A DNA stretch of 64,000 nucleotides, taken from positions 32,001-96,000 of the IMG/VR virus record IMGVR_UViG_3300033145_000529, one strand, 5' to 3'. Positions 1 to 64,000 of the stretch are shown piece after piece (positions within the stretch are counted from its first letter, which is position 1; each line of letters starts with the position of its first letter). Position numbers and translations under genes: made by a program. Origin of the DNA: a virus. The notes beneath the pieces were generated by a model. That model searched no databases, was not told the origin of the DNA, and saw nothing but the letters and a program-made list of their open reading frames with translations.

Positions 1-27
1 TAAGCTTGAGGAACTAATAATGTAATT

Positions 28-379
28 GGGGGTGCGTGGTTTCGACAGGGTAATTACGCTATATATAAGCAGGTAGTCTTTGGTGAAAAGACTTAAACAG
101 CACCGAAAAAATAACTGACGAAGTTAAATTATTTGTAGTCCTCGAAGAAGGATTACTCTTTCTCGATGAGAGCGTTGAGTCTCCCGTGAAAGACCGTTTC
201 TCAACAGAACCAGTTGAAGCTCTAGCAACTGTCTAAGAAATTAGAAAGAATTTAGAGTTACGTTCCCTCCACCCTTCTCGGTTCAGTTCAGGAGAACGTA
301 AGCTTAGGAACTGAGTAAACCTGTAGAAAGTATTTAGTAGGTTATTTTGGACAGGGAGTTCGACCCTCCCTCACCTCCA
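28..379 (+). ncRNA. ssrA: tmRNA (transfer-messenger RNA)
   Basis: 5' GGGGGTG (28-34) pairs with CACCTCC (372-378) with G3-U wobble and discriminator A379; GGTTTCGAC D-loop; T-arm GGGAG-TTCGACC-CTCCC; PK1 AGTCTT/AAGACT plus GGTG/CACC; resume motif ATAACT-GAC at 111-119; tag ORF 117-236. CCA not encoded. Confidence 0.95.
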
Positions 380-451
380 CAGTCAGTAGATGACAATAGA
401 AAATTCTGTCGTTCACCTACAAATATTGACATGATGACGACTATATATATT

Positions 452-688
452 ATGAAAAAATCAAGACAAATAATAATACAAGATGATTGTGAAGAACAGC
501 ATGAGTCGTTCTGGTGTGACGCTACCAATTGCGATAACTGTATGCTGAGGTTTCAGTGCTTTACCTCTCGTTCTGAAACAATTATAGTAACTTTTCCACT
601 AGAAGTTATAGATGACAAAATAAAAGAAGTTCACGCACAAAAATGGAGGTTAAGGGATGGGAGCTCTAGACCTAGAGCGAACCGATAA
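452..688 (+). CDS. small Cys-rich protein with CxxCxLRFxCFT motif
   Basis: ORF 347..688, but its 5' part overlaps the tmRNA; likely start ATG452; CDNCMLRFQCFT. Confidence 0.65.
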   Translation: MKKSRQIIIQDDCEEQHESFWCDATNCDNCMLRFQCFTSRSETIIVTFPLEVIDDKIKEVHAQKWRLRDGSSRPRANR

Positions 689-767
689 GGTAGTTACTTT
701 TCCACTGATGCTGGTTAGCCAGCGAGAAGGTGGGTGAAATATATGGACGGACCTAATTGGACCAACG

Positions 768-893
768 ATGGAGCTGAAGCAGAGATATATTAATGCACCA
801 ATCTGTCCTGAATGCCAAAGAGTTATGGTATATTTATACACTGATAAAGAGATGGAAGTCATCTTTGAAGAAGATGACGAAGGTGACCCCTAG
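768..893 (+). CDS. 41-aa Zn-ribbon-like peptide
   Basis: Manual translation MELKQRYINAPICPECQRVMVYLYTDKEMEVIFEEDDEGDP; CPEC motif, acidic tail. Confidence 0.45.
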   Translation: MELKQRYINAPICPECQRVMVYLYTDKEMEVIFEEDDEGDP

Positions 894-958
894 TAAACAA
901 CTAATGATATTCGCAATCACCTTAGATTGCGAGTATATTGTTATGCCTGGAGATAACT

Positions 959-1543
959 ATGGAAATAGAGGAATTAGAGAAGATTATCTCAGGTTACAGG
1001 ATAAGCAAACCGAAATTTCGGGGAGAGGAAGTAGAGAACAAGTCTCTACCGTTTATGCTCTCCACATTTAGAGAGTTGATAAAAGATGAAATACCACCAA
1101 CACAAGAAATTTTTCTTAATACTTTCAAAACTAAATATCCTGACCTGAAGTTAAGAGGACTTGTATCAAGACTGAAGAGAGCTTATTTATCGTATGTTCG
1201 GGAGTACCATCTTGGGTATCTATTAAAAAAGCACTTTAAGAGAGTTATATATGATGAGAAATTAGATATTGGCGGTGTGGATTATGTAGTCTACTATCGT
1301 GGAATCAAGTTCAATATTCATGCCTATGTCAATACTGAGAATGGTAAGTATTGGAGAGAAGTCAAAAATGGAAGACACAAGTTTCGTGGTGAACACTTGG
1401 ATATTCCTATGGACTTAGATAAAGGAAAGCGTTGCGGCAAGATTATTCTTTATACCAATGACAATGTAAATAAATTAAAAATAGAGATGAGAAAGATTGC
1501 TGACAAAAGATATACTAAAAAGACGGAAAATAATGGTCTGTGA
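959..1543 (+). CDS. putative PD-(D/E)XK restriction-endonuclease-like protein
   Basis: GGAG RBS before ATG959; LDIGGVDYVVYY...FNIHAY segment resembles a restriction-nuclease catalytic core. Confidence 0.5.
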   Translation: MEIEELEKIISGYRISKPKFRGEEVENKSLPFMLSTFRELIKDEIPPTQEIFLNTFKTKYPDLKLRGLVSRLKRAYLSYVREYHLGYLLKKHFKRVIYDEKLDIGGVDYVVYYRGIKFNIHAYVNTENGKYWREVKNGRHKFRGEHLDIPMDLDKGKRCGKIILYTNDNVNKLKIEMRKIADKRYTKKTENNGL

Positions 1544-1599
1544 CATTTTCCGCAAAAATTGGCACTATGTTGATGCTAACTTTTTTTGCTTGGCAAAGT

Positions 1600-1657
1600 G
1601 ATCTTAATAAGGACGTTAGATCAGATCTTAACATTATATATTAGATCTTTGATCTAA
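1600..1657. repeat. cluster of five GATC sites forming inverted repeats in AT-rich DNA (origin/operator-like)
   Basis: GATC at 1600, 1619, 1624, 1644, 1651; perfect inverted repeat TTAGATC-TTT-GATCTAA at 1641-1657. Confidence 0.7.
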
Positions 1658-1672
1658 GGAAATTATGAAAAA

Positions 1673-1849
1673 ATGTACGAAATGTGGCAGGATATGAAAC
1701 AACGTATTTTTAACACCAAATGTAATAACTACCCCAACTACGGGGTCGTGGCATTATTGTTTGTGATTCGTGATAATGATGGTAACTACGAGCCAAACAA
1801 TTGTCAGTGGTTAACTAAGTCAGAACATGGTAGGAAGAGCAATGGGTGA
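1673..1849 (+). pseudogene. HNH homing endonuclease remnant (frameshift plus internal deletion)
   Basis: YEMWQDMKQR..NYPNYG, then (G)RGIIVCD in a shifted frame, then DNDGNYEPNNCQW; the central part is missing. Confidence 0.8.
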
Positions 1850-2063
1850 GGAAACCAATAAAAAAAGCATAATTAAAGCGTTGAGAAAGAATCGCAGGGA
1901 ACTTACCACTATTATTGATGGATTTAAAGCGTTGGATGAGACTGATGATGAGCGGTTGAACCGAGTACTCGCTCAAGGGATAGTATTAACCCTGTTTGAG
2001 TTTATTGACACTTTAGTAATAAATGAAATTGATATTCATAATTTTATAAAGAGGAGAGGATAA
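1842..2063 (+). CDS. hypothetical protein
   Basis: ORF track; coupled to next gene (TAATG). Confidence 0.6.
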   Translation: MGEETNKKSIIKALRKNRRELTTIIDGFKALDETDDERLNRVLAQGIVLTLFEFIDTLVINEIDIHNFIKRRG

Positions 2064-2332
2064 TGGATTGTTTTTTGGAAAAACATTTAAAAGAAGAACA
2101 CGCAGCTATGAAAAACCCCAAATTGGGTGGTATTGTAATGACATGTCCTGTTTTGGGGTGCCAGATTTGTATGTGGTGTTGTTTACACATTCGTGACGTG
2201 GCGAATCCGCTTAGTAGAAATTATGCTACTGACCATCATCCAAATTATGCTATAAAAGTACCAGAACTTTCTGAAAGAAACCTTGATAGTATTTGGGAAA
2301 CTTGTGCTCGTTGCCATAATGTAACGACTTGA
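2063..2332 (+). CDS. Cys-rich hypothetical protein
   Basis: GAGGAGAGG RBS; CPVLGCQICMWCC and CARC. Confidence 0.7.
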   Translation: MDCFLEKHLKEEHAAMKNPKLGGIVMTCPVLGCQICMWCCLHIRDVANPLSRNYATDHHPNYAIKVPELSERNLDSIWETCARCHNVTT

Positions 2333-2357
2333 CAACTAAAGGTTTGTATGGTATAAT
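2329..2357 (+). promoter_or_regulatory. sigma70-type promoter
   Basis: TTGACA-17-TATAAT with extended -10 TG. Confidence 0.8.
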
Positions 2358-2565
2358 GGAAGTAGATAAGTTAAAGAAGGATGTAGATAAGTTACGTGAC
2401 AGGGTTGCTGAATTAATAGCACCTGGGTTTTCATACTACCAGCAAGAATTGATTAGGCGCATAATTAAGTCTGTTCTTCCTCAGATGAAAAATAAGTGTG
2501 ATATTAGTATTGCTAAAGAAATTTTGAGCATAACGGAGTGGTTAGATGAAAAAATCACAGCATGA
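2356..2565 (+). CDS. hypothetical protein
   Basis: ORF track 2329..2565; likely start ATG2356. Confidence 0.55.
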   Translation: MEVDKLKKDVDKLRDRVAELIAPGFSYYQQELIRRIIKSVLPQMKNKCDISIAKEILSITEWLDEKITA

Positions 2566-3187
2566 GGTATGCGGTGGAATAACAATTGATGCTGAGTTTG
2601 AAAGGAGAACGCTTCGAGCTAATAGGGTGTTGGTCTTAACGGGTGACCTAGAAAGTGGTAGTGCTCGTGAATTTATAGAGGATATCAAGATGCTGTTGCT
2701 GGAGGATTCTACTGACCCAATTACTATAACTATCTCTTCACCTGGTGGAAATGTTTTTTGTGGGATTGCTGTTATAAGAGCAATCAGGTCGGTTCAGAGT
2801 AGAGGAATAAAGGTTTTTGGTGATGTTCATGGGCAGGCAATGTCAATGGCATTCTTCATTTTACAGTGTTGTGATGAGAGGAGGATGGGCAGTTTTTGTA
2901 CATTGATGGCTCATGGTATTACCACTGGCTTTATTGGTGATATGAGGAATGTTGAAGCGGAGCAAAAATTGCTTACCTTTTGGCAGAGGGAGATAGCTCA
3001 ATTAATTGCTAATCGCTGTACTGCTGAGGGAACTGAGTATGCGGAAATCGGATATTGGTTTGCCATTTTAAAAGATAATACTCCGCAATTTTATGATAGT
3101 CAGGAATCTAAGGAAATGGGGTTAATTGATACGGTCTATGACGATAATAAAAATCAAAAAAATACACCCAAAAGCGATAGTTCCTAA
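2546..3187 (+). CDS. clpP: ClpP-family serine protease
   Basis: ISSPGG, GQAMSMA (catalytic Ser), LMAH (His), EMGLID C-terminal motif. Confidence 0.88.
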   Translation: MKKSQHEVCGGITIDAEFERRTLRANRVLVLTGDLESGSAREFIEDIKMLLLEDSTDPITITISSPGGNVFCGIAVIRAIRSVQSRGIKVFGDVHGQAMSMAFFILQCCDERRMGSFCTLMAHGITTGFIGDMRNVEAEQKLLTFWQREIAQLIANRCTAEGTEYAEIGYWFAILKDNTPQFYDSQESKEMGLIDTVYDDNKNQKNTPKSDSS

Positions 3188-3569
3188 AATTGCTACTAAA
3201 GGTTCAGCTTGCTTTGATTTTTGTGCTTGCGAGAATTTTGTTCTAGGCAATGGTCATTTTTATAAAGCTAGAACTGGTATCATCTTTGAAGTACCTAAAG
3301 GGTGGCACATTAAAGTATATAATAGAAGTGGCATGGCTGCTAGGGGTATTATAATTCCTAATGCACCTGGGATTATAGATTCTGATTACAGGGGGGAAGT
3401 TATTGTTCTGCTTTATGGTTTATTTATGAAGAAACAAGAAATCTTCCAAATTGGTAGTAGGATAGCACAGGGTGAATTGATGAGGGGAGTACCCATTGGG
3501 TTTAGAGTAGTTTCTAAATTATCGGACACTGAACGTGGTTCAGGAGGTTTTGGTTCGACTGGCAAGTAA
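3138..3569 (+). CDS. dut: dUTPase (trimeric)
   Basis: GSACFD, RSG, GIIDSDYRGE, RIAQ, RGSGGFGSTG motifs. Confidence 0.96.
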   Translation: MTIIKIKKIHPKAIVPKIATKGSACFDFCACENFVLGNGHFYKARTGIIFEVPKGWHIKVYNRSGMAARGIIIPNAPGIIDSDYRGEVIVLLYGLFMKKQEIFQIGSRIAQGELMRGVPIGFRVVSKLSDTERGSGGFGSTGK

Positions 3570-3589
3570 AGGAGAGGAAACGAAGGAAT

Positions 3590-3951
3590 ATGAAGTCTAT
3601 TTAGCTGGTAGGATAGCTAATCTTAGTTACGATGAAGCTATGCTGCTCGTGATGAGATGATTAAAAACTAAACGCAGTCGGCATTAAGTGTCGGACTCCA
3701 ATGCGGGCAAAGAAAACCTTAAAAATATACAAAAAATTACTGCTGATGCTTTCAAAGATGGTCTTACTATAAATGAAGTAATTCAAAGAGACTTGAGCGA
3801 TATAGAGAAAGTTAATGTTGTGTTGATTCTAACTAGAGATACTCCTAGTTGGGGCACAACTAGAATAGTACCTGACTTTGACTCGGCTGTTCAGGTATTG
3901 TTGCATTGGAAGAAATACTGGAACGGCGAGGGAGTACATGATACGAGGTAG
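3590..3951 (+). pseudogene. nucleoside 2-deoxyribosyltransferase-like pseudogene
   Basis: Across several frameshifts: VYLAGRIANLSYDEA..RTPMR/GKE..RDLSDIEK..PSWGT, then a deletion; RBS AAGGA upstream. Confidence 0.7.
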
Positions 3952-3957
3952 AAAATA

Positions 3958-4269
3958 ATGGAAAATAGATTTGGATGGGGTTCAACACCCCTTATACACA
4001 TTTTATATGATACGGATATTGATGCTCCAGGTGAGGGTCAAAGACTTTGGATAACCGATATATTCATTGAATGTGGTGATAGTACCAGTATTGGACTTAG
4101 TGAGAGTGGTGGTGGTGAAGTCCTTGTTCCTAGTGTTAAGAACATGGACCATACATTTGCCGCACCGATAAAGCTGGCTGAGAACAAAGGAGTATCAATA
4201 GATATTACTGGTGTTGGCTCAACACGTATTTTGATTGGTTATTATATTGAGGGAGTGAGTCACAATTAA
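3958..4269 (+). CDS. hypothetical small beta-rich protein
   Basis: ORF with GAGG RBS; APGEGQRLWITDIFI and FAAPIKLAEN. Confidence 0.65.
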   Translation: MENRFGWGSTPLIHILYDTDIDAPGEGQRLWITDIFIECGDSTSIGLSESGGGEVLVPSVKNMDHTFAAPIKLAENKGVSIDITGVGSTRILIGYYIEGVSHN

Positions 4270-4270
4270 G

Positions 4271-6313
4271 ATGAGGGTTATAAAACGAGACGGCAGGATT
4301 GTCAAGTACAATTTCGAAAAAATAGTTCTTGCCGTTACCAAGGCTATGAAGTCTATTGGTAAGGTGGACGATGAGATTGCACAAAATATTGTCACTACAG
4401 TTACTAATACCTTGAACGGTAATGGAGAACTATCTGTAGAAGATATTCAAGACAAGGTTGAAGATGCCCTTATTAAATTAGGTGATGCTCAACTAGCGAA
4501 AACTTATATTTTATATAGGGCAAAGCGAGCCGAAGTTCGTGGGTTTAGAGAAGCTATTGGCGTTGAAGATACGCTTAAATTGGGGGTTAATGCCTTAGCT
4601 TTGTTAGATAAAAGATACCTTAAAAGTTTTGATGGCAAAAAGGAAACTCCGTCACAAATGTTTCATAGGGTTGCTAACCATGTAGCGTCAGTGGAGAAAT
4701 CCTTTGGTGGTAGTCCTGATTATTGGGGTAAAGTGTTCTATAATTTGATGGCTAATCAAATGTTCTTACCTAATACACCATGTTTAGCTAATTCTGGTAA
4801 TTCTGACTTAAACTACCTATTTGCTTGTTATGCGTTTGAAGTTGGTGATTCGATGGAAGAGATACTGCAAACAGCCAAAGATTGTGGTATGGTTCAGAAG
4901 ACAGGTGGTGGAGTTGGTCTCAATTTGTCCAAGTTAAGACCTGCTGGTGATAAGGTGAAGACTACTGAGGGTATAGCTAGTGGACCTATTGACTTTATGA
5001 GAATCTATGATACGGTAAGTGATGTTATTAAGCAGGGTGGTATTAGACGTGGTGGTAATCTAGGATTATTGTTAGTTAATCATCCAGATATAATTGAATT
5101 TATCAAATGTAAGAATGATGAAACAAGACTAAATAATTTTAATATTTCAGTCGCTATCACTGACGAGTTTATGCGTTGTGTGAAAAATGATAGCGATTTT
5201 TCTTTGGTCAATCCCAAAGATGGGAAGACCGTACGAAATGTTAATTCTAGGTATCTATTTCGCTTTATTGCTGAATCTGCTTGGCGAAATGGAGAACCAG
5301 GTTTTGTTTTTTGGGATAAAATTGAACAGGACAATCCTACACCAAAACAGGGACACTTGATAAAGAACTTATGTGGAGAACAAGATTTGTTACCTTATGA
5401 AGCTTGTGTTCTAGGTTCTATAAATCTAGTGAAGTTTGTTGAGGATGGGCAGATTGTATATAACTCCTTAAGAAAAGTTGTTCACCACTCTGTAAGATTT
5501 CTTGATGATGTTATTAGTGCCTCAAACTATCCATTGGAAGCTATCCATGATAAAGTTCTAGCAAATAGAAAGATAGGTTTGGGTATAATGGGATTTGCTA
5601 ATTTATTATTGATACTTGGTGTCCCATACGATTCTGAAGAAGCAGAAAAGATAGCTGAAGAGGTGATGGACTTTATAAATGTTGAAGCTCGGAGGGCTTC
5701 TGTACGTTTAGCTGAAGATCGTGGTGATTTCTTGAATATTGGTGACTCTACCGTGCCCCCACCACAAAGGAATGCTTCTTTAACTACTATAGCTCCTACA
5801 GGGAGTATAAGTATTATAGCGGAGACATCCAGTGGTATTGAACCTATTTTTGCTGTAGTGTATCAAAAAACTAATATCTTGGAGAATAATACATTCTTTC
5901 AAGTTAATCCTATTTTTGAGAGCATTGCTAAACAAGAGGGGTGGTATTCCCAAGCGTTGATTAATAAGATTATCAGAAATGGTGGTAAGGTGTCGGGGCT
6001 TCCCGAAGTACCAGAAAAGTGGCAAAAAGTTTTTAGAACGGCATTGGAAATTGCTCCTGAATGGCATGTAAGGATGCAAACCGCTTTCCAACGGCATGTT
6101 AATAGTTCAATATCAAAGACCATAAATTTATCATATGATGCTACGGTTGAAGATGTTGAGCGAGTTATTAAACTTGCATACGATACGAACCTCAAAGGGC
6201 TTACGGTGTTCCGTAACCAAAGTAGGACAAAACAAGTTCTTGAAACGCTCTGTACGGAGTGTGAAGATGGGGGTTGTCCTATTCCTCAAGAATTAGTTTC
6301 TAAGCTAGAGTAG
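4271..6313 (+). CDS. nrdJ: ribonucleotide reductase class II (B12-dependent) with ATP-cone
   Basis: VIKRDG ATP cone; PNTPCL, NLCGEQ, TIAPTG, ISKTIN motifs; C-terminal CxxC..C; no beta-subunit gene nearby. Confidence 0.92.
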   Translation: MRVIKRDGRIVKYNFEKIVLAVTKAMKSIGKVDDEIAQNIVTTVTNTLNGNGELSVEDIQDKVEDALIKLGDAQLAKTYILYRAKRAEVRGFREAIGVEDTLKLGVNALALLDKRYLKSFDGKKETPSQMFHRVANHVASVEKSFGGSPDYWGKVFYNLMANQMFLPNTPCLANSGNSDLNYLFACYAFEVGDSMEEILQTAKDCGMVQKTGGGVGLNLSKLRPAGDKVKTTEGIASGPIDFMRIYDTVSDVIKQGGIRRGGNLGLLLVNHPDIIEFIKCKNDETRLNNFNISVAITDEFMRCVKNDSDFSLVNPKDGKTVRNVNSRYLFRFIAESAWRNGEPGFVFWDKIEQDNPTPKQGHLIKNLCGEQDLLPYEACVLGSINLVKFVEDGQIVYNSLRKVVHHSVRFLDDVISASNYPLEAIHDKVLANRKIGLGIMGFANLLLILGVPYDSEEAEKIAEEVMDFINVEARRASVRLAEDRGDFLNIGDSTVPPPQRNASLTTIAPTGSISIIAETSSGIEPIFAVVYQKTNILENNTFFQVNPIFESIAKQEGWYSQALINKIIRNGGKVSGLPEVPEKWQKVFRTALEIAPEWHVRMQTAFQRHVNSSISKTINLSYDATVEDVERVIKLAYDTNLKGLTVFRNQSRTKQVLETLCTECEDGGCPIPQELVSKLE

Positions 6314-6399
6314 CAATAAGGAAACGTTCTTTACTGTGTCCCCCATTCTCCATTATTTATTTTACCTAGTTTAGAAATGGCAAAAATTCCACTAGTATT

Positions 6400-6408
6400 T
6401 GGTGTACT
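6400..6408 (+). promoter_or_regulatory. candidate late-type extended -10 element TGGTGTACT
   Basis: Identical 9-mer upstream of the packaging operon and of the head operon (23601-23609). Confidence 0.4.
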
Positions 6409-6412
6409 GAAT

Positions 6413-6670
6413 ATGACCTACAAATGTGCAATCTGTGAAACTATAATTCGCCCTAATCGTTATTTTTGCTGGCATTGTTATAATGAATTTAGAGATGATA
6501 TTCGTAATAAGAAAGAATGGACTAGATTTGTTGTTAGTGAAGAGTCGAAGAGACGAAGAGGAGAAAAAAGAGATAGAGATAAGTCTGTCATGTTGATTTA
6601 TTTGGGGGATAAGTGGGACATTGATACAGAAGGGAATCTAATCCGTAAGGAAGGTTTTCATTATGGGTAG
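6413..6670 (+). CDS. Zn-finger hypothetical protein
   Basis: CAIC..CWHC; likely start ATG6413. Confidence 0.7.
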   Translation: MTYKCAICETIIRPNRYFCWHCYNEFRDDIRNKKEWTRFVVSEESKRRRGEKRDRDKSVMLIYLGDKWDIDTEGNLIRKEGFHYG

Positions 6671-7220
6671 GAAAAGAAAAGGACAAGACGTTCAAGAGAA
6701 GATTGAGAAGTACTTAGAAGAGTACGAACTTGATGAGTTGAATGCGGCTAATGATAAGGCAGCTTTAACTCAAATGTGCCAAATAGAAGTTAATATAGAG
6801 CAGATTCAAAAAGCTCTTAGCGACATAAAAAACCCACTTGAAAACTCTAAAAAAATTAGGGAGCTTCACAGTGCTCTACGAGACGCCAATCAAAATTGGG
6901 TTACTTTGCAAACAGAACTTGGTATTAATAGAAAAAAGAGAAAGAGTGAGAGTGATGAATCCCCATTACGATATGTTGAGCGGCTTCAAGAGATTGGCAA
7001 GAAGTTTGTAGATGGTAGATTAAAGAGTTTTGTATGTTCTAAGTGTGGGCAGGTTCTAGGCAAATATATTTTTTACATAACTGATAGGGGTGAGAAGGGG
7101 TCAATAGAAAGTGAAACTAAACCGATTGAGACATATAAATTTACTATTCGCCACGAGTGCTGGAAATGTGGTGAGATAGTTGAGGTTTCCAATGAGGATT
7201 TTGTGGTTGTTCAAAAATGA
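6663..7220 (+). CDS. putative terminase small subunit (coiled coil plus Zn ribbon)
   Basis: Immediately upstream of and overlapping TerL; helical, LGINRKKRK, CSKC/CWKC. Confidence 0.6.
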   Translation: MGRKRKGQDVQEKIEKYLEEYELDELNAANDKAALTQMCQIEVNIEQIQKALSDIKNPLENSKKIRELHSALRDANQNWVTLQTELGINRKKRKSESDESPLRYVERLQEIGKKFVDGRLKSFVCSKCGQVLGKYIFYITDRGEKGSIESETKPIETYKFTIRHECWKCGEIVEVSNEDFVVVQK

Positions 7221-8824
7221 AAGAGAAAGTAACACTCAGTGAAGGTGACTTAGCAGTATTGGAAATAATAGAAGACCCCGTTTTATTTAGTGAATTTATT
7301 AGATGTACTGATGAAGAAATAGAGCAGGGAACAGGCTGGCATTATGACAACTATCAAAGAAAAATGCTGATTGACAGCTCACCTTATATTAGTATAGCTA
7401 CTGGTAGAACTACTGGTAAAACTGCTAGTATGGAAACTAAAATTATTCATACTGCCGTTTCAAACAAGTATAAAAAAGCTAGTGCTAACGAGATATTATT
7501 GGTAGTTCAGAACAAGGCACAGCTAGAACCCGTATTTTTACGTCTTATTAATTTCTTTAGGAGACATCAACTATTGAAGCACTTTGTTGATAGGCTTGGT
7601 GTCAATATGTCAAGTCATGAAATAAGGTTGTTGAATGGTTGCTTGATAAGGTGTAGAATTGTTGGTTCTACGGCGGACAGTAATGTTATTGGTCTTCACG
7701 TTCCATGTATATACGTTGATGAAGGTCAAGTTTTTAATTATGTAGCTTGGAATTCACTGATGCAGTGCTTAACCACATGGGATACTGTGGAATCCTGTGG
7801 TGCAGATTTCTTTCTTTGGGTGAGCGGAGTTCCTAATGGTCTTCGTGAAAAAAATGTTCTCTATGAGTGTGACCAAATTAATGAGAAGTTCTCACGTCAT
7901 AATGTGTCGAGATTAAGCAGTATTAGATATACAAAGCAGCAACATAAAACGGACTTGAAGCAGTATGGTGGTGAGAGCGGTGATGATTATGTTCATTTGG
8001 TTCTTGGGGAACATGGTTCACCCGCTTTCTCAGTATTTGACAGAAAATTGATGAGAATAGAGGATTATCCTGTGTCGGTGTCTATTTTGAATAATATTTC
8101 TTTAGACCAACATGATGGACAGTTTAATGACCTTTTAAGAGCACCAGACCTTCCTGCTGATATTCAAAAGAAATATGATTTAATAATAGCTGGAATAGAT
8201 GCGGGTTTCTCTAATGACCCAACAATTATTACTGTATTGTGGAGGGAGAAGGAAACTTTAACATGGCGAGAATTCGTTCGAATTGAACTGAGGAGAATTA
8301 AGTATCCATTGCAAGCGAAAATAATTAATTGGTTAGACACTATTTATGGATTTAACATGATAGCCGTTGATGCGGGACATTCTGGTTTGGCATTATGTCA
8401 AATATTACAAGATGAAGACGGGGATTTTAAGAGTAGGAACTATATTAAAAGGTTAATTCCAGTTGATTTCCAAGCGAATGTTGTTACTGGGTATGATGAG
8501 GATGAGAAAGAAATAAAGGATAGGGTAAGAAAATTTACAATCCAAACACTACAAAAGTGGAGTCAGAATGACCAAATAATTGCATTTTCTACGCAGGATG
8601 ATGATGTTATTTCTGAACTTGAGAGAGTTGGATTTACTAGGGATATGCTTGGGCAACCAAAATTCTTTGTGTATTCATCCCAAGGTGGTCAAAGAGGTGA
8701 AGACCACATACTTGCTTCTCTTTTGACATGGGTATATGGGTATTACTATAAGTATTACTCTCCTGAGAAACCAACTAAGGGCAAATACAGTGATTTGGTT
8801 CGGGGTGGATGGTTGGCTCGGTAG
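7217..8824 (+). CDS. terL: terminase large subunit
   Basis: Walker A GRTTGKT, Walker B IYVDE, SGVPNG coupling motif, RNase H-fold GIDAG..D. Confidence 0.92.
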   Translation: MKEKVTLSEGDLAVLEIIEDPVLFSEFIRCTDEEIEQGTGWHYDNYQRKMLIDSSPYISIATGRTTGKTASMETKIIHTAVSNKYKKASANEILLVVQNKAQLEPVFLRLINFFRRHQLLKHFVDRLGVNMSSHEIRLLNGCLIRCRIVGSTADSNVIGLHVPCIYVDEGQVFNYVAWNSLMQCLTTWDTVESCGADFFLWVSGVPNGLREKNVLYECDQINEKFSRHNVSRLSSIRYTKQQHKTDLKQYGGESGDDYVHLVLGEHGSPAFSVFDRKLMRIEDYPVSVSILNNISLDQHDGQFNDLLRAPDLPADIQKKYDLIIAGIDAGFSNDPTIITVLWREKETLTWREFVRIELRRIKYPLQAKIINWLDTIYGFNMIAVDAGHSGLALCQILQDEDGDFKSRNYIKRLIPVDFQANVVTGYDEDEKEIKDRVRKFTIQTLQKWSQNDQIIAFSTQDDDVISELERVGFTRDMLGQPKFFVYSSQGGQRGEDHILASLLTWVYGYYYKYYSPEKPTKGKYSDLVRGGWLAR

Positions 8825-8838
8825 AGTGGAGATTTACG

Positions 8839-10341
8839 ATGGCAAATAAGGATAAAAAGAAAACTATAAGTAAAGTGATTACTGGAGAACTAAAACCAGG
8901 TAAACTAGTTAAAGCGGCAGTTAATATTTTGACAGACCCAACTCAAACTGGCTTGGTGTTCACTGAAGAAGTGGACAAGATGGCAATACCAAAAGATTAT
9001 CATAAATTGATAAAAACTTGTAGATTTTTTTACAAGCGTGACCCAATTGCTGGTACTGTTATGAACAAAATGGTTGATTGTGCCATTACTCCTCTGTCAA
9101 ACAAAAAGTCGGAGTGTAGTGATGAGGAGTACGAGGTTTACAATGCCCTAACTGAGATGCTTCAAGAATTCTTTAGAAATGTGTGCCTAGAATACCTACT
9201 CTCTGGTTTAGTTATTCCGCATTATGAGTGGGTGAGAATGAGGGGTAGCGAGCTTTCTCAGAAATTGAATTCTAGACGTAGAGTAACTGTTCCCAATAAT
9301 ATTTGGTTTAGAGACCCCGCAACGGTCACTGTTAAGAATTCAGTTATCCCAAATAAGAAATACTACTTTGTTGATGTTGATGCAAGAACTATATCTTTCA
9401 TTAAGAACAAGGGCAAATATCCTGATGGCACAGTTGATAAGGAGACATATAACGAGTTAGAAAAGAACTACCCCGCATTTGTAAAAGCGGTTCAAACTTT
9501 AAAAGGTACTAAGATGCAGATTAAACTAGAGGACATGAGACCCATTCTTGCTAAGACGCTTCCAGAGGAAGCATACCCAGTACCTTACATGGAAAATGCT
9601 TTGGAGTCCTTGATTCACAAGAGAAATTTGAGGAAAATGGATTATGCGATTGCGTCTAGGGTTGTTTCTGCTATTCAAATAATTAAGTTGGGTAGTGATG
9701 AGTTTCCATGTACAGATGAGACCGATTTTGACCACATTAAGAATCAAATGAATTATAGGACTTCTACAGGGTATCAAGAGAGAGTATATCAATTATTTGC
9801 TAATCATACTCTTAAAATTGAATGGGTATTTCCTGATACACAAGCTATGATAAACACTGAGAAGTATCGTGCTGTTGAGGATGACATAATTGCGGCATTC
9901 GGATTTCCTAGAACATTGATTACTGGTGAAACTTTAAGGTCTAATGTCCAAGGTGGTTCTGATTTTGCGGCATTCTCTCCTATTGCTACTATGGAAACTA
10001 TAAGAGATAGGTTACTTGAGTGGACTAAGGAATTGTACAAAGAAATTAGAGATAAGAATGAGTATATCAAAAATTATCCTATGCCTCAGTTTACACCAAT
10101 GAGACTTTACAGATTGATTGACCTTAACCTGATTGGTCAGTCTCTATACATGGAAGGCAATATTTCAAGGACATCAAGGCAAGAGCTTGTTGGTCTTGAC
10201 TTTGAAACTGAAATTGAGAGAAAGGTTCAAGAGGAGAAAGAGATGAAGGAGAAAGGCATTGACCCTGCTCCTGTATTACCGTTCTCTTCACCAAATATAC
10301 CAAATACTGGTAGAAATCCTCAACAAGATAAGGAGGAATAA
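8839..10341 (+). CDS. portal protein
   Basis: ~500 aa directly after TerL; CRFFYKRDPIAG, IAAFGFP. Confidence 0.85.
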   Translation: MANKDKKKTISKVITGELKPGKLVKAAVNILTDPTQTGLVFTEEVDKMAIPKDYHKLIKTCRFFYKRDPIAGTVMNKMVDCAITPLSNKKSECSDEEYEVYNALTEMLQEFFRNVCLEYLLSGLVIPHYEWVRMRGSELSQKLNSRRRVTVPNNIWFRDPATVTVKNSVIPNKKYYFVDVDARTISFIKNKGKYPDGTVDKETYNELEKNYPAFVKAVQTLKGTKMQIKLEDMRPILAKTLPEEAYPVPYMENALESLIHKRNLRKMDYAIASRVVSAIQIIKLGSDEFPCTDETDFDHIKNQMNYRTSTGYQERVYQLFANHTLKIEWVFPDTQAMINTEKYRAVEDDIIAAFGFPRTLITGETLRSNVQGGSDFAAFSPIATMETIRDRLLEWTKELYKEIRDKNEYIKNYPMPQFTPMRLYRLIDLNLIGQSLYMEGNISRTSRQELVGLDFETEIERKVQEEKEMKEKGIDPAPVLPFSSPNIPNTGRNPQQDKEE

Positions 10342-11021
10342 TGAGGGGAGTAGTTTTAGCGGGTGGTTTAGCTACTAGACTTAAACCGTTAAGTAATGTA
10401 CTTAATAAGCATTTGTTTCCAGTTTATGATTTACCAATGATTTATTACCCAATTAAAACATTGGCAGATGGTGGTATTAAAGATATTTTAGTGGTCATAG
10501 GAGAGAGGTCTGCTGGTGACATTGTTAGCCTATTACAAGATGGTTCTGAGTTAGGTGTTGATATAACATACAGATACCAAGGTGGTGGAGCACTAGGAAT
10601 AGCCCACGCACTAAACATAGCACGTGATTTTGTAGACGGTGATTTTACTCTTATTCTTGGTGACAACCTTTTCTTCGATACGCTTAATTTTACAGCGATG
10701 ACAGTACCTCATTTGTTTTTAACAAAATCAAATACACCAGAGAAGTTTGGTGTGGCAGAGATAGATGATGGCAAAATTATTCGTATTGTTGAAAAACCAA
10801 AAGAATTTGTATCGAATTTAATAGTTACAGGTCTTTATTTGTATCCTAGTAGCGTATTTGAGATTATTGATAGTTTAGAACCATCTACTAGGGGTGAATT
10901 TGAGATTACTGACCTTAATAATAAACTAGGAGGCTGTGACTATACTGTTATAGACAAGTGGTATGATGTCGGTGAGTACGACACTCTACTTGAAGCATCA
11001 AACCGTATAAAAGGAAGGTAA
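10341..11021 (+). CDS. rmlA: glucose-1-phosphate thymidylyltransferase
   Basis: GVVLAGGLATRL, NKHLFPVYDLPMIYYP, LGDN, VEKP, RGEFEITD. Confidence 0.93.
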   Translation: MRGVVLAGGLATRLKPLSNVLNKHLFPVYDLPMIYYPIKTLADGGIKDILVVIGERSAGDIVSLLQDGSELGVDITYRYQGGGALGIAHALNIARDFVDGDFTLILGDNLFFDTLNFTAMTVPHLFLTKSNTPEKFGVAEIDDGKIIRIVEKPKEFVSNLIVTGLYLYPSSVFEIIDSLEPSTRGEFEITDLNNKLGGCDYTVIDKWYDVGEYDTLLEASNRIKGR

Positions 11022-11022
11022 T

Positions 11023-11487
11023 ATGATTTACGGAGTTAAAACTAAAAATCTTAAAATTATCCCAGATGAGCGTGGGTGGTTAATGGAGATTCTACGTAAA
11101 GATGATGATATATTTGAGAAGTTTGGGCAGGTGTACCTATCAGTAGCTTTTGCGGAGAGGGTAAAAGCTTGGCATTATCACAAGATTCAAACTGATAACT
11201 TTACTTGTGTACGTGGGATGATGAAGGTTGTTCTGTATGATGATAGGAAAGATTCTCCAACATTTGGTGAGTTGAATGAGTTTTTTATTGGTGATAAAAA
11301 CCCACTACTTATCAGCGTTCCACCGCTAGTGTGGCACGGGTTTAAAGCTGTTGATGAGTCGGCTTATTTTGTAAGTGTCCCAACATTACCTTATAATTAT
11401 GATGAACCAGACGAGTATAGGTTATCACCAGATACGGATACTATACCATACGATTGGGGGTTGGTAACTGGTTTAAAGCATGGGTAG
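11023..11487 (+). CDS. rmlC: dTDP-4-dehydrorhamnose 3,5-epimerase (cupin)
   Basis: DERGWLME, KAWHYH, DDRKDSPTFG, WHGF. Confidence 0.92.
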   Translation: MIYGVKTKNLKIIPDERGWLMEILRKDDDIFEKFGQVYLSVAFAERVKAWHYHKIQTDNFTCVRGMMKVVLYDDRKDSPTFGELNEFFIGDKNPLLISVPPLVWHGFKAVDESAYFVSVPTLPYNYDEPDEYRLSPDTDTIPYDWGLVTGLKHG

Positions 11488-11494
11488 GTAAATT

Positions 11495-12376
11495 ATGAGT
11501 AAAATATTTGTGACTGGTGGAAGTGGATTGTTGGGTAGTAGAGTAGTAGAAGTGGCTAGGGAGTGTGGACACACTGTTATTTCTAGCTATTGTGATAACT
11601 ACCATAAAGGTGGTGTAAAACTTGATTTATTATTACCAGATGGTTTAGAACCAATATATTCTATAAAACCAGATGTTATAATACATACAGCAGGATTAAC
11701 AAATGTTGATAATTGTGAGGTAAACAAGGAACTGGCTTATAACATAAATGTTGAGGGTACTAGAAGAGTTGCATTTGCTGCTAGAAAATTAGATTGTTTT
11801 TTGGTAGGTATTTCTACTGACTATGTGTTTCCTGGACGAGACGGTGGTCTATACAAAGAAGAAGATAAGACACACCCAATAAACTATTATGGTTATACAA
11901 AGTTGGTCGGTGAGAATTTTTGTTCTAGTGTCGCAAGGTCTTGTGTAATATACGGGTCTATTCCGTCTAGTGGTAAAAAAGATAACTTTGTTCTGTGGAT
12001 TATAAACAATTTAACTGCTGGGAAAAAGATTAATCTTGCTATTGACCAATTTGTAACACCAGTACTAAACTATAATCTGGCTAGTATGCTACTAGAGGTA
12101 GTTAATAATAGAATAGAAGGTACAATTAACTTAGCTGGTGCTAATAGGATTTCTAGATATGACTTTGCAATAGCTATAGCAGAAAAATTTAAACTTAACA
12201 AGTGTTTACTACAACCAGTTACTATGGACGAGCTTCAATGGGTTGCTAAACGACCAAAAGACGCTTCGTTAGATACTACGAAGGCTTCTACTATACTAAA
12301 GGTGAAACCATACTATTTAGATGAGGCTCTAAGTAAATTAGAAAGCGACATGAGAGGTCAGATATGGAAAAAATAG
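11495..12376 (+). CDS. rmlD: dTDP-4-dehydrorhamnose reductase
   Basis: TGGSGLLG, TNVDNCE, STDYVF, YGYTK, KRP..SLD. Confidence 0.93.
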   Translation: MSKIFVTGGSGLLGSRVVEVARECGHTVISSYCDNYHKGGVKLDLLLPDGLEPIYSIKPDVIIHTAGLTNVDNCEVNKELAYNINVEGTRRVAFAARKLDCFLVGISTDYVFPGRDGGLYKEEDKTHPINYYGYTKLVGENFCSSVARSCVIYGSIPSSGKKDNFVLWIINNLTAGKKINLAIDQFVTPVLNYNLASMLLEVVNNRIEGTINLAGANRISRYDFAIAIAEKFKLNKCLLQPVTMDELQWVAKRPKDASLDTTKASTILKVKPYYLDEALSKLESDMRGQIWKK

Positions 12377-13296
12377 CCATTACTGGTGGTGCGGGATTTA
12401 TTGGCACAAACTTTGTTCATTATTTGTGTGAAAGGTATGATGCTAAGATTACTGTTTTTGATAAATTGACTTATGCTGGTAAGAGGGAAAACATTGCTGG
12501 ATTAGATATAAAGTTCGTCCATAAAGATATTTGTGATTTAATCGAAGATGATTTTGATGAGTACGATTGTCTTTACCACTTTGCGGCTGAGTCACACGTA
12601 GATAGGTCAATAACATCACCACATGATTTTCTGAATACTAATGTTTTAGGAACAGTAAACTTGCTAGAACTGTGTAAGAAGATTGGTGTTGGCAGGTTTA
12701 TATATATTAGTACAGATGAGGTATATGGTTCAGTTAGTGTTCCTAGTCGTGAGGTTGACATTCTTAGCCCATCATCTGCTTACTCTGCAAGTAAAGCATC
12801 TGCTGAGACGTTTTGTAATGCTTATTTAAAAACATTTAGAGTTCCTGTGATAATTACTAGAAGCTCTAATAATTATGGTCCTTATCAGCACGAAGAAAAG
12901 CTTATTCCTGTGGTTATTGGTAATGCTTTAAGGGATATGCAGATTCCAGTATATGGTACTGGTAATAATATTCGTGATTGGTTATTTGTAAAAGATAATT
13001 GTGAAGCTGTTGATTTTGTTTCTAGGAATGGTGGTGTAGGGGAGGTTTATAATATTGGGTCCAATAACCAAACTACAAACATTGAAATAATAACAGAAAT
13101 TTTAGGTGTTCTAGGGAAACCAACGAGTCTAATCTCATTTGTTGAGGATAGGTTGGGACACGATAGAGAGTACAGCCTTGATTGTTTTAAGATTAATAAA
13201 CTTGGTTGGAGAGCAAAGTATAATTTTAGAAAAGCCTTAAAGCAGACTTGTGAGTGGTATGAGCAAAGTTTCAGTAATAACACTAAGTTACAATAA
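12364..13296 (+). CDS. rmlB: dTDP-glucose 4,6-dehydratase
   Basis: TGGAGFIG, DKLTYAG, HFAAESHVDRSI, STDEVYG, YSASK, NNYGPYQ. Confidence 0.96.
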   Translation: MEKIAITGGAGFIGTNFVHYLCERYDAKITVFDKLTYAGKRENIAGLDIKFVHKDICDLIEDDFDEYDCLYHFAAESHVDRSITSPHDFLNTNVLGTVNLLELCKKIGVGRFIYISTDEVYGSVSVPSREVDILSPSSAYSASKASAETFCNAYLKTFRVPVIITRSSNNYGPYQHEEKLIPVVIGNALRDMQIPVYGTGNNIRDWLFVKDNCEAVDFVSRNGGVGEVYNIGSNNQTTNIEIITEILGVLGKPTSLISFVEDRLGHDREYSLDCFKINKLGWRAKYNFRKALKQTCEWYEQSFSNNTKLQ

Positions 13297-13972
13297 ACCT
13301 CATCTTATTGGTGAGACAATAGATAGTATCTTAGGTCAAACACTTCAAGATATTGATCTTATTCTTGTTGATAATAGCACAACTAGTAAAGAAGAAGTTA
13401 GGTCTATATTAAGGTCTTATGAAAAGAAAGATAGTAGAATTAGATTATTTTATGAGAATCCAACAGAAGATGAACGAAAATACCAGTATGTGGGTGCTTT
13501 GTATACGAATAAATATATGGATATTGCTGAAGGACAATACTTGTACTTATTGGCTGATGATGATATAATCCTTCCTACTTGTCTACAAGAGTTATATGCT
13601 TGTGCTGAAGCTACCGATAGTCACTGTGCTTACCTAGGTCAAGATTGGGTAGTACCAGGTGAGGTGACAGGTACATGGTCTGTGTGGCAGCATCGTGAGT
13701 ACAACTATATATATGGTACAGCAGCACATTTTCACTGTTCGGGTATTTTGGGACAAAGTAGTGTGATATTTAGAAAGGATTGTTTATCCAAAATTGATAA
13801 ACCATATTTTCCCGTTGAGTGGGAAACAGCAACCATGTGTGACGGGTTGTTTTTGGATAAAATGGCTAAAGAATTCAAAATTTACCCACTTGGTAAAACA
13901 TTATGTATTATTAGGTTCTTTCATGGGAGCAATTTTTCATTGTTATCCCAGAAAGATGTGGTAGGAGAATAG
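13259..13972 (+). CDS. glycosyltransferase family 2
   Basis: VSVITLSYN, LILVDN, LADDD (DxD). Confidence 0.88.
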   Translation: MSKVSVITLSYNKPHLIGETIDSILGQTLQDIDLILVDNSTTSKEEVRSILRSYEKKDSRIRLFYENPTEDERKYQYVGALYTNKYMDIAEGQYLYLLADDDIILPTCLQELYACAEATDSHCAYLGQDWVVPGEVTGTWSVWQHREYNYIYGTAAHFHCSGILGQSSVIFRKDCLSKIDKPYFPVEWETATMCDGLFLDKMAKEFKIYPLGKTLCIIRFFHGSNFSLLSQKDVVGE

Positions 13973-13974
13973 GA

Positions 13975-14799
13975 ATGGAAGAGGTTATAATTGCTATCCC
14001 AACAATTAATAATTTGCAATATCTGAAGAAGTGTATAGAGTCAATTTGTTGCTCGTTTCCATATGAGTTATTGGTTGTGGATAATGGGTCTACAGATGAA
14101 ACGCTTAGTTGGCTTAAGGAAAATAAGATACCACATATCCATCATGACAAGAATTTTGGATGTTCTTATGCTAATAATGAGGCAATGGAGTATTCTTTTT
14201 CAAAAAATAAACTAGTTTTTATTATACATAATGATGTAATTTTGCATAAAAACTGTTTGGATAACCTATATCGTGGATTGACAGAGACAAGAGATTTTGA
14301 CTTGTTATTTGCATTGGAGCACCTAACTGGTAGAGTTAATCGAGAAGTGATGAAAGAGTTCAGATATAATTATATATTTGATAAAGACAATAAAGGGTTA
14401 CCAAATGAGAAAACTATTGAGTATACGGGGGCAAAAGCATCAAGGGGCATTAATTTCACCGTTAGAGCAATTAGGAAGACTGCCGTTGAAAAGGTTGGTT
14501 ATTTTGATGTTAATTACTTTCCCGCTTATTTTGAAGATAATGACTATGGTTTGAGATGTATTTTGGGCAAGGTTAATGTTGGTATTGTTCAAGCTGCTAG
14601 ATACTACCATTTTTGGAGTAGGAGTATACATGAGGGTGGGGTTGGTACATTGAATAGTAAATATTTTGGAGCAAACCAGACATTTTATAATAGAAAATGG
14701 GGTGGAGCTATTGGTAAAGAGACAATATTAGACCCGAATATTAAGCTTTTTAGGACTAGAGAGGAAGATTATGAGCTTATCAAAAACAAAGTCATTTGA
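13975..14799 (+). CDS. glycosyltransferase family 2
   Basis: VVDNGSTD, HNDV, VGYFD..YFEDND. Confidence 0.9.
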   Translation: MEEVIIAIPTINNLQYLKKCIESICCSFPYELLVVDNGSTDETLSWLKENKIPHIHHDKNFGCSYANNEAMEYSFSKNKLVFIIHNDVILHKNCLDNLYRGLTETRDFDLLFALEHLTGRVNREVMKEFRYNYIFDKDNKGLPNEKTIEYTGAKASRGINFTVRAIRKTAVEKVGYFDVNYFPAYFEDNDYGLRCILGKVNVGIVQAARYYHFWSRSIHEGGVGTLNSKYFGANQTFYNRKWGGAIGKETILDPNIKLFRTREEDYELIKNKVI

Positions 14800-15682
14800 C
14801 ATAGTAATGGTGACACCAAATGATGTGTGTATGAAGGCACTTGATTATGTGTTTAAGAATTCTGTACTTGACCATGACATTTATCTTATAGATAATGGTG
14901 CTACTGTACTGGGTTATGACTTGGGAAAGTATAAAGGTTTGATTAAGCTCTCTATACCACATGATACATTAAAAATTCCAGAAATATACAATCAAGCGTG
15001 GAAGCTTACAAAAACTAACTATGTGGCTTTTATACACAATGATACTATAGTATTAGAGCATGGTTGGGACGTTAAAGTTGAGAAATATTTTAACGATAAG
15101 ACGGCAGTTCTTGGATTCTCTGGTGCTACTGGGTATGGTAATGAGAATATATATGTGAGACCATTTGAAAATGCTGATGTAGCAAGGATAGATTTTCGTT
15201 GGAACTTTAATAACAAAGAGGTTAGAGAGTATGCTCTTGAGTGTAGCACTGGGTATGATGATGGTTGGTTGAGGAGTCATGGTAAGAACCTTGATGACGA
15301 GCTGATGGTGGCTTCTGTGGTTGATGGTCTTATTATGATTATAAGGCGTGAAGTATTCGAGAGAATTGGTGGGTTTGATGAGAGGTTTATCTTCCAAGGT
15401 TTTGATGAGAACCTGTGCTTACATGCTATATCTTTGGGGTATGATAATTATATGGTAAATATCAAGTACTTCCACGAGGGTAGCGGTGGGGCTAGTAGTT
15501 ACTTAAACCTGCTAAAAGCACATAACATGAATGACGAGATTGCTGTTGGTAGTCTTGAGGTAAAGAATGGTGTACACAGGGAAGCTTGCTTGTTGTTGTA
15601 TAATAATTGGAAAGAATTGTTGCCAATACGGAAATTGGGTGATACTTTGTGGCAGAGGGTTAGAAATGAAGAAGTCGTTTGA
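14771..15682 (+). CDS. glycosyltransferase family 2 (paralog A)
   Basis: LIDNG, FIHND, VDGL, GGFDE. Confidence 0.88.
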   Translation: MSLSKTKSFDIVMVTPNDVCMKALDYVFKNSVLDHDIYLIDNGATVLGYDLGKYKGLIKLSIPHDTLKIPEIYNQAWKLTKTNYVAFIHNDTIVLEHGWDVKVEKYFNDKTAVLGFSGATGYGNENIYVRPFENADVARIDFRWNFNNKEVREYALECSTGYDDGWLRSHGKNLDDELMVASVVDGLIMIIRREVFERIGGFDERFIFQGFDENLCLHAISLGYDNYMVNIKYFHEGSGGASSYLNLLKAHNMNDEIAVGSLEVKNGVHREACLLLYNNWKELLPIRKLGDTLWQRVRNEEVV

Positions 15683-16490
15683 TATTGTAATTGTTACCCC
15701 TAGTCTTAGTTATGTTAAGACTATTGATTCTATATTAGAGAATTCAACATTAGAGCACGATATTTACCTAATAGATAACGGTGCCAGTTACTTGGGAGTT
15801 GAGTTTGACAAGTATAAGGAATACGTCAAGTTGGTCATTCCTGATTGCAGTTTTTCGTTACCAACTGTTTATAATAGAGCTTGGAACATTACTAAAACCA
15901 ACTTTGTAGCCTTTTTACACAATGACATACTCGTTCTTGAGAATGGTTGGGACGAGAAAATTGAGAGGTATACAAAAGACCATATCGGTATTATCGGCTT
16001 TGCTGGAAGTACTGGTCTCGGAACTGCTGATATTTATAAAGCACCATTTAGGAATGACCAGTTAGTGAGAGTAGGATTTCATTGGAATTTTAACAGTCCA
16101 GACCTTAGAAAATTTGTCAATAAATTAGGTCCACCGTATTGTAATGAGTCATGGCTTAGGGTTCATGGTGTTTGTTTAACTAGAGAGTGGTTACAAGTTG
16201 CATCCGTTGATGGTTTAGCAATAATAGCTAATCGTAAACTGTTAGTATCTGGGGGGTTTGATGAGGAGTATTTATTTCACGGGTTTGATGATGATATGTG
16301 TATGAAATCATTAGACATCGGACTGGCAAATATAATTATCAATATTGGTTATTTTCATGGGGGTTGTGGTGGTAATTCTGGTCATATAGAAATGTTAAAA
16401 GTACACAACAAAGAAGAGTCGCAACTTCATGACGATGCTTGTTTAAGATTGTATAATAAATGGAGACATCTGCTACCAATTAGGTATTAG
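15666..16490 (+). CDS. glycosyltransferase family 2 (paralog B)
   Basis: Tandem paralog of the previous gene (KSFDIV.VTP, HDIYLIDNGA, TKTN.VAF.HND); start ATG15666. Confidence 0.88.
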   Translation: MKKSFDIVIVTPSLSYVKTIDSILENSTLEHDIYLIDNGASYLGVEFDKYKEYVKLVIPDCSFSLPTVYNRAWNITKTNFVAFLHNDILVLENGWDEKIERYTKDHIGIIGFAGSTGLGTADIYKAPFRNDQLVRVGFHWNFNSPDLRKFVNKLGPPYCNESWLRVHGVCLTREWLQVASVDGLAIIANRKLLVSGGFDEEYLFHGFDDDMCMKSLDIGLANIIINIGYFHGGCGGNSGHIEMLKVHNKEESQLHDDACLRLYNKWRHLLPIRY

Positions 16491-16499
16491 GAGACGGTA

Positions 16500-17222
16500 A
16501 TGGACCTAGTGTCAATAATAGTACCAACTTATAATCTTGGTGAAGCGTTGGTTGCTTATTGTATACCATCAATATTACGGCAAACGTATCAAAATTTTGA
16601 GGTGGTAGTTGTTGGTGATGGTTGTACGGATAATACTGAAGACCTTTTACGTAAGTTCAATGATAAGCGTATCCGCTTTGATAATACAATAATACACAAA
16701 CCACCGAGAAGTAAGAATGTCACTAGCGTTGTACCAGGTAATAGGGCTTTAGAGCTGGCACGTGGAGATTGGGTAGCAAGACTTGACGATGATGATATTT
16801 GGACTAAAGACCATCTCGAATTGTTGATAAACTTTGCTCTGGACAACAGGTATAACTTTGTTTATGGAATTCAAGATTGGCGGGGTTCTTTGGTAGGTAA
16901 TGATGCTTTTGGATGTGGTGATGTTGGTAACAGTGCTACCATGTATGACCTTAGAGTATTTGATGAGTTTAGGTACAACATTAATTCTGGAATTCCAGCA
17001 GATTGCGATATACGTGGAAGGATGCTTAAAACTGGAAAAATGGAGCACGGATTCTTACCAACAATAATAACCTATACTGCACCGAGAATAGCTGCGTGGG
17101 AAAAAAGATATTTAACTTACACTGATAGTGGTATAACACCTGTGTTATGGTCAATGAACCAAGCAACTGTGGTAAGATTAAAAGAACTAGGAGATGTTAA
17201 TGAGCAGACCAGAAGGTTATAA
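16500..17222 (+). CDS. glycosyltransferase family 2
   Basis: VSIIVPTYN, GDGCTD, LDDDD. Confidence 0.9.
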   Translation: MDLVSIIVPTYNLGEALVAYCIPSILRQTYQNFEVVVVGDGCTDNTEDLLRKFNDKRIRFDNTIIHKPPRSKNVTSVVPGNRALELARGDWVARLDDDDIWTKDHLELLINFALDNRYNFVYGIQDWRGSLVGNDAFGCGDVGNSATMYDLRVFDEFRYNINSGIPADCDIRGRMLKTGKMEHGFLPTIITYTAPRIAAWEKRYLTYTDSGITPVLWSMNQATVVRLKELGDVNEQTRRL

Positions 17223-18336
17223 TTATTTGGAAATGTTAAAGGAGCATCTTGGTGGAAGTTTTGATTCTGTGTTCAACGGAAAACTTGTGTATCCAAGGCA
17301 ACTAGAAATACATCTACCTGGAGACCTTGTTAGACCATGTAATTTTAATTGTTATTACTGCCAAGGTGGCAAGATGGATAGGATACTATACCCATACGAG
17401 GAAGATGTGCTATGTTTGCTAGATAAGTTTGGTGATGATACTGTGGATAGTCTTGGTAGACACGCACCACCAGTACAGGCATATGGGGGTCAGTATAGTG
17501 AACCATTGCTTAACCCATATCTGTTGAAGCTTATGTTAAAGACAAAGGAGATAGGTTGTTCCTATGGTCTTCATACTAATGGTTCTTTGTTCTTGGACAG
17601 GGAAAATAAAGAAGGGTTTTTAACTAAGATAGTCGGGAATGCTAACTCCTCATTTGATTATATCACTATTAGTTTAGATGCGGGCAAACCAGAAAGTCAC
17701 CAAAGGATAAAAAACACCAAAATTAGTTGGTTTGAGACAATTATTGATGGAATTGCCAAAGCTTGTGAGATTAGGGGTAGTTCACCAACACCAGCAATAC
17801 GTATCGCTTACCTTATGACTGAAATTAATTCTTCATTTGAAGAACTGAGCGGAATGGTTGATATTGCTAAAAAGATAGGTGTTGACTCGTTACGTTTTTC
17901 TATACCGTATGATAACTATGGCAAAGAGTTTGGTAAGGTTCGTCAATATAAAGAAAAAGTTGAGTTACGGTGTAATGATGAATATAAGGAGTTAATTAAA
18001 CCGCTACTGTCGGGTGTTAAACCAGTTGTTTTCTATATTTCTCCAGAAAGTCAAGATGTTGATAGAATGATAATGTTTAAGCAGTGCATATATCCTTATT
18101 ATCAAACTAGTATTTCTTCGGATGGGTATATTTATAGGTGTTCTAGTACAGCGTCACCTAATTTTGCATTTAATCGTGTATCTGGTAGGGTTAGTGATGA
18201 TATGGATGATTTTCATGCAGCACTACTCCGTTCTCAGGACAAAGGTTGGAAACCAAGCACTTGTTTCAAGAACTGTGGACGTTGCAATAGATTAGCTGTT
18301 GAAATCAATAGTGAATGGATGAAATTAAATGACTAA
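17200..18336 (+). CDS. radical SAM enzyme with C-terminal SPASM/Twitch-like Cys cluster
   Basis: CNFNCYYC; SEPLLNP, TNG, ISLD; CIYP..SDGYIYRC..CFKNCGRC. Confidence 0.9.
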   Translation: MSRPEGYNYLEMLKEHLGGSFDSVFNGKLVYPRQLEIHLPGDLVRPCNFNCYYCQGGKMDRILYPYEEDVLCLLDKFGDDTVDSLGRHAPPVQAYGGQYSEPLLNPYLLKLMLKTKEIGCSYGLHTNGSLFLDRENKEGFLTKIVGNANSSFDYITISLDAGKPESHQRIKNTKISWFETIIDGIAKACEIRGSSPTPAIRIAYLMTEINSSFEELSGMVDIAKKIGVDSLRFSIPYDNYGKEFGKVRQYKEKVELRCNDEYKELIKPLLSGVKPVVFYISPESQDVDRMIMFKQCIYPYYQTSISSDGYIYRCSSTASPNFAFNRVSGRVSDDMDDFHAALLRSQDKGWKPSTCFKNCGRCNRLAVEINSEWMKLND

Positions 18337-18409
18337 ATTACATCGGTTGTGGTGCTCATACAGAGTTGTGTGTGTGAACTTTTCTCTGATAGTGGAGGCA
18401 ATAAAATGA
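18329..18409 (+). pseudogene. collapsed class I methyltransferase remnant
   Basis: Start MTKLH followed by GCG in a shifted frame (KLHLGCG-type motif I); end NFSLIVEAIK*; interior absent. Confidence 0.55.
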
Positions 18410-19035
18410 GAAGTGTACAAGATGTTTTAAGCAGCATACCAACGATTCATTCAATACAAGATTTGGAAGTATTGTGTGATAGTGTGGGGTTAATAGGGGA
18501 CAAAACTAAGGCTCTTATTAATGTTGGGTCTTACCGTGGAGGTTCGTCAGCGGCTTTATTAATTGGTATGGACTTGTATAGCGTAACAGGCGAATTATCT
18601 ATAGTAGGTCAATTCAGATACCATTCTCCTGGGGGTCCAGCGGCAGCTATACCAACACTAGATGCTACCTTTAGAGAGAGGAATATAGTGTGGACTGATT
18701 CTTTTCTTGGGGAGACTAAAGCAAACGTGGCTAAGTTCTCTGGTGATAGAAAAGTTAACTTTTTCCAAGGATTCTCTGATGACATTAATCTTGACCTTAT
18801 TGGGGGCACGTCTCTAATATTTTTGGATGCAGACCATTCAATACATGGCTGTTTACTAGATATATTGAAGTATACACAAAAACTAGTCGCTGGTGGTGTA
18901 CTGGTTCTTCATGATTGTGTACCAAGTTCATCGGTTGATAAAGCTTTACAAGTTTTTTTGACCATAAGACCAACCTTTAAGTCTGATGGACTTATTAAAG
19001 AAGGTAGTTCAATAGTAAGGGTGTGGAAAGGATGA
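18406..19035 (+). CDS. class I SAM-dependent methyltransferase (Methyltransf_24-like)
   Basis: NVGSYRGGS, IFLDADHS, GGVLVLHD; GGAGG RBS before ATG18406. Confidence 0.85.
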   Translation: MRSVQDVLSSIPTIHSIQDLEVLCDSVGLIGDKTKALINVGSYRGGSSAALLIGMDLYSVTGELSIVGQFRYHSPGGPAAAIPTLDATFRERNIVWTDSFLGETKANVAKFSGDRKVNFFQGFSDDINLDLIGGTSLIFLDADHSIHGCLLDILKYTQKLVAGGVLVLHDCVPSSSVDKALQVFLTIRPTFKSDGLIKEGSSIVRVWKG

Positions 19036-19092
19036 TTTCACTACTTACACAACAAGTGGGAAAATATTAAGCAGAAAGGAGCAAGCAAATGA
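19032..19092 (+). pseudogene. collapsed glycosyltransferase remnant
   Basis: Start MISLLT (ATGA overlap with the previous stop) and end NKWENIKQKGASK* in another frame, like the NKW ends of neighbouring GT2s. Confidence 0.4.
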
Positions 19093-19161
19093 GTAGTTGT
19101 TACTAAACTTATTTCTGATGCTCCTATTGGGTATATATATTATTCAAAAGTAGGGGGAAGT

Positions 19162-20067
19162 ATGGTAAACATTGCTCTCATTGGTTACGGTTATTGGGGC
19201 AAACGTTTTTTGCGTTATATTGATGAAGAATTTAATGTAAAGTATATTTTTGGTCGTTCATTAGCCCCAGGAGGTAGGTTTATCAATGATTTAAATATAA
19301 TATGGGAAGACGATAGTGTTACATCTGTGGTAATTGCTACCCCCATTGACACACATTATGAAATAGTTAGAGAAGCAATACTTCATAACAAACATGTTCT
19401 TTGCGAAAAACCGCTATCACGCAGTAGCAAGCAAGTGTTAGAGCTTCTTGGTTTAGCTAGTGATAGGGGATTGAGACTAGTTACAGAGTTTACTTATACA
19501 TTTTCAAGAACTTTGCGTAAAGCACAACAACTCGTCAAGGATGGGTGTATCGGTGATTTAGAAGCAGTAGAGCTGTCACTAAAGTATTTAGCTGTTGGTG
19601 ATATAGCTAAAAATGATAAGTATACTAAGTTTAGTATAAATTGGTTACTGGCTTCACATCTGTTGGCTGTTCTTGACATGTTTACTCCACTGGGTGGGTT
19701 ACAGTTTAGTAAGATTCGTCTGATGAAGGAGACTAGTATCTTACCTTTTTATGGTGGGGCAAGGGGGTTTATTTATATTAGCTTCAATCATCCGAACAGA
19801 GAGGCTAGGGTGGTCATATACGGTAGCAACGGTACAATACTATGTGACCTCTTACAAAAACCAACATTGAAGGTTATTACATATGATAGAGTAGATGGTG
19901 GATTAACCAATGCGACAATTGTTGATGAAAAAGAATTCATATTCGATGAAACTAACAATTTGGAACAGGCTATTTGTTACTTTAAAGAGGCAATCACACA
20001 AAATCTTACTAATCTAAAATATAGAGATTTCTGGGTAACTAGTATTTTGGAGGGGCTTGATGGGTAA
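19162..20067 (+). CDS. Gfo/Idh/MocA NAD(P)-dependent oxidoreductase
   Basis: IGYGYWG, IATP..TH, KHVLCEKP. Confidence 0.92.
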   Translation: MVNIALIGYGYWGKRFLRYIDEEFNVKYIFGRSLAPGGRFINDLNIIWEDDSVTSVVIATPIDTHYEIVREAILHNKHVLCEKPLSRSSKQVLELLGLASDRGLRLVTEFTYTFSRTLRKAQQLVKDGCIGDLEAVELSLKYLAVGDIAKNDKYTKFSINWLLASHLLAVLDMFTPLGGLQFSKIRLMKETSILPFYGGARGFIYISFNHPNREARVVIYGSNGTILCDLLQKPTLKVITYDRVDGGLTNATIVDEKEFIFDETNNLEQAICYFKEAITQNLTNLKYRDFWVTSILEGLDG

Positions 20068-20611
20068 TATACGATTAGAGTTGGTAGATATTAAACATCT
20101 TGATAAGATGGTAGAGTGGAGAAATAAACCAAGAGTGTACTCTTCATTCTTTTCGGGGAAACCGTCCTCAATTGAGCAGCAGAAAGAGTGGTTTTATGGG
20201 CAAAGTGATAATGAAGAAAATTTTATCATTTGTTTTGATGACAAGATAAGTTTTTCTGTAGCACCTCCTGTGATAGCTACAAGATATATTGGAGCTATAA
20301 GTTTATATGACATTGATGATACCAATATGAGAGCAGAATTTGGAAGATTTTATATAGGTGATGATGATTATTTAGGTCGTGGTCTTGGTGAGGAAGCGTT
20401 GCTATTACTGCTTGATTATGGTTTTTATGACCTTATTCTTAATAAGATTTATGCTGATGTTTTTCCAACCAATGCTAAAATAATAAAATTATATCGCAAA
20501 GTTGGTTTTGTTGTTGAAACCATATTGATGCAGCACTATTTTAGTAGTGGTGAATTTATTGATGCTATTAGAATGACACTAACAAAGGAGAATTATTGTG
20601 GAGGAGATTAA
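20060..20611 (+). CDS. GNAT (RimJ/PseH-like) N-acetyltransferase
   Basis: EWRN, AEFG, GRGLG, N..IKLYRKVGF. Confidence 0.88.
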   Translation: MGNIRLELVDIKHLDKMVEWRNKPRVYSSFFSGKPSSIEQQKEWFYGQSDNEENFIICFDDKISFSVAPPVIATRYIGAISLYDIDDTNMRAEFGRFYIGDDDYLGRGLGEEALLLLLDYGFYDLILNKIYADVFPTNAKIIKLYRKVGFVVETILMQHYFSSGEFIDAIRMTLTKENYCGGD

Positions 20612-21704
20612 CTTATTCAAACCTAATATTACAGAAGAGTCTGTTCAAGGTGTTTGTGATGTTCTTAGGTCTGGTTGGATAGGATTAGGTCCTAAGACTA
20701 AAGAGTTTGAGCAGAAGTTCGCTGATTTTGTTGGGGCAAAGTATTGTGTTGCTCTTAACTCGTGTACCTCTGCTTTACATCTTACAATTAAACTACTAGA
20801 TACGAGTAGTGGTGATGACATTATTACTACTCCAATGACTTTTGTATCTACAAATGCGGTTATCTTGTACGAAAACCTTGTCCCCAACTTTGTTGATGTT
20901 GAGTATGGAACGTTAAATATAGATGTTGGAGAGATAGAAAAGTCTATTACTGATAAGACTAAGGCTATAATGTGTGTTCATTATGGTGGACAACCGTGTG
21001 ACATGGATGAGATATACCAATTAGCGGACAAGTATAAATTGAAGGTTATCGAAGATGCCGCACATGCTGTTGGTTCTACCTATAAAGGGAGAAAATTGGG
21101 GTCTGCTGATATGGCTTGTTGGAGTTTTCACGCAGTAAAGAACCTACCGATGGGTGATGGTGGGGCAATTACTTTGAACAACAAAGAAGATTATGAGCGA
21201 CTGTTAAAGCTACGTTGGATGGGGATTACCAAAGATACTTGGGAAAGGTCTAGTGATACACCAGGGGTTTACTCTTGGTACTATAACGTGGACGAGCTTG
21301 GTTATAAATATCATATGAATGACATTACCGCTGCAATTGGTCTCGGACAGCTTGGGGTATTGGAGGAACACAATAAGATACGAAGGAGAATTGTAGATAC
21401 TTATTTGTCACGCATAAATAACAGTAAGGTCATGTTTCCAGTATACAAGCAGGACAGAATTAGTTCTAATCATACATTTCATATTAAAGTAACCAATCGT
21501 GACAAACTATTGAAAGTGTTGCGTGATAGTGGTATAAATTGTGGTGTACATTATATTCCAAACCATACATTTAAACTATTTAACTATCAAAAATCTTTAC
21601 CAGTAGCGGAGGAAGTTTATGAGCAGGTAATACTTCTCCCATTGCATACTCTACTATCTGATGATGATATTAACAGAGTGTGTAGTGTGATAAATAATTT
21701 TTAG
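20598..21704 (+). CDS. DegT/DnrJ/EryC1/StrS sugar aminotransferase
   Basis: NSCTSALH, VHYGG, EDAAHA, SFHAVKN (PLP Lys), GDGG. Confidence 0.95.
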   Translation: MEEINLFKPNITEESVQGVCDVLRSGWIGLGPKTKEFEQKFADFVGAKYCVALNSCTSALHLTIKLLDTSSGDDIITTPMTFVSTNAVILYENLVPNFVDVEYGTLNIDVGEIEKSITDKTKAIMCVHYGGQPCDMDEIYQLADKYKLKVIEDAAHAVGSTYKGRKLGSADMACWSFHAVKNLPMGDGGAITLNNKEDYERLLKLRWMGITKDTWERSSDTPGVYSWYYNVDELGYKYHMNDITAAIGLGQLGVLEEHNKIRRRIVDTYLSRINNSKVMFPVYKQDRISSNHTFHIKVTNRDKLLKVLRDSGINCGVHYIPNHTFKLFNYQKSLPVAEEVYEQVILLPLHTLLSDDDINRVCSVINNF

Positions 21705-21766
21705 ATTAGAACGAGGAAGTCTTGTGAGGTTGGTCAGGTTTGGGAGTTTAATTTCAAGGAGACCAA

Positions 21767-21868
21767 ATGAAAATATGTACAAAGTGCAATAAAGTTGAAA
21801 AGTGCGATTGTGGTTGCACAGAATTTCAATACTCCTTTTTTGGGAAGGAGAATAAAATAAAGAGGTGA
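21767..21868 (+). CDS. 33-aa Zn-ribbon peptide
   Basis: AAGGAG RBS; MKICTKCNKVEKCDCGCTEF... Confidence 0.5.
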   Translation: MKICTKCNKVEKCDCGCTEFQYSFFGKENKIKR

Positions 21869-21873
21869 ATGGA

Positions 21874-22383
21874 ATGCCATACGGCATAAAAAATGAAACG
21901 CCAGAACAAACTAAGTGGATGGAGAAATGTGTTGATAGTATAACTGGCACTAACAAGAGAACTGATAAACCCTACACCAAAGGTGAAAAGATAGCGATTT
22001 GTAAAGTGCAGTTAAAGAAGAGAGGTTCTTCTGAGGCTTATAGCGAAGAAAGTCTTAGGGAGCAGTTCTACGACTTTGAGGATAAAATAAGAGATGCTCT
22101 TTCTCCTTCGTTGATGCGTGAGACACCATCATATGGTCCTTATGTAGTGGACATTTTTGATGATTGTGTTATCGTGGACAAGGGCAACAAGATGTATAAG
22201 TTATCTTATACAATTAAAGGTGACGATGTTTCTTTTGATTGGGGTAGTGCAGTTGAAGTTAAAAGAAGAACTGTTTATGAACCAGTAGAGGAAGCGGAGA
22301 GACAAATCGTAACGAAAGTTCCCCGCATTCCACAGAGGAATGGTGGAAGAATCGTAACTTTTGGTGGAAGAACAGTAAGTTAA
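21874..22383 (+). CDS. head-associated hypothetical protein
   Basis: WMEKCV..IAICK N-terminal motif; located in head module. Confidence 0.6.
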   Translation: MPYGIKNETPEQTKWMEKCVDSITGTNKRTDKPYTKGEKIAICKVQLKKRGSSEAYSEESLREQFYDFEDKIRDALSPSLMRETPSYGPYVVDIFDDCVIVDKGNKMYKLSYTIKGDDVSFDWGSAVEVKRRTVYEPVEEAERQIVTKVPRIPQRNGGRIVTFGGRTVS

Positions 22384-22395
22384 GGAGAGGTATAC

Positions 22396-23547
22396 ATGAA
22401 AGTTTTATGGATAGGTGATGCCCTCGTGCAGTCAGGGTTTAGCGTGGTGACGCATAGCATCTGTAATCAATTAGTTAATAAGTGTGATTTGGTCGTATAT
22501 GGTGTGCGTAATGATGGTAAATTGAGGCATAACGCTAATTATCACATATATCCAGGTCAACATTCTGAAGACATGTATGGTTTTGATTTTGCCGCACAAG
22601 TTGTGATGCAGGAAAATCCTGATATTGTCGTGCTGTTCAATGATGACCACATTGTTAATAGATACCTTGACGCTATTCGTAATGTGAGTAAGAAATATAA
22701 CAGTTCGGCTAGGATAGTTCCTTTGTTTCCTGTTAATCTGCTACCTGTTGGTAGAGATGTTATGCTTTACTTTACAGTGAAGGATATTGAGCAAGTTATG
22801 ACCTACACTAATTTCTCTAAACGTAAAATTGAAGAACTTAATCCGAACTTAAATGTTACTGCTATTTGTCACGGTGTGGATAGGAATTTATATTTTCCTA
22901 TACCCGATGCTAAAGAACAATTAGGAGTGGGAAAAGATTTTATTGTTGGCAATATCAATTCCAACACTTATAGAAAACGTCTTGATTTGTTACTAGAGGG
23001 ATTTGCCAAGTTTGCCAAGGGAAAATCTGATGTAAAATGTCTTATTCATGCTAATAATCCCGATATAGCATACGATTTACCAACTTTAGCAAAAGATTTT
23101 GGTATAATGGATAAAGTTATTCTTAGTACTGATAAACTAATTGTAGATAAGTTAAATGTTCTTTACAATGTAATGGATATTAACACTAATACAGCACTTG
23201 GAGAAGGATTTGGTTTATCACTTATTGAAGGAGCGGCTTGTGGTGTTCCCATCTTATGTACTGATAATGGTAATCTTAGAGATATTTGGGGCAAGAATGC
23301 TGATTACATTGAAATAGAACGCTCAGAGTATGTTGCTGGTTCTAAGTTTAAAGGTGATGTCATCAGTACTGATGATTTTGCTAAGAAGCTTAATAATTTC
23401 TATGAAGACCGTTCTTATCTATCAGAACGGAAAGAGAACATCTTTGAAGTTGGCAAAGACCCTAAATTTGATTGGTCAACTGTGGCAGATAAGGTTTTTA
23501 AGGTGATTACTACTGCGAACAGAGGAAAATTAGGTATTGTATCTTAA
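22396..23547 (+). CDS. glycosyltransferase family 4 (GT-B)
   Basis: LWIGD..SGF, N..RKRLDL, GEGFGLSLIEGAACGVP. Confidence 0.92.
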   Translation: MKVLWIGDALVQSGFSVVTHSICNQLVNKCDLVVYGVRNDGKLRHNANYHIYPGQHSEDMYGFDFAAQVVMQENPDIVVLFNDDHIVNRYLDAIRNVSKKYNSSARIVPLFPVNLLPVGRDVMLYFTVKDIEQVMTYTNFSKRKIEELNPNLNVTAICHGVDRNLYFPIPDAKEQLGVGKDFIVGNINSNTYRKRLDLLLEGFAKFAKGKSDVKCLIHANNPDIAYDLPTLAKDFGIMDKVILSTDKLIVDKLNVLYNVMDINTNTALGEGFGLSLIEGAACGVPILCTDNGNLRDIWGKNADYIEIERSEYVAGSKFKGDVISTDDFAKKLNNFYEDRSYLSERKENIFEVGKDPKFDWSTVADKVFKVITTANRGKLGIVS

Positions 23548-23580
23548 TTTTATGGTTTATTTAAATTATCTTTAAATTAC

Positions 23581-23628
23581 TTGCCAAAAACGTGGTCTAA
23601 TGGTGTACTTTTCGTTAGTGATCGATCA
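23581..23628 (+). promoter_or_regulatory. candidate head-operon promoter with downstream palindrome
   Basis: TTGCCA-17-TGTACT with extended TG; perfect palindrome TGATCGATCA at 23619-23628; TTTAAATTA direct repeat upstream. Confidence 0.5.
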
Positions 23629-23681
23629 GGGAAACCAAACGTGTTTTGTGCCCGTTTGGGCAAGTTAACGGAGTATTGAGT

Positions 23682-24278
23682 ATGACCGATAAAGAAACTA
23701 AATTTACGTTAAGTCTTGACCTCATCGAGGATAGCGAACTAGCCCAAGCTGGTATTCCTGATGAATATAAGAACCCTCTGTTGACGTGGGTAAGGTTTAT
23801 TTTTACAGATGACTTACCAAATGCGAATAACCAGGGGATTAGTCAAGATGAGTTTTTAAATCTCATCAAGTCTATGTCCTATATGCCAATCAAAGCTGAT
23901 TTTGATTCTGAATTTGGACTTGAGGGACACTCTGAAGCACACATAATTGGAGTTATTAAGGGAGGACAACAGCAAGCAAATAAGGTAGTTACTATTGGTG
24001 CAATATATCACGATGAGTTTCCTGATATTGTTGACTTCTTCAAGAGAGAGATGGCGGAAGGTGGAACTGTGGATTTTTCTTGGGAAATAAGATACAAGGA
24101 TTCAGAGGAAAAAGATGGTGTTGAGTGGCTAAAAGATGTGACTACTAAAGCTGTAACGGCTGTTCAGCATCCTGCTTACCAAGGTAGGACACCGTTAGTT
24201 TCTATCAGTGCGAAGGATTTGGTTCAATTGATAGATGAAGAATTAAAGGACAGAAAAGATACTGAGGTGATTAAATGA
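23682..24278 (+). CDS. prohead (capsid maturation) protease
   Basis: PNANNQG, GH..IIGVI, FSWEI, HPAY; position before scaffold and capsid genes. Confidence 0.7.
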   Translation: MTDKETKFTLSLDLIEDSELAQAGIPDEYKNPLLTWVRFIFTDDLPNANNQGISQDEFLNLIKSMSYMPIKADFDSEFGLEGHSEAHIIGVIKGGQQQANKVVTIGAIYHDEFPDIVDFFKREMAEGGTVDFSWEIRYKDSEEKDGVEWLKDVTTKAVTAVQHPAYQGRTPLVSISAKDLVQLIDEELKDRKDTEVIK

Positions 24279-25252
24279 AAAGATTATTAGACCTAGCTGG
24301 TGTGTCTACTCCTCAGTTATTAGAAATTAAGAAAGTGTTAACGGCTGGTGTTCCTGCTAGTGCAGAGGAGAATAATGATGGTGCTGTAGCTCAGTTGTGT
24401 CATAAGAGTCCTCCAAAGGGTTACCCCAAGGAGAGAGGACAATACGGTGATCCTGAGTGTTATAGATACCCACTTAACACTAAAGCTAGATGCCTAGCCG
24501 CTTGGAGATATGTTCACCAAAAGCAAAATAAATCTATCTTGGGTGGTAAGTTTAAGAAGGTAGAGAGCAAAATCAAAAGTTATGCTAAAAAGAACTATAA
24601 TTTGGATCTTCAGGTTGGTGACTCAGAGGAGTTTGATTGGGAACAAGTATTCATGGAATATTATGATGCTGAGACAATGGGTGAGCGTAGCGAGCTTATT
24701 GACCTTGAACCCGAAGATAGTGAGGTAAAAATGGAAGACAAAGAGAGAATTGAGGCTCTTGAACAGGAAAACAAAGATTTGAAGAGGGAAAAGGAGACTT
24801 GGAGCACTGAAAAATCTGCGTTGGAGATACAGGCTTTGAAGGACGAAAAGGGAACTTGGGTTACTGAAAAAGCTGACCTAGAGGGAAAGGCTTCTCAGGT
24901 TGAGACGCTCACAACTGAGCTTAACAGCCAGAAAGAAGAACTTGAGACTCTAAGAAAGTTCAAGGCTGATACTGATGAAGCCGCTGAAAGAGCGGAAAAA
25001 ATCAAGGGTATCAAAGCTAAGTTAGATGAAGCAGCAATTGAGGCTAATGTGGAAGCTGATGCCGATTACTGGTTGAGTATGACTGATGAGACCCTAGATA
25101 AGACAATTGCTAAGATGAGCGAACTGAAGAAGGGAGCAAAAGCTTCAGCAAGTATAAAAATTCCCCCTGTTGGTAGTGGAGATGAGTCTGACGCAAAAAT
25201 AGTTGTTTCAGATGGTTTGAAAGAGCTAAAACAGGCTAAGGGAGGTAGTTAA
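24275..25252 (+). CDS. scaffolding protein with N-terminal DUF6582-like domain
   Basis: RYPLNTKARCLAAWRY N-domain; acidic coiled-coil C-terminal half with a duplicated EKxTWxTEKxxLE unit. Confidence 0.7.
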   Translation: MKRLLDLAGVSTPQLLEIKKVLTAGVPASAEENNDGAVAQLCHKSPPKGYPKERGQYGDPECYRYPLNTKARCLAAWRYVHQKQNKSILGGKFKKVESKIKSYAKKNYNLDLQVGDSEEFDWEQVFMEYYDAETMGERSELIDLEPEDSEVKMEDKERIEALEQENKDLKREKETWSTEKSALEIQALKDEKGTWVTEKADLEGKASQVETLTTELNSQKEELETLRKFKADTDEAAERAEKIKGIKAKLDEAAIEANVEADADYWLSMTDETLDKTIAKMSELKKGAKASASIKIPPVGSGDESDAKIVVSDGLKELKQAKGGS

Positions 25253-25254
25253 AA

Positions 25255-25869
25255 ATGGGAGTAGAAATTAGATTAAGAGGTACAGCAATTGGTTGTATAG
25301 CACAAGAAAGCATTAAAGCAGGACTTGCTGTTCAACTTGTTCCCGCAACAAATGCCCCACGTATTTTGGCTGGTAGTCCCGACCCTGACCCACGATTGCA
25401 AGATGGGATTTATAACACGTTGCAGGGAGCACAAAAACCTACAGGTGCGGGAGAGCTTGCGGCTCATTATGTAGCAGCGTTTCGTGTTTATAATGAGAAA
25501 CCACCGCTATATGAGACTCTTCCAGTGTTGGATGTTGGTGGTTCTACTGTACCTTATACAATGAGAGAATTTGTAGAAGGTGAAGAGAACCTACCTGCTG
25601 AGGATATTGACCTAAGAATGGTAGTTCCGAGATTAAAAGAAGATGCAACAATCCCTTCAGGTGCGTTGATGTTGGCTTATGATGACGGTATCTATACCGT
25701 AACAAGCGGATGCTTCGTTGCTGGTGCAACTTATGCTGTTGGTCAAAAACTTAAGGCGGGAGTTGGTGGTGTTTGGACAGAGACAGCTTTGGATGCCGAT
25801 TCGGTTGCTGTTGTTTTTGAAAGAAATAGTACCAAGAATACACTAACAATTAAGACTGAAAGGAACTAA
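25255..25869 (+). CDS. capsid decoration/cement protein
   Basis: Beta-rich 204 aa protein between scaffold and MCP. Confidence 0.6.
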   Translation: MGVEIRLRGTAIGCIAQESIKAGLAVQLVPATNAPRILAGSPDPDPRLQDGIYNTLQGAQKPTGAGELAAHYVAAFRVYNEKPPLYETLPVLDVGGSTVPYTMREFVEGEENLPAEDIDLRMVVPRLKEDATIPSGALMLAYDDGIYTVTSGCFVAGATYAVGQKLKAGVGGVWTETALDADSVAVVFERNSTKNTLTIKTERN

Positions 25870-25894
25870 AATTAGTGTACTAGACTAAAATATT

Positions 25895-25917
25895 GGGGGA
25901 GGTTTATTTCCTCCCCC
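25895..25917 (+). other. GC-rich stem-loop upstream of MCP
   Basis: GGGGGAGG-TTTATTT-CCTCCCCC; no U-tract. Confidence 0.7.
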
Positions 25918-25932
25918 TGAATAGGTGAAAAA

Positions 25933-26865
25933 ATGGACGAACAAAAGTTTAAAGAAGCTATGGCTCAAATAGCAAAAACTGATAAGAGAGCACTGGCTGA
26001 ACTTATTGTCGAATATGTTGACCCTAAGCACATTACTGCGGACATCGTAGGTATGTTCTTGAACACAAGATCATTAAATCCTGGTGATGCTTTGGTAAAG
26101 AAAGTGCGTAGAGGCATCGAAGTTCGTCAGTTAGTTCCTGGTCAGGATACGCTTGCTAGCCAAATCACAGTGAAAGAAGTTGTGACTTACAATTTGGATA
26201 CAGCTTACGCAGAAGTTGCCCACAATGAGTGGGAGGTAGAGTCAGGTGAAATTGGCACTGTTGACGAGATAAGACGTGAAATGATGGCTAAATTGTCAGA
26301 CTTTTATGTTGTTAAGGTTATGAATGCGTTATATACGCTGGCTACACTTGATGCTGCTAGTGGTGTCGGTGCTACAAACTTCTGGTATTTGACAAGTCTT
26401 ACTAGAAGTGCGTTGGAAGATGCCATTGATAGTATAGCGGATGTAGCTGGAAATGTAAGGGCTGTGGTTGGCAGAAGACCTACCTTAGCTCCTATTACAA
26501 AGTTTGCTGGATATAGGGTTGGTGTGGGAGCCACCGAAGCGGCTGGTTACCCCGTACCTGTTCCAAGCACTTTGGAGGAGATTAAGAGAACTGGTTGGTT
26601 TGGTATGTACTACGGCGCAAATTTTATCAGCTTAGAGCAAGTCTACGATAACCCATATGATAGAAATGGTTTAATCCAAGATGACTTAATTGTTGTTATT
26701 GGTGATAATTGTGGTGAGTTTATTACTTATGGAGACGTAAGAGAAGACCAGTGGACCGATATGGTTACTGCTCCCCCAACTTGGCACATTAGAATTTATC
26801 AGCAATTCGGTCTCCTATTTGACCGTATGGAAAATGTGGGCATCATAAGAACTGATAAAAGTTAA
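25933..26865 (+). CDS. major capsid protein (HK97-like)
   Basis: 310 aa after scaffold/decoration genes; AGGTGA RBS; flanked by hairpins. Confidence 0.8.
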   Translation: MDEQKFKEAMAQIAKTDKRALAELIVEYVDPKHITADIVGMFLNTRSLNPGDALVKKVRRGIEVRQLVPGQDTLASQITVKEVVTYNLDTAYAEVAHNEWEVESGEIGTVDEIRREMMAKLSDFYVVKVMNALYTLATLDAASGVGATNFWYLTSLTRSALEDAIDSIADVAGNVRAVVGRRPTLAPITKFAGYRVGVGATEAAGYPVPVPSTLEEIKRTGWFGMYYGANFISLEQVYDNPYDRNGLIQDDLIVVIGDNCGEFITYGDVREDQWTDMVTAPPTWHIRIYQQFGLLFDRMENVGIIRTDKS

Positions 26866-26866
26866 A

Positions 26867-26893
26867 TAGTGGGGGGCTAAACCCCCCCTACTA
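26867..26893 (+). terminator. stem-loop after MCP (terminator or stabiliser)
   Basis: TAGTGGGGGG-CTAAA-CCCCCCCTACTA; lacks a U-tract. Confidence 0.55.
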
Positions 26894-26952
26894 AGAACTG
26901 GATGGAAGAGAGGTTCAGAAATTCAGTATAAAAAGCATAAAGGAGATATAGA

Positions 26953-27453
26953 ATGGAAGATAAGAAATATCCAAGAATTTTTAGGAAGGCTATAAGGGGT
27001 GCTGTTGGTGGTACGTTTATCAACACGAGGGGAGATATAGAAGAATTTCTATTAAAAGGTGACCCCCATACCAAAGATGTTGAACGGGTTGTTGTAGAGG
27101 TTCATGATGCGGAGGCTGAGAAATACTTCATTAAGCATAATAAACCTGCAATTGTCAAGGGCTATTTAGTCGAGATTAGTGAAGGTTATGAGATGACATT
27201 AGATGAGGTGAATGCGGTAAGTGATGGTTTCTTAAAAGATCTTCTAAAGCAACCGTTTATGAAGATGAAGAAGAGAGTAATAGAGTTTACGTCACCTGTT
27301 CCTGTGGATAGATTACTTACCTTTGCGTTGGAGAGTAATAAACCATTCAAGACTATTGAATTCTTGAAGGCAACTCTAAGTAGCTTCACTAAGAGGACAT
27401 TACCCAACGTAGCCGAGATAGGTGGTGTGAAGATTGGCGGTTCTACACAATAA
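26953..27453 (+). CDS. hypothetical protein (head module)
   Basis: AGGAG RBS; ORF track. Confidence 0.75.
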   Translation: MEDKKYPRIFRKAIRGAVGGTFINTRGDIEEFLLKGDPHTKDVERVVVEVHDAEAEKYFIKHNKPAIVKGYLVEISEGYEMTLDEVNAVSDGFLKDLLKQPFMKMKKRVIEFTSPVPVDRLLTFALESNKPFKTIEFLKATLSSFTKRTLPNVAEIGGVKIGGSTQ

Positions 27454-27507
27454 GTAAACATCCCCGCTAATAAGGTTGTGTTAATCTTTCCCATTGGAGT
27501 AGAGTAA

Positions 27508-27996
27508 ATGCCACAGACGACAACATTAGCATATTTGATACCTCAGTTTAGGAGACATCTATCAGATTACACGTCTCCTTATACTTATGACGATGCCACC
27601 CTGTCTGGTTTCCTATTTGACTCTATTAAAGCTTTAGGACGCAGGTGGAATAACAAATATTTTGTTGCCACAGTGAGCAGTGTCCCTAATTTAATTATTA
27701 GGAATGAGAACTCTGATTTGTTTGAATTTTCCGAGCCTCCAGTTATCCAAGGTCAGGATGAACGTGCTATTATCTTACAGGCTTCTATTATTATAAAGAG
27801 TAGCACAAAGTGGAGTGAGTCTGGTAGTGCTGTTAATTGGAGGGATGAAGAGATTTCATATTCTAATGTTCAATCAGCAAGGCAGAGAAGCTCTACATTA
27901 GATGATGATATTAGAGAACTTAATGAGCTATTTCCTGTTAAGTTAGCCCAATCTCAATATGGAAGACAGTATGGTTGGACTAGAGATTGGGAATAA
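27508..27996 (+). CDS. head-tail adaptor
   Basis: LIPQFRRHLSD..YDDATL; position after MCP. Confidence 0.65.
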   Translation: MPQTTTLAYLIPQFRRHLSDYTSPYTYDDATLSGFLFDSIKALGRRWNNKYFVATVSSVPNLIIRNENSDLFEFSEPPVIQGQDERAIILQASIIIKSSTKWSESGSAVNWRDEEISYSNVQSARQRSSTLDDDIRELNELFPVKLAQSQYGRQYGWTRDWE

Positions 27997-28127
27997 ACTT
28001 GTTTAGAGTATTAAGTGAATGTTCTCAATACTAAGTTGTTGGATTAACTATTTGATTATGGTATCGAGTACTGACTCTGACACCATTTATTATAAAGATT
28101 AAATTGTATGATAAAGGAGAGGAAATT

Positions 28128-28841
28128 GTGGAAGAAAAGGATAGGAACAAAGTTGCTTTAAAAATTATCCAGATTTCAGACTTACATATTACTTCTTTCC
28201 GAAATCTATTATCCCCGATGATTGAGGCTATAAATCGTGAGCAAGTAGATTTAGTTGTGGTGACTGGAGATATTACTCACTATTCTGATGATAAAGACTT
28301 GTTTAAAGTGTCAGAAGCTTCTTTAAACAAGATTAGGCATAGGGTAGTTGTAATTCCTGGGGATTATGATGGGGGAGAATTGTGGAAGGATAGTTTTGGA
28401 GAGGGTCGCTTAAAGGCTTTCAATCTTAATGGTTTTTGTTTGGACTTTCTGGATACTTCATTCATGGGGCATAAATATGCTGTTGGTTGGGCGGACGTTC
28501 TGAAGGACGAAGACCCCGAACAATATGAATGGTTGAAGGAGCAGTTAAAAATTGACAAATACCATCTTGTATTTTCTCATCATCCATTTTGGACTCAACC
28601 AACAAAAGAGGGGGATGAGTACCTAAGCGATACTTTAAGGGCTGTATACTCAGGTCACTTACACGAACCAATAAAATTTTACTTTAAGTACGATAAACCT
28701 AAAGCCCACTTTCCACACGGGTTCACGTGTGTCCCAATGAAATTTCATGGTAATGCGTGTTATATGGTTATCTTGGTTAAATCTAATGGAGAGATGGTTA
28801 ATATTCCCAGGATGGTAAGTGCAAAACGAACAGCATGGTAA
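28128..28841 (+). CDS. calcineurin-like metallophosphoesterase
   Basis: SDLH, TGD, PGDYD, HHP, GHLH. Confidence 0.88.
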   Translation: MEEKDRNKVALKIIQISDLHITSFRNLLSPMIEAINREQVDLVVVTGDITHYSDDKDLFKVSEASLNKIRHRVVVIPGDYDGGELWKDSFGEGRLKAFNLNGFCLDFLDTSFMGHKYAVGWADVLKDEDPEQYEWLKEQLKIDKYHLVFSHHPFWTQPTKEGDEYLSDTLRAVYSGHLHEPIKFYFKYDKPKAHFPHGFTCVPMKFHGNACYMVILVKSNGEMVNIPRMVSAKRTAW

Positions 28842-28845
28842 TGAA

Positions 28846-29015
28846 ATGGGTAAAGTAACACTTATTTGTCAATATTGTGGTAAGAAAAAGACTCTTTATG
28901 ATACTCCAAATATAAAACTAAAGAATTTATGACGAACCACAGCTTAGAATTACTGTTTAGAAAAGATTTGAATAAAATAAGGAGAGGGTTGGATTATGAA
29001 TGGAAACAAGATTAA
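28846..29015 (+). pseudogene. collapsed Zn-finger/endonuclease remnant
   Basis: MGKVTLICQYCGK start; frameshifted C-terminus KTKEF..LELLFRKDL. Confidence 0.4.
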
Positions 29016-30306
29016 GTTGCTTTGGATTGGTGATAGCCCTGCTGTATCAACTGGATTCGGTCGTGTGTCGCAGGGAGTTTTAGAGGGATTATTTCAAAGT
29101 GGAAGATATGATATATCGGTTCTTGGTATTAACCATCCGATTGGTGACCCCCACCGTTATGAAGGTATATTTAGAGTTTACCCCGCCAGAGCGAGGGGGA
29201 ACATTTATGGGTTTAACAGAGTTAAAGAGATTATCACAAAAGAGAAACCTGACCTAATCATAATTAATAATGATTTATGGATAGTGTCGGAGTACGCTAA
29301 GGAAGTTCCTGAAAATAATAGGATTATTACTTATTCACCAGTGGATGCCTTACCTGTTCAGAAAGAGTGGATAGAAGTTCTGGAGAGGGTGAACGCTAGA
29401 GTTGCAACTTATACGGAGTTTGCTAAAGATGGTATACAAGTTGTAAGAGATATTCCTGTAGATGTTATTGGTCATGCTGTAGATACTGATGAATTCTATC
29501 CAATAGAGGATGCTAGAAAGTTTATGGCAAGCATGCCACCAGATGCTTTTATTGTACAGAACATAAATCGAAATCAACCAAGGAAGAGATTAGATTTGTT
29601 CTTGAAGTCAATGCAGGTGTGGTTAGGTCGTTTACCGAAGAGTGATAGAGAAAATATTAGTTTTTATTATCACGGTACTTTAAGAGATGTCGGTTGGAAC
29701 TTGGTTCAACTAGCTCAGAGATGGGGAGTTGATGATAGGTTTTTAATAACTGACCAGACGCACATTAGTCCAGCACAAGGTGTTTCTCTCTCAATGTTAT
29801 GTAAGATATATAATTGTGCTGATGTTCATGTTATGACCTCAATGGGAGAAGGCTTTGGATTGAGCCCATTTGAGAGTGCGGCTTGTGGAGTTGCTCAAGT
29901 TGTTCCGTCCCATTCAGCTTGTAAGGAGTTATGGGAAGGCAGGACACCATTAATTAACATTGACCGTTGGGAAGTCCTTACTGGTGGTGTTAATACCGAA
30001 GGCGGAGTGATTGATGTTGAACATTTAGTGAGTATCTTAGATGACTTGTATCATAATAGAGAGAAAACTAAGGAGTATGGAAGGGCAGCCTACAATTACG
30101 TTCAATGTGAGAAGTTCACTTGGGAGTATATCGCTAGGCAATTTGATGGAATGATTCAGGAAATTATGAAAGCTGGTGACTTGTCATTGTCTAAAAAGTT
30201 TTCTACAGAAGAGCAAAAGCTCATTGAAACCCCCGCATTAGAAGGCAAGGAAGCCACTGTAGCGGGAGAAAAAGAGAAAAAAGATGGTGACGTTTCCAGT
30301 AACTAA
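28996..30306 (+). CDS. glycosyltransferase family 4 (GT-B), paralog of 22396
   Basis: LWIGDS..TGFG, NRNQPRKRLDL, GEGFGLSPFESAACGV. Confidence 0.92.
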   Translation: MNGNKIKLLWIGDSPAVSTGFGRVSQGVLEGLFQSGRYDISVLGINHPIGDPHRYEGIFRVYPARARGNIYGFNRVKEIITKEKPDLIIINNDLWIVSEYAKEVPENNRIITYSPVDALPVQKEWIEVLERVNARVATYTEFAKDGIQVVRDIPVDVIGHAVDTDEFYPIEDARKFMASMPPDAFIVQNINRNQPRKRLDLFLKSMQVWLGRLPKSDRENISFYYHGTLRDVGWNLVQLAQRWGVDDRFLITDQTHISPAQGVSLSMLCKIYNCADVHVMTSMGEGFGLSPFESAACGVAQVVPSHSACKELWEGRTPLINIDRWEVLTGGVNTEGGVIDVEHLVSILDDLYHNREKTKEYGRAAYNYVQCEKFTWEYIARQFDGMIQEIMKAGDLSLSKKFSTEEQKLIETPALEGKEATVAGEKEKKDGDVSSN

Positions 30307-30733
30307 ATCAACCAAAGATGCGATTAGGCAAGCAATCGGTCAAACGGTTATATTTGTGATTCGTGGTGACCCCACACCCTGTCTCGTATGTAGTGGGTTA
30401 AACCATTATGACGAGGTAAATGAGGTTAGTCTTAACCCGTACTGTACAACTTGTTCTGGTCAATATTGGTTGACTGTTGATACTCTTTCTGGTATTATCT
30501 CCCATGTCAGGTGGAGAACTCAAGACCAACCCGATATGGGGGTAGGTGGGAAAACTTTTGAAGGTGATTGTTTTGTCACCATTGATATAAATGCTATCTC
30601 AGCTTCTAATATTGTCAAAATAAAAGAAGTAAGAGTGGACTCAAGGAAACTACAAGTATATAGGGTTATACAAAGAGGTGTTCCTATAAGAGATAGGGTA
30701 CGCTTTGTGTGTAGAGAATTTGGTAAGGAATAG
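30284..30733 (+). CDS. head closure/stopper protein with Zn ribbon
   Basis: CLVC..CTTC; position in neck module. Confidence 0.6.
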   Translation: MVTFPVTKSTKDAIRQAIGQTVIFVIRGDPTPCLVCSGLNHYDEVNEVSLNPYCTTCSGQYWLTVDTLSGIISHVRWRTQDQPDMGVGGKTFEGDCFVTIDINAISASNIVKIKEVRVDSRKLQVYRVIQRGVPIRDRVRFVCREFGKE

Positions 30734-30744
30734 AAGGGGAGGTA

Positions 30745-30969
30745 ATGATGGACAAATTTGAAGGGTTGACAGAACTGGAAATCGTAAAGCTTATTAATAA
30801 ACGTAAGAAAAGATATTGTGCAATAGCATTAAATGACCTTGAAGAAGAAATACAGGAAGAGGAGTTATTTAAGAAAGTAAGGAAAATTCTTCTCGATAAT
30901 ATGAATAGCTTTACGAGGAGCATTTTTACGGTGGTTGGAGTTAATGTAGAAGGGATTGAGGATGATTAG
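30745..30969 (+). CDS. hypothetical protein
   Basis: GGAGG RBS; ORF track. Confidence 0.75.
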   Translation: MMDKFEGLTELEIVKLINKRKKRYCAIALNDLEEEIQEEELFKKVRKILLDNMNSFTRSIFTVVGVNVEGIEDD

Positions 30970-30972
30970 TAA

Positions 30973-31845
30973 ATGGAATATCGCTTTACACATAGGATAT
31001 TCAACTTTAACCCTGTGGGGGTTCTGACAATATTAGGAATTACCCCCAAAGCATATCCACTTCGATATTATTCTCTTGTAAGTGAGGTTTATTACACAAT
31101 AGAGACTCAAGTAAGGGTTGCAGCACAGAAGCTAAATTTCTTGATAAGGGGAGAGTATAGGAAAGATATGCAGGACATTGAAGAGTATAGTAGGTTTCCT
31201 GGGTATCTCTCAGTAATGGAGCAAGCATTAAGCGACCCCGCTCACATAGGTACTTATTGGGATAAAAAGAATGTAATTCAAGCGAGATTTATTAATACTG
31301 AGAAATTAGGTGATGTTGGTGACCTTCAAGCAATACAACAACTTGCGTACCCAACAAGAGGTAGTTTGGACAGGTGGCGGGGTTTGTACATTGCTTGGGT
31401 ACAGGGAAGGAGTAACAAATATGCTGAGACAGTTGGGCAGAGATTGGACCTGATGAGGTCTTTTGGTCTAGCCCCATTTTGGGAATTAATTGAATTCGGA
31501 AATCAACAATACTCCGCATACCCTACCAATGGTCCAAAGAGAACTCTCTCTAACTTTAGAGGCGTATATAATCGAGAAATGCTTGTTGCTTATAACAAGG
31601 TGTTGGGGATTGTGCGACAGTTGAGAGGAGTACCTGACATTGCTCTTAGGGAATTTGACACTGTTACGGTTACGTACTTAAATCAACCCCAACTTGGATA
31701 TGCATGGAAATCAAGGATGGGTAATAATATATTTGTATTAGCAGGAACAGAAAGGGTTGTAAGTAATCGTCTTGTGGCTAAGGGGTTTATATTAAGCCCA
31801 CAAGGTGTAGTATTGAGAAAATGGAGTGGATGGTTGCCGAGGTAA
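30973..31845 (+). CDS. neck/tail-completion-like protein
   Basis: APFWELIEFG motif; position before tail terminator. Confidence 0.55.
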   Translation: MEYRFTHRIFNFNPVGVLTILGITPKAYPLRYYSLVSEVYYTIETQVRVAAQKLNFLIRGEYRKDMQDIEEYSRFPGYLSVMEQALSDPAHIGTYWDKKNVIQARFINTEKLGDVGDLQAIQQLAYPTRGSLDRWRGLYIAWVQGRSNKYAETVGQRLDLMRSFGLAPFWELIEFGNQQYSAYPTNGPKRTLSNFRGVYNREMLVAYNKVLGIVRQLRGVPDIALREFDTVTVTYLNQPQLGYAWKSRMGNNIFVLAGTERVVSNRLVAKGFILSPQGVVLRKWSGWLPR

Positions 31846-31853
31846 AGGAGTTT

Positions 31854-32120
31854 ATGATGGAAGATACAAAAAGAAATGGGCTATTGGAGGCTGCGATAAG
31901 GCAAGCTACTGAGAAGTTAGTAGAGAAAGGAGTTGAGGGTTGTACAACTAAAGATGTAATCTTAGCTTCCTTTGCTTCGTTGTATATAAATGATGGTGGT
32001 GTAGCCACATCAGCAGAAGTACGTTCTGTTGCAACTGAGATTAAGAGGTTTGGGTGGAGAGTTGTTAGTGCTTGTCTTAGTACTCTTTTAGCGATCGTAA
32101 TGGTGTTAATTTTTCTATAA
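31854..32120 (+). CDS. small membrane protein (holin-like)
   Basis: Single C-terminal hydrophobic helix; AAGGAG RBS. Confidence 0.45.
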   Translation: MMEDTKRNGLLEAAIRQATEKLVEKGVEGCTTKDVILASFASLYINDGGVATSAEVRSVATEIKRFGWRVVSACLSTLLAIVMVLIFL

Positions 32121-32132
32121 GGGTGAGGTTCA

Positions 32133-32636
32133 ATGGGAGCAGGAAAATTTCGTAATGAGGATTTTAGTGTTTATTTTTTCCTTAAATTCCTTGATATTGA
32201 GGGAACTCCACTAGGTAATATTGCTAAAATTGTAGATGGTTACCCTTATAATGAGATAGAAGAAGGTACACTAATTTTACCGACAGTATCTATTGAGGCT
32301 AGTATGACATCTGAGGAGGGTGTTGGTGAGATGGGTGCTAGTTGGTTCAGACGTACTTGGGCTATAGACATCTTTGCACAAACTGATGTTCAGAGAGATG
32401 ACTTGGCAGATAGAATCTTCCAAGCATTGGATGTAGCTATTCCTATAAAGGACTATTCTGATGGTTACCGAAAGGATACGGGGAAGTCACCAGCAGGTGT
32501 GGATTTGAGGATAATTGAATATATGAATCCAAATGATCGGACAATACGACCTACCTATGCGTTTAATTTATACGCTAAGATTAAGTATTGGAGAGCTGCC
32601 GTAACCTTTGAAACTGTATCAACACAGGCAAGTTAA
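32133..32636 (+). CDS. tail terminator protein
   Basis: LPTVSIE, IDIFAQTDVQRDDL; precedes tail tube gene. Confidence 0.7.
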   Translation: MGAGKFRNEDFSVYFFLKFLDIEGTPLGNIAKIVDGYPYNEIEEGTLILPTVSIEASMTSEEGVGEMGASWFRRTWAIDIFAQTDVQRDDLADRIFQALDVAIPIKDYSDGYRKDTGKSPAGVDLRIIEYMNPNDRTIRPTYAFNLYAKIKYWRAAVTFETVSTQAS

Positions 32637-32972
32637 TGATTGCCGAAGAAACTATAAAGGACTATCTACCAAGTAAAACAGAACAAGCAAATTGACTTGA
32701 GGTTAAATGTTGAGACTGTGTGGCATAGTTGTGGTTCTTCTTGTTCTAATAGAGAACAGGAGATTCACAATCGGATTAAAGAATTAAATAGACACGGGAA
32801 GGTAGGAAACTACTCCTCAATCGAGTTAGGTGTGATAAGGAAAAAGGTGGGTGAGGAGTACAAAGGGACGGATTGGATTAACAAAAATGGAATATCTCTC
32901 TCAGGTTTGGGGAGTGAATAATATATGATGGTCAATTGGTAGAAAGGTTGTTTGAGGGAGAAGGGGTAAAAT

Positions 32973-34169
32973 ATGACAAAAAGAATAGCGGTCCCATATA
33001 AAGATGTAATGCTTAGAATAGTAGGACCTAAAGCTGATTTCTATGCCCACCGTGTTCAGCGATTAGATTTTCCTACAACATTACCTAATACTACAATTAA
33101 TGAGTTGGGCAATGACCAGCATGCAGGGATTATAACAGATATTCCAGAAGTTACTGCTACTTTCCAAGCATTTGATGTTTCACATAAGATTTATTCTATT
33201 TTATGTGGTGTAGACCCCGATGCTTTTGGAGATGCGGGGAAAGATGTTAGTAACCTTGGTTACATTGATTTGATTGGTTATGTTAGACAAGCTGATGTTG
33301 CTGAGATGCTAAAATGTATTCACGTAAAATATATGAGAATTACTGACTTTACCTTTACTTACACAGTTGATGGTGAGAGTACGGAGGAGTACAGTTGTGC
33401 TGGTAGTGAAAAGAGATATTTTGCTAATGATGTTGTAGTAGAATCTGGTAGTTTAGTTGGTGGAGTAGCAACTCTTACTCTTACACCAAGGCAACTAAAA
33501 AATAGTGATTATTTGTTAAGTTTCATTGTGGATGGTGATTGGAAGAATGAAGCGGCATCTGTTGGTGTTCAGTTAGATGATGAATACATTGTAGATGGTT
33601 TAAGCGTGACACTTAGCGGTGGAGCGACTGAGGATTGGTTAGCTGTTTTTCATACATTAAGTGGAACTTTAGCTTTTAATAGAATCTCTGATGCCACTGT
33701 TCCTGCGGCTATACGTGGTAAGAATATTCCTGTTGTAATTGCTGCTGAGAATATGCATAGAGTACAGAGTGTGACAATTAGGGGTACGTTCCCCAACACT
33801 AAAGTTGTGGAAATGGGCAATACTTCAGTTGTTGGTTACATTGTAGACCCACCTGACATTAGTGGAGATATTACGGTTCTTGACACAGATAGTGAAATTG
33901 TTGCTCTATTGACAACTGGTACAATAACTGATGCTGATGGTTATGGGGAATATGGCGTAGACGAGTATGAAGAGAGAACACTGGCGTTGACAGTTCAGTT
34001 GAAAGACCCTTCTGATAATACTACAATCCAGAAGACAGTGAAGATTCCTTATATGAGAATCACTTCAGATGGAACAGCCTCAAATGTGGGTGGTCAGTTG
34101 ACGCAGACATTCGCATTCATGTCTAACGATGCACAATGTATTGTATATTCTGGTGCAGTTCCAGCATAA
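32973..34169 (+). CDS. major tail tube protein
   Basis: RVQ..NELGN and RVQ..EMGN duplicated tube-like domains; followed by chaperones and TMP. Confidence 0.75.
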   Translation: MTKRIAVPYKDVMLRIVGPKADFYAHRVQRLDFPTTLPNTTINELGNDQHAGIITDIPEVTATFQAFDVSHKIYSILCGVDPDAFGDAGKDVSNLGYIDLIGYVRQADVAEMLKCIHVKYMRITDFTFTYTVDGESTEEYSCAGSEKRYFANDVVVESGSLVGGVATLTLTPRQLKNSDYLLSFIVDGDWKNEAASVGVQLDDEYIVDGLSVTLSGGATEDWLAVFHTLSGTLAFNRISDATVPAAIRGKNIPVVIAAENMHRVQSVTIRGTFPNTKVVEMGNTSVVGYIVDPPDISGDITVLDTDSEIVALLTTGTITDADGYGEYGVDEYEERTLALTVQLKDPSDNTTIQKTVKIPYMRITSDGTASNVGGQLTQTFAFMSNDAQCIVYSGAVPA

Positions 34170-34243
34170 ACAATAGAATAGGAAGATATAGGTCATTCTA
34201 TCAAAAAGATACAAAGGGAATTTGGTATGCGTACCAAAGATAT

Positions 34244-34300
34244 TAAGGGAGTCTTTGATGACGATTATTCAAAATCGTGGTTATGGACTCCCTTATTTGT
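34244..34300 (+). terminator. long stem-loop/terminator after tail tube gene
   Basis: TAAGGGAGTC...GACTCCCTTA followed by TTTGTT. Confidence 0.6.
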
Positions 34301-34323
34301 TATAAAATAAGAGAGGAAAGGAA

Positions 34324-35037
34324 ATGAGTAAAGAAGCTATGAAAAATTTATCTAAATTATTAAAATGGAGTAAAGAAGTAGAACTGAAAGGACCAGATGG
34401 TACAACGATTGGTAAAGTTTGGATTAGACTAGTTGGTGATTTAACCTATCAGACTGCACAACAATATGCTCTTGTAGCAAGTAGAAATATGCGTAAGAAA
34501 CTTCACGATAAGACTAGTTTAGAGTATCAAGCAATGTTTCTTGATATTAATGATAGGTCAGATAGTGACCTTGTTATGGGTATTGTTTTAGCAGAGATGG
34601 CTAATTATAGAGATTGGGCTATTGAGGAAGTTGATAAGGATATTAAAACAATACCAGAGTTAAATCACAATGCAAAATTAGAAGAACAGGAAGAGCATCA
34701 GAAAGCCGAAGAAGATTATTTAAAGAATAGAATTGAATCAGTTCGAAAAAAGATGGATGAAAAAGCAGAGAACAGAAATGAGGAATTAAAAGATAAGTCT
34801 AAAGAAGAACTTATTACTCTTTTTATGCGTGCGGCAATAGACCAAAGATGTCTTGAGATTTTTACGCAAATTTTTAGAGATTATTGTGTTTTTTGCGGAA
34901 CTTATTTGGATTCTAGATTTGTTGATGGAGCTTATAAATCATTTGATGAGTTTCAGGACATTGCAACACCAATTAAAAGACAACTTCTTGATACTTATGT
35001 TAAACTAGAGCTTACTGGTGAACAATTAAAAAACTAA
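34324..35037 (+). CDS. tail assembly chaperone (short form)
   Basis: Between tube and TMP; ends at slippery A AAA AAC TAA. Confidence 0.8.
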   Translation: MSKEAMKNLSKLLKWSKEVELKGPDGTTIGKVWIRLVGDLTYQTAQQYALVASRNMRKKLHDKTSLEYQAMFLDINDRSDSDLVMGIVLAEMANYRDWAIEEVDKDIKTIPELNHNAKLEEQEEHQKAEEDYLKNRIESVRKKMDEKAENRNEELKDKSKEELITLFMRAAIDQRCLEIFTQIFRDYCVFCGTYLDSRFVDGAYKSFDEFQDIATPIKRQLLDTYVKLELTGEQLKN

Positions 35038-35321
35038 GCAGGGACAATGTGTTTGCTAGTTGGTGGCATATTGTCCAAAAATCAGGGATACCTTTATCTG
35101 ATGAGTTTAAATCTATTATAGATGTACCATATACCTTTACACATCTAATAAGGAAGAGAATGCAGATAGATAGTTGGATGGAGTTACCAAAAGATAAACG
35201 ACCACCAAAAGAAATTTGGGATAAACCTAATGAACTTGAAGAGTGGTTTAATAGGGTTTTTGACAGTGAAAAACAAACAGAATTTAATGTTCCAATTGAT
35301 GAGAATGAGGTAGAAAGATAG
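35028..35321 (+). CDS. tail assembly chaperone C-terminal extension via -1 ribosomal frameshift
   Basis: Heptamer AAAAAAC at 35028-35034; -1 frame reads LSRDNVFASWW.. directly into ORF 35049..35321. Confidence 0.8.
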   Translation, partial: KKLSRDNVFASWWHIVQKSGIPLSDEFKSIIDVPYTFTHLIRKRMQIDSWMELPKDKRPPKEIWDKPNELEEWFNRVFDSEKQTEFNVPIDENEVER

Positions 35322-38300
35322 TGGTAGAATCACAATTTATACCAGGGCAACAAGGTGGAAGTCCTATGAGTCATACGTTGTTTATGAAACAGTATGAAGA
35401 ACAAAAGAGAAAACTAATTGAAAATACTGCGTTGTTTCAAAAATATGGCTATTCTCAAGCAGAGTCAGCTAAAATGTCTCATCAGATGGTTGATGCCAAC
35501 AAAAGAAACATTGCTAGTTTTAATGGGATGACAGAAAGCATGGGTAAGGCTGTTCTAAAAGTTACTTTGTGGATGGCAGCTATTAGTGTAGTTCTTGGTG
35601 CGATGAAAAAGGTGGGGGAGGTTATAGAACTGTGGAAAGATTTAGAGGTAACTTTAGAAAGGATTGGTATTACAACTGGTGAAATTGGTCTTGGTCTTTA
35701 CCAATACTTTGAGAAGACTGCTGATGTTGCCATTGCTATGGGTATGCCTATCCAAAATACTCTTAGGGGTATGGATTTGGCACTTAGAGCAACAGCTTCA
35801 TTAGAAAACCAAGTGGTGCGAACAGCTACAGCTACGATGATGTTGAGAGATGCATCTATTCTTGGTAATGTTGCTGGTATGAATTTTGACCAAGCAATTG
35901 ATATTTTAGTAGGTTCTTTGCGTCAGACTGGTATGGAGCTTGACCAAGGAATTATTCTTTTAGATAAGTGGGTAGCGGTAGCTAGAAATGCGGCTGTATC
36001 AGTTAATGATTTATCACAAGGTTTTGCTATTATGTCTAGTGCTGCTGCTTCTGCTGGTGTAAATATTGACCAAGTTAATGGTATTATTGCGGCATTGAGT
36101 GAGTCTGTAACATTAGGACCTATTGAGGTTGGTAATGCTATTAGAGCGTTAATGGCAACTATTTATAATCCAGGGTCAATTAAAATTATGTCACGGTATG
36201 GTGTTGCTGTTAAAGATGCTACAGGGGAATTGAGGTCATTTTGGGACATTATGACTCAGTTATCATCAATGGTAGTAACGGGTGCTTTGGATGAAAGTCA
36301 AATAATGGAAATTGCTAAAGCTGCTGGTGCTGGTCAGAGACGTTATGCTCAATTTATTGCTCTTTTACAGAACTGGACAAATGCGATGAGGGCTGCTGAT
36401 ATTTCTGCAAACGCACAGAATGAGGCTTTAAAGGCTAATCAAAGAATCGTTGATACTCTTACTAATGCTTATGACCAATTTACGGCGGCACAAAATAAGT
36501 TCTGGTATGCTTTTGGTGAAAAGAGTGGGATTATAGGTGATATGACACAAGCGTTTCAAGGATTTGCCAGTCTTTTTAACAATATTTCTGGTTGGAATGA
36601 AGGTCTATTTAAGACTTTGAAAATTTTGATGGAAATTGCTGCTGCTCTAGCTATTATTAAAGTTTCCATGATCGGTTGGGCTAAGCTTCAGGGTATGGGT
36701 ATTGGTGCAGGAATGGGTGGATTTTTTGGAATGGGTAAATATCCAATGGCTGCTGGTGCTGGAGCACCAGGGTACTATGACACTACTCAAGGTGCTAGAG
36801 GGGCACCTCTGTATGTGAGGGGAACTCCCCCATCGGGAGGGCAGGCTTTTGGTAGGCGTATGATTACACCTAGTCGTGGTGTAGCGGGAATTGCAGGTGC
36901 GGGTATGGTAGGTGGTCTTATTGCTGGTGAGATAACACAATCTACTTTAGGTGCGTGGGGAGGAGGTATAGGAGCTGGTATTGGTATGGCTTTAGGTGGT
37001 CCTGTAGGTGCTGCTGCGGGGGGAGCGATTGGTGCTGTTATTGGTAAAGCTATTGAGGATTCAGCAAGGACTGTTGAAGACATATTAAAAGGAGCTATGG
37101 AAGATTTTCTTGAGTCAATGCCTGCCGAGCTTAGAAGTGCTCTTACTCCAGGTATTCGTGATATATCACTTGCTGGTTTTGCGGCTGAACCTATATCAGA
37201 AGAAGAATTACCATATGCAGAGGCGTTAGAGAAGGCTAGAGAAACGATAGAACTTCAAGAAAGAGCTATTAAAACAGGTGGTACGGCTTGGGAAAAGTTT
37301 TCAGTAAATTTTACTGCTATTAGAGCGGCTATGGAAGCTTTAAGTAGTGAAGGATTTGCTGCTTCTTGGGAAATAATGCAGAAAGAGACTGGAACGTGGG
37401 TACGTGACGAAGCGGGAGAGTGGATTACGTTAACTGAACTTCATACAAGACAGTTAGATGCTCTACTACCAAAGGAACAGCAGATTAAGGATATACGGGA
37501 CGCTCTACTCAATAGTGATAAAGAAGCATTAAGTTTAGAGGATGAATTAGCAGTAAGGGCTAAGGATATTAGAGTTGAAGAAAACACTCAGTTAGTGGTT
37601 AACCGTGAGATTAACAAGTTAAAGGAAAAATCGTTAGATATAGGTACTAAGGAATTTTTACTTCAAAGGAGTCAAATTGAGTCTTCTCAAATAGCTTATT
37701 CAAATCTTCAAGCACAAATTGAAAGGTTTGCCCCCCAAGAGTTGCCTAGATTTAGACAATTAGTTCCAGATTTTGGGGCATTTATGCAATTTGAACCTGG
37801 TGCATACCAACCGTTACAGGAAGTATTAGCTACTCAAATTAGTATAACTAAGCAACAAGAAGAGGGAGTGCTTGCTATGAAGCAATTAGAGAGATATTGG
37901 GTAGCTCTTCCTGGTTTTAGTGCTACTTATACTACCAATCTTGAGGATATTTTAGCTCAAGAAAATTATTGGTCTGCTTTGTCAAAAGGCTTATTGGCAG
38001 ATGACATAGAAGCTATTGGACACTTGGGTAGAATTAATGAGTTTCTCCAGGAAAAGGGGGTACTCACTAAAGACTTAACTGCGGATGAGATGACCAGCAT
38101 ATCATTATTAGTAGCAGAGGGTGTGGAACACGCTAAAATTGTAGATCTATTGCAAAGAGAATATGACATAAATAACGATATGCTAAAAGATACTATGGAG
38201 TATATGCCACGTTATAAAACACCAGGACAGTTTGCGTTCTTACAAGGAATAGATGCGGGAAAGATTCAATCACTACTAGATAAATATAACACAATGTTTA

Positions 38301-38917
38301 GTGATTTTATTGATAAGGAAACTTCTGACCTTAAAACTTATTATGCTTTTGCACGTACTGAGGAAGGAGTTACTACTGGACAAGCAGAAACATTTGTCGC
38401 ATATGGAGAAGTTTGGAACGCAATGCTTCAAGAATTGCAAGGTATTGAAAAAAACACTAGCAAAATGCTAGAGGCTGAATACAATATACCAGGTTGGTAT
38501 CAAACACCTAATAGGTACATGGCTTTGAGGCAAACTGGTGGAGCGGGGGGATTTGGTCCAGCATCAGAAGGGATGTGGGGGGATTGGTTGGAGTTTGTAA
38601 GCAGTAGGAGTATGCAATCTGGTGGCATTGTCCGTGAAACTGGACCTTATTTCCTGCATAAAAGAGAGGTTGTTGTGTCAGGTGAGACACTGACAAGTAC
38701 TAATGTTCTTCTAGGTAATTCTTATAGGGTGCTTCTAATATCACAGCAATACTTATCAAATATTAACCTTGGGATTCTTGGGGTGAGGCAGGAGATTCAA
38801 CAATTGAGGCAGCAGTTGGCATCAACCAAAACAGCAGAAGTGGGTTCTTCTGATTTTGATAGAGTCACAAAAGCCAATTATGTTGGTATAAGTTCTTTAG
38901 GAGTAAATAGGAAATAA
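35321..38917 (+). CDS. tape measure protein (TP901-type core)
   Basis: 1198 aa, Ala/Gly-rich helical; VGNAIRA, AGQRRY, Gly-rich hydrophobic segment. Confidence 0.92.
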   Translation: MVESQFIPGQQGGSPMSHTLFMKQYEEQKRKLIENTALFQKYGYSQAESAKMSHQMVDANKRNIASFNGMTESMGKAVLKVTLWMAAISVVLGAMKKVGEVIELWKDLEVTLERIGITTGEIGLGLYQYFEKTADVAIAMGMPIQNTLRGMDLALRATASLENQVVRTATATMMLRDASILGNVAGMNFDQAIDILVGSLRQTGMELDQGIILLDKWVAVARNAAVSVNDLSQGFAIMSSAAASAGVNIDQVNGIIAALSESVTLGPIEVGNAIRALMATIYNPGSIKIMSRYGVAVKDATGELRSFWDIMTQLSSMVVTGALDESQIMEIAKAAGAGQRRYAQFIALLQNWTNAMRAADISANAQNEALKANQRIVDTLTNAYDQFTAAQNKFWYAFGEKSGIIGDMTQAFQGFASLFNNISGWNEGLFKTLKILMEIAAALAIIKVSMIGWAKLQGMGIGAGMGGFFGMGKYPMAAGAGAPGYYDTTQGARGAPLYVRGTPPSGGQAFGRRMITPSRGVAGIAGAGMVGGLIAGEITQSTLGAWGGGIGAGIGMALGGPVGAAAGGAIGAVIGKAIEDSARTVEDILKGAMEDFLESMPAELRSALTPGIRDISLAGFAAEPISEEELPYAEALEKARETIELQERAIKTGGTAWEKFSVNFTAIRAAMEALSSEGFAASWEIMQKETGTWVRDEAGEWITLTELHTRQLDALLPKEQQIKDIRDALLNSDKEALSLEDELAVRAKDIRVEENTQLVVNREINKLKEKSLDIGTKEFLLQRSQIESSQIAYSNLQAQIERFAPQELPRFRQLVPDFGAFMQFEPGAYQPLQEVLATQISITKQQEEGVLAMKQLERYWVALPGFSATYTTNLEDILAQENYWSALSKGLLADDIEAIGHLGRINEFLQEKGVLTKDLTADEMTSISLLVAEGVEHAKIVDLLQREYDINNDMLKDTMEYMPRYKTPGQFAFLQGIDAGKIQSLLDKYNTMFSDFIDKETSDLKTYYAFARTEEGVTTGQAETFVAYGEVWNAMLQELQGIEKNTSKMLEAEYNIPGWYQTPNRYMALRQTGGAGGFGPASEGMWGDWLEFVSSRSMQSGGIVRETGPYFLHKREVVVSGETLTSTNVLLGNSYRVLLISQQYLSNINLGILGVRQEIQQLRQQLASTKTAEVGSSDFDRVTKANYVGISSLGVNRK

Positions 38918-38918
38918 G

Positions 38919-39326
38919 ATGGCTGTAGTAGTTAGATGGAAATTAGATATTGGTGGTTCGTATGAATATGAATTCTCACGAAATCCAAATAGGTATGATG
39001 GAGATAGTGGCTGGCAATATGGTCCTCGTATGAGCGAAATGGAAGTTATAGGGTCTAATCAACCTCACATCCAAATTGATGGGTTTCAAGGGGCAACGAG
39101 AACTATACGTTTTACCGCTATCACTGGTACAATGACACGGAGATTGCAGGACTTCTTTTTAAGAAAGGCAATCATATATAATTGTAGAGACCACCTGTAT
39201 CCAACTCATGCTCAATTTAATTGTTTCATTGCGTCATTTACTCAACAGGTGCGTCCAACTACAGGCAGTTTCCCTGGGTCTGGTGAAGATACCTATGATG
39301 TAGAAATAACTTTGATAAAGATGTAA
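38919..39326 (+). CDS. distal tail protein-like
   Basis: Directly after TMP. Confidence 0.6.
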   Translation: MAVVVRWKLDIGGSYEYEFSRNPNRYDGDSGWQYGPRMSEMEVIGSNQPHIQIDGFQGATRTIRFTAITGTMTRRLQDFFLRKAIIYNCRDHLYPTHAQFNCFIASFTQQVRPTTGSFPGSGEDTYDVEITLIKM

Positions 39327-39328
39327 TT

Positions 39329-40939
39329 ATGGGAATAGCTGAAGAATATGCGAAAAGGGTAAAGATACCCATTGCTAAGGTTAAAGTTACTAAATTTTTT
39401 GAGGGAGAGTCCCCTGGAGTGGAAGCCATTGGTGATAATTATTTTCCCGAAGTTATAAGTTGTGATATCACTTATGGTTTTGACCAAGCCAGTACAACCT
39501 GTACTTTGGAATTAAAAACTCCCCTTGATTCTGAAGGTAACTATGTCCGTTTTGTCCCAATGAATAGAGTTGAGGTGGAGCAGGGGTGGAATGTACTTTC
39601 AACTTACAGAATTACATTTTTTGGGTTTATTGATAAAATAGAGTATGCTAGTCCTCCCCGAACAGTTAGATTAGAATGTCGTGATATCCTAAAATTAGCA
39701 CAAGATAACTATTATATTTATTCAAATAGAAGAGTTTATTCTGCTGTACCTGACGAGTCTGAACTAGACGCTGACGGTAATCCTATGGGTGGTCAAGCTG
39801 TTGAGGATAGACAAGCTCAGAGAATTATTACGGATTTCCTGACAGATAGTGGTATCCCAGAGTCTAGACTTCACCTCGACTTTGTAGAATATCCTGCTTC
39901 TGGTGCGATTGTCATTGGTAACAATGCTACGGCTGTTTTCGCATATGAGTCTGCAATGGATGCTTGCACACGCATCACTGACCTTATTGGTTACCGTATA
40001 TGGGCTGATAAAGGTGGGCATGTTCAGTGTAAAGAAATAAGACCTGTCGGAGCCTCAACATCATCTCAAACATATCGCAGTCAAGAAGAGACATATGCAG
40101 GAGATGAGGTATGGACAATTACTCAAGTTGGTAATTTATTAGGTATTAGTGCAAGCAGAGATGATGACCTGAGAAATTGGGTTACAGTATATGGATATGA
40201 TGGAATAAGTACTACAGTTGCAGGTCCATCTGATTATATTCCTACCCCACCAACATATAGAAGGACAGAGATCAGGTCATACTTGCTAGATACACCAGAA
40301 TTACTTATTGCTGTAGCTACTAGAGTTTATAATGATTTGAACAGATTAAGATATACTGCTAGAGCTACTATTGAGGGAGACCCAAGACTTGAAATTGGAC
40401 AGACTATTAGCTTATATGACCCCCACGCAATGACGGACCTAATTGAATATTTCTTGTATGATTATACTAGCTCACTTACAGCAGGTATATGGACTATGGA
40501 ATTGAGTCTTGTTGGTGGTACTGGTGCGGGGACTGAAGGTTCACCCCCAGTTGCTAATATTGCTCCTGTAGCAATGTTTGTATATAGGGTTGAACATGAG
40601 TCGCTTGCTGACGATAGTAATATGTATGATGTTACTGTTGATGCGACACCTTCGTATGACCCAAATGGTCCATTAGAAGAATTGCTCTATACTTGGGTTT
40701 GTTCTGGTTATTCTGTAGCGAGCGGAATTACACATACTTACAATGTGATAACGGATACCCTTTCTATTTATGTTACATTGACGGTGCAAGACCAAGGAAC
40801 ACCACCGCTTAGTAGTTCTATTACTCTTGCAATAACATCTATTGAGGTAGAACAGAAGATGGTATTTGTAGCTTCGGGGAAGTATGTTTATACTTCAGAT
40901 AATGGTGGAGTAAGTTGGTTAAAACAAGAATTATGGTAA
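39329..40939 (+). CDS. tail tip/baseplate hub protein with PKD-like domain and terminal Asp-box
   Basis: LECRDILK, GDPRLEIG, DATPSYDPNG..YTW, SDNGGVSW. Confidence 0.7.
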   Translation: MGIAEEYAKRVKIPIAKVKVTKFFEGESPGVEAIGDNYFPEVISCDITYGFDQASTTCTLELKTPLDSEGNYVRFVPMNRVEVEQGWNVLSTYRITFFGFIDKIEYASPPRTVRLECRDILKLAQDNYYIYSNRRVYSAVPDESELDADGNPMGGQAVEDRQAQRIITDFLTDSGIPESRLHLDFVEYPASGAIVIGNNATAVFAYESAMDACTRITDLIGYRIWADKGGHVQCKEIRPVGASTSSQTYRSQEETYAGDEVWTITQVGNLLGISASRDDDLRNWVTVYGYDGISTTVAGPSDYIPTPPTYRRTEIRSYLLDTPELLIAVATRVYNDLNRLRYTARATIEGDPRLEIGQTISLYDPHAMTDLIEYFLYDYTSSLTAGIWTMELSLVGGTGAGTEGSPPVANIAPVAMFVYRVEHESLADDSNMYDVTVDATPSYDPNGPLEELLYTWVCSGYSVASGITHTYNVITDTLSIYVTLTVQDQGTPPLSSSITLAITSIEVEQKMVFVASGKYVYTSDNGGVSWLKQELW

Positions 40940-40946
40940 TGGGTAG

Positions 40947-42179
40947 ATGACAACTAATATTTGGTGGGTAGACCCACCTAGAAAGTATTGGGCTGGTGGC
41001 TACATGAGCTATAAGTATCATGATGCCGTAGTGGATACAGTCTATATCCACAATAACCAATATTACTCTGGATTCCAATGCGTAAAGCAATGGCAATTTC
41101 CGCTAGACTTAATTTCTGACCATTACGAATGTTGGGCATACCACTTCTTTACAAAATTTAAAGTTCCAATAGCTACGAGCGGTGTATTCCAAAGTGCCGA
41201 ACTCTATTTAATGCTTGGTGGTGCTGAGATGGTCTTGGATGACCCCACTGTTTATAACGTTATGGACATTGACGTATACTACAAAAGTGTCTATGACACT
41301 GATACCTTTCCTTGGCAGGTTCTAGATGAAGGAGATTATGCGGCTCCGACATGGACTCAAAATCCTAATTCTATAGAAAATTTCTATAGTATGTGGGGTC
41401 TATTTGTAGTAGGAGGACCATATTGGGTAGACCCTGTTACTGTGACGGTTGGAGTTCAAAAAGCCATAGATGAGGGGTGGGAGTGGATTGCTTTTAGACT
41501 TTCTCCAAGTTATGTTGCCCCACCTGATTATAATTGGGATGTTAGACCAACGACATTCGACCAACGGGCTGCGTTAGCGTTTTATGGTCCAGTTAACCCA
41601 TATTGGACAACCTCACCGCCAGGATTCACTAAAAAGGGTGTACCTGAGCCTGCTTGCTCACCTGTCCCCTGGTTGAAAATTACTTATTCTGGTGGGGCAG
41701 AGCAGTGGTATCCAGGTGAAGATGAGACTGCTAATCCTGTCTCTGGAGAAGGTTCTACTGGTAATGCTATAGTAAATTGTGTAGCCGCAGACCCTAAAGC
41801 TAAAATGGCAATCGCTGGAACTGAAACGGGTAATTTGTGGCATTGTTGGAGTGGTGGAGGTGTGTGGAATAAGGTTCTTGATGGGGTTGAACCCATAACG
41901 GCTGTGTGGATGGATCATATAAGGAATTTCCAAGATTATCCGTATGGCGAAATTGCTTGGTATGGAGCGGGGAGCGGAACAGGAAGTGGAAATTTATATA
42001 AGAGTGAGAATTCTCTTGGTAATTTTACTCTGAAGGGAATTTTCCCAACAAAAATTGTTGAAATCATGTCCAGTAATCGGGATTCTGATAAAGTTGTTGT
42101 GGGTGTCTTGGACGGTGTTTGGACATCTGTTGATGGTGGTGAAACTTGGATAGAAGGGTTAGAATCCCCTACAACATAA
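40947..42179 (+). CDS. tail tip protein with C-terminal Asp-box blades
   Basis: SVDGGETW; aromatic-rich N-domain. Confidence 0.6.
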   Translation: MTTNIWWVDPPRKYWAGGYMSYKYHDAVVDTVYIHNNQYYSGFQCVKQWQFPLDLISDHYECWAYHFFTKFKVPIATSGVFQSAELYLMLGGAEMVLDDPTVYNVMDIDVYYKSVYDTDTFPWQVLDEGDYAAPTWTQNPNSIENFYSMWGLFVVGGPYWVDPVTVTVGVQKAIDEGWEWIAFRLSPSYVAPPDYNWDVRPTTFDQRAALAFYGPVNPYWTTSPPGFTKKGVPEPACSPVPWLKITYSGGAEQWYPGEDETANPVSGEGSTGNAIVNCVAADPKAKMAIAGTETGNLWHCWSGGGVWNKVLDGVEPITAVWMDHIRNFQDYPYGEIAWYGAGSGTGSGNLYKSENSLGNFTLKGIFPTKIVEIMSSNRDSDKVVVGVLDGVWTSVDGGETWIEGLESPTT

Positions 42180-42192
42180 TTGAGGTATAGTA

Positions 42193-43713
42193 ATGGCACG
42201 TGGTGATATTATAAATTCTAGTATAGAAACCTTGGAATTTGATGAAGACCAGGGAGTTTATTGTAAGATAGTACAAGTTTCTGGCGGTGTCTGTGCTATA
42301 GTATATGCGAATACCGATAATCTTAAAATGAAGACATATCTTATAGACAGCCTAGGTAATATTGGTGATGAGATAGACTCGGTGGTTATTGGAGTTGGGT
42401 CTTATCCCTATATCCATCATATTACTGATACCAATGTTTTTGCCATTGCATACGTAGGTCCTTCGGCAGACAGGTTTGTTAAACTTCTTACTATTAATAT
42501 CAGTAATGCGGGTATAATAGGTTCGGAAATTAGTTCATTGGACATTTACGACCCATCCCCTGATGTAGCACGGTACCTTAAGCTTGTTCATGTTAGTGGA
42601 ACTACATATGCTATTACTTGGTACATTGCTGGAACTCCTCCTGATTACCCTGGTTGGCTAGCAACAGTTAATATTGATAATGACGGTACAAATCTTTCTG
42701 TATTGGACAGCTATAATTTCTCTGCTAATGCCGTTTCACCTGATATTATGCGTGCTTATGGTAATGTGTTTATTATCACCCATAATGGCGGACTTGCAAT
42801 TACATTACCAATTGCTGCTAATGGTACAATTGGTTCAGTACTAGATAGTCATGATTTTCTGGTTGCTACAGGGTATCCATCACTAATTCACATCGCTGGT
42901 AACGTCTTTGCTACTGCTAGTTATGATGGGTTACCTGGTTGGATTAGGACATTTTCAGTTATTAGTGGTATTATAACTGAAATTGACACATATGAATTTG
43001 CTGGTGATGCTAGTGCTATAAGAGGTCTTTACTTAACTTCTGATGGTACTAATGTTATCATTGCTGTTGTATTCACAACTGCCCCTTCACCTCCTTTGGG
43101 GAAGATATACACCATTTACATAGGTATTGATGGAATTATCGGGGGACAGATAGATAGTGATCAGTGGAAGAGCACTGTTTCGACTCCTTATATAATTAAT
43201 GTAACTGGTAATATTTATGCTTTAGTTTGCGATGGATATGGTCCTGTGGGTGGTGGAGGATGGTTAGTAACACTAAGTATTGATACAATTTGGTATCGTG
43301 CGTTTAAAGGTTTATTTAATCGTGGTGATGAGATTCAAGCAATTTTTGAAGGTGGGGTAGGTTATAGAAGCCCCGATTTTGGGGTTACTTGGTATGAGAT
43401 GGAAGATGAACCAATAACAGGCAGAGATGTCGGATTTGATGCTTCAAATGAACAAGAGTCATTCATTGGGGCTAGTGGGGTTCTTTACAAGTTTGATTAT
43501 GCGGAGGGAGAGATTTTTTACTATGCTCAAGGTGCAGCAATAAGTGGAGTTGTATCATGTATAGATGTAGACCCAGTAACTCCTGTTGCAGTTGTTGGGA
43601 CAAGTGAGAAATTATATAAAACAGTAGACTTCGGTGCAACAGTTCATGAATGGAAGAGCATTCCAGTTGCGGGCGTTGCAATAGGCGGAAATTTTATAGT
43701 ACCGAGTGGATAA
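42193..43713 (+). CDS. tail protein with ~50-aa beta repeats and Asp-boxes
   Basis: Repeated GxIGxEIDS..P.I.H..GNVFA units; SPDFGVTW. Confidence 0.65.
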   Translation: MARGDIINSSIETLEFDEDQGVYCKIVQVSGGVCAIVYANTDNLKMKTYLIDSLGNIGDEIDSVVIGVGSYPYIHHITDTNVFAIAYVGPSADRFVKLLTINISNAGIIGSEISSLDIYDPSPDVARYLKLVHVSGTTYAITWYIAGTPPDYPGWLATVNIDNDGTNLSVLDSYNFSANAVSPDIMRAYGNVFIITHNGGLAITLPIAANGTIGSVLDSHDFLVATGYPSLIHIAGNVFATASYDGLPGWIRTFSVISGIITEIDTYEFAGDASAIRGLYLTSDGTNVIIAVVFTTAPSPPLGKIYTIYIGIDGIIGGQIDSDQWKSTVSTPYIINVTGNIYALVCDGYGPVGGGGWLVTLSIDTIWYRAFKGLFNRGDEIQAIFEGGVGYRSPDFGVTWYEMEDEPITGRDVGFDASNEQESFIGASGVLYKFDYAEGEIFYYAQGAAISGVVSCIDVDPVTPVAVVGTSEKLYKTVDFGATVHEWKSIPVAGVAIGGNFIVPSG

Positions 43714-45673
43714 TATGATAACTAAGAGAGAAGCTAAAGAAATAGTAGATTGGGTTGTTCGGGAGATAACGAGGCGTAACTTTTCCTACGTTACTGATGG
43801 TAGATTAGATTTGAGTAAATCTCCTGTTGGGGCAATTTCTGGGACTCAAACTTCTGGTGGTCCTATTGCTGATGGTGCTATTTGGAATCGTCATGTTCAC
43901 CCCAACGCTGATATTAGGGGAACAAAAGTAAGAATAGCGACAACCGCAGAACGTGGTACTGTTCAGTTAGGAACTGATGGTGTAGCACTAGTCCCTACAA
44001 TGTCTGGTCTTCTTGCTACGGCTTCTGGTCTTGGTGCAAGTCTAATTGGTATTGAGGATAGTCCTGATGCATTTGTGTCAGAGGATGTAGAAGCTGTTCT
44101 ACATGAGTTGTATGATAAAATCGTTGCTATTGCCTTCCTTGATTTGACCGATACTCCAAGTAATTATACAAACAGATTCCCACAAGTTCCTACTATTACC
44201 GAGGCTGAGGCTGGTTTAGAATGGAGACCAGTGGATTATTATGATAGTGATAGCGTTGTACCTTTCCTTGGTTATGCCCTCAGCTTTGATGGGGATGATG
44301 ATTATGTAAATTGCGGGCAGGACAACAGCTTAAATCTAGTAGGTGACCTCAGTATTGAGATATGGATAAACCCTGATGCTACCAATATTAGTGGTTTGTC
44401 TTCAGTTTATAAATTTGCGGGTGGTTATAAAGGATTTAGGTTTGGAGTAAAGACTGCCGAAACAAACTTTGCCATCGGCAATTCAGGGGGTGGATATGAG
44501 GGATTAAATTGGAAACATGCTAATCTCTCTGATACTGAGGCTTATGTAGTAATTACAAAGGAAGGAACTACGGTTAAGTGTTATATAAATAACGTAGCAC
44601 AAGCTGACAAAACTCTCTCTGATGCTGTGATAAATGACCACTCTACAGTAAACTTATTACTTGGTCATAATCCATTGAATGCCAAGTACTTAAAAGGTAA
44701 GATAGCCCAAGTCCGCATATCAAATGTAGCTCGAACTCAAGCTGAAATAACTGCTAATTATAATGGCGGAGCAGGTCGCAAATTCCCACTGGATGCCAAT
44801 ACAGTAGCTCTGTGGCAGATAGATGAAGGTGCTGGTGCTACTGTCTATGATGAGACAGATAATGATAATGACGGGACTATTGATGGAGCTACTTGGACAG
44901 ATAGTATAATATATTCTAGATTTGATACTGATTATTCAGGTGCGGTTGCTGTAAGGTGTGGTGAAGAAGTAGTTGATGCTGAATCTGCTACAATGAATAA
45001 CATTCTTGATGGTGGTGAAGCTAATGGTTACTACGATATTTATGGCAGACCAAAAACAAGAATTGGTAGTAAGGAACAAATAGCAAAAGGAAATTATACA
45101 GAGTTTGAAGCGGATGGAACTCATCGTTTTGCTGGTGAGTCTACTGTGTGGGAAGATTTACGGACTCCTACTAATATGCTCAAGACCCACAGCACCAAAC
45201 CTCCTGTTTGGACTGATTATAAAGGTGGTCAAGTGTTAGCTTTTGAAGACCAAGCAGTAAATTATCAGACAGTTTACTTCACGTGGCAAATGCCACACGC
45301 ATATAAATTGGGAACAACACTTTATCCTCACGTTCACATTGTACCAGAAGACGATACTGCTGGAGATGTTTATTGGGAATTTACTTACAGTATAGCAGAA
45401 AAGGATGGCATAGTTCCAAATCCAACTACTGTAAATACTGTTCAAGCAATGCCTGCCATAGCAGACCAGCATAAGTTTCACTACATTGCTACAATAAGTG
45501 GAAGTGAAATGCCCGCTAGTGGAGATGATGTATCAACAATGTTATTGTGTAGTTTAACACGTAGGTCTGATGACGCATTGGATACTTTTAATGGTAAGAG
45601 TGTTTATTTATTAGAGGTAGATTTACATTATGAAATAGATACTGTTGGTAGTAGGCAAGAACTTATTAAATAG
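43706..45673 (+). CDS. tail fibre/receptor-binding protein with LamG-like domain
   Basis: ALSFDGDDDYV, GKIAQVRISNVART, VALWQIDEGAG. Confidence 0.75.
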   Translation: MDNMITKREAKEIVDWVVREITRRNFSYVTDGRLDLSKSPVGAISGTQTSGGPIADGAIWNRHVHPNADIRGTKVRIATTAERGTVQLGTDGVALVPTMSGLLATASGLGASLIGIEDSPDAFVSEDVEAVLHELYDKIVAIAFLDLTDTPSNYTNRFPQVPTITEAEAGLEWRPVDYYDSDSVVPFLGYALSFDGDDDYVNCGQDNSLNLVGDLSIEIWINPDATNISGLSSVYKFAGGYKGFRFGVKTAETNFAIGNSGGGYEGLNWKHANLSDTEAYVVITKEGTTVKCYINNVAQADKTLSDAVINDHSTVNLLLGHNPLNAKYLKGKIAQVRISNVARTQAEITANYNGGAGRKFPLDANTVALWQIDEGAGATVYDETDNDNDGTIDGATWTDSIIYSRFDTDYSGAVAVRCGEEVVDAESATMNNILDGGEANGYYDIYGRPKTRIGSKEQIAKGNYTEFEADGTHRFAGESTVWEDLRTPTNMLKTHSTKPPVWTDYKGGQVLAFEDQAVNYQTVYFTWQMPHAYKLGTTLYPHVHIVPEDDTAGDVYWEFTYSIAEKDGIVPNPTTVNTVQAMPAIADQHKFHYIATISGSEMPASGDDVSTMLLCSLTRRSDDALDTFNGKSVYLLEVDLHYEIDTVGSRQELIK

Positions 45674-45683
45674 GTGAAATAAA

Positions 45684-46664
45684 ATGGCAACAAAAATATA
45701 TTTAAGAAGAGGAACACGCACCGAAATTCTAGGTATTGTTCCTGAAAGTGGTGAACCAGTATGGGCAACGGACACCAAAGCATTGTATATTGGTGATGAT
45801 GCAACGTCTGGTGGTGTTTTTGTCGGTGGCACTGGTGCTCAAGTACTGTCTTTAAATGGATTATTTGATATTATAACAATATCTGGTGCAGGTCTTGTTA
45901 CTGTAACTGAAGATGGTCAAGTGATAGTGGTCTCTGGTGAAGATATACTTGACGTGGACAGCTTGAATGGTTTAACTGGTGCGGTTACAATTTCGGGATT
46001 AAATGGTATAACTGTATTTGAAGATGGGCAAATCATAGTGGTTTCAGGTCGTGATGAATTTCTTGAGCTTATAGATACACCATCAAGCTATGCAGGTCAA
46101 GGTGGAAAGTTTGCTAGGGTAAATGTTGGTGAGGATGCTCTAGAATTTGCACCTACTGCATTTGTTGGTTTGACAGATACTCCTGCTAATTTTACTGGTT
46201 CGTCTAAGAAACTTGTTGCCGTAAATGCTGGTGAATCCGCCCTTGAGTTTATTAAAAGAATAAATATTGAAGAGACCTTAACAAGCGACCACGATTGGGC
46301 AGGATTAGTGTGTAGTGGTATTGCTGGTGAAACCTTGGCATTTGGTGAATTAGTTTATTATGCAAGTGATAGTAAGTGGAAGAAAACAATTGCAACAGTA
46401 GAAGGGCAAACAGATGGACATTTGTCATTGGTAGTTGCGTCAGGTGTGGAGGATGACAGTATTACTTTATTACTTCTAGGTTACATAAGAGATGATAGTT
46501 GGAGTTGGGTGGTGGCTAGTGGACTTTTTGTGCATACTGTAAGTGGGGAAATGTCCCAAGTTGCACCGAGTAATGCTGGTGAGTTTGTTCGTAGAGTGGG
46601 TTATGCTCATTCTTCTGATGCTATTTGGTTTAATCCTGATGGTACTGTAATAGAGAGGAGTTAG
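45684..46664 (+). CDS. tail fibre protein with Mtd_N-like N-terminus and internal repeats
   Basis: IYLRRGT..GEP.W.TDT..LYIGD; two SLNGL..TISG..EDGQ.IVVSG units; two F..L.DTP..ALEF units. Confidence 0.75.
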   Translation: MATKIYLRRGTRTEILGIVPESGEPVWATDTKALYIGDDATSGGVFVGGTGAQVLSLNGLFDIITISGAGLVTVTEDGQVIVVSGEDILDVDSLNGLTGAVTISGLNGITVFEDGQIIVVSGRDEFLELIDTPSSYAGQGGKFARVNVGEDALEFAPTAFVGLTDTPANFTGSSKKLVAVNAGESALEFIKRINIEETLTSDHDWAGLVCSGIAGETLAFGELVYYASDSKWKKTIATVEGQTDGHLSLVVASGVEDDSITLLLLGYIRDDSWSWVVASGLFVHTVSGEMSQVAPSNAGEFVRRVGYAHSSDAIWFNPDGTVIERS

Positions 46665-46668
46665 GCAA

Positions 46669-47946
46669 ATGTCTGAGCAAGTAATAATTGGAGGAGACCC
46701 AGAGAGGTATATTGCTGGTGCTGCTGCTAGGTATCACTGCCTTATGGGTGGAGGTTATTGGAAGACTGCTAGTATAGCAATTCCTATGCCTACAGCAGGG
46801 ACTCTAAAGAAGCTAAGAGTTCAGCTAACTGGTGCTCCTGGTGATGGTAAGAGCTATCAGATATATCTCAGTAAAGGTGGTGTAGAACAAGCATTATCGG
46901 TAACTATCTCAGGTGCTTCGGATACTGCAGGTTCAGATGATAGTAATGAAATATCTGTAGTTGCTGGAGATTTGGTAGAACTGGTAAGTATTCCTACAAA
47001 CACTCCTACTGATAGAGCTTGCACTTTCAGCTTAGAGTTTATACCTACCGTTGATAACGAGTCCATACACTTTGCATATATTGATAATGAGAAGAACAGT
47101 GATGGAGATGCCTATCACCAGGTTGTCTCTGGTTACGGCTCTGAGGTAGGTGCTGTTCTTGACAAAGCCTATGCAGTAGTTCCAACTGGCGGAACACTAA
47201 AGCTACTATATGCTATTGCCTTTACTGCCCCTGGTGCAGGAAACTCCAGAACCTTCACTGTGTACAAGGATGGTGGAGATACAGGTATAGTAGCTGCTAT
47301 TGCTGATACAGATACTAAGGTTCAGGATACCACTCACTCCCAGGCTGTTTCTGCTGGAGACCTGTTCTGTGTAAAGCTAACTAATGCAGGAGGTCCTGCT
47401 AGTTCAAAGTATGGCTGGTCATTTGTCTTCCTAGCTAGTACTGCTGGTGAGTTTCCTATCTTTAACTGTGGTGTTTATGCTCCTGCTATAGATGCTGTAA
47501 CCTACCAGAATCCCTGTGGTAGCTACTTTGGTGAGGCTTGGGATGCTACTGAGGCAAATGTAAAGCAGATTACTAGAACTATGGCTATCACTAAGATGTA
47601 TGTGAATCTAACTACTGCTCCTGGTGCTGATTCTAAGTCATATGCATTTATGCTAAGGGAGGATGAGGGAGATACAGATGTTACTGTAACTATTAGTACT
47701 ACAGCTACTACAGGTAACGATACAGCCCACACTCATGCTTTTACTGATAATCACTATGTAGCTGTAAAGTGCACTCCTGCTAATGCTCCTGCTACTACTT
47801 ACCCTAGGATAAGCCTATGTGGTTATATTTCTGATGCTCCTAGTGGTCCTTCTATAGCAAGCCTTGATGGAATTGCATCAGCATTAATTAATAAAGTAGC
47901 TGGTATTCCTTGGGCAAGCATTGCCAAAATAAATGGAGTAGGATAG
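46669..47946 (+). CDS. tail fibre/receptor-binding protein with three repeated beta domains
   Basis: Three APG..S..F/I units; C-terminal WASIAKING module. Confidence 0.7.
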   Translation: MSEQVIIGGDPERYIAGAAARYHCLMGGGYWKTASIAIPMPTAGTLKKLRVQLTGAPGDGKSYQIYLSKGGVEQALSVTISGASDTAGSDDSNEISVVAGDLVELVSIPTNTPTDRACTFSLEFIPTVDNESIHFAYIDNEKNSDGDAYHQVVSGYGSEVGAVLDKAYAVVPTGGTLKLLYAIAFTAPGAGNSRTFTVYKDGGDTGIVAAIADTDTKVQDTTHSQAVSAGDLFCVKLTNAGGPASSKYGWSFVFLASTAGEFPIFNCGVYAPAIDAVTYQNPCGSYFGEAWDATEANVKQITRTMAITKMYVNLTTAPGADSKSYAFMLREDEGDTDVTVTISTTATTGNDTAHTHAFTDNHYVAVKCTPANAPATTYPRISLCGYISDAPSGPSIASLDGIASALINKVAGIPWASIAKINGVG

Positions 47947-47949
47947 GGC

Positions 47950-47978
47950 TTGACAACTCCTATTTTGTGTGGTATAAT
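47950..47978 (+). promoter_or_regulatory. sigma70-type promoter
   Basis: TTGACA-17-TATAAT with TGTG extension. Confidence 0.88.
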
Positions 47979-48052
47979 ACATGTAGGAATAGTAAAAGGT
48001 GTGGTGAGGAGAAGACAGAGAAAAAATACTTATTCCTAAGCCACGAAAAGGC

Positions 48053-48081
48053 TTGACATCTAGCCAATTATGTGGTATAAT
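48053..48081 (+). promoter_or_regulatory. sigma70-type promoter for the replication operon
   Basis: TTGACA-17-TATAAT with TGTG extension; AAGGAG RBS downstream. Confidence 0.88.
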
Positions 48082-48102
48082 AAAAAGTAAAAGGAGAGTC
48101 TG

Positions 48103-48873
48103 ATGAGTGAATTTGGCAAAATTTTAGACGAAAGTAGCAAGAGAACAACTACAAGAGCGAGGTACGGTTCTGACTTTATTAAAGTTACGAGTGACCATCA
48201 AACGGTAATTAGAGTGCTTGATATTCGACCAGAAGTACAGTGGTCACACTTTGTACCAAAAGGACATCACGCCTTCCCTAATGCAAATGCGGGAAAGGGG
48301 ATGTCTTTTATGTGCCCAGGGTGGGATGATTGTCCTATCTGTGCTTGGAATCGAGGACAAAAGAAGACTGACCCAAAAACTAAGGATGTTCTAAATGCTC
48401 GTAAACTATATACCTTCAATGTTCTTGATAGAACATCTATTGCACTGTGTCCTAGTTGTGAAGCTGAACATTACGAGAGTGGCGGTTCTTACCCAAGTGA
48501 ATGTGAGTGTGGTGCAGATTTATCTAAAGTAGAAGCAACACCTCGTAATAAGATTCAAATTATGCAGAAGGGTAAGAGAATTGTAGACCAGTTTAAGTCG
48601 TTTGAGGAAGAACCTGAATTGGGTGACCTTAAAAATTATGATATTAAATTGGATACAAGGGGTAAGGGAAGTGAGTCAATGACTACTTGTGTTCCTAAGC
48701 AAAAGACTGAGATTGACATAGTTGAAGCTGTAGGTGAAGATTGGAAGGACAAGTTATATGACATTAAGCAAGTTACTGCACCATTATCTGCTGATGCTAT
48801 TGAGAGAATTCTTAACGGTGAAGACTATTACACTGTTCTGAGTTCCAAGAAAGATGAGGAGTCAACCTTATAA
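48103..48873 (+). CDS. single-stranded DNA-binding protein (gp32-like)
   Basis: C..CPIC Zn site, FNVLDR, YDI, acidic tail; first gene of the replication operon. Confidence 0.7.
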   Translation: MSEFGKILDESSKRTTTRARYGSDFIKVTSDHQTVIRVLDIRPEVQWSHFVPKGHHAFPNANAGKGMSFMCPGWDDCPICAWNRGQKKTDPKTKDVLNARKLYTFNVLDRTSIALCPSCEAEHYESGGSYPSECECGADLSKVEATPRNKIQIMQKGKRIVDQFKSFEEEPELGDLKNYDIKLDTRGKGSESMTTCVPKQKTEIDIVEAVGEDWKDKLYDIKQVTAPLSADAIERILNGEDYYTVLSSKKDEESTL

Positions 48874-48893
48874 TTTAACTGGAGATACTAAAT

Positions 48894-49406
48894 ATGGGCG
48901 ATATTGAAGATAACGCTCGTAGTTTAACATGGTGGTGGGGACAGTTAAATTTGGGTGATGATTGGAACTCAATGCCACGTGATATGAAGCGAGGACTTAT
49001 CAAGAAACTTCATATGGCATTTATTGATATTGCTGAGTTCAATATCTCTGAAAAGGACATTCTGAGTTTAATTAAGTTGACTGACCCACCTACCGTGTGG
49101 GATGCGATGTTGTCATTAACTAAATTACCTAAGACTAGGAGCAAGTGGGAAGTTCTTGCCTATTTGAAGGTGGTTGTTATTAATACGTGGAAGGCACAGC
49201 ATCCTATCATAAGGTCTAATATGCAACCACCACCACAACCACCGAAGCCAATAAAAATCGCTAGTGATAAGACGGTTGAAAGGTGGAATCCTCTTAACTT
49301 TAAGAGGAGACGCTGTGGATGTGGAAATATAATACGTAGTGACAATAAAACAGGTTTATGTAGAACCTGTCAGAGACACAGGAATGGAAAGAACGTTGAA
49401 CATTAG
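48894..49406 (+). CDS. hypothetical protein with C-terminal Zn finger
   Basis: CGCG..CRTC. Confidence 0.65.
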   Translation: MGDIEDNARSLTWWWGQLNLGDDWNSMPRDMKRGLIKKLHMAFIDIAEFNISEKDILSLIKLTDPPTVWDAMLSLTKLPKTRSKWEVLAYLKVVVINTWKAQHPIIRSNMQPPPQPPKPIKIASDKTVERWNPLNFKRRRCGCGNIIRSDNKTGLCRTCQRHRNGKNVEH

Positions 49407-50376
49407 TATTGCTTTGGTTGATGATTTAAAGATTCGCCAGCGTAGGGAACATGAGATATTGGGAGTTTGTCCTCATTGTGGTTGTGATGATGCAAATTTT
49501 AATACCGCAAAGTTGGTGTGGAGATGTCAACATTGTCCTGCTAGGGGTATAATTATTCCTGAAGAGGGGTACGAAGTTATAGAAGTTGAGGAAAAGGTGC
49601 TTGATGTCAAAGAAGTGAGAAGTCTTTATACTTCTTTGGGTAATAAATACTATCAAGACAGGGTACAATCTGCTTCAACTTACTTAAAGTCTAGAGGTTT
49701 AACACAACAGACAATTGATAACTTTAAGTTGGGGTTCTGTTCCACTGATTTTTATGATGAATATAGCAACCCGTTGGCTGAGGATGCTGGTCTTGTTTAT
49801 AATAATTATCCCGCATTAACTAATAGAATTACAATTCCATACTTAGTTTGTGGGGAAGTTACTGATTTAAGGGGACGAATACTTGATACTTACAAATATA
49901 AAGAAAGAACTCCAACTTATACGAGTTTGTCTGGTAGTCATGTGGTAAGAGGTGCAACTTTTCTTTTTAATCATGATATAATAGATACGAGTAATAGGAT
50001 TATAATAACTGAAGGAGAGTTTAAAGCCATTGTAGCCCACCAACATGGTTTCCCTATTGTGGCTACTCCTGGTGTTTTTGGATGGCAGAAGAGGTGGTCA
50101 TCATTGTTTAAAGGTAAAGAAGTTATTTTAGCGGCAGATTTTGATAGAGTTTTTGGTATATATTCTCCTGCTTATCTGATGACTAAAATGTTATTAAAGG
50201 AGATTCCACAGTTGAAGGTGGCAATATTAAGAATTGCAAGTTATACCATGAAGGGTAAAATTGATGTTGACTCGTTGATAGCTAATGGTCATTTGAAAAC
50301 TTTTAATAGAGCAATAGAAGGTGCGGTGGATGCCAGGTGGTGGTTAAAGCGAGAGGGGACGAAATATGGTAAATGA
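49384..50376 (+). CDS. DNA primase (DnaG-like)
   Basis: CPHC..CQHC, YLKSRGL, RITIP, GR, TEGEFKA, DFD TOPRIM motifs. Confidence 0.88.
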   Translation: MERTLNISIALVDDLKIRQRREHEILGVCPHCGCDDANFNTAKLVWRCQHCPARGIIIPEEGYEVIEVEEKVLDVKEVRSLYTSLGNKYYQDRVQSASTYLKSRGLTQQTIDNFKLGFCSTDFYDEYSNPLAEDAGLVYNNYPALTNRITIPYLVCGEVTDLRGRILDTYKYKERTPTYTSLSGSHVVRGATFLFNHDIIDTSNRIIITEGEFKAIVAHQHGFPIVATPGVFGWQKRWSSLFKGKEVILAADFDRVFGIYSPAYLMTKMLLKEIPQLKVAILRIASYTMKGKIDVDSLIANGHLKTFNRAIEGAVDARWWLKREGTKYGK

Positions 50377-51919
50377 GATACAATTAACTCAAGAGCAGAT
50401 TGACGAGATTGACCTTAAAACAGAGAATGAGGATATACTATTTGGTAATACTGCTTCTGTAATTAGAACTGCTGATGATGGGAGGCTTCCAGTTTCTTAT
50501 GAGAATGCGGAAGAGGCTCTCCTTGCCATGTTTATACTAGATGATGATGTTGCAGAGTACATAATTAAAAGTGGTTTAAATGAAACTCATTTTTCTAAGC
50601 GTAAAAATAGGATTATATTTCCCTTAATTTATAATGTTAGGCTTGAGAGAAGTGCTTGTACTTATGACTTTGTTGTTGACAAACTTGAGGGAGAGACGAT
50701 GCCAGATGGTCAGACCGTTCTTAGTTTTGTGGGTGGACTTTCTAAGTTGTCTGAGATAATAGAGTGTTGTCCAGCAGTTATTGATTTAAACGTTGCTCAA
50801 GGTTATGTTGAAATAATACATAAGCAATGGAAGTTAGCAAAGGTTCAAGAGATAACACGTAAGATTGGTGGTCAGAAAAAGTATGATGAATCTGCACTTA
50901 TTACTGATTTGTCTGACTTGGAACAAGTTGTAAGTGACCGTGCCGTTGAACGTGGTGGTCTTATTTCTTTGGGTGTTCTTATACCAGATGCTTATGAGCG
51001 TTATATGGATAGGAGAAATAACCCCCAAAAGTATAAGGGGATGGAAACTGGTTTTTACTGGTTGAATAGGGATAGAGCAATTAGTAAGAAACATGTAACT
51101 GTCATAGGGGCTAGTACTAATATTGGTAAAAGCGTACTTGTGTCCAATATAATAACTAAGATGATACTGGATGATGTGAAACTCCTATTGTTCACCCCCG
51201 AACTTGATAGAAGAGAATACATTGATAGGTTGATGTGTGGAGAGGCAAAAGTATCAATAGAGAGGTGGAACGATGGTGCTATTACAGATGAGGATAACAC
51301 TAGATATGGCGTAATTCAGGATAAATTACTTAAAAAAGCACAAAATCTTTATGTAGAAGATAGGGGAAATCAGAGTTGTAGTTTTATTTTGAGCAGTATC
51401 AAGAAACATTTATTAAACCATATTGTGGATGTTGTAGTGGTTGATTACCTACAAGATTTAGATTATGTAGGAGATACCAGGAGAGCTATTACTGACATAA
51501 TGAGAAGGTTCTGTGCTTTTGCAAAGGATAATGACATCGCATTTATAGTATTAAGTCAGTTTAGGCGTTTTGATGATAGTAGAGAGCCTACGAAGGAAGA
51601 TTTAAAGGAGAGTGGTGACATCGAGAACATGGCAGATTGTGTTATCTTATTGCACAGGCTGAGTCTAACTACACATGGTGAGAGAAATAAGGGGTGGTAT
51701 AAAATAGCTAAAAATAGGCACGGTCCACTTACCGATAATGTTGCCCTGACTTTTTGGGAAGATTATCTCAAGTTTACTGAAAATGATATTCCAGAAAGTG
51801 GTAAAGAAGATCAGGGGACACTTATTGGTGACTATGATAATAGTATACCTGATGAGAGTAGACCAACAGAACAGTCAGTTGCAGAGCAGATTAAGAAGGA
51901 GCAAGGTAGTGGCAGTTAA
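50366..51919 (+). CDS. dnaB: replicative helicase
   Basis: GASTNIGKS, VVDYLQ, LSQF.R, LKESGDIENMAD, KNRHG. Confidence 0.92.
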   Translation: MVNEIQLTQEQIDEIDLKTENEDILFGNTASVIRTADDGRLPVSYENAEEALLAMFILDDDVAEYIIKSGLNETHFSKRKNRIIFPLIYNVRLERSACTYDFVVDKLEGETMPDGQTVLSFVGGLSKLSEIIECCPAVIDLNVAQGYVEIIHKQWKLAKVQEITRKIGGQKKYDESALITDLSDLEQVVSDRAVERGGLISLGVLIPDAYERYMDRRNNPQKYKGMETGFYWLNRDRAISKKHVTVIGASTNIGKSVLVSNIITKMILDDVKLLLFTPELDRREYIDRLMCGEAKVSIERWNDGAITDEDNTRYGVIQDKLLKKAQNLYVEDRGNQSCSFILSSIKKHLLNHIVDVVVVDYLQDLDYVGDTRRAITDIMRRFCAFAKDNDIAFIVLSQFRRFDDSREPTKEDLKESGDIENMADCVILLHRLSLTTHGERNKGWYKIAKNRHGPLTDNVALTFWEDYLKFTENDIPESGKEDQGTLIGDYDNSIPDESRPTEQSVAEQIKKEQGSGS

Positions 51920-52385
51920 AAAGGGTAAAGTATTTGAACGTGAAACTGCGGCTTTAGCGGGTGTTTCCCCCAAGGGGAAAATTTATGGCAGAAGAATAGA
52001 GAGGTCTGGAGCAATTGGTACAGCAGAGGGAATATCCGAGTTGGCAGGGGATGTTAGATGGATGTTACCTTGGCTTGACTCAGAAATACACTTAGAGTGT
52101 AAGCATGGTTATAGTGATAAAGGTCAAGAAAGAAAATCAATGCGTATTGAACGGAAATGGTTTGATAAGCATATAACACAAGCGAAATCTTTAGATTTTT
52201 ATCCCGCTTTTGCTTTTAAGTTTAAGTTCACTCAACAGAATGGTATGAGTAAGATGGTCGTAATCCCATTTCCAGTAATGGAGAGAGTTCTGCGTGAGGC
52301 TAATAATGTATATGAGGAATTAGAAGAGCTAAAAAGAGAGTTGGTTATGTGGCAAAAAGGAATTAAAACAAGGAAGGACGAATAA
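51909..52385 (+). CDS. Holliday junction resolvase (Hjc-like PD-(D/E)XK)
   Basis: KGKVFERE, SGA, GDV, LECK; start GTG51909. Confidence 0.75.
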   Translation: MAVKKGKVFERETAALAGVSPKGKIYGRRIERSGAIGTAEGISELAGDVRWMLPWLDSEIHLECKHGYSDKGQERKSMRIERKWFDKHITQAKSLDFYPAFAFKFKFTQQNGMSKMVVIPFPVMERVLREANNVYEELEELKRELVMWQKGIKTRKDE

Positions 52386-53002
52386 TGGAGATTATAGAAC
52401 CATCTGTTGAGATTATTGACGATATAAATGAGTTGCAAATTATCACCAAGCTTGAGTTGTGCGGTAGGACTGCTTATAAGTCAGAGGATAAAATTACTAA
52501 AGGTTCTGCGGAGAAGTTTATTCGTAGTATAATTAAATCGGGACACGGTAGTGTTTTAGAGCATACTAATATCACAGTAAAGTTTATATGTGATAGAGGT
52601 GTGACACATGAACTCGTTAGACATCGTATAGCTTCTTATACTCAAGAGTCAACGAGATACTGTAATTACAGTAAAAAGGGTGTAATGTTTATCCGTCCTC
52701 TTTTTTGGGACGAGGGTTCACTGGAATGGGGACTGTGGTATAGAGCAATGCAGGAAGCTGAGATTAGATACAATAAACTAATTAAGCTAGGAGCAACACC
52801 TCAAGAGGCTAGAAGCGTATTACCTAATTCCCTAAAGACTGAAATTGCAACTACTATGAATATCAGAGAGTGGAGACATGTTCTTGGTTTGAGAACGCAA
52901 CCAAATTGTCATCCGCAAATGCGGCAACTTATGTATATACTTTTATTAGAGTTCAGGAAGAAGTTACCCGTTCTATTTGAAGATGTGGGAGTATTAGAAT
53001 AA
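52385..53002 (+). CDS. thyX: flavin-dependent thymidylate synthase
   Basis: GHGSVLEH, RHRIASYTQESTRY, ARSVLP, HPQMR. Confidence 0.96.
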   Translation: MEIIEPSVEIIDDINELQIITKLELCGRTAYKSEDKITKGSAEKFIRSIIKSGHGSVLEHTNITVKFICDRGVTHELVRHRIASYTQESTRYCNYSKKGVMFIRPLFWDEGSLEWGLWYRAMQEAEIRYNKLIKLGATPQEARSVLPNSLKTEIATTMNIREWRHVLGLRTQPNCHPQMRQLMYILLLEFRKKLPVLFEDVGVLE

Positions 53003-53004
53003 TA

Positions 53005-53181
53005 ATGCGAAGAAATCGCTTCTATAATTTGTTCACAAAGGAAGAAGAGGAACGTAGAGCAGTAAATTGTTATTATGCTGATTTAATTATTTGTGACAAG
53101 AGAGTTGCGAGTAGGTGTAGGCAGGAGTCGTATAGGTTGTGGCGTAAATGCCCGAAACACAGAGGAGAAGAAAGTGTATGA
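53005..53181 (+). CDS. 58-aa Cys-containing hypothetical protein
   Basis: Manual translation MRRNRFYNLFTKEEEERR..CPKH; stop overlaps next ATG. Confidence 0.55.
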   Translation: MRRNRFYNLFTKEEEERRAVNCYYADLIICDKRVASRCRQESYRLWRKCPKHRGEESV

Positions 53182-54233
53182 TTGATTGGATTTTTGACAA
53201 GTCAAGACGTTTGACCGAACTTGTTTGTGACCCCGAAAGATACAGCGAAAGTCAAATAGCTAAGATAATGACTGAAGAGTTCGGGGAAGAGTTTTCTAGA
53301 GATGCTGTTCATAATAAAATTTTGCGGCTTAGTGTGAGGTCACTTCTTGATAGACCAATACCAAATAGGATGCCATACTATTCCGCTTACAAGGACATCA
53401 TAGAAGGTATTGAGGATGAACCAGATAAGGTACTTGAGCTTCAACCGAATCAAATGTACCTAGAACTACCAAAGGAAAACTTAAAAATTCTGCATCTTGG
53501 TGACCCCCATATCCCATTTCAGTGTGATGACCAGGTACAGATTGCTATGAATAGAAATGCGTCTGCGGATGTTGTACTAACAACTGAAGTCATTGATTGC
53601 TACTCTATTTCAAGGTTTAATAAGAATCTAAGCGTTCCTTTTGAGGTAGAGATAGACAATGCGGTTAGGTATTTTGAAACCCTGAGTGAGAACTTTCCCT
53701 TAGTTATTGTCACATCGGGCAATCATGACAAAAGGATAGATAAGGCTTTCATGAAAGGTGTTCCACCATCCTTACTGTGGTTGGTTAAAGGCAGTATCCT
53801 GAAGCTGTTAGCGAAACCTTTCCCCAATATTATAGTGTCTGAGACACCTGTTTTACAGATAAATGATGCTGTATTTGCTCATGCAGAGTTCTTCTCAAAA
53901 GTTGATTTGAAGGCGGCAATGAATGTTAGAAGTTTCCTTGATGAATGGAAAGATACGTTAAGTTTACGTGACTTCCGTCTTGTAATAGAGTCTCATACTC
54001 ATATGGTAGGTGCAACTTACAGAAGTGGTAATCTGAAGGTAATGGAAAGTGGATGTCTTTGCAGAGTTCCAGATTATGCTGTTATGGGGTTTTATAGTAA
54101 ACCTCAGACTAATGGATATGTTGTTGTGGTTCAAAAAAATGGGGTTACTGACTTTAATCTTACTAGAGAGTATGTGTTCCCAACAGAGAGGTATACACCA
54201 AATGTCTTCACAGGAGTGAGGATGGAGATATAA
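53178..54233 (+). CDS. metallophosphoesterase with N-terminal HTH
   Basis: GDPHIPF, GNHD, SHTH, SGCLC. Confidence 0.85.
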   Translation: MIDWIFDKSRRLTELVCDPERYSESQIAKIMTEEFGEEFSRDAVHNKILRLSVRSLLDRPIPNRMPYYSAYKDIIEGIEDEPDKVLELQPNQMYLELPKENLKILHLGDPHIPFQCDDQVQIAMNRNASADVVLTTEVIDCYSISRFNKNLSVPFEVEIDNAVRYFETLSENFPLVIVTSGNHDKRIDKAFMKGVPPSLLWLVKGSILKLLAKPFPNIIVSETPVLQINDAVFAHAEFFSKVDLKAAMNVRSFLDEWKDTLSLRDFRLVIESHTHMVGATYRSGNLKVMESGCLCRVPDYAVMGFYSKPQTNGYVVVVQKNGVTDFNLTREYVFPTERYTPNVFTGVRMEI

Positions 54234-54562
54234 TGTATAGAATAGAGGGTGATGGTAGTTATCAGCATACTGTAATTTGGAGAGATGGTGAGCAAATTTC
54301 CTATGAACAATGTGAATTTAGGATAAACCAAGAGGAAGAATGTGTTGCAGTTGTTGATGGTGTATTTGGTACTCTTGACCGTATGTTATTAACTGGTATT
54401 TACATGATAGTAAGCGATGGTAAGTTTACCAATTCTAAGCTGTTCTATATGACAGAAATACTTCACGGTGTTCAGTGGTTGAAAGGTATTATAAAGCAAG
54501 AGGGACATCCTGAGCTACGGTTGGGTACTATATTGTTACCTAATTTTATTGAGGAAGAATAA
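54233..54562 (+). CDS. hypothetical protein
   Basis: Translationally coupled on both sides (TAATG). Confidence 0.7.
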   Translation: MYRIEGDGSYQHTVIWRDGEQISYEQCEFRINQEEECVAVVDGVFGTLDRMLLTGIYMIVSDGKFTNSKLFYMTEILHGVQWLKGIIKQEGHPELRLGTILLPNFIEEE

Positions 54563-54987
54563 TGTTTGAAGTGTGGGTAGATGGGTCTGTAAGAAATGGT
54601 AACCCAGGTTTTGGTGGGGTTGGTGTTTACGTAGAACACGATGGTATTGAGGTGTGGAGATACTCTTCACTGTGGGGTGAAGATGTTTCTAATAATCAAA
54701 TAGAATATGCGGCTATGATATATGCTTTAGAGTATTTGCAAGGTATTAATACTACAAATGAACCTTGTAAAATATATACAGACAGTGCCCTTGTTCACGG
54801 TCACGTAGTGAAAAGGTGGAAATGTAATTTTGAGCATCTTAGAATTTTACGAAATGAGGTTATTATGCTAATACGAACTGCGTCTTTTAAGGTGGAGATA
54901 GTTTGGAATGGCAGACTCAGTAATGAAATAGCTAATGAGTTAGCTCAAGCGGTTACAGAAAAGGAGAAATTGGCAAGGAGAGGATGA
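54562..54987 (+). CDS. rnhA: ribonuclease HI
   Basis: VDGS..NPG, SNNQIEY, TDS, NEIA. Confidence 0.88.
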   Translation: MFEVWVDGSVRNGNPGFGGVGVYVEHDGIEVWRYSSLWGEDVSNNQIEYAAMIYALEYLQGINTTNEPCKIYTDSALVHGHVVKRWKCNFEHLRILRNEVIMLIRTASFKVEIVWNGRLSNEIANELAQAVTEKEKLARRG

Positions 54988-55394
54988 TGGCAGAGTTTGA
55001 CAAAGTTAAAGATAGCGGCAAACATCAAGAATTTGAAACTGGTAGTAAAAGAGATACTAGGGACGGGAAGGGACGTTTTGACCTTATCCCATCATATGCT
55101 TTAACTAGGCTTGCTAGGCACTATGAGAATGGTGCTAAGAAATATGGTGATAGAAACTGGGAAAGGGGGCAACCCCTGGCTCGATATTTGGATTCTATGA
55201 TTCGGCATGCTTATAAGTTTTTGGGTGGCAGCCAAGAGGAAGACCATCTTGCGGCTGTTGCTTGGAATGCTCTTGCTTATATTGAAACAGAGCATAGAAT
55301 AGAACAGGGGATTCTATCAGTAGACCTTGATGACATAGAATTAGTGAGGAAGATGTTAAATGGAGGGAATAATAAAACTGAACAGAAAACTTAG
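54984..55394 (+). CDS. dATP/dGTP diphosphohydrolase-like (DUF5664)
   Basis: GKGRFDLIP, GAKKYGDRNWERG, RH, EDHLAAVAWN. Confidence 0.88.
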   Translation: MMAEFDKVKDSGKHQEFETGSKRDTRDGKGRFDLIPSYALTRLARHYENGAKKYGDRNWERGQPLARYLDSMIRHAYKFLGGSQEEDHLAAVAWNALAYIETEHRIEQGILSVDLDDIELVRKMLNGGNNKTEQKT

Positions 55395-55639
55395 GAACGA
55401 TGGTCGTAAGTTTTGTTCTTCTTGTAATAGAGAGGTATCATTAGACTTATTTTCTGGTAATACCGCTTCGTGTAAAGATTGTAAGAATAAAAGAGGATAG
55501 ATTGATACCAGAAAAAGGTTATACTCAAGGTAACGTGGTTTGGTGTGTTTGGTGGGTTAACAGGATGAAGTTTGAAATGGATAGTGGTACGTTTTATAGT
55601 AGAGTTCAATTGATTATGGAGCACAGATATGAGCAGTAA
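55360..55639 (+). pseudogene. HNH endonuclease remnant with internal deletion
   Basis: KFCSSC..CKDC N-terminus joined out of frame to DRLIPEKGYTQGNVVWCVWWVNRMK. Confidence 0.75.
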
Positions 55640-56033
55640 ACATAAAAGTCATAGCTTAGATAAGGAATGTCTTTGTCCAAAGTGTCATTTACGGTTCGTT
55701 TGTTTTACTGAGGAACGAGTGTTCTCTGACCCCATATATCAGGGGTTGTTTGAAGCATTGATGGCTCAAGGGAAGTCTAGGGAAAAAGCTCTTGACGAAG
55801 TGACGGCTGAAATTAAGTTTAGGATGAATAACCCTATCGAAATAGGTGGTGGAAGTAATGGTACAATGTACCCACTTCCAACTACAATACCAGCTATCAC
55901 ACCAAATATTCAACCAGATGTACAACCTTGGATAGTGATTTCCGAGTATTCTGATACTGTTAATGACAAAGGAGAAGTGCAGGTGAATTATACTATGTAT
56001 GATGGGAAGGAAGTTAGCTGGTTATGCAAATAA
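55629..56033 (+). CDS. hypothetical protein with CxxCxLRFxCFT motif
   Basis: CPKCHLRFVCFT. Confidence 0.7.
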   Translation: MSSKHKSHSLDKECLCPKCHLRFVCFTEERVFSDPIYQGLFEALMAQGKSREKALDEVTAEIKFRMNNPIEIGGGSNGTMYPLPTTIPAITPNIQPDVQPWIVISEYSDTVNDKGEVQVNYTMYDGKEVSWLCK

Positions 56034-58012
56034 ACTTAGACAATTATGAACTCATTGAGAAAAATGCAGAAATACCTTTAATCTTGGTAGAGGCGGAACA
56101 GTGCAAGTATATAGGTCTTGATACTGAGAATAAGGGCGGACTTGACATTCTTGCACCAGGAGTTAAGCTACTTCTTGTTCAGCTTGAAATAAAGGGCAAA
56201 GCATATATTATTGATGCCCGAAAGGTTGATATATCTCTTTTAAGTGACTTATTAATGAACAGGAAGCGATGGATTAAAATTGTCCAAAACGCTAACTATG
56301 ATTACAAAATTTTGAAAGTGCTACGTGGAATTCCTCTTCGTGGAGTCTTTGACACTAAGATAGCGGAGTCATTATTGCATATGGGAATAGGAAAAGGGGG
56401 AAATTCTCTTGATAATCTTTCACTCAAGTACCTAGACTACAAGATGGATAAGGATATTGTGTTAACATTTGTTAACCATCCTGATGATGCACCGTTTACA
56501 GAGGAACAACTTCGCTATGCGGCTGGCGATGTTCTTGTTCTCCCAGGAATACGTAAACGACAACAAATGTATTTGAATCAGTATAGGCTTAATCCAATTG
56601 CTGAATTGGAGTTTGCTTTAGTTGAATCAGTGGCGGAAATGGAACTTGCTGGTATTACTCTAGATTCTGAGATGTGGAATAAAAGCTTAGATAACACTAA
56701 GAAGAAGTTATTTAAAATAAGTACTGAATTGAGGCAGGTTTTACCAGATCCACCAGTACCACCTCCCAAACTAGTGAGATTGAAGAAGGATGGTACTCCA
56801 TATGCCAATACACCCAAATCAAAACCACCACCAGTTCTTAATCTCGATAGTTGGCAACAGCTTGTACAGGCTTTTAATGAAATTGGTGTAGACTTACGGG
56901 AGGTCAATAAGAAGACGAGGAAAGGTCCAACTAATAGTGGAACTATAAAAGTCGCTCAAAGTGTCTACAATAGTGATTCTGTGAAAGCTACCACGCTTAA
57001 AAACCTAATAAAATATAGGGGACTTAATCAGGTCAAGAAAACTTTTGGTGATAATCTTATTAATTGTATTAGAGATGATGGAAGAATCCATGCGAGATTT
57101 CATCAGAATGGAACTGAAAGTGGGCGGTTTAGTAGCTCTGCCCCCAACCTTCAAAATATTCAGAAGAAGGGCAAGGAAGGAGAGATATTAAGGTCTTGTT
57201 TTGTTCCAGCACCAGGTTATAAATTTGTCATTGCTGATTATAGTCAAATTGAATTAAGAATAGTTGCGGAGTTGAGTGGTGACCCTGTAATGTTGGCTAT
57301 GCTTCAAGACCCGAAAGGGGACATTCATCGGGCTACTGCATCTCAAATGTACAAAGTTTCATATGACAGCGTTTCTACGGTATTGAGGAGAGCGGCTAAA
57401 ACCTTGAATTTTGGTATTATTTATGGGATGATGATAAAGACACTTGCAGAGCGTCTTAATTGTTCTTCCACTGAGGCAGACGGTCACCTACGAAGGTATA
57501 ATGAGACATACTCTACTTTGATGGAATGGTTAAAAGATGAGGGTGATGCTGCATATAAGAGAGGTTGGACTAGAACAATTGGTGGTAGAATCAGGTGGTT
57601 TCCCACATTAAATGAGAAAGATTTTGAGACGAAGCGAGAATTTAATAATATGGTTGACTTCTTCAAGCGAGTAGGAAGGAATCACCCTGTTCAGGGGACA
57701 TCTGCTGATATGACCAAGACGTCTATTGTTCTGCTTTATTTTCCTTTGTTACACTTTACATCTAAATTAGTCAATACTATTCATGATGAACTTTGCATTG
57801 AGACACCAATTAAGCATACTATAGAGGTGGCGCATATAGTAAAAGAGAGAATGATTCATGCAGGAGAGCAGTTCTTACACAAAGTTCCTGTCCTAGTAGA
57901 TGTTAAAATAAGAGATTCTTGGTGGGTAAGTGACGATGTACCTGATGATGAAAGTGGGCAACAATTGTGGTTAATGCCACAAAGGTATGGATTGGATGGT
58001 AACGGGCAGTAA
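56024..58012 (+). CDS. polA: DNA polymerase family A with 3'-5' exonuclease
   Basis: GLDTE, YAAGD, SGRFSS..PNLQNI, ADYSQIELR, KTLNFGIIYG, HDE. Confidence 0.95.
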   Translation: MQINLDNYELIEKNAEIPLILVEAEQCKYIGLDTENKGGLDILAPGVKLLLVQLEIKGKAYIIDARKVDISLLSDLLMNRKRWIKIVQNANYDYKILKVLRGIPLRGVFDTKIAESLLHMGIGKGGNSLDNLSLKYLDYKMDKDIVLTFVNHPDDAPFTEEQLRYAAGDVLVLPGIRKRQQMYLNQYRLNPIAELEFALVESVAEMELAGITLDSEMWNKSLDNTKKKLFKISTELRQVLPDPPVPPPKLVRLKKDGTPYANTPKSKPPPVLNLDSWQQLVQAFNEIGVDLREVNKKTRKGPTNSGTIKVAQSVYNSDSVKATTLKNLIKYRGLNQVKKTFGDNLINCIRDDGRIHARFHQNGTESGRFSSSAPNLQNIQKKGKEGEILRSCFVPAPGYKFVIADYSQIELRIVAELSGDPVMLAMLQDPKGDIHRATASQMYKVSYDSVSTVLRRAAKTLNFGIIYGMMIKTLAERLNCSSTEADGHLRRYNETYSTLMEWLKDEGDAAYKRGWTRTIGGRIRWFPTLNEKDFETKREFNNMVDFFKRVGRNHPVQGTSADMTKTSIVLLYFPLLHFTSKLVNTIHDELCIETPIKHTIEVAHIVKERMIHAGEQFLHKVPVLVDVKIRDSWWVSDDVPDDESGQQLWLMPQRYGLDGNGQ

Positions 58013-58200
58013 AGTTGATGACGCTATTACTTGTATTGTAGCGATATACCGCACTTGTCGGCAAGCTGTCATCTACAAATATACTAGAAAGATACCCGCA
58101 TAATGAAGAATTGCCAGGATTAGAGGAGGAGTGCGAAAAATGTGAATTTAGTTTTTTGCGTGCTTCTTCTAGGAGTAGAAGTCATGTATCATGGGGGTAA
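57996..58200 (+). pseudogene. degenerate member of the CxxCxxRFxCxT family
   Basis: Frameshifted; CEKCEFSFLRASS at ~58132-58170. Confidence 0.4.
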
Positions 58201-58214
58201 GTAAGGAGAGGTTA

Positions 58215-58784
58215 ATGAAAGAACATACAAGTCAACATGAGTGGGATTTACATTTTATGAGAGAGACTAAGCTTTGGATGGGGAGGAGCAAATGTCTTTC
58301 CAGACAAATCGGTGCTGTTTTAGTTCAAGGTAAGCATATTATAGCAAGTGGGTACAATGGACCTCCAATGGGTGTTCCCCATTGTGACCATAGAAATAAT
58401 CAAGGATACTACACTAATTTTGTTGAGGAGAAGTGTCCACGACAAAGAATGGGGTTTAAGAGTGGTGAGGGTATGGAGCATTGTGTTGCTGTTCATGCAG
58501 AGATAAACCCCATTATGCAGGCGGCAAAAATGGGCATCTCAACTAGAGGTGCAACGCTCTATTGCTATTGTGGTACACCTTGCATTAACTGTACAAAAGA
58601 GATTATACAAGCTGGAATAACGAGAATAGTTTGTCTTGGCAAAAGTGGAACTTCTCATGCACAAATAAAAGATGGGGATAACCCCACAAAGAGAGGATAC
58701 AACTTTCCATTGTCGGAGAAGATACTTGAACTGGTTGGAGTTAAATTAGATGTAATTACCGAAGAAGAGGTAAATAGTGGCTAA
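58215..58784 (+). CDS. dCMP deaminase
   Basis: SKCLSRQIGAV, GYNG, HAEIN, PCINC. Confidence 0.92.
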   Translation: MKEHTSQHEWDLHFMRETKLWMGRSKCLSRQIGAVLVQGKHIIASGYNGPPMGVPHCDHRNNQGYYTNFVEEKCPRQRMGFKSGEGMEHCVAVHAEINPIMQAAKMGISTRGATLYCYCGTPCINCTKEIIQAGITRIVCLGKSGTSHAQIKDGDNPTKRGYNFPLSEKILELVGVKLDVITEEEVNSG

Positions 58785-59787
58785 GGATATTAAGGAACTT
58801 GTTGACCTAATCTTAAAGAAAACAGACAAAATATTTGTTCCTGAAGGTAAAACGACTTGGAGATTGCCTATGGGCATCCCATCACTAGACCGTATTCTTG
58901 GTGGTGGATTTCCTGGTGGAGCAATTGTTCAGATTTATGGTCCAGAAGAAGCAGGAAAGACAACACTTGCTTATCATGTTGCGGGACAAGCGGTTAAGTT
59001 GGGGTATCCCACATTATACATTGGTTTGGAAGGGTATAGTGAGCAATATGCCAAAGCATGCGGAGTTGATGTAGATAGTGATAAATTTCACCCTGTTTCG
59101 GGGGACTTTGCTGAAGAGGTATTCAATATGTGTATTGAGGGATTACGGAACTATGACTTAAAGGTAGTAGTTATGGATTCCATCACTGCGGCTATACCTA
59201 AAGCTAATATTGAAAAAAAGCAACCTACTGATGCTATGGACAAAGGTCCAAGTCTTGGGGCAAAAGCCCGAACTGTTGGTTATTTTGTGGAACAACTACA
59301 ACACCCCATTAGAAGAAAACACGGTCTTTTTGTCACAGTAAATCAGCTTAGGTCTAATATTGGTAAATTTACTTCGGGATTAAAGCCTTCTGGTGGAATG
59401 GCTTTACAATACTACACGGATGTTAAGATTTCAATGTGGGGTAGTAAGGATAGGTCTACAGGAATCATTGAGAGTAAAGTGACCGTCAACAAAGGTAAAG
59501 AATGGGATGTCGTTCCTTGGGGTGCTACTACTTTGTATATAGAACACGGTAAAGGGATTAGTGTTAACCATGATATTATTACTATCTGTGAGAAGGTAGG
59601 TATAATTAAGAAGAGCGGTTCTTGGTATAATTACGATGATGGGAAGCAGGAGTATAAGTTCCAAGGGATAGCCAAATTTGCAGATGAGTTAGAAAATAAC
59701 TTAGCACTTCGAGAGGAACTTTATAATAAGGCTACCCAGTCACAAGTAGAGGTCGAAGTGACTGAGGAGAATGAAGATGATAAATAA
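58777..59787 (+). CDS. recA: RecA/UvsX recombinase
   Basis: GPEEAGKTT, MDS, NQLR, SGG.AL.YY, GSWY. Confidence 0.9.
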   Translation: MAKDIKELVDLILKKTDKIFVPEGKTTWRLPMGIPSLDRILGGGFPGGAIVQIYGPEEAGKTTLAYHVAGQAVKLGYPTLYIGLEGYSEQYAKACGVDVDSDKFHPVSGDFAEEVFNMCIEGLRNYDLKVVVMDSITAAIPKANIEKKQPTDAMDKGPSLGAKARTVGYFVEQLQHPIRRKHGLFVTVNQLRSNIGKFTSGLKPSGGMALQYYTDVKISMWGSKDRSTGIIESKVTVNKGKEWDVVPWGATTLYIEHGKGISVNHDIITICEKVGIIKKSGSWYNYDDGKQEYKFQGIAKFADELENNLALREELYNKATQSQVEVEVTEENEDDK

Positions 59788-59956
59788 TCTTAGTGACCTT
59801 TGGGTTAAAGCTTGTGAAGAACTTCGGTGTTTATCTAAAGATAGACCTTATATACGTAGTGAAGCCACGTTATGGGATGCTTTTAAATTTATGTATATGC
59901 GTAGAGTTAATGGGGGCAAAACAGATGGTCGCAAAGTTTATGGTGAGGTAAAATAA
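59771..59956 (+). CDS. hypothetical protein
   Basis: ORF track; coupled to next gene. Confidence 0.5.
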   Translation: MKMINNLSDLWVKACEELRCLSKDRPYIRSEATLWDAFKFMYMRRVNGGKTDGRKVYGEVK

Positions 59957-60321
59957 TGTTACCAGAAAGACCGAACATTGAAGAGTTTATAAAGCTTGTT
60001 GACGACCTTGCAGATATACAAGATGAATTAAACAAGCTGGAATATCAATACAGTAAGAAAGTTGCTACTAATGTTCGTAGTGCTATGGAACGTGGTGCAA
60101 AAACTAGGGAGCTTGATTGTGTAAAAGTTCTCGGTAATACCGAGGAAGAGCAAAAAGTTATGGATGGTTTGATGAATTCAATTCATGACAGGAAAAAAGC
60201 GGTAAGGATGTTATGGGGGAAAATAGAGGCATGGAAAGCGAAGAAGGAGCTATATAGGACTGACAGTTATCATCAGATTACTGGTAAACCTGATAAGAGT
60301 TTCTTTTCAGAAGAGGGGTAA
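59956..60321 (+). CDS. helical hypothetical protein (possible recombination mediator)
   Basis: Coiled-coil; between RecA and exonuclease. Confidence 0.55.
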   Translation: MLPERPNIEEFIKLVDDLADIQDELNKLEYQYSKKVATNVRSAMERGAKTRELDCVKVLGNTEEEQKVMDGLMNSIHDRKKAVRMLWGKIEAWKAKKELYRTDSYHQITGKPDKSFFSEEG

Positions 60322-60328
60322 GACATTT

Positions 60329-61072
60329 ATGGAAATAAGTTATACTATGCTCCATTCTTTAATGGAATGTGAATACAGTTACTACTTGAGATATGTTGAG
60401 AGAGTTCCTATTAGGGAGTCGTCAGCTTCAGTTTATGGGACTGCTGTTCACAGAGCTATACATACAGGATATGAGAATAATCTAGCTAGAGATGACTGGG
60501 CAAAGGTATTTAAACATGAATGGGTAGTTTTAACATCAAGCAAAGATATAGCTTTTTATAATGAGAACGAATATCTGAAGAAGTTCAAGGATGGGCAACA
60601 ACTTCTTTTAGATTATTATGATACATTTGTAAAAAAAGAAAAAAAACCGCCCCAAATGTTAGAATACTTTTTTGGGAGAGATAAAGCTGTAAAGCTTGGA
60701 AAGCATGTTATCATAGGAGTCCTCGACCAAATAGATGCCAGGAGTAGAATTATTGATTATAAAACTGGTATTAAACCAACACAAGCGAAGTTAGACCTTG
60801 ATTTACAGTTTACAATTTACAGCTATGCTTATAGACAACTGTTTGACCGAGAAGAAAGTGGTCTTGTTTTGAGGCATCTTGGTACTATGAAAGATATGAA
60901 AACAAAACGTACTGAAGAAGATTTTGAGCTTGTCAAGGAAGAAGTTGATAAGGTTGAGAGAAGATTGAAAGGTAAAATATTTGTTAGGAATTTAGGTAGG
61001 GGGTGTGCTAATTGTTATTTTATTGAACACTGTCTAGGCAAGGAGAGGAAAATTGGGAGAAGTTGGGCATAA
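60329..61072 (+). CDS. PD-(D/E)XK exonuclease (RecB/AddB-like)
   Basis: SY..L...C, GTAVH, GVLD, IIDYKTG, Q..IY, CANC..C. Confidence 0.88.
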   Translation: MEISYTMLHSLMECEYSYYLRYVERVPIRESSASVYGTAVHRAIHTGYENNLARDDWAKVFKHEWVVLTSSKDIAFYNENEYLKKFKDGQQLLLDYYDTFVKKEKKPPQMLEYFFGRDKAVKLGKHVIIGVLDQIDARSRIIDYKTGIKPTQAKLDLDLQFTIYSYAYRQLFDREESGLVLRHLGTMKDMKTKRTEEDFELVKEEVDKVERRLKGKIFVRNLGRGCANCYFIEHCLGKERKIGRSWA

Positions 61073-61076
61073 GATT

Positions 61077-61511
61077 ATGTCAACCCTTGTTAAAGAGTTA
61101 TTACGGAATTACTATAATATAGATGATAGCTCTAAACTTGACTTAGATATGGCAATAAAAGCTCTTATTGATAGTGGCAAGTTTAGTGAAGATGAGCGTA
61201 TCATCCTTAAGCTTACTATCGAGCAAGTTCATCATAGTGGTATTTCTAGAGTTGTGGGGCGGCAAAAGAGTGCTGTTAATGCTAAGATTAATAAGATTGC
61301 TAAGAAAATTGCTGATTATTTAGGTGCTGAATACCAAGATGAAAAGATTTTAAAAGAAGTTGAATTTAGATTAGGTCGAGCACTTACCCCTGACGAAGAA
61401 AAATTTTGTTGGAAAATTATTCGGGCTGGTCGTCCAATAAAGGGGATAAACATTTTTAACTTTAAGGCTAGGAAGTATGCAAAGAGAGGAAAGGATAAAG
61501 CAAAGGGATAG
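61077..61511 (+). CDS. HTH protein resembling sigma region 4 (transcription regulator)
   Basis: FSEDERIIL..ISRVVGRQKSAVNAKINKIAKKI. Confidence 0.55.
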   Translation: MSTLVKELLRNYYNIDDSSKLDLDMAIKALIDSGKFSEDERIILKLTIEQVHHSGISRVVGRQKSAVNAKINKIAKKIADYLGAEYQDEKILKEVEFRLGRALTPDEEKFCWKIIRAGRPIKGINIFNFKARKYAKRGKDKAKG

Positions 61512-62292
61512 GTGGGTTTGTAAAAGGTGCGGGAAGAAGTTTGAAGGTTTGGTTCTCTGTAAGTTTGACCTTACTGCTGACACTGATAATTGCTATATTA
61601 CCTTCTGTACGGAATGTTTAAAGTGGGCATTTGATAATCTAGAGGAAACAAAACAACTATGCACAAAACTTTTACGACGTAATAAGATTGTGTTGGTTGG
61701 AGATTGTCATGGCAATTTCGAGAAATTAGACGCTGTTCTGACTGCTGAAGAACCATTTGACTTTTTCATTTCGGTAGGTGATGTTGGTTCTCTAAATGAC
61801 GTAACTCCACAAAACATTTCACTAATTGAGAAGTGGCAAAATGGGTACTTTGTTCGTGGTAATCACGATGATGTGGAATTCTTCAAACCCCTTGAGATTG
61901 TGCAAACTATAAATGGGGTACAAGTAGCAGCATTAAATGGGATGCTAAAGTCACGAACGTTCCTCAAGGAACAATTAAATAATATTTCATTTCGTGAAGT
62001 TCTTTACTTATCACACTTGAACGATATTGACATATTGGTTACGCATCAACCACCAACAGGTCTATTTGGAGGAGTAGGTGAAGCTGTTCTTGAAGAGATG
62101 TTAAATTATCTCGTCCCCAAGATTTATATTTGTGGGCATATTCATAGATACAAACTGAGATTTCATCTTAAAACCTTCGTAATATCACTACCAATGATTC
62201 ATAGAGGTCATGCAGTTGCGTATTTTCAAGGTAGAGATTTGAGAAATTTAGAGGTAGTGTTGAAGAAGGGAAAGAAGTTTATTAGAGTATAA
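61477..62292 (+). CDS. metallophosphoesterase with N-terminal Zn finger
   Basis: CKRC..CTEC; GDCHG, VGD, GNHD, THQPP, GHIH. Confidence 0.88.
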   Translation: MQREERIKQRDRWVCKRCGKKFEGLVLCKFDLTADTDNCYITFCTECLKWAFDNLEETKQLCTKLLRRNKIVLVGDCHGNFEKLDAVLTAEEPFDFFISVGDVGSLNDVTPQNISLIEKWQNGYFVRGNHDDVEFFKPLEIVQTINGVQVAALNGMLKSRTFLKEQLNNISFREVLYLSHLNDIDILVTHQPPTGLFGGVGEAVLEEMLNYLVPKIYICGHIHRYKLRFHLKTFVISLPMIHRGHAVAYFQGRDLRNLEVVLKKGKKFIRV

Positions 62293-62306
62293 GGAACAAT
62301 TATATA

Positions 62307-62570
62307 ATGATAATTAGAACAGCATTTACATTCGGGGAAAACAACACTAGCAAAGATGGTATCGGCTAGACTAAACCTTAAAGGATATATTCCAGCACTG
62401 ATTCATGAGTATGCTAGGGACTATCACAAAGTGTCATGTAAGACCTAATACCGTGGCGGAGCAGTTCTTAGTGTTCTACAGACAATTGGAGCGGGAAGAT
62501 GAGATGTGCTCTAGTAGCACACAAATTATGTGTACGGATTGTCCAGTCAGGCATTGTAGTTAAAGCTTGA
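62307..62570 (+). pseudogene. NadR/AAA_28-type P-loop kinase pseudogene
   Basis: MIIRTAFT / HSGKTTLA..HEYARDY / EQFLVFYRQLERE..TDCPV across frameshifts; truncated. Confidence 0.7.
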
Positions 62571-62610
62571 CACCGAGGGAAACAGAGATTGTTGTTAAAG
62601 GAGAGGAATA

Positions 62611-62808
62611 ATGCCAGTAGATAAACTTGAAAAACTAAGAAAGACAGACATAGACCTTAGTAGCATAACATTAAATGTATTCATGCATAGAGTTATTTGT
62701 TGTTCTGAGTGCGGGGAAACTCAATTTACCTTACGTAGAGTGAGGGATAAAGAAGGCAAGAAGATTAAACCTTCGAAATTCATTTGTGTGGAGTGCTATA
62801 AAGGGTGA
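62611..62808 (+). CDS. small Zn-ribbon protein
   Basis: AGGAGAGG RBS; CSEC..CVEC. Confidence 0.7.
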   Translation: MPVDKLEKLRKTDIDLSSITLNVFMHRVICCSECGETQFTLRRVRDKEGKKIKPSKFICVECYKG

Positions 62809-63041
62809 AGAGATTATTTATAGAGTGCTCCAGTTGTCATTATATAATCTTACCGAATCCAGAGAAGATTCCTGTACTTGTTGAAGTTTTGGACAGTAAT
62901 AAACTTTACAAGTGTAAGAACTGCGATACTGTGATGGATTTTTATTCTATCCATATTTGTTATAGAGACCTCACTGACGAATGTAACGATTGCAGATTCC
63001 GTTTCTTATGTTACACAAACGATGCCACAAAAAAGGCTTGA
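62805..63041 (+). CDS. Zn-finger protein with CxxCxFRFxCYT motif
   Basis: CSSC, CKNC, CNDCRFRFLCYT. Confidence 0.7.
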   Translation: MKRLFIECSSCHYIILPNPEKIPVLVEVLDSNKLYKCKNCDTVMDFYSIHICYRDLTDECNDCRFRFLCYTNDATKKA

Positions 63042-63066
63042 CTTATTGATTGGCTTATGATACAAT
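63038..63066 (+). promoter_or_regulatory. sigma70-type promoter
   Basis: TTGACT-17-TACAAT with TG extension. Confidence 0.75.
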
Positions 63067-63083
63067 AGTAGGAGAAGTGGTAA

Positions 63084-63341
63084 ATGTTTAATAATATTAA
63101 GAATGCATATAGGGTTTTGACTAATAAATTATATGAACAATACGAACATCATGGAAGTGTTGTTTGGGTTAGAAAGGACTTAAAAGGTAAGCATAGAGAT
63201 TATTGTCTTTGTCATAGTTGCGAGAGGTTTAAACCCGCAGAAAAAAATTGTGTGACTGCTAATCTAGTGTTTGCTGTATGTAAAGAATGTGATATGGTTC
63301 TACCAGTTTGGGAATGCCCTTTCTTTGCTAAAAAGGCTTGA
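63084..63341 (+). CDS. Cys-rich hypothetical protein
   Basis: CLCHSC..C..PVWECP. Confidence 0.75.
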   Translation: MFNNIKNAYRVLTNKLYEQYEHHGSVVWVRKDLKGKHRDYCLCHSCERFKPAEKNCVTANLVFAVCKECDMVLPVWECPFFAKKA

Positions 63342-63366
63342 CAACTAGTCTTTTATGTGGTATAAT
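63338..63366 (+). promoter_or_regulatory. sigma70-type promoter
   Basis: TTGACA-17-TATAAT with TGTG extension. Confidence 0.88.
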
Positions 63367-63377
63367 ATAAGTAGAGA

Positions 63378-63827
63378 ATGAAGAAATTAGTAAAATGTAT
63401 AGATTGTGGTGTGGAGAGGTTGGTAAGAATTAGGAATGGTAAACCTGTTCATGAAAGATGTTGTAAATGTTCAAACGAATTGAAAGCGATGTTTGGTGAG
63501 AGTAACCCTAATTGGAGGGGTGGACGTATTGAACACGATGGTTATACTATGATTAGGGTTTATCCTGAAGATAGGTTTTATTGTATGGTAAAATCAGAAT
63601 CATTTCCCTATGTTATGGAGCATCGTTTATTACTGGCTGAGTCTATTGGTAGACCATTGAGACCAGATGAGAAGGTTCACCATGATAATGAGCTACGGAA
63701 GGATAATAGAGTGGCTAACTTTGAATTGACAGATAATGGTGGTCATGCTGTCATTCATAATTTGGGGCATCATCCCAAAGCAAATCGGATTCCACCAAAT
63801 AATTTTGGTAAGAGGTACAATAAGTGA
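63378..63827 (+). CDS. HNH homing endonuclease
   Basis: NPNWRGG, EHRL..IGRPL..EKVHHDN..DNR..N..H. Confidence 0.88.
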   Translation: MKKLVKCIDCGVERLVRIRNGKPVHERCCKCSNELKAMFGESNPNWRGGRIEHDGYTMIRVYPEDRFYCMVKSESFPYVMEHRLLLAESIGRPLRPDEKVHHDNELRKDNRVANFELTDNGGHAVIHNLGHHPKANRIPPNNFGKRYNK

Positions 63828-64000
63828 AAATTAGTCAGGCATTACAAGCACAAAAAGCTCTCAATGCGGAGATTTCACACTTGAGAGGGTTAGAGTCCCA
63901 AAAAGCATGGTCGTATAGGTCATTAGAGACACCTAACGCTGAAATGAAATCAAATTTTGATTTTGACAAGAACCATGAGACCATCAAGAAACTGTCCCGT
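63824..64000 (+). CDS. partial hypothetical protein (DIP1984-like N-terminus), runs off the window
   Basis: GTG start overlapping the previous stop; MKISQALQAQKALNAEISHLR. Confidence 0.55.
   Translation, partial: MKISQALQAQKALNAEISHLRGLESQKAWSYRSLETPNAEMKSNFDFDKNHETIKKLSR

Follow-up and report, generated by a model that had tools for sequence, protein, structure and literature searches.

Organization of the sugar-gene block

The DNA analyzed here is a window of 64,000 nt (positions 32,001 to 96,000 of IMG/VR record IMGVR_UViG_3300033145_000529) from an uncultured phage genome of 148 kb with a CheckV completeness estimate of 100%. All features described below are on the + strand. Directly 3' of the portal gene lie 14 contiguous, tightly packed sugar genes (10341-21704) with intergene gaps of -116 to +126 nt. 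All 14 had been reported in an earlier note on this DNA, and their families were confirmed by Pfam. The left flank contains a probable large terminase subunit gene (7217-8824; tblastn hit, E 1e-9, to the gene annotated as terminase large subunit in Caudovirales GX15bay), followed at the border by the putative portal gene (8809-10341), whose identity is suggested by remote matches only (phrog_2739 portal, 1e-7; tblastn to the portal of Bacillus phage G, 1e-11, and to Basilisk-group portals).

The block opens with a short, 226-aa form of an RmlA-like sugar-1-phosphate nucleotidylyltransferase (10341-11021; NTP_transferase, 3.8e-48), for which the best NCBIfam models, rmlA_long and rmlA, both scored under the cut-off (187 vs 320). 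The next product (11023-11487; dTDP_sugar_isom, 3.7e-15) scored 37.9 against a cut-off of 155.75 for NCBIfam rmlC and has its best PDB match in 3EJK, a 'dTDP sugar isomerase' (3e-24); it is weakly assigned as an RmlC-superfamily cupin of uncertain regiochemistry, either a 3,5- or 3-epimerase or an isomerase. An RmlD-like dTDP-4-dehydrorhamnose reductase (11495-12376; RmlD_sub_bind, 2.3e-56) came close to, but stayed below, its NCBIfam cut-off (200.5 vs 224). Of the four, only RmlB, the dTDP-glucose 4,6-dehydratase (12364-13296; 4,6-dehydratase, 1e-63), passed the curated threshold (TIGR01181, 378.9 > 365.1). The full dTDP-L-rhamnose pathway proposed in the earlier note is thus upheld for RmlB and nearly so for RmlD, and was overstated for RmlA and RmlC.

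Five GT2 genes follow, as previously counted: a (13250-13972; Glycos_transf_2, 7e-16), b (13975-14799; Glycos_transf_2, 9e-18), c (14771-15682; Glyco_tranf_2_5, 3e-6, 27.5 bits vs a cut-off of 27), d (15666-16490; Glyco_tranf_2_5, 4e-7) and e (16500-17222; Glycos_transf_2, 1.7e-25). GT2-like c and d are tandem paralogs (45% identity, E 3e-95) whose family matches are barely above cut-off, and d likely starts at the ATG at 15666 instead of 15567. The remaining genes encode a radical SAM enzyme that probably performs a sugar-tailoring step (17194-18336; Radical_SAM, 5.6e-9, all NCBIfam matches sub-threshold), a SAM-dependent methyltransferase (18349-19035; Methyltransf_24, 6e-8), a GFO/IDH/MocA sugar oxidoreductase (19162-20067; GFO_IDH_MocA, 6e-14), a PseH-like GNAT N-acetyltransferase (20057-20611; Acetyltransf_3, 5e-19; NCBIfam PseH, 65.7 vs a cut-off of 93.1) and, as the final gene of the variable block, a DegT-family nucleotide-sugar aminotransferase (20598-21704; DegT_DnrJ_EryC1, 5e-107) that is matched best, among NCBIfam models, by PseC, ArnB and WecE, all C4 aminotransferases.

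The overlap between the portal stop and rmlA start reads TAATG, as had been described, and a Shine-Dalgarno motif, GGAGG, lies just 5' of it. A + strand scan for intrinsic terminators from the portal gene to the putative protease gene (23646) found none that was convincing, the sole match being a weak stem-loop within the gene for GT4-1. Since translation of the island is tied to that of the portal gene, its expression would be late, judging solely by gene position. None of the island proteins contains a hydrophobic or transmembrane segment. Searches of the whole genome found no ORF with at least 6 transmembrane segments (flippase-like), no polyprenyl-phosphate transferase, no Bac_transf match, and no initiating transferase, flippase, polymerase, ligase or Gtr part, in agreement with the earlier note. 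Together with the two GT4 enzymes described below, these data support the conclusion that seven soluble glycosyltransferases and their own nucleotide-sugar supply are encoded inside a late structural operon.

Head genes and the GT4 pair

For comparison, we used ~18 related contigs from many metagenomes (clade A; portals 60-90% identical) as well as a sister clade whose portals are only 37-45% identical. The large terminase is 66-88% identical in clade-A relatives. Reading of the 'intergenic' DNA after the DegT gene uncovered a 33-aa Cys-rich mini-ORF (21767-21868; CxxC...CxCxC), with which the conserved right flank begins and which is kept in contigs L012, L016 and L019. It is followed at the right island border by the gene for p172 (21865-22383), a conserved 172-aa protein that is 48-79% identical in seven relatives and consists of two domains found separately elsewhere; its AF2 model was poor. 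The sugar genes had been placed between the portal and the prohead protease, a description that holds on the portal side, given the remote matches, and is weaker at the other end. It also omitted these two genes, located after DegT and ahead of the first GT4.

The probable prohead protease (23646-24278) had no match in Pfam, PHROG or PDB, and its label derives from its position, one UniRef name ('Prohead protease'), the precomputed family PF27290 and weak Atlas leads pointing to S77/S78 proteases; in the sister clade, the corresponding gene lies directly 3' of the portal gene. A 325-aa head gene, possibly a scaffold (24275-25252), is 54-75% identical in clade-A relatives and missing from the corresponding slot in the sister clade. 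The probable major capsid protein (MCP; 25933-26865) is a full-length remote homolog (E 7e-6) of Basilisk gp36, itself a putative MCP (PMC6145125), was placed in the Atlas 'phage capsid protein family' with a score of 0.98, and is 75-91% identical in relatives. Both the protease and the MCP are putative assignments from remote evidence, and the AF2 models were unusable. A metallophosphoesterase within the head module (28104-28841; Metallophos, 2.6e-13) is likewise conserved in clade A and missing from the corresponding sister-clade slot.

Two GT4 genes set apart from the main block, at 22396 and 28996, were found where the earlier note had put them. Both products are B736L-like GT-B glycosyltransferases and are paralogs of each other (28% identity, 2e-50). 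GT4-1 (22396-23547; Glycos_transf_1, 8e-13) carries an EX7E motif at 270, matches the structure of chlorovirus B736L (PDB 3OY2) over its full length (1e-29) and is conserved in clade A only, at 51-88% identity among relatives. GT4-2 (28996-30306; Glyco_trans_1_4, 1.6e-7) has 3OY2 as its sole PDB match (4e-24). Orthologs of GT4-2 (33-38% identical) lie between h162 and n149 in all 11 of the 11 sister-clade loci that reach that far, so that this head-neck slot is common to both clades despite the divergence of their portals. GT4-2 is also 35-36% identical to glycosyltransferases of S-EIVl and S-CBS4, and GT4 homologs are located in the head modules of the cultured phages S-CBS4 (portal-hyp-GT-GalT-MTase...protease-MCP), Mae-JY09 (between MCP and adaptor) and phiPsal1 (MCP-GT-MTase-GT2-neck). 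The conserved part of the locus is thus the GT4 pair with p172, and the 14-gene block is the variable part. The acceptor of B736L is itself unknown (PMC9614988).

A hypervariable cassette locus

A synteny search in related phages, which had been suggested as a check, revealed sugar islands at the same site in ~18 contigs, but with differing contents. Across clade A, identities of 51-91% were found for the portal, p172, GT4-1 and the head genes, and the genes between portal and p172 differ; the 151 island ORFs formed 90 clusters, and at least 7 cassette types were distinguished, including dTDP-, GDP-, heptose-like and glycerophosphotransferase-type cassettes. DNA similarity to L012 stops at 10292 and returns at 21861, and these breakpoints are gene borders. 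Among the present genome, L012, L031 and L034, the portals are 88-90% identical, and most pairs have 0 island genes in common (3 for the present genome and L034). L016 and L031, on the other hand, have portals that are only 66% identical, yet 5/6 of their island genes are common to both at 73%. Cassette type is therefore decoupled from backbone similarity. The module most often common to several cassettes is GT2 b, with 30-42% homologs in several relatives.

The relatives' cassettes also encode glycan pathways. One contains a GMD above its curated cut-off along with Fcl-like, DegT and C-methyltransferase genes, another an RfaE-like/PfkB/HAD/transketolase set, and another a TagF-like glycerophosphotransferase with a cytidylyltransferase-GNAT fusion and three methyltransferases; MptE-like domains are present as well. 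In the sister clade no island follows the portal gene. Instead, a cassette lies one gene upstream, before the terminase gene, between the putative small-terminase and large-terminase genes, a position by which the locus belongs with the packaging genes no less than with the head genes. The 14 sugar genes of the present genome form one allele at a hypervariable cassette locus, located in the packaging/head operon of a family of uncultured phages of 130-155 kb.

It had been raised that the island might be chimeric. As an assembly chimera or bacterial contamination, the sugar block would be foreign to the phage genome. The GC content of the island (0.35-0.37) is indeed slightly lower than that of the head genes (0.40-0.42). 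However, strand, spacing and Shine-Dalgarno usage are continuous between the island and its flanks, the breakpoints at gene borders are sharp, and the phage relatives show 64-82% identity in rmlA and rmlB, vs at most 53% between RmlB and any cellular species representative. Because ~18 independent contigs carry an island at the same site, a chimeric assembly was excluded.

Possible targets of the glycan

Given the different sugar blocks at one spot in relatives, each of these phages most likely covers its own particles with a strain-specific glycan, and we estimate a probability of roughly 0.6 that the island glycosylates virion proteins in the host cytoplasm. From the enzyme families, which were identified directly, we infer the following order of steps and products. 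The RmlA-like enzyme would activate glucose-1-phosphate, and RmlB would convert the product to a dTDP-4-keto-6-deoxyhexose hub. From this hub, one branch, through the RmlC-like cupin and RmlD, would yield dTDP-L-rhamnose or a close 6-deoxyhexose, and a second, through DegT and then GNAT, a 4-acetamido-4,6-dideoxyhexose that may be tailored further by the methyltransferase, the radical SAM enzyme and the GFO oxidoreductase. The soluble GT2 and GT4 enzymes would then transfer the sugars singly and directly to an acceptor protein, a route that needs neither lipid carrier nor flippase nor polymerase. The protein-proximal linkage may be made by the conserved GT4 pair, above all the ancient GT4-2 in its head-neck slot, and the outer sugars would be supplied and elaborated by the swappable cassette, with cassettes passing between phages by recombination at gene borders. 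Such exchange would give close relatives different glycan 'serotypes', implying diversifying selection on an exposed structure.

The soluble phage enzymes could instead produce nucleotide sugars and elongate undecaprenyl-linked intermediates of the host, with the host's initiating transferase, flippase and ligase displaying an altered wall polysaccharide, O-antigen, teichoic acid or S-layer glycan, which could block superinfection or prevent progeny from adhering to debris. GT2 e is matched best in NCBIfam, though weakly, by TuaG, WcaA, EpsE and PglI, enzymes acting on lipid-linked acceptors, and such weak matches of the GT2s also count against a virion target. Furthermore, one relative's cassette contains the TagF-like enzyme of teichoic-acid type, cyanophage sugar genes are usually interpreted as host-surface modifiers (PMC12801897), and transmembrane helices are likewise missing from cytoplasmic O-antigen glycosyltransferases. 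We nonetheless regard envelope remodelling as unlikely, given that the complete genome encodes none of the initiation, export or ligation components listed above, that GT4-2 has kept its place between head and neck genes despite deep divergence, and that coupling to the portal gene would leave little time for remodelling before lysis. In addition, identity between the island genes and cellular homologs does not exceed 53%, which argues against their recent capture from a host whose pathway they would match.

The cassette adjoins terminase and portal genes in both clades, a setting that would also suit an evasion of restriction in which the bases of phage DNA receive sugars ahead of packaging or in its course, with host nuclease pressure varying the cassettes. 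Phage DNA-glycosylation GT clusters are diverse and sometimes lie next to terminase or structural genes (10.1101/2023.12.21.572611), and an Asn-synthase/QueC-like gene opens one relative's cassette. However, the genome lacks the chemistry by which DNA is known to be made an acceptor for glycosylation, in that we found no ThyA-family hydroxymethylase, C5 cytosine methyltransferase, TGT/DpdA or 2OG-Fe(II) oxygenase and no hydroxymethyl-pyrimidine genes. Moreover, seven glycosyltransferases with deoxy-amino-sugar tailoring exceed the mono- to tri-saccharides reported for DNA modification (10.1101/2023.12.21.572611), and the GT4 homologs of small cultured phages are placed between MCP and neck genes, making DNA a very improbable target.

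A genome-wide acceptor search found no acceptor motif and no collagen-like, mucin-like or Ser/Thr-rich stretch, and no Ser/Thr-rich tails were found on virion proteins. Thus, of the multi-sugar particle glycan proposed previously, the phage's own sugars and seven soluble glycosyltransferases are borne out, and a virion acceptor motif was not found. This result is consistent with transfer to a non-virion phage protein, a host protein (e.g., flagellin, pilin or a translation factor) or to a small molecule produced in the infected cell, as are the resemblance of the cassettes' radical SAM, C-methyltransferase and sugar-phosphate cyclase genes to natural-product sugar tailoring and the presence of other unexplained protein-modification systems in the same genome. 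Such a soluble target appears distinctly improbable, however, as the locus stays in the packaging/head operon in two clades, head modules of unrelated small phages hold GT4 homologs, and strain-level cassette swapping suits an exposed antigen better than an intracellular one.

There is precedent for virion glycosylation, the preferred reading, in mycobacteriophages, whose capsid and tail-tube subunits bear glycans made by phage glycosyltransferases (summarised in PMC12619734 and PMC11256854). With either GT4 as the tblastn query, no mycobacteriophage was recovered at E <= 1e-5, and thus no homology to the proven mycobacteriophage enzymes was detected. Bacterial O-antigen and flagellin-glycosylation islands likewise hold different sugar blocks at one spot. 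The likeness to giant viruses drawn in the earlier note is apt, in that chlorovirus B736L is nearest to both GT4 enzymes among solved structures, and Mimivirus glycogene clusters differ by clade (PMC9614988), as do the cassettes of this phage's relatives.

The sugar island in its genomic setting

The phage contig that supplied the window (its bases 32001-96000) is 148,197 bp long, with a CheckV completeness estimate of 100%. All genes in the window lie on the plus strand, and GC content ranges from 0.35 to 0.42 without a sharp break. Based on the gene order and a tape-measure gene of 1198 amino acids (35321-38917), the region is the structural part of a large, probably siphovirus-like phage. 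A probable large terminase gene (TerL, 7217-8824) is followed by the portal gene (8809-10341), recognized by remote matches, and further downstream by genes for a probable prohead protease (23646-24278) and a probable major capsid protein (MCP, 25933-26865), a full-length remote homolog of gp36, the putative MCP of Basilisk (PMC6145125), that also falls in an Atlas capsid family (0.98). Precomputed family assignments on relatives gave PF27290 for the protease and PF27364 for the MCP. Profile searches of the PDB with alignments of the protease, the MCP (5 and 23 sequences) and p172, a 172-aa protein encoded at the right border of the island, returned nothing meaningful, and AlphaFold2 models of the MCP (5-sequence alignment, mean pLDDT 32.6) and p172 (7 sequences, 56.9) were unusable. 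The closest cultured relatives are Bacillus phage G, the Basilisk group and Microcystis phage MaeS, at 22-27% identity, and the region gave zero matches when compared by megablast with 50,697 phage records. A close relative of the protease (P0219, 81% identical) is attributed by NCBI to a 'Bacilli bacterium' MAG, which is a weak hint to the host group. Just upstream of the packaging genes lies a gene for a class I/II-like ribonucleotide reductase large subunit (4271-6313; phrog_84, 1e-138).

As the earlier note had described, 14 packed sugar genes follow the portal (10341-21704; gaps of -116 to +126 nt), the first of them starting in a TAATG overlap with the portal stop codon, and membrane components are lacking. 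A GGAGG precedes the overlap, and zero hydrophobic segments occur in any island protein. Pfam also confirmed Radical_SAM, Methyltransf_24, GFO_IDH_MocA, GNAT and DegT members in the island, as well as GT4 glycosyltransferase genes at 22396-23547 (GT4-1) and 28996-30306 (GT4-2). Of the five GT2 genes, three gave clear Pfam matches and the other two, tandem paralogs with 45% identity, matched GT2_5 marginally. A promoter scan performed no better than chance (84 found, 69 +/- 9 expected), and transcription units therefore cannot be read from it.

The proposal of a full dTDP-L-rhamnose pathway held for one of its four enzymes at the level of curated NCBIfam cut-offs. The rml-type genes match the Pfam families NTP_transferase, dTDP_sugar_isom, RmlD_sub_bind and 4,6-dehydratase, and RmlB exceeds its cut-off (TIGR01181, 378.9 bits against 365.1). 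RmlD falls slightly below its own (TIGR01214, 200.5 against 224.05), with a full-length match and a Pfam RmlD_sub_bind E-value of 2e-56, and below the cut-off too is the RmlA-like protein, a short form of 226 aa (rmlA_long, 187 against 320; rmlA, 178 against 361). The RmlC-like cupin is a weak member of its superfamily (TIGR01221, 37.9 against 155.75); its best PDB match is 3EJK (3e-24), an uncharacterised 'dTDP sugar isomerase', followed at about 1e-10 to 1e-8 by archaeal RmlC and by GDP-heptose 3- and 3,5-epimerases. The DegT protein is nearest to the C4 aminotransferases PseC, ArnB and WecE, and the GNAT protein to PseH. Because of these family matches for RmlB, RmlD, the cupin, DegT and GNAT, we predict a 4-keto-6-deoxyhexose hub with two branches, one leading to a rhamnose-type sugar and the other to a 4-acetamido-4,6-dideoxyhexose, and the RmlA and RmlB matches point to dTDP-linked sugars.

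Cassette variation among relatives

Scanning viral and metagenome contigs by portal and by GT4 gathered more than 60 loci, among them about 18 distinct contigs with portals 60-90% identical (clade A). The synteny search that the earlier note had called for placed a sugar island after the portal in the same position across this clade. The order of the surrounding genes is constant: u185, TerL, portal, variable block, p172, GT4-1, protease, a 325-aa gene, h204, MCP, h166, h162, metallophosphoesterase, GT4-2 and n149, where u185, h204, h166, h162 and n149 denote conserved packaging, head and neck genes. These flanks are 51-91% identical, and the block between them measures 5-12 kb and differs in content from contig to contig, so that 151 island open reading frames (ORFs) fall into 90 clusters at an identity of at least 40%, 53 of them singletons. 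At least seven cassette types occur in clade A, with some modules common to several. In comparison with one relative (L012), DNA similarity ends at 10292 and restarts at 21861. Among four phages with portals 88-90% identical, most pairs have zero island genes in common and one pair has three, while phages with portals only 66% identical have 5 of 6 island genes in common, at 73% identity. Conserved flanks thus enclose non-homologous content even in close relatives, cassette type is decoupled from the phage backbone, and the 14-gene island represents a single allele at a hypervariable locus. The ribonucleotide reductase gene outside this locus is 68-89% conserved among the clade-A relatives.

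The cassettes of relatives likewise encode glycan pathways. One holds a GDP-mannose 4,6-dehydratase (502 bits, cut-off 415) together with Fcl-like, DegT, GNAT, NUDIX and C-methyltransferase genes, and another an RfaE-like/PfkB/HAD/split-transketolase set that suggests heptose. A further cassette combines three methyltransferases and a class-III aminotransferase with a TagF-like glycerophosphotransferase and a fusion of cytidylyltransferase and GNAT, and an AroB-like sugar-phosphate cyclase occurs elsewhere with a kinase and three MptE-like domains (PF01973), which we take to be the family of Maf flagellin glycosyltransferases; a Maf search gave zero matches. The genes of the island are not recent host captures: within the phage relatives rmlA and rmlB show 64-82% identity, and RmlB reaches at most 53% identity to any cellular species representative. 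RmlB gave no indication of a host or donor, its best cellular matches (43-53%) coming from archaea, Clostridia, Bacilli and Actinomycetota alike. Two of the loci (L038 and L017) proved to be the same 152,753-bp contig, with the portal at its end and p172 and GT4-1 at its start; the island therefore spans the contig ends, in keeping with an assembly that is circular or circularly permuted.

A sister clade with portals 37-45% identical (clade B) has a different arrangement. There the portal is followed directly by the protease, h204 and MCP, and the corresponding slots are without the island, p172, GT4-1 and the phosphoesterase. In each of the 11 clade-B loci that extend far enough, however, GT4-2 keeps its slot between h162 and n149. 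Of the 8 loci with upstream DNA, 7 have a sugar cassette flanked by u185 and the terminase gene; its genes share 27-61% identity with those of clade-A cassettes, and its content varies by locus. Given the constant slot of GT4-2 and the clade-B cassettes upstream of the terminase, the glycan system is an old and persistent trait of the whole group, with GT4-2 as its constant core and a cassette shifted by one gene.

Conserved glycosyltransferases and the probable target of the glycan

The two GT4 proteins are paralogs of each other (28% identity, 2e-50), with Pfam GT4-type domains, including Glycos_transf_1, and an EX7E motif at residue 270 (GT4-1) or 285 (GT4-2). Among solved structures, both come closest by far to the chlorovirus NY-2A glycosyltransferase B736L (PDB 3OY2; 1e-29 for GT4-1 and 4e-24 for GT4-2), to which both are similar over their full length. 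Like B736L (PDB 3OY2/3OY7) and PBCV-1 A546L, they belong among soluble viral GT-B enzymes, although sequence identity to B736L is low; B736L binds GDP-mannose, and its acceptor is possibly not a capsid protein (PMC9614988). Homologs with 23-36% identity are found in the head modules of small cultured siphoviruses: between portal and protease in Synechococcus phage S-CBS4 (gp014-016), where neighbouring genes encode a galactosyltransferase and a methyltransferase; between MCP and the head-tail adaptor gene in Microcystis phage Mae-JY09; and between MCP and neck in Pontimonas phage phiPsal1 (gp010-012), beside a methyltransferase and a GT2. The kinds of slot are the same as here, but these clusters comprise one to three enzymes without nucleotide-sugar synthesis. 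In TJE1 a GT4 homolog follows three nucleotide-sugar genes directly before the small terminase, and S-EIVl is the only cultured phage examined in which the homolog lies outside the structural module. Our literature search found no paper tying S-CBS4 to glycosyltransferases and no variation study or functional test of these small clusters.

The earlier note held that the sugars are built onto the virion, a reading that is supported in part and that the swappable cassette widens. The coupling of the island to the late operon, the fixed GT4 in the head-neck region, the presence of homologs within head modules of small phages, the antigen-like turnover of the cassette and the mycobacteriophage precedent (PMC12619734, PMC11256854) together make virion proteins the putative target, which we somewhat favor. 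The weakest point of this reading is the acceptor: a search of the genome found neither Ser/Thr-rich tails nor any protein of collagen-like or mucin-like type. In the distal tail proteins (38919-47946), SG outnumbers GS by 42:18, compared with 125:120 in the rest of the proteome (Fisher p = 0.009); this excess, the only lead of its kind seen, is a weak one and may mark an acceptor motif or a feature of the fold.

Two other destinations were weighed against virion proteins. The sugars could be exported to the host envelope. The locus resembles bacterial O-antigen and capsule loci in its conserved flanks, its variable mosaic content with rml, gmd, DegT and GT modules, and its decoupling from the backbone. 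Those loci need an initiating polyprenyl-phosphate transferase and either Wzx/Wzy or an ABC transporter. Here, in contrast, no initiating polyprenyl-phosphate glycosyltransferase, flippase or transporter, or polymerase or ligase was found: the genome gave no Bac_transf match in a search whose positive control worked, and zero ORFs with six or more hydrophobic segments occur in its 148 kb, so that envelope export is unsupported. Alternatively, the sugars might be placed on phage DNA, as could be imagined from the position of the cassette next to the packaging genes and from the known diversity of phage DNA-glycosylating clusters (10.1101/2023.12.21.572611). However, neither a 5-hydroxymethyl-pyrimidine nor a 7-deazaguanine route to sugar hypermodification was detected, the genome containing no match to Thymidylat_synt, DNA_methylase, TGT or 2OG-FeII_Oxy_3, each searched with a positive control (the control failed for Tet_JBP), and we consider a DNA target improbable and unsupported.

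Known glycosylation systems and small conserved genes

Virion proteins as acceptors would recall the mycobacteriophages Che8, Corndog and Myrna, whose own capsid or tail subunits are thought to be modified (Freeman et al. 2023, as cited in PMC12619734 and PMC11256854). As described in those citing sources, that system resembles the present one in its phage-encoded soluble glycosyltransferases and methyltransferases, thought to act in the cytoplasm; the phage studied here adds nucleotide-sugar pathways, seven glycosyltransferases and a cassette swapped among close relatives. In the literature found, phage virion glycosylation is demonstrated only in a few mycobacteriophages, with no sign of self-made sugars there. 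Che8 has an F1-cluster relative, Maravista, whose glycosyltransferase genes lie near the right genome end and not in the head operon (PMC11256854), and tblastn with the two GT4s as queries against the 50,697 phage records returned no mycobacteriophage at E <= 1e-5.

The closest working analogies are the Mimivirus glycogene clusters (PMC9614988) and flagellin glycosylation islands (PMC5109656). Mimivirus and the Megavirinae carry clade-specific clusters whose pathways, those for rhamnose and viosamine among them, supply fibril glycans (PMC9614988), and, as predicted here, a 4,6-dehydratase hub leads to rhamnose and 4-acetamido-4,6-dideoxyhexose, with methylation, in clusters that differ between related viruses. 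Those viruses use UDP-linked sugars and infect eukaryotes, whereas in this case dTDP is indicated and the genes belong to a tailed phage, within its polycistronic head operon; cassette turnover between relatives with portals about 90% identical is also unlike giant viruses. The flagellin glycosylation islands of Geobacillus comprise five types that correlate poorly with phylogeny and are horizontally exchanged (PMC5109656). They likewise place a variable sugar-synthesis and glycosyltransferase block among the genes of a self-assembling surface polymer, and flagellin glycosylation is cytoplasmic, without a lipid carrier; the present island differs in its viral context.

What is distinctive here is the combination of a self-sufficient nucleotide-sugar supply with a hypervariable locus that has a conserved B736L-like GT4 core. 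We give a probability of roughly 45% to the reading that this is a 'serotype locus', in which a cassette swapped by recombination, together with the conserved pair of glycosyltransferases in the capsid module, gives the particle a strain-specific sugar coat. If so, viruses would have their own version of O-antigen and flagellin-glycosylation islands, and diversifying selection would have to act strongly on the surface of the phage, exerted for instance by adsorption-blocking factors of the host, grazers, or lectin- or immune-like recognition. Such selection would be of the kind that acts on bacterial surface antigens. An abundant environmental phage family would then make rare sugars (deoxy-, amino- and methylated, possibly with heptoses and phospho-substituents), trade whole glycan pathways at one head-operon hotspot, and offer a source of soluble, lipid-independent protein-glycosylation toolkits. 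A B736L-like GT4 in a head module would serve as a simple genomic marker for glycosylated phages, and the shared enzyme family would join phage and giant-virus glycobiology. The central claim is directly testable because the cultured phages S-CBS4, Mae-JY09 and phiPsal1 carry homologous glycosyltransferases.

Several small genes accompany the conserved parts of the locus. In seemingly intergenic DNA, a 33-aa Cys-rich ORF (21767-21868) with a zinc-ribbon-like CxxC...CxCxC pattern is kept in three relatives (L012, L016 and L019) and overlaps the start of p172 (21865-22383) by 4 nt; both are conserved and separate DegT from GT4-1. The p172 protein consists of two modules found apart elsewhere (325 matches at E <= 1e-3). 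Its N-terminal module of ~55 aa, with a PYGIxNExP...AIAICK motif, forms many stand-alone proteins of 50-120 aa, and its beta-rich C-terminal part lies at about residues 190-340 of many proteins of 450-700 aa; a PDB search with one long protein of this type found nothing, nor did the protein match the protease profile significantly. An equivalence of p172 with the hypothetical genes that precede the glycosyltransferase in TJE1 or S-CBS4 was rejected, there being no homology. Next to GT4-2, the calcineurin-like metallophosphoesterase of the clade-A head module (28104-28841) may, speculatively, be tied to glycosylation, for instance by hydrolysing nucleotide by-products. In a more distant phage lineage (L022, IMGVR_UViG_3300045952_000362), a head-module sugar cluster at 5399-12544 encodes DegT, a CAP59-like glycosyltransferase, a GT1 and a GT4-2 homolog (37%), directly before a gp6-like connector and tail genes.

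Follow-up and report, generated by a model that had tools for sequence, protein, structure and literature searches.

To our knowledge, virion glycosylation encoded by the phage itself has so far come to light in only a small number of mycobacteriophages, in which it changes how antibodies recognize the particle, and we know of no acceptor motif for it. Ser-Gly is a familiar acceptor from animal proteoglycans, where a xylosyltransferase of another enzyme family acts in the Golgi on Ser-Gly placed among acidic residues in flexible regions. Repetitive viral fibre shafts, the triple β-spiral of adenovirus among them, have conserved turns that contain glycine, and their strands end in x-Gly, with x being one of several polar residues. 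A strong preference for Ser at this place is not a feature of adenovirus-type shaft repeats that we are aware of.

Phage-encoded virion glycosylation has been described for Che8, Corndog and Myrna (Freeman et al. 2023, as cited in PMC12619734 and PMC12582341), with glycans reported at the C-terminal ends of their capsid and tail tube subunits (as summarized in PMC12619734). Among viral glycosyltransferases, the chlorovirus enzyme B736L binds GDP-mannose; neither its acceptor nor its role is known (PMC9614988), which makes it uninformative on a Ser-Gly acceptor. In bacteria, TibC and AAH modify TibA and AIDA-I in the cytoplasm, placing many sugars on Ser, not Thr, in the turns of these repetitive β surface proteins (PMC4358343), and the mapped site Ser313 of TibA lies within NSGG (PMC4358343).

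Here, we analyzed a window of 64,000 nucleotides from an uncultured phage with a genome of 148 kb. All genes given below with both coordinates lie on its + strand, and genes are named by their start coordinate. The window encodes two proteins predicted to be CAZy GT4-type, retaining GT-B glycosyltransferases of a B736L-like viral clade. The candidate 'writer', 28996 (436 aa, 28996–30306), is located among neck genes and matches PF13692 (32.1 bits, cut-off 27) and PF00534 (28.0 bits, cut-off 26.4). Its best solved relative is B736L of chlorovirus NY-2A (3oy2, E 4e-24), aligned over the full length (residues 7–384). Two glutamates that fit the EX7E motif, E285 and E293, do not vary among 19 homologues (GEGxGLxxxE), and orthologues of 72–82% identity exist in all three relatives of the phage. 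Its paralogue 22396 (383 aa, 22396–23547), also kept in the relatives, reaches 48.6 bits with both Pfam families and again has B736L as best solved relative over the full length (E 6e-19).

Between portal and head genes lies a cassette for sugar nucleotides and glycans (10341–21704), comprising RmlA/C/D/B-like enzymes, five GT2-type genes, a radical SAM enzyme, a methyltransferase, an oxidoreductase, a GNAT protein and a DegT aminotransferase. The cassette and both GT4 genes are found inside the morphogenesis operon on one strand, with expression timing deduced from gene order only. S-CBS4 shares the portal–GT4–head gene order, and in the relative G008 the cassette upstream of 21865 is not conserved. 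Pfam searches gave no match to the TibC/AAH heptosyltransferase family, the candidate enzymes being of GT4 and GT2 types. In IMG/VR, the B736L-like viral GT4 family comprises at least 594 loci.

A preliminary description of the window had noted an excess of Ser-Gly (SG) in outer virion proteins, and all of its hand counts were reproduced exactly. The most striking case is the fibre protein 45684 (326 aa, 45684–46664), which consists of an Mtd_N N-terminus (Pfam, residues 7–38), a shaft of tandem β-repeats and a C-terminal domain that, judging from an AlphaFold2 model and Foldseek matches, resembles capsid decoration or cement proteins. It has 29 Ser and contains 10 SG against 3.6 expected and a single Gly-Ser (GS); an internal tandem repeat supplies 4 of the 10, and the tetrapeptide [VT][AILVC]SG, hereafter the motif, occurs 8 times. 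Across 66 fibre homologues, 661 SG stand against 259 expected.

The neighboring tail proteins show the same tendency to different degrees. Protein 43706 (655 aa, 43706–45673), with a Laminin_G_3 domain, has 9 SG against 3.5 expected and 2 motif copies; 40947 (410 aa, 40947–42179), with Asp-box-like SxDGGxTW repeats close to its C-terminus, has 7 against 2.4; and 42193 (506 aa, 42193–43713), which ends in VPSG, has 6 against 4.6 and 1 motif copy. Protein 46669 (425 aa, 46669–47946) shows no SG enrichment (3 against 3.4) but has two motif copies. The following proteins are called tube, hub and head closure from gene order only. The baseplate hub-like protein 39329 (536 aa, 39329–40939) contains 5 SG against 3.0 expected and 3 motif copies, with 5 to 10 SG in each of its orthologues. 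The probable major tail (tube) protein 32973 (398 aa, 32973–34169) contains 5 against 1.9, including 2 TLSG, and ends in IVYSGAVPA, whose VYSG is kept in all 8 full-length homologues aligned (32–62% identity). The neck or head-closure-like protein 30284 (149 aa, 30284–30733) has 3 SG, two of them in zinc-knuckle-like CxxCSG sites. As an internal negative control, the tape measure protein (1198 aa, 35321–38917) contains 5 SG against 7.3 expected.

Does this excess go beyond amino acid composition? Under composition-preserving shuffles it holds and is stronger than originally claimed. Pooled over the structural set, SG occurs 63 times against 36.1 expected (z 4.8) and ranks first among all 400 dipeptides (familywise shuffle p ~0.013); GS is not enriched there (29 against 36.3). 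The four distal tail proteins taken together contain 32 SG against 14.2 (z 5.2). Non-structural proteins reach 65 against 53.7, only 1.2-fold, with GS behaving the same, and counts per length are low in the non-surface proteins RNR (4/680), PolA (4/662), TerL (3/535) and tape measure (5/1198). In per-protein shuffles the excess is supported for 45684 (p ~0.001), 43706 and 40947 (p ~0.0075), 30284 (p ~0.02) and 32973 (p ~0.03), and is not significant singly for 42193, 39329 and 46669. SG is encoded by many different codon pairs, and codon usage excludes a DNA motif or mutational bias as its cause. The enrichment in virion proteins is real and restricted to them, and spans at least six proteins without detectable mutual homology and with apparently different folds.

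The sequence context proposed for the dipeptide is equally genuine: Val or Thr occupies position −2 and Ala, Val, Ile, Leu or Cys position −1, and the tail proteins contain the motif 18 times where 1.3 copies are expected. Taken together, the genome's non-structural proteins hold 4 against 4.15, and 23 of the 27 copies in the whole 148-kb genome fall in the virion gene block. The major capsid protein 25933 lacks both the motif and a Ser/Thr-rich tail, and the helical tape measure protein also lacks the motif. The same SG excess is observed in three syntenic relatives (z 6.5–8.6), whose tape measures are not enriched. The tail proteins of six phages taken for comparison, including one with a GT4, lack it (lambda, HK97, SPP1, T5, T4 and S-CBS4; O/E 0.9–1.5), in agreement with the expectation that phages without such glycosyltransferases lack it; a motif excess appears in S-CBS4 only (6 against 2.7, z ~2).

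How can such a signature arise? The reading that we prefer, and to which we grant about an even chance, is that Ser-Gly is a structural element, a strand-end turn. A short β-strand carrying Val or Thr at −2 and, at −1, a small hydrophobic residue would terminate in Ser-Gly, the backbone conformation of Gly would close a tight turn or bulge, and Ser would be a favored yet replaceable residue ahead of it. On this reading, tandem duplication multiplies the element within the shaft of the fibre, where the repeats are about 18 and 37 residues long, and it recurs in β-rich domains of tube, hub and distal tail proteins of the lineage. The motif would then be inherited and amplified with tail modules, its Ser presumably unmodified, and virion glycosylation, if any, need not use it.

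Several observations are in line with this. Gly is conserved more than Ser: at variable sites among orthologues Gly is kept and Ser exchanged for D, A, E, T, V, G or P, and in 36 fibre homologues Gly is 85–100% conserved at most sites and Ser about 45–85%. In the confident parts of the AlphaFold2 model of the fibre, SG pairs are placed at strand ends or in strand-adjacent loops, that is, at predicted strand/loop junctions. Within the fibre family the motif sits in a tandem shaft repeat of varying copy number, by which SG counts are multiplied. The combined excess of Ser and Asn before Gly is also similar in the clade (~1.6), lambda (1.5) and HK97 (1.4), so that a polar residue ahead of Gly is common in siphovirus tail proteins. 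The two CxxCSG knuckles, the lack of the motif in the helical tape measure and in the capsid protein, the weaker enrichment in tail segments of relatives that share no homology with the window, and the motif O/E of 1.1–2.2 in aquatic phages without this GT4 point the same way.

Nevertheless, structure alone leaves the choice of Ser by this clade without explanation: Ser fills 64 of 124 [VT]-hydrophobic-x-Gly contexts (7x) against 6 of 103 in control phages, which have Asn, Thr or Lys ahead of the strand-end Gly. It equally leaves unexplained a depletion of Thr-Gly and Asn-Gly that is confined to tail proteins of the clade, where Asn-Gly has an O/E of 0.6–0.8 (non-structural proteins 1.0; control phage tails 1.0–1.7). 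The spread over at least six non-homologous proteins, motif-rich fibres without homology in other phages and an association of the motif with GT4-bearing genomes also count against a mere turn.

A second, less likely explanation is that the Ser of these tail turns receives its first sugar from GT4 28996, perhaps aided by the paralogue 22396. Transfer would precede or accompany assembly in the cytoplasm, the variable cassette would then provide and add strain-specific sugars, and the motif would double as structural turn and acceptor, comparable to autotransporters that are Ser-glycosylated by heptosyltransferases. In line with such a sequon, Ser is chosen specifically where other phages have Asn, Thr or Lys, Thr-Gly being depleted, and the virion block contains nearly all motif copies of the genome. 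The cassette and the two GT4s lie in the morphogenesis operon, the portal–GT4–head order recurs in S-CBS4, and both GT4s are kept in all relatives while the cassette varies. The solved enzyme nearest to them is likewise a GT4 from a virus, although its acceptor is unknown (PMC9614988), and TibC and AAH set a precedent for modification of Ser only on β-helix surfaces (PMC4358343).

Whole-genome comparisons add to this: the median motif O/E is 2.6 in 9 GT4-bearing lineages and 1.5 in 14 without (one-sided Mann–Whitney p ~0.0007, or 0.0008 without this clade), in a small, non-random sample and with statistics that ignore kinship and habitat. Aquatic phage genomes without the GT4 family range from 1.1 to 2.2. 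S-EIVl, the best GT4 match from a cultured phage, carries 13 motif copies against 1.7 in its large late proteins, and both S-EIVl and G013, unrelated phages with the same GT4 family, possess motif-rich fibres without BLAST homology to the window.

On the other side, any modification of Ser is a prediction from sequence, Ser is less conserved than Gly, and the hydrophobic residue at −1 suggests partial burial. The major capsid protein is free of the motif, while the mycobacteriophage glycans are located, as summarized in PMC12619734, on capsid and tail tube C-termini. In tail segments of the relatives without homology to the window, SG enrichment is weaker (1.7x, z 3.4) and the motif is not significant (3 against 1.0 expected); lineage-specific distal domains are weakly enriched. 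The GT4-bearing phages G011, G012 and, for the most part, S-CBS4 show little or no excess, 75 GT4 loci pooled give an SG O/E of 1.10 with many of them lacking an excess, and one large GT4 subfamily is SG-depleted. A GT4-free close relative was not found for contrast, all three relatives carrying GT4s. The initial proposal that SG is the acceptor of a phage glycosyltransferase, most plausibly a GT4, is partly supported: the excess stands after composition correction, tails of phages without such enzymes lack it, and GT4-bearing genomes have the higher motif enrichment on average, several GT4-bearing phages being exceptions. That [VT]-hydrophobic-Ser-Gly at strand ends is the acceptor motif by which widespread B736L-like viral GT4s start tail and fibre O-glycosylation, with a swappable cassette building a strain-specific glycan coat, is a possibility that we consider rather unlikely.

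Could Ser have been selected for another reason? It might serve a different Ser-directed modification (phosphorylation, acylation or a radical-SAM-dependent change) or the chemical durability of a long-lived extracellular particle, which together we judge improbable. Durability comes to mind because Asn-Gly is the most deamidation-prone dipeptide, and it would fit both the tail-confined depletion of Asn-Gly in the clade and the apparent replacement by Ser of the Asn of other phages. However, Asp-Gly, which is also prone to isomerization, is enriched in the tail proteins of the window (O/E 1.4), avoidance of Asn predicts neither Ser alone as the substitute nor Val or Thr at −2, and searches linked no kinase or acyltransferase to the virion genes. 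A chance or counting artefact, in which a post hoc choice among 400 dipeptides meets counts inflated by repeats and paralogy (the duplicated fibre repeat and the three singly non-significant proteins would suit it), is very improbable and effectively refuted by the pooled shuffles with their familywise p, the tetrapeptide count, the variety of codon pairs, and replication in three relatives as well as in their non-homologous segments.

What would follow from either outcome? If the acceptor reading were true, phage-encoded virion glycosylation would have its first defined sequon, from which glycosylated phage proteins could be recognized in metagenome sequence. A function would emerge for the large family of B736L-like viral GT4s, for which no acceptor has been known since the structure of B736L was determined, and it would become possible to design the glycan coats of therapeutic phages or to remove them. 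If its role is purely structural, the motif still clearly marks tail fibre modules at the sequence level in one group of large aquatic phages, and it cautions that an excess of a dipeptide, taken by itself, says little in favor of a sequon.

Set against the described systems, the fibre shaft shares with adenovirus-type shafts short repeats in which a β-strand ends in x-Gly, and differs in having a fold without a confident monomer model (AlphaFold2, pLDDT below 60). With proteoglycan xylosylation the sugared Ser ahead of Gly would be common ground, but the analogy first drawn to it fails in context: upstream residues are β-branched or hydrophobic, and no acidic cluster was found among the residues flanking the SG sites. 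The resemblance of TibC and AAH to the proposed system is one of mechanism only and not of enzyme family: they are iron-binding dodecameric heptosyltransferases, not GT4s, with ADP-heptose as donor and bacterial adhesins as substrates. B736L (PDB 3oy2/3oy7; PBCV-1 homologue A546L) is likewise virus-encoded, with a GT-B fold and conserved EX7E-type glutamates, and its sequence similarity to both phage GT4s is distant. As in the mycobacteriophages, the glycosyltransferases are phage-encoded, with the phage's own virion proteins as presumed target, and by gene order they are placed here with late, structural genes. Unlike there, the motif is internal, at strand ends, mostly in the distal tail and absent from the capsid protein, and glycans on it are putative. 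The cassette is also far larger than in those phages and includes dTDP-sugar synthesis along with seven glycosyltransferases.

The window occupies bases 32001–96000 of a single virus record of 148,197 bp, and its genes, named here by start coordinate, all lie on the + strand at 36–41% G+C. The gene order starts with TerL (7217) and the portal (8809), followed by a sugar cassette (10341–21704) that encodes RmlA, an RmlC-like enzyme, RmlD, RmlB and five GT2-type genes as well as a radical SAM enzyme, a methyltransferase, an oxidoreductase, a GNAT and a DegT aminotransferase. A GT4 glycosyltransferase (22396) lies 3' of this cassette and ahead of the head genes, and the neck genes that follow include another GT4 (28996). 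Next come a probable tube protein (32973), the tape measure (35321) and, as far as 47946, six proteins of the distal tail. Pfam and PHROGs offer no family for most of the window's tail proteins, the exceptions being Mtd_N at the start of the fibre 45684 and Laminin_G_3 in 43706, and megablast found zero nucleotide matches between this region and cultured phages. The probable tube protein (32973–34169) has two alike halves, the family consensus showing ELGN..VG..D.P.VT near residues 44 and again near 280; this suggests a fused double tube domain of the kind known from T5 pb6, which would make the tube ring a trimer. The C-terminal part of 40947–42179 carries Asp-box-like repeats (WSGGGVW, SVDGGETW) as in sialidase-type β-propellers.

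Outer virion proteins had been described as rich in the dipeptide Ser-Gly (SG) from hand counts, each of which proved exact on recount, and the excess is kept after correction for composition. Pooling 19 structural proteins, SG occurs 63 times against 36.1 expected (z 4.8) and ranks first among the 400 dipeptides, while the reversed GS occurs 29 times against 36.3. In composition-preserving shuffles the excess is significant individually for 45684 (10 versus 3.6 expected, p ~0.001), 43706 (9 versus 3.5, p ~0.0075) and 40947 (7 versus 2.4, p ~0.0075), and not for 42193, the hub (39329) or 46669 taken alone. Non-structural proteins are indeed lower, with SG and GS at 65 each against about 54 expected. 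A DNA-level motif or mutational bias is ruled out: 14 different hexamers encode SG, in line with overall codon usage, and the share of AGY codons among SG serines (44%) equals that among all Ser, so that the signal resides in the protein and not in the DNA.

The observation is thus confirmed and can be sharpened to a virion-specific tetrapeptide. The context noted in the preliminary description is real: the eight tail proteins hold 18 copies of [VT][AILVC]SG where 1.3 would be expected. Val or Thr fills position −2 in 32 of 63 cases, with Ile, Ala, Val or Cys at position −1. In the non-structural proteins of the whole genome (32,794 residues) the motif is found 4 times versus 4.15 expected, and 23 of the genome's 27 copies fall between 27508 and 47946. 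The fibre holds eight copies, four of them stemming from a duplicated repeat; repeats alone are ruled out as the cause, as about 16 copies against 1.3 expected are left when the fibre repeat is collapsed, and the excess is spread across at least six proteins. Two of the three SG in the neck protein 30284–30733 come after CxxC in metal-knuckle-like CLVCSG and CTTCSG, about 20 residues apart and kept in one relative; this protein is probably a small metal-binding ribbon.

The same pattern is observed in the three syntenic IMG/VR relatives that form a clade with the window phage. Their tail proteins show SG at 2.25–2.60 times expectation (z 6.5–8.6) and 13–18 motif copies where about one is expected, and SG is never enriched in their tape measure proteins. 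In tail segments without BLAST similarity to window proteins (2,784 residues) SG still reaches 36 versus 21.4 (z 3.4), with the tetrapeptide at only 3 versus 1.0. Taken together, 66 fibre homologues contain 661 SG, where 259 would be expected, and 204 GS, and the motif sits within a tandem shaft repeat of varying copy number.

Is this a generic property of tail fibres? Observed-to-expected ratios of SG in the tail proteins of lambda (1.49), HK97 (1.22), SPP1 (0.89), T5 (1.21), T4 (1.05) and S-CBS4 (1.17) rule this out: T4, T5, SPP1 and HK97 have no excess, lambda has its 1.5-fold SG without a motif excess, and motif counts stay near expectation, the widest deviation being S-CBS4 with 6 versus 2.7 (z ~2). 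The excess is therefore not general to tail proteins. Fibres that start with Mtd_N (L009 and L011, ~10004–11392) are high in SG through collagen-like GPSGPSG runs, a quite different cause, and an Mtd-like tail protein (7610–8671) of the GT4-free Synechococcus phage S-CBS1 (L127) has the reverse bias, with 11 GS and only 2 SG.

We favour, with roughly even confidence, a structural turn at strand ends that was inherited and amplified along with the tail modules. Where SG sites vary among orthologues, Gly stays and Ser is exchanged for Asp, Ala, Glu, Thr, Val, Gly or Pro; likewise, in 36 fibre homologues Ser is less well conserved than Gly at almost every site. In the AlphaFold2 model of the fibre monomer (mean pLDDT 72.6; confident in the N-terminus and residues 205–326; shaft outside the model) SG pairs are predicted at strand ends or in strand-adjacent loops. 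Residues 205–326 match capsid decoration or cement proteins in Foldseek (E ~1e-3), among them Pam3 8hdt_G, Adjutor 8saj_1, HFTV1, TW1 and the phi29 head-fibre base, so that 45684 could be a head fibre or capsid-binding fibre instead of a tail fibre. The capsid protein, for its part, has zero motif copies.

What structure alone leaves over is the clade's choice of Ser. In [VT]-hydrophobic-x-Gly, x is Ser in 64 of 124 clade cases, with Asn outside the eight commonest residues; of the 103 cases in the five model phages, 16 are Asn, 15 Thr, 11 Lys and 6 Ser. Since the combined excess of Ser and Asn before Gly is similar in the clade, lambda and HK97, the clade uses Ser where others use Asn. Its tail proteins, unlike its other proteins, show a deficit of both Thr-Gly and Asn-Gly.

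A tentative alternative, which we consider possible but doubtful, is that the same turn serves as acceptor for the GT4s. Both are kept in all three relatives, 28996 at 72–82% identity, which equals or exceeds that of most tail proteins, and the cassette upstream differs in relative G008. A metallophosphoesterase-like gene (28104, weak PHROG match) lies immediately 5' of 28996, and the trio with 30284 is kept in G008 and G009 even where genes upstream differ. For both GT4s the best match of known structure is chlorovirus B736L, whose acceptor is not known (PMC9614988), and this GT4 family is large in viral contigs (at least 594 loci). Synechococcus phage S-CBS4 shares the portal–GT4–head order; its locus (L016, 7300–16884) runs from portal, GT4, a second glycosyltransferase and a methyltransferase to protease and capsid, and its tail-region protein gp46 has 9 SG versus 2.9 expected.

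Whole-genome motif ratios were compared between 9 lineages with this GT4 and 14 without, its absence being verified across the complete record for five aquatic phages. In this small, non-random sample, uncorrected for phylogeny, the median is 2.6 with GT4 and 1.5 without (one-sided Mann-Whitney p ~0.0007; 0.0008 without the clade), and the top four values (3.1–4.8) all belong to GT4 carriers. The medians lean towards the suggested co-occurrence of SG excess and GT4, with clear exceptions in G011, G012 and most of S-CBS4. One GT4 subfamily even has SG-depleted neighbourhoods, and 75 pooled non-clade GT4 loci give an SG ratio of 1.10. Fibres of S-EIVl and G013 are rich in the motif without BLAST similarity to the window. 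Among cultured phages S-EIVl gives the best match to the window GT4, its own GT4 adjoining primase outside the structural module; two of its late proteins (L128, 768–2573; L132, 12041–12832) are dense in TVSG, VASG and VISG, with 4 and 5 motif copies. Among candidate GT-free controls, several of the loci sharing only the fibre N-terminus have glycosyltransferases or are fragments. A search for distant relatives lacking GT4 with a single divergent tube-protein homologue gave no matches, and a repeat scan with an Mtd_N alignment gave 10 loci, none of them new.

Some other selection specific for Ser is unlikely. Chance is very improbable, given that any dipeptide is as extreme as SG in the structural set in just 1.3% of shuffles and that the tetrapeptide and the relatives count against it.

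How does an acceptor role compare with known systems? The proteoglycan Ser-Gly acceptor, drawn on in the preliminary description, fails as a parallel, since it sits in an acidic context, unlike the window motif. Virion glycosylation as such is established in mycobacteriophages, with glycans carried by capsid and tube subunits at their C-termini according to a passage in PMC12619734 that cites Freeman 2023; the HFTV1 cryo-EM paper says nothing about virion glycans. The nearest way of working to the proposed GT4 acceptor is the heptosylation of autotransporters by TibC/AAH, which is Ser-only, takes place on repetitive β-structure and has one mapped site in the context ...NSGG... (PMC4358343), but employs a different enzyme family.
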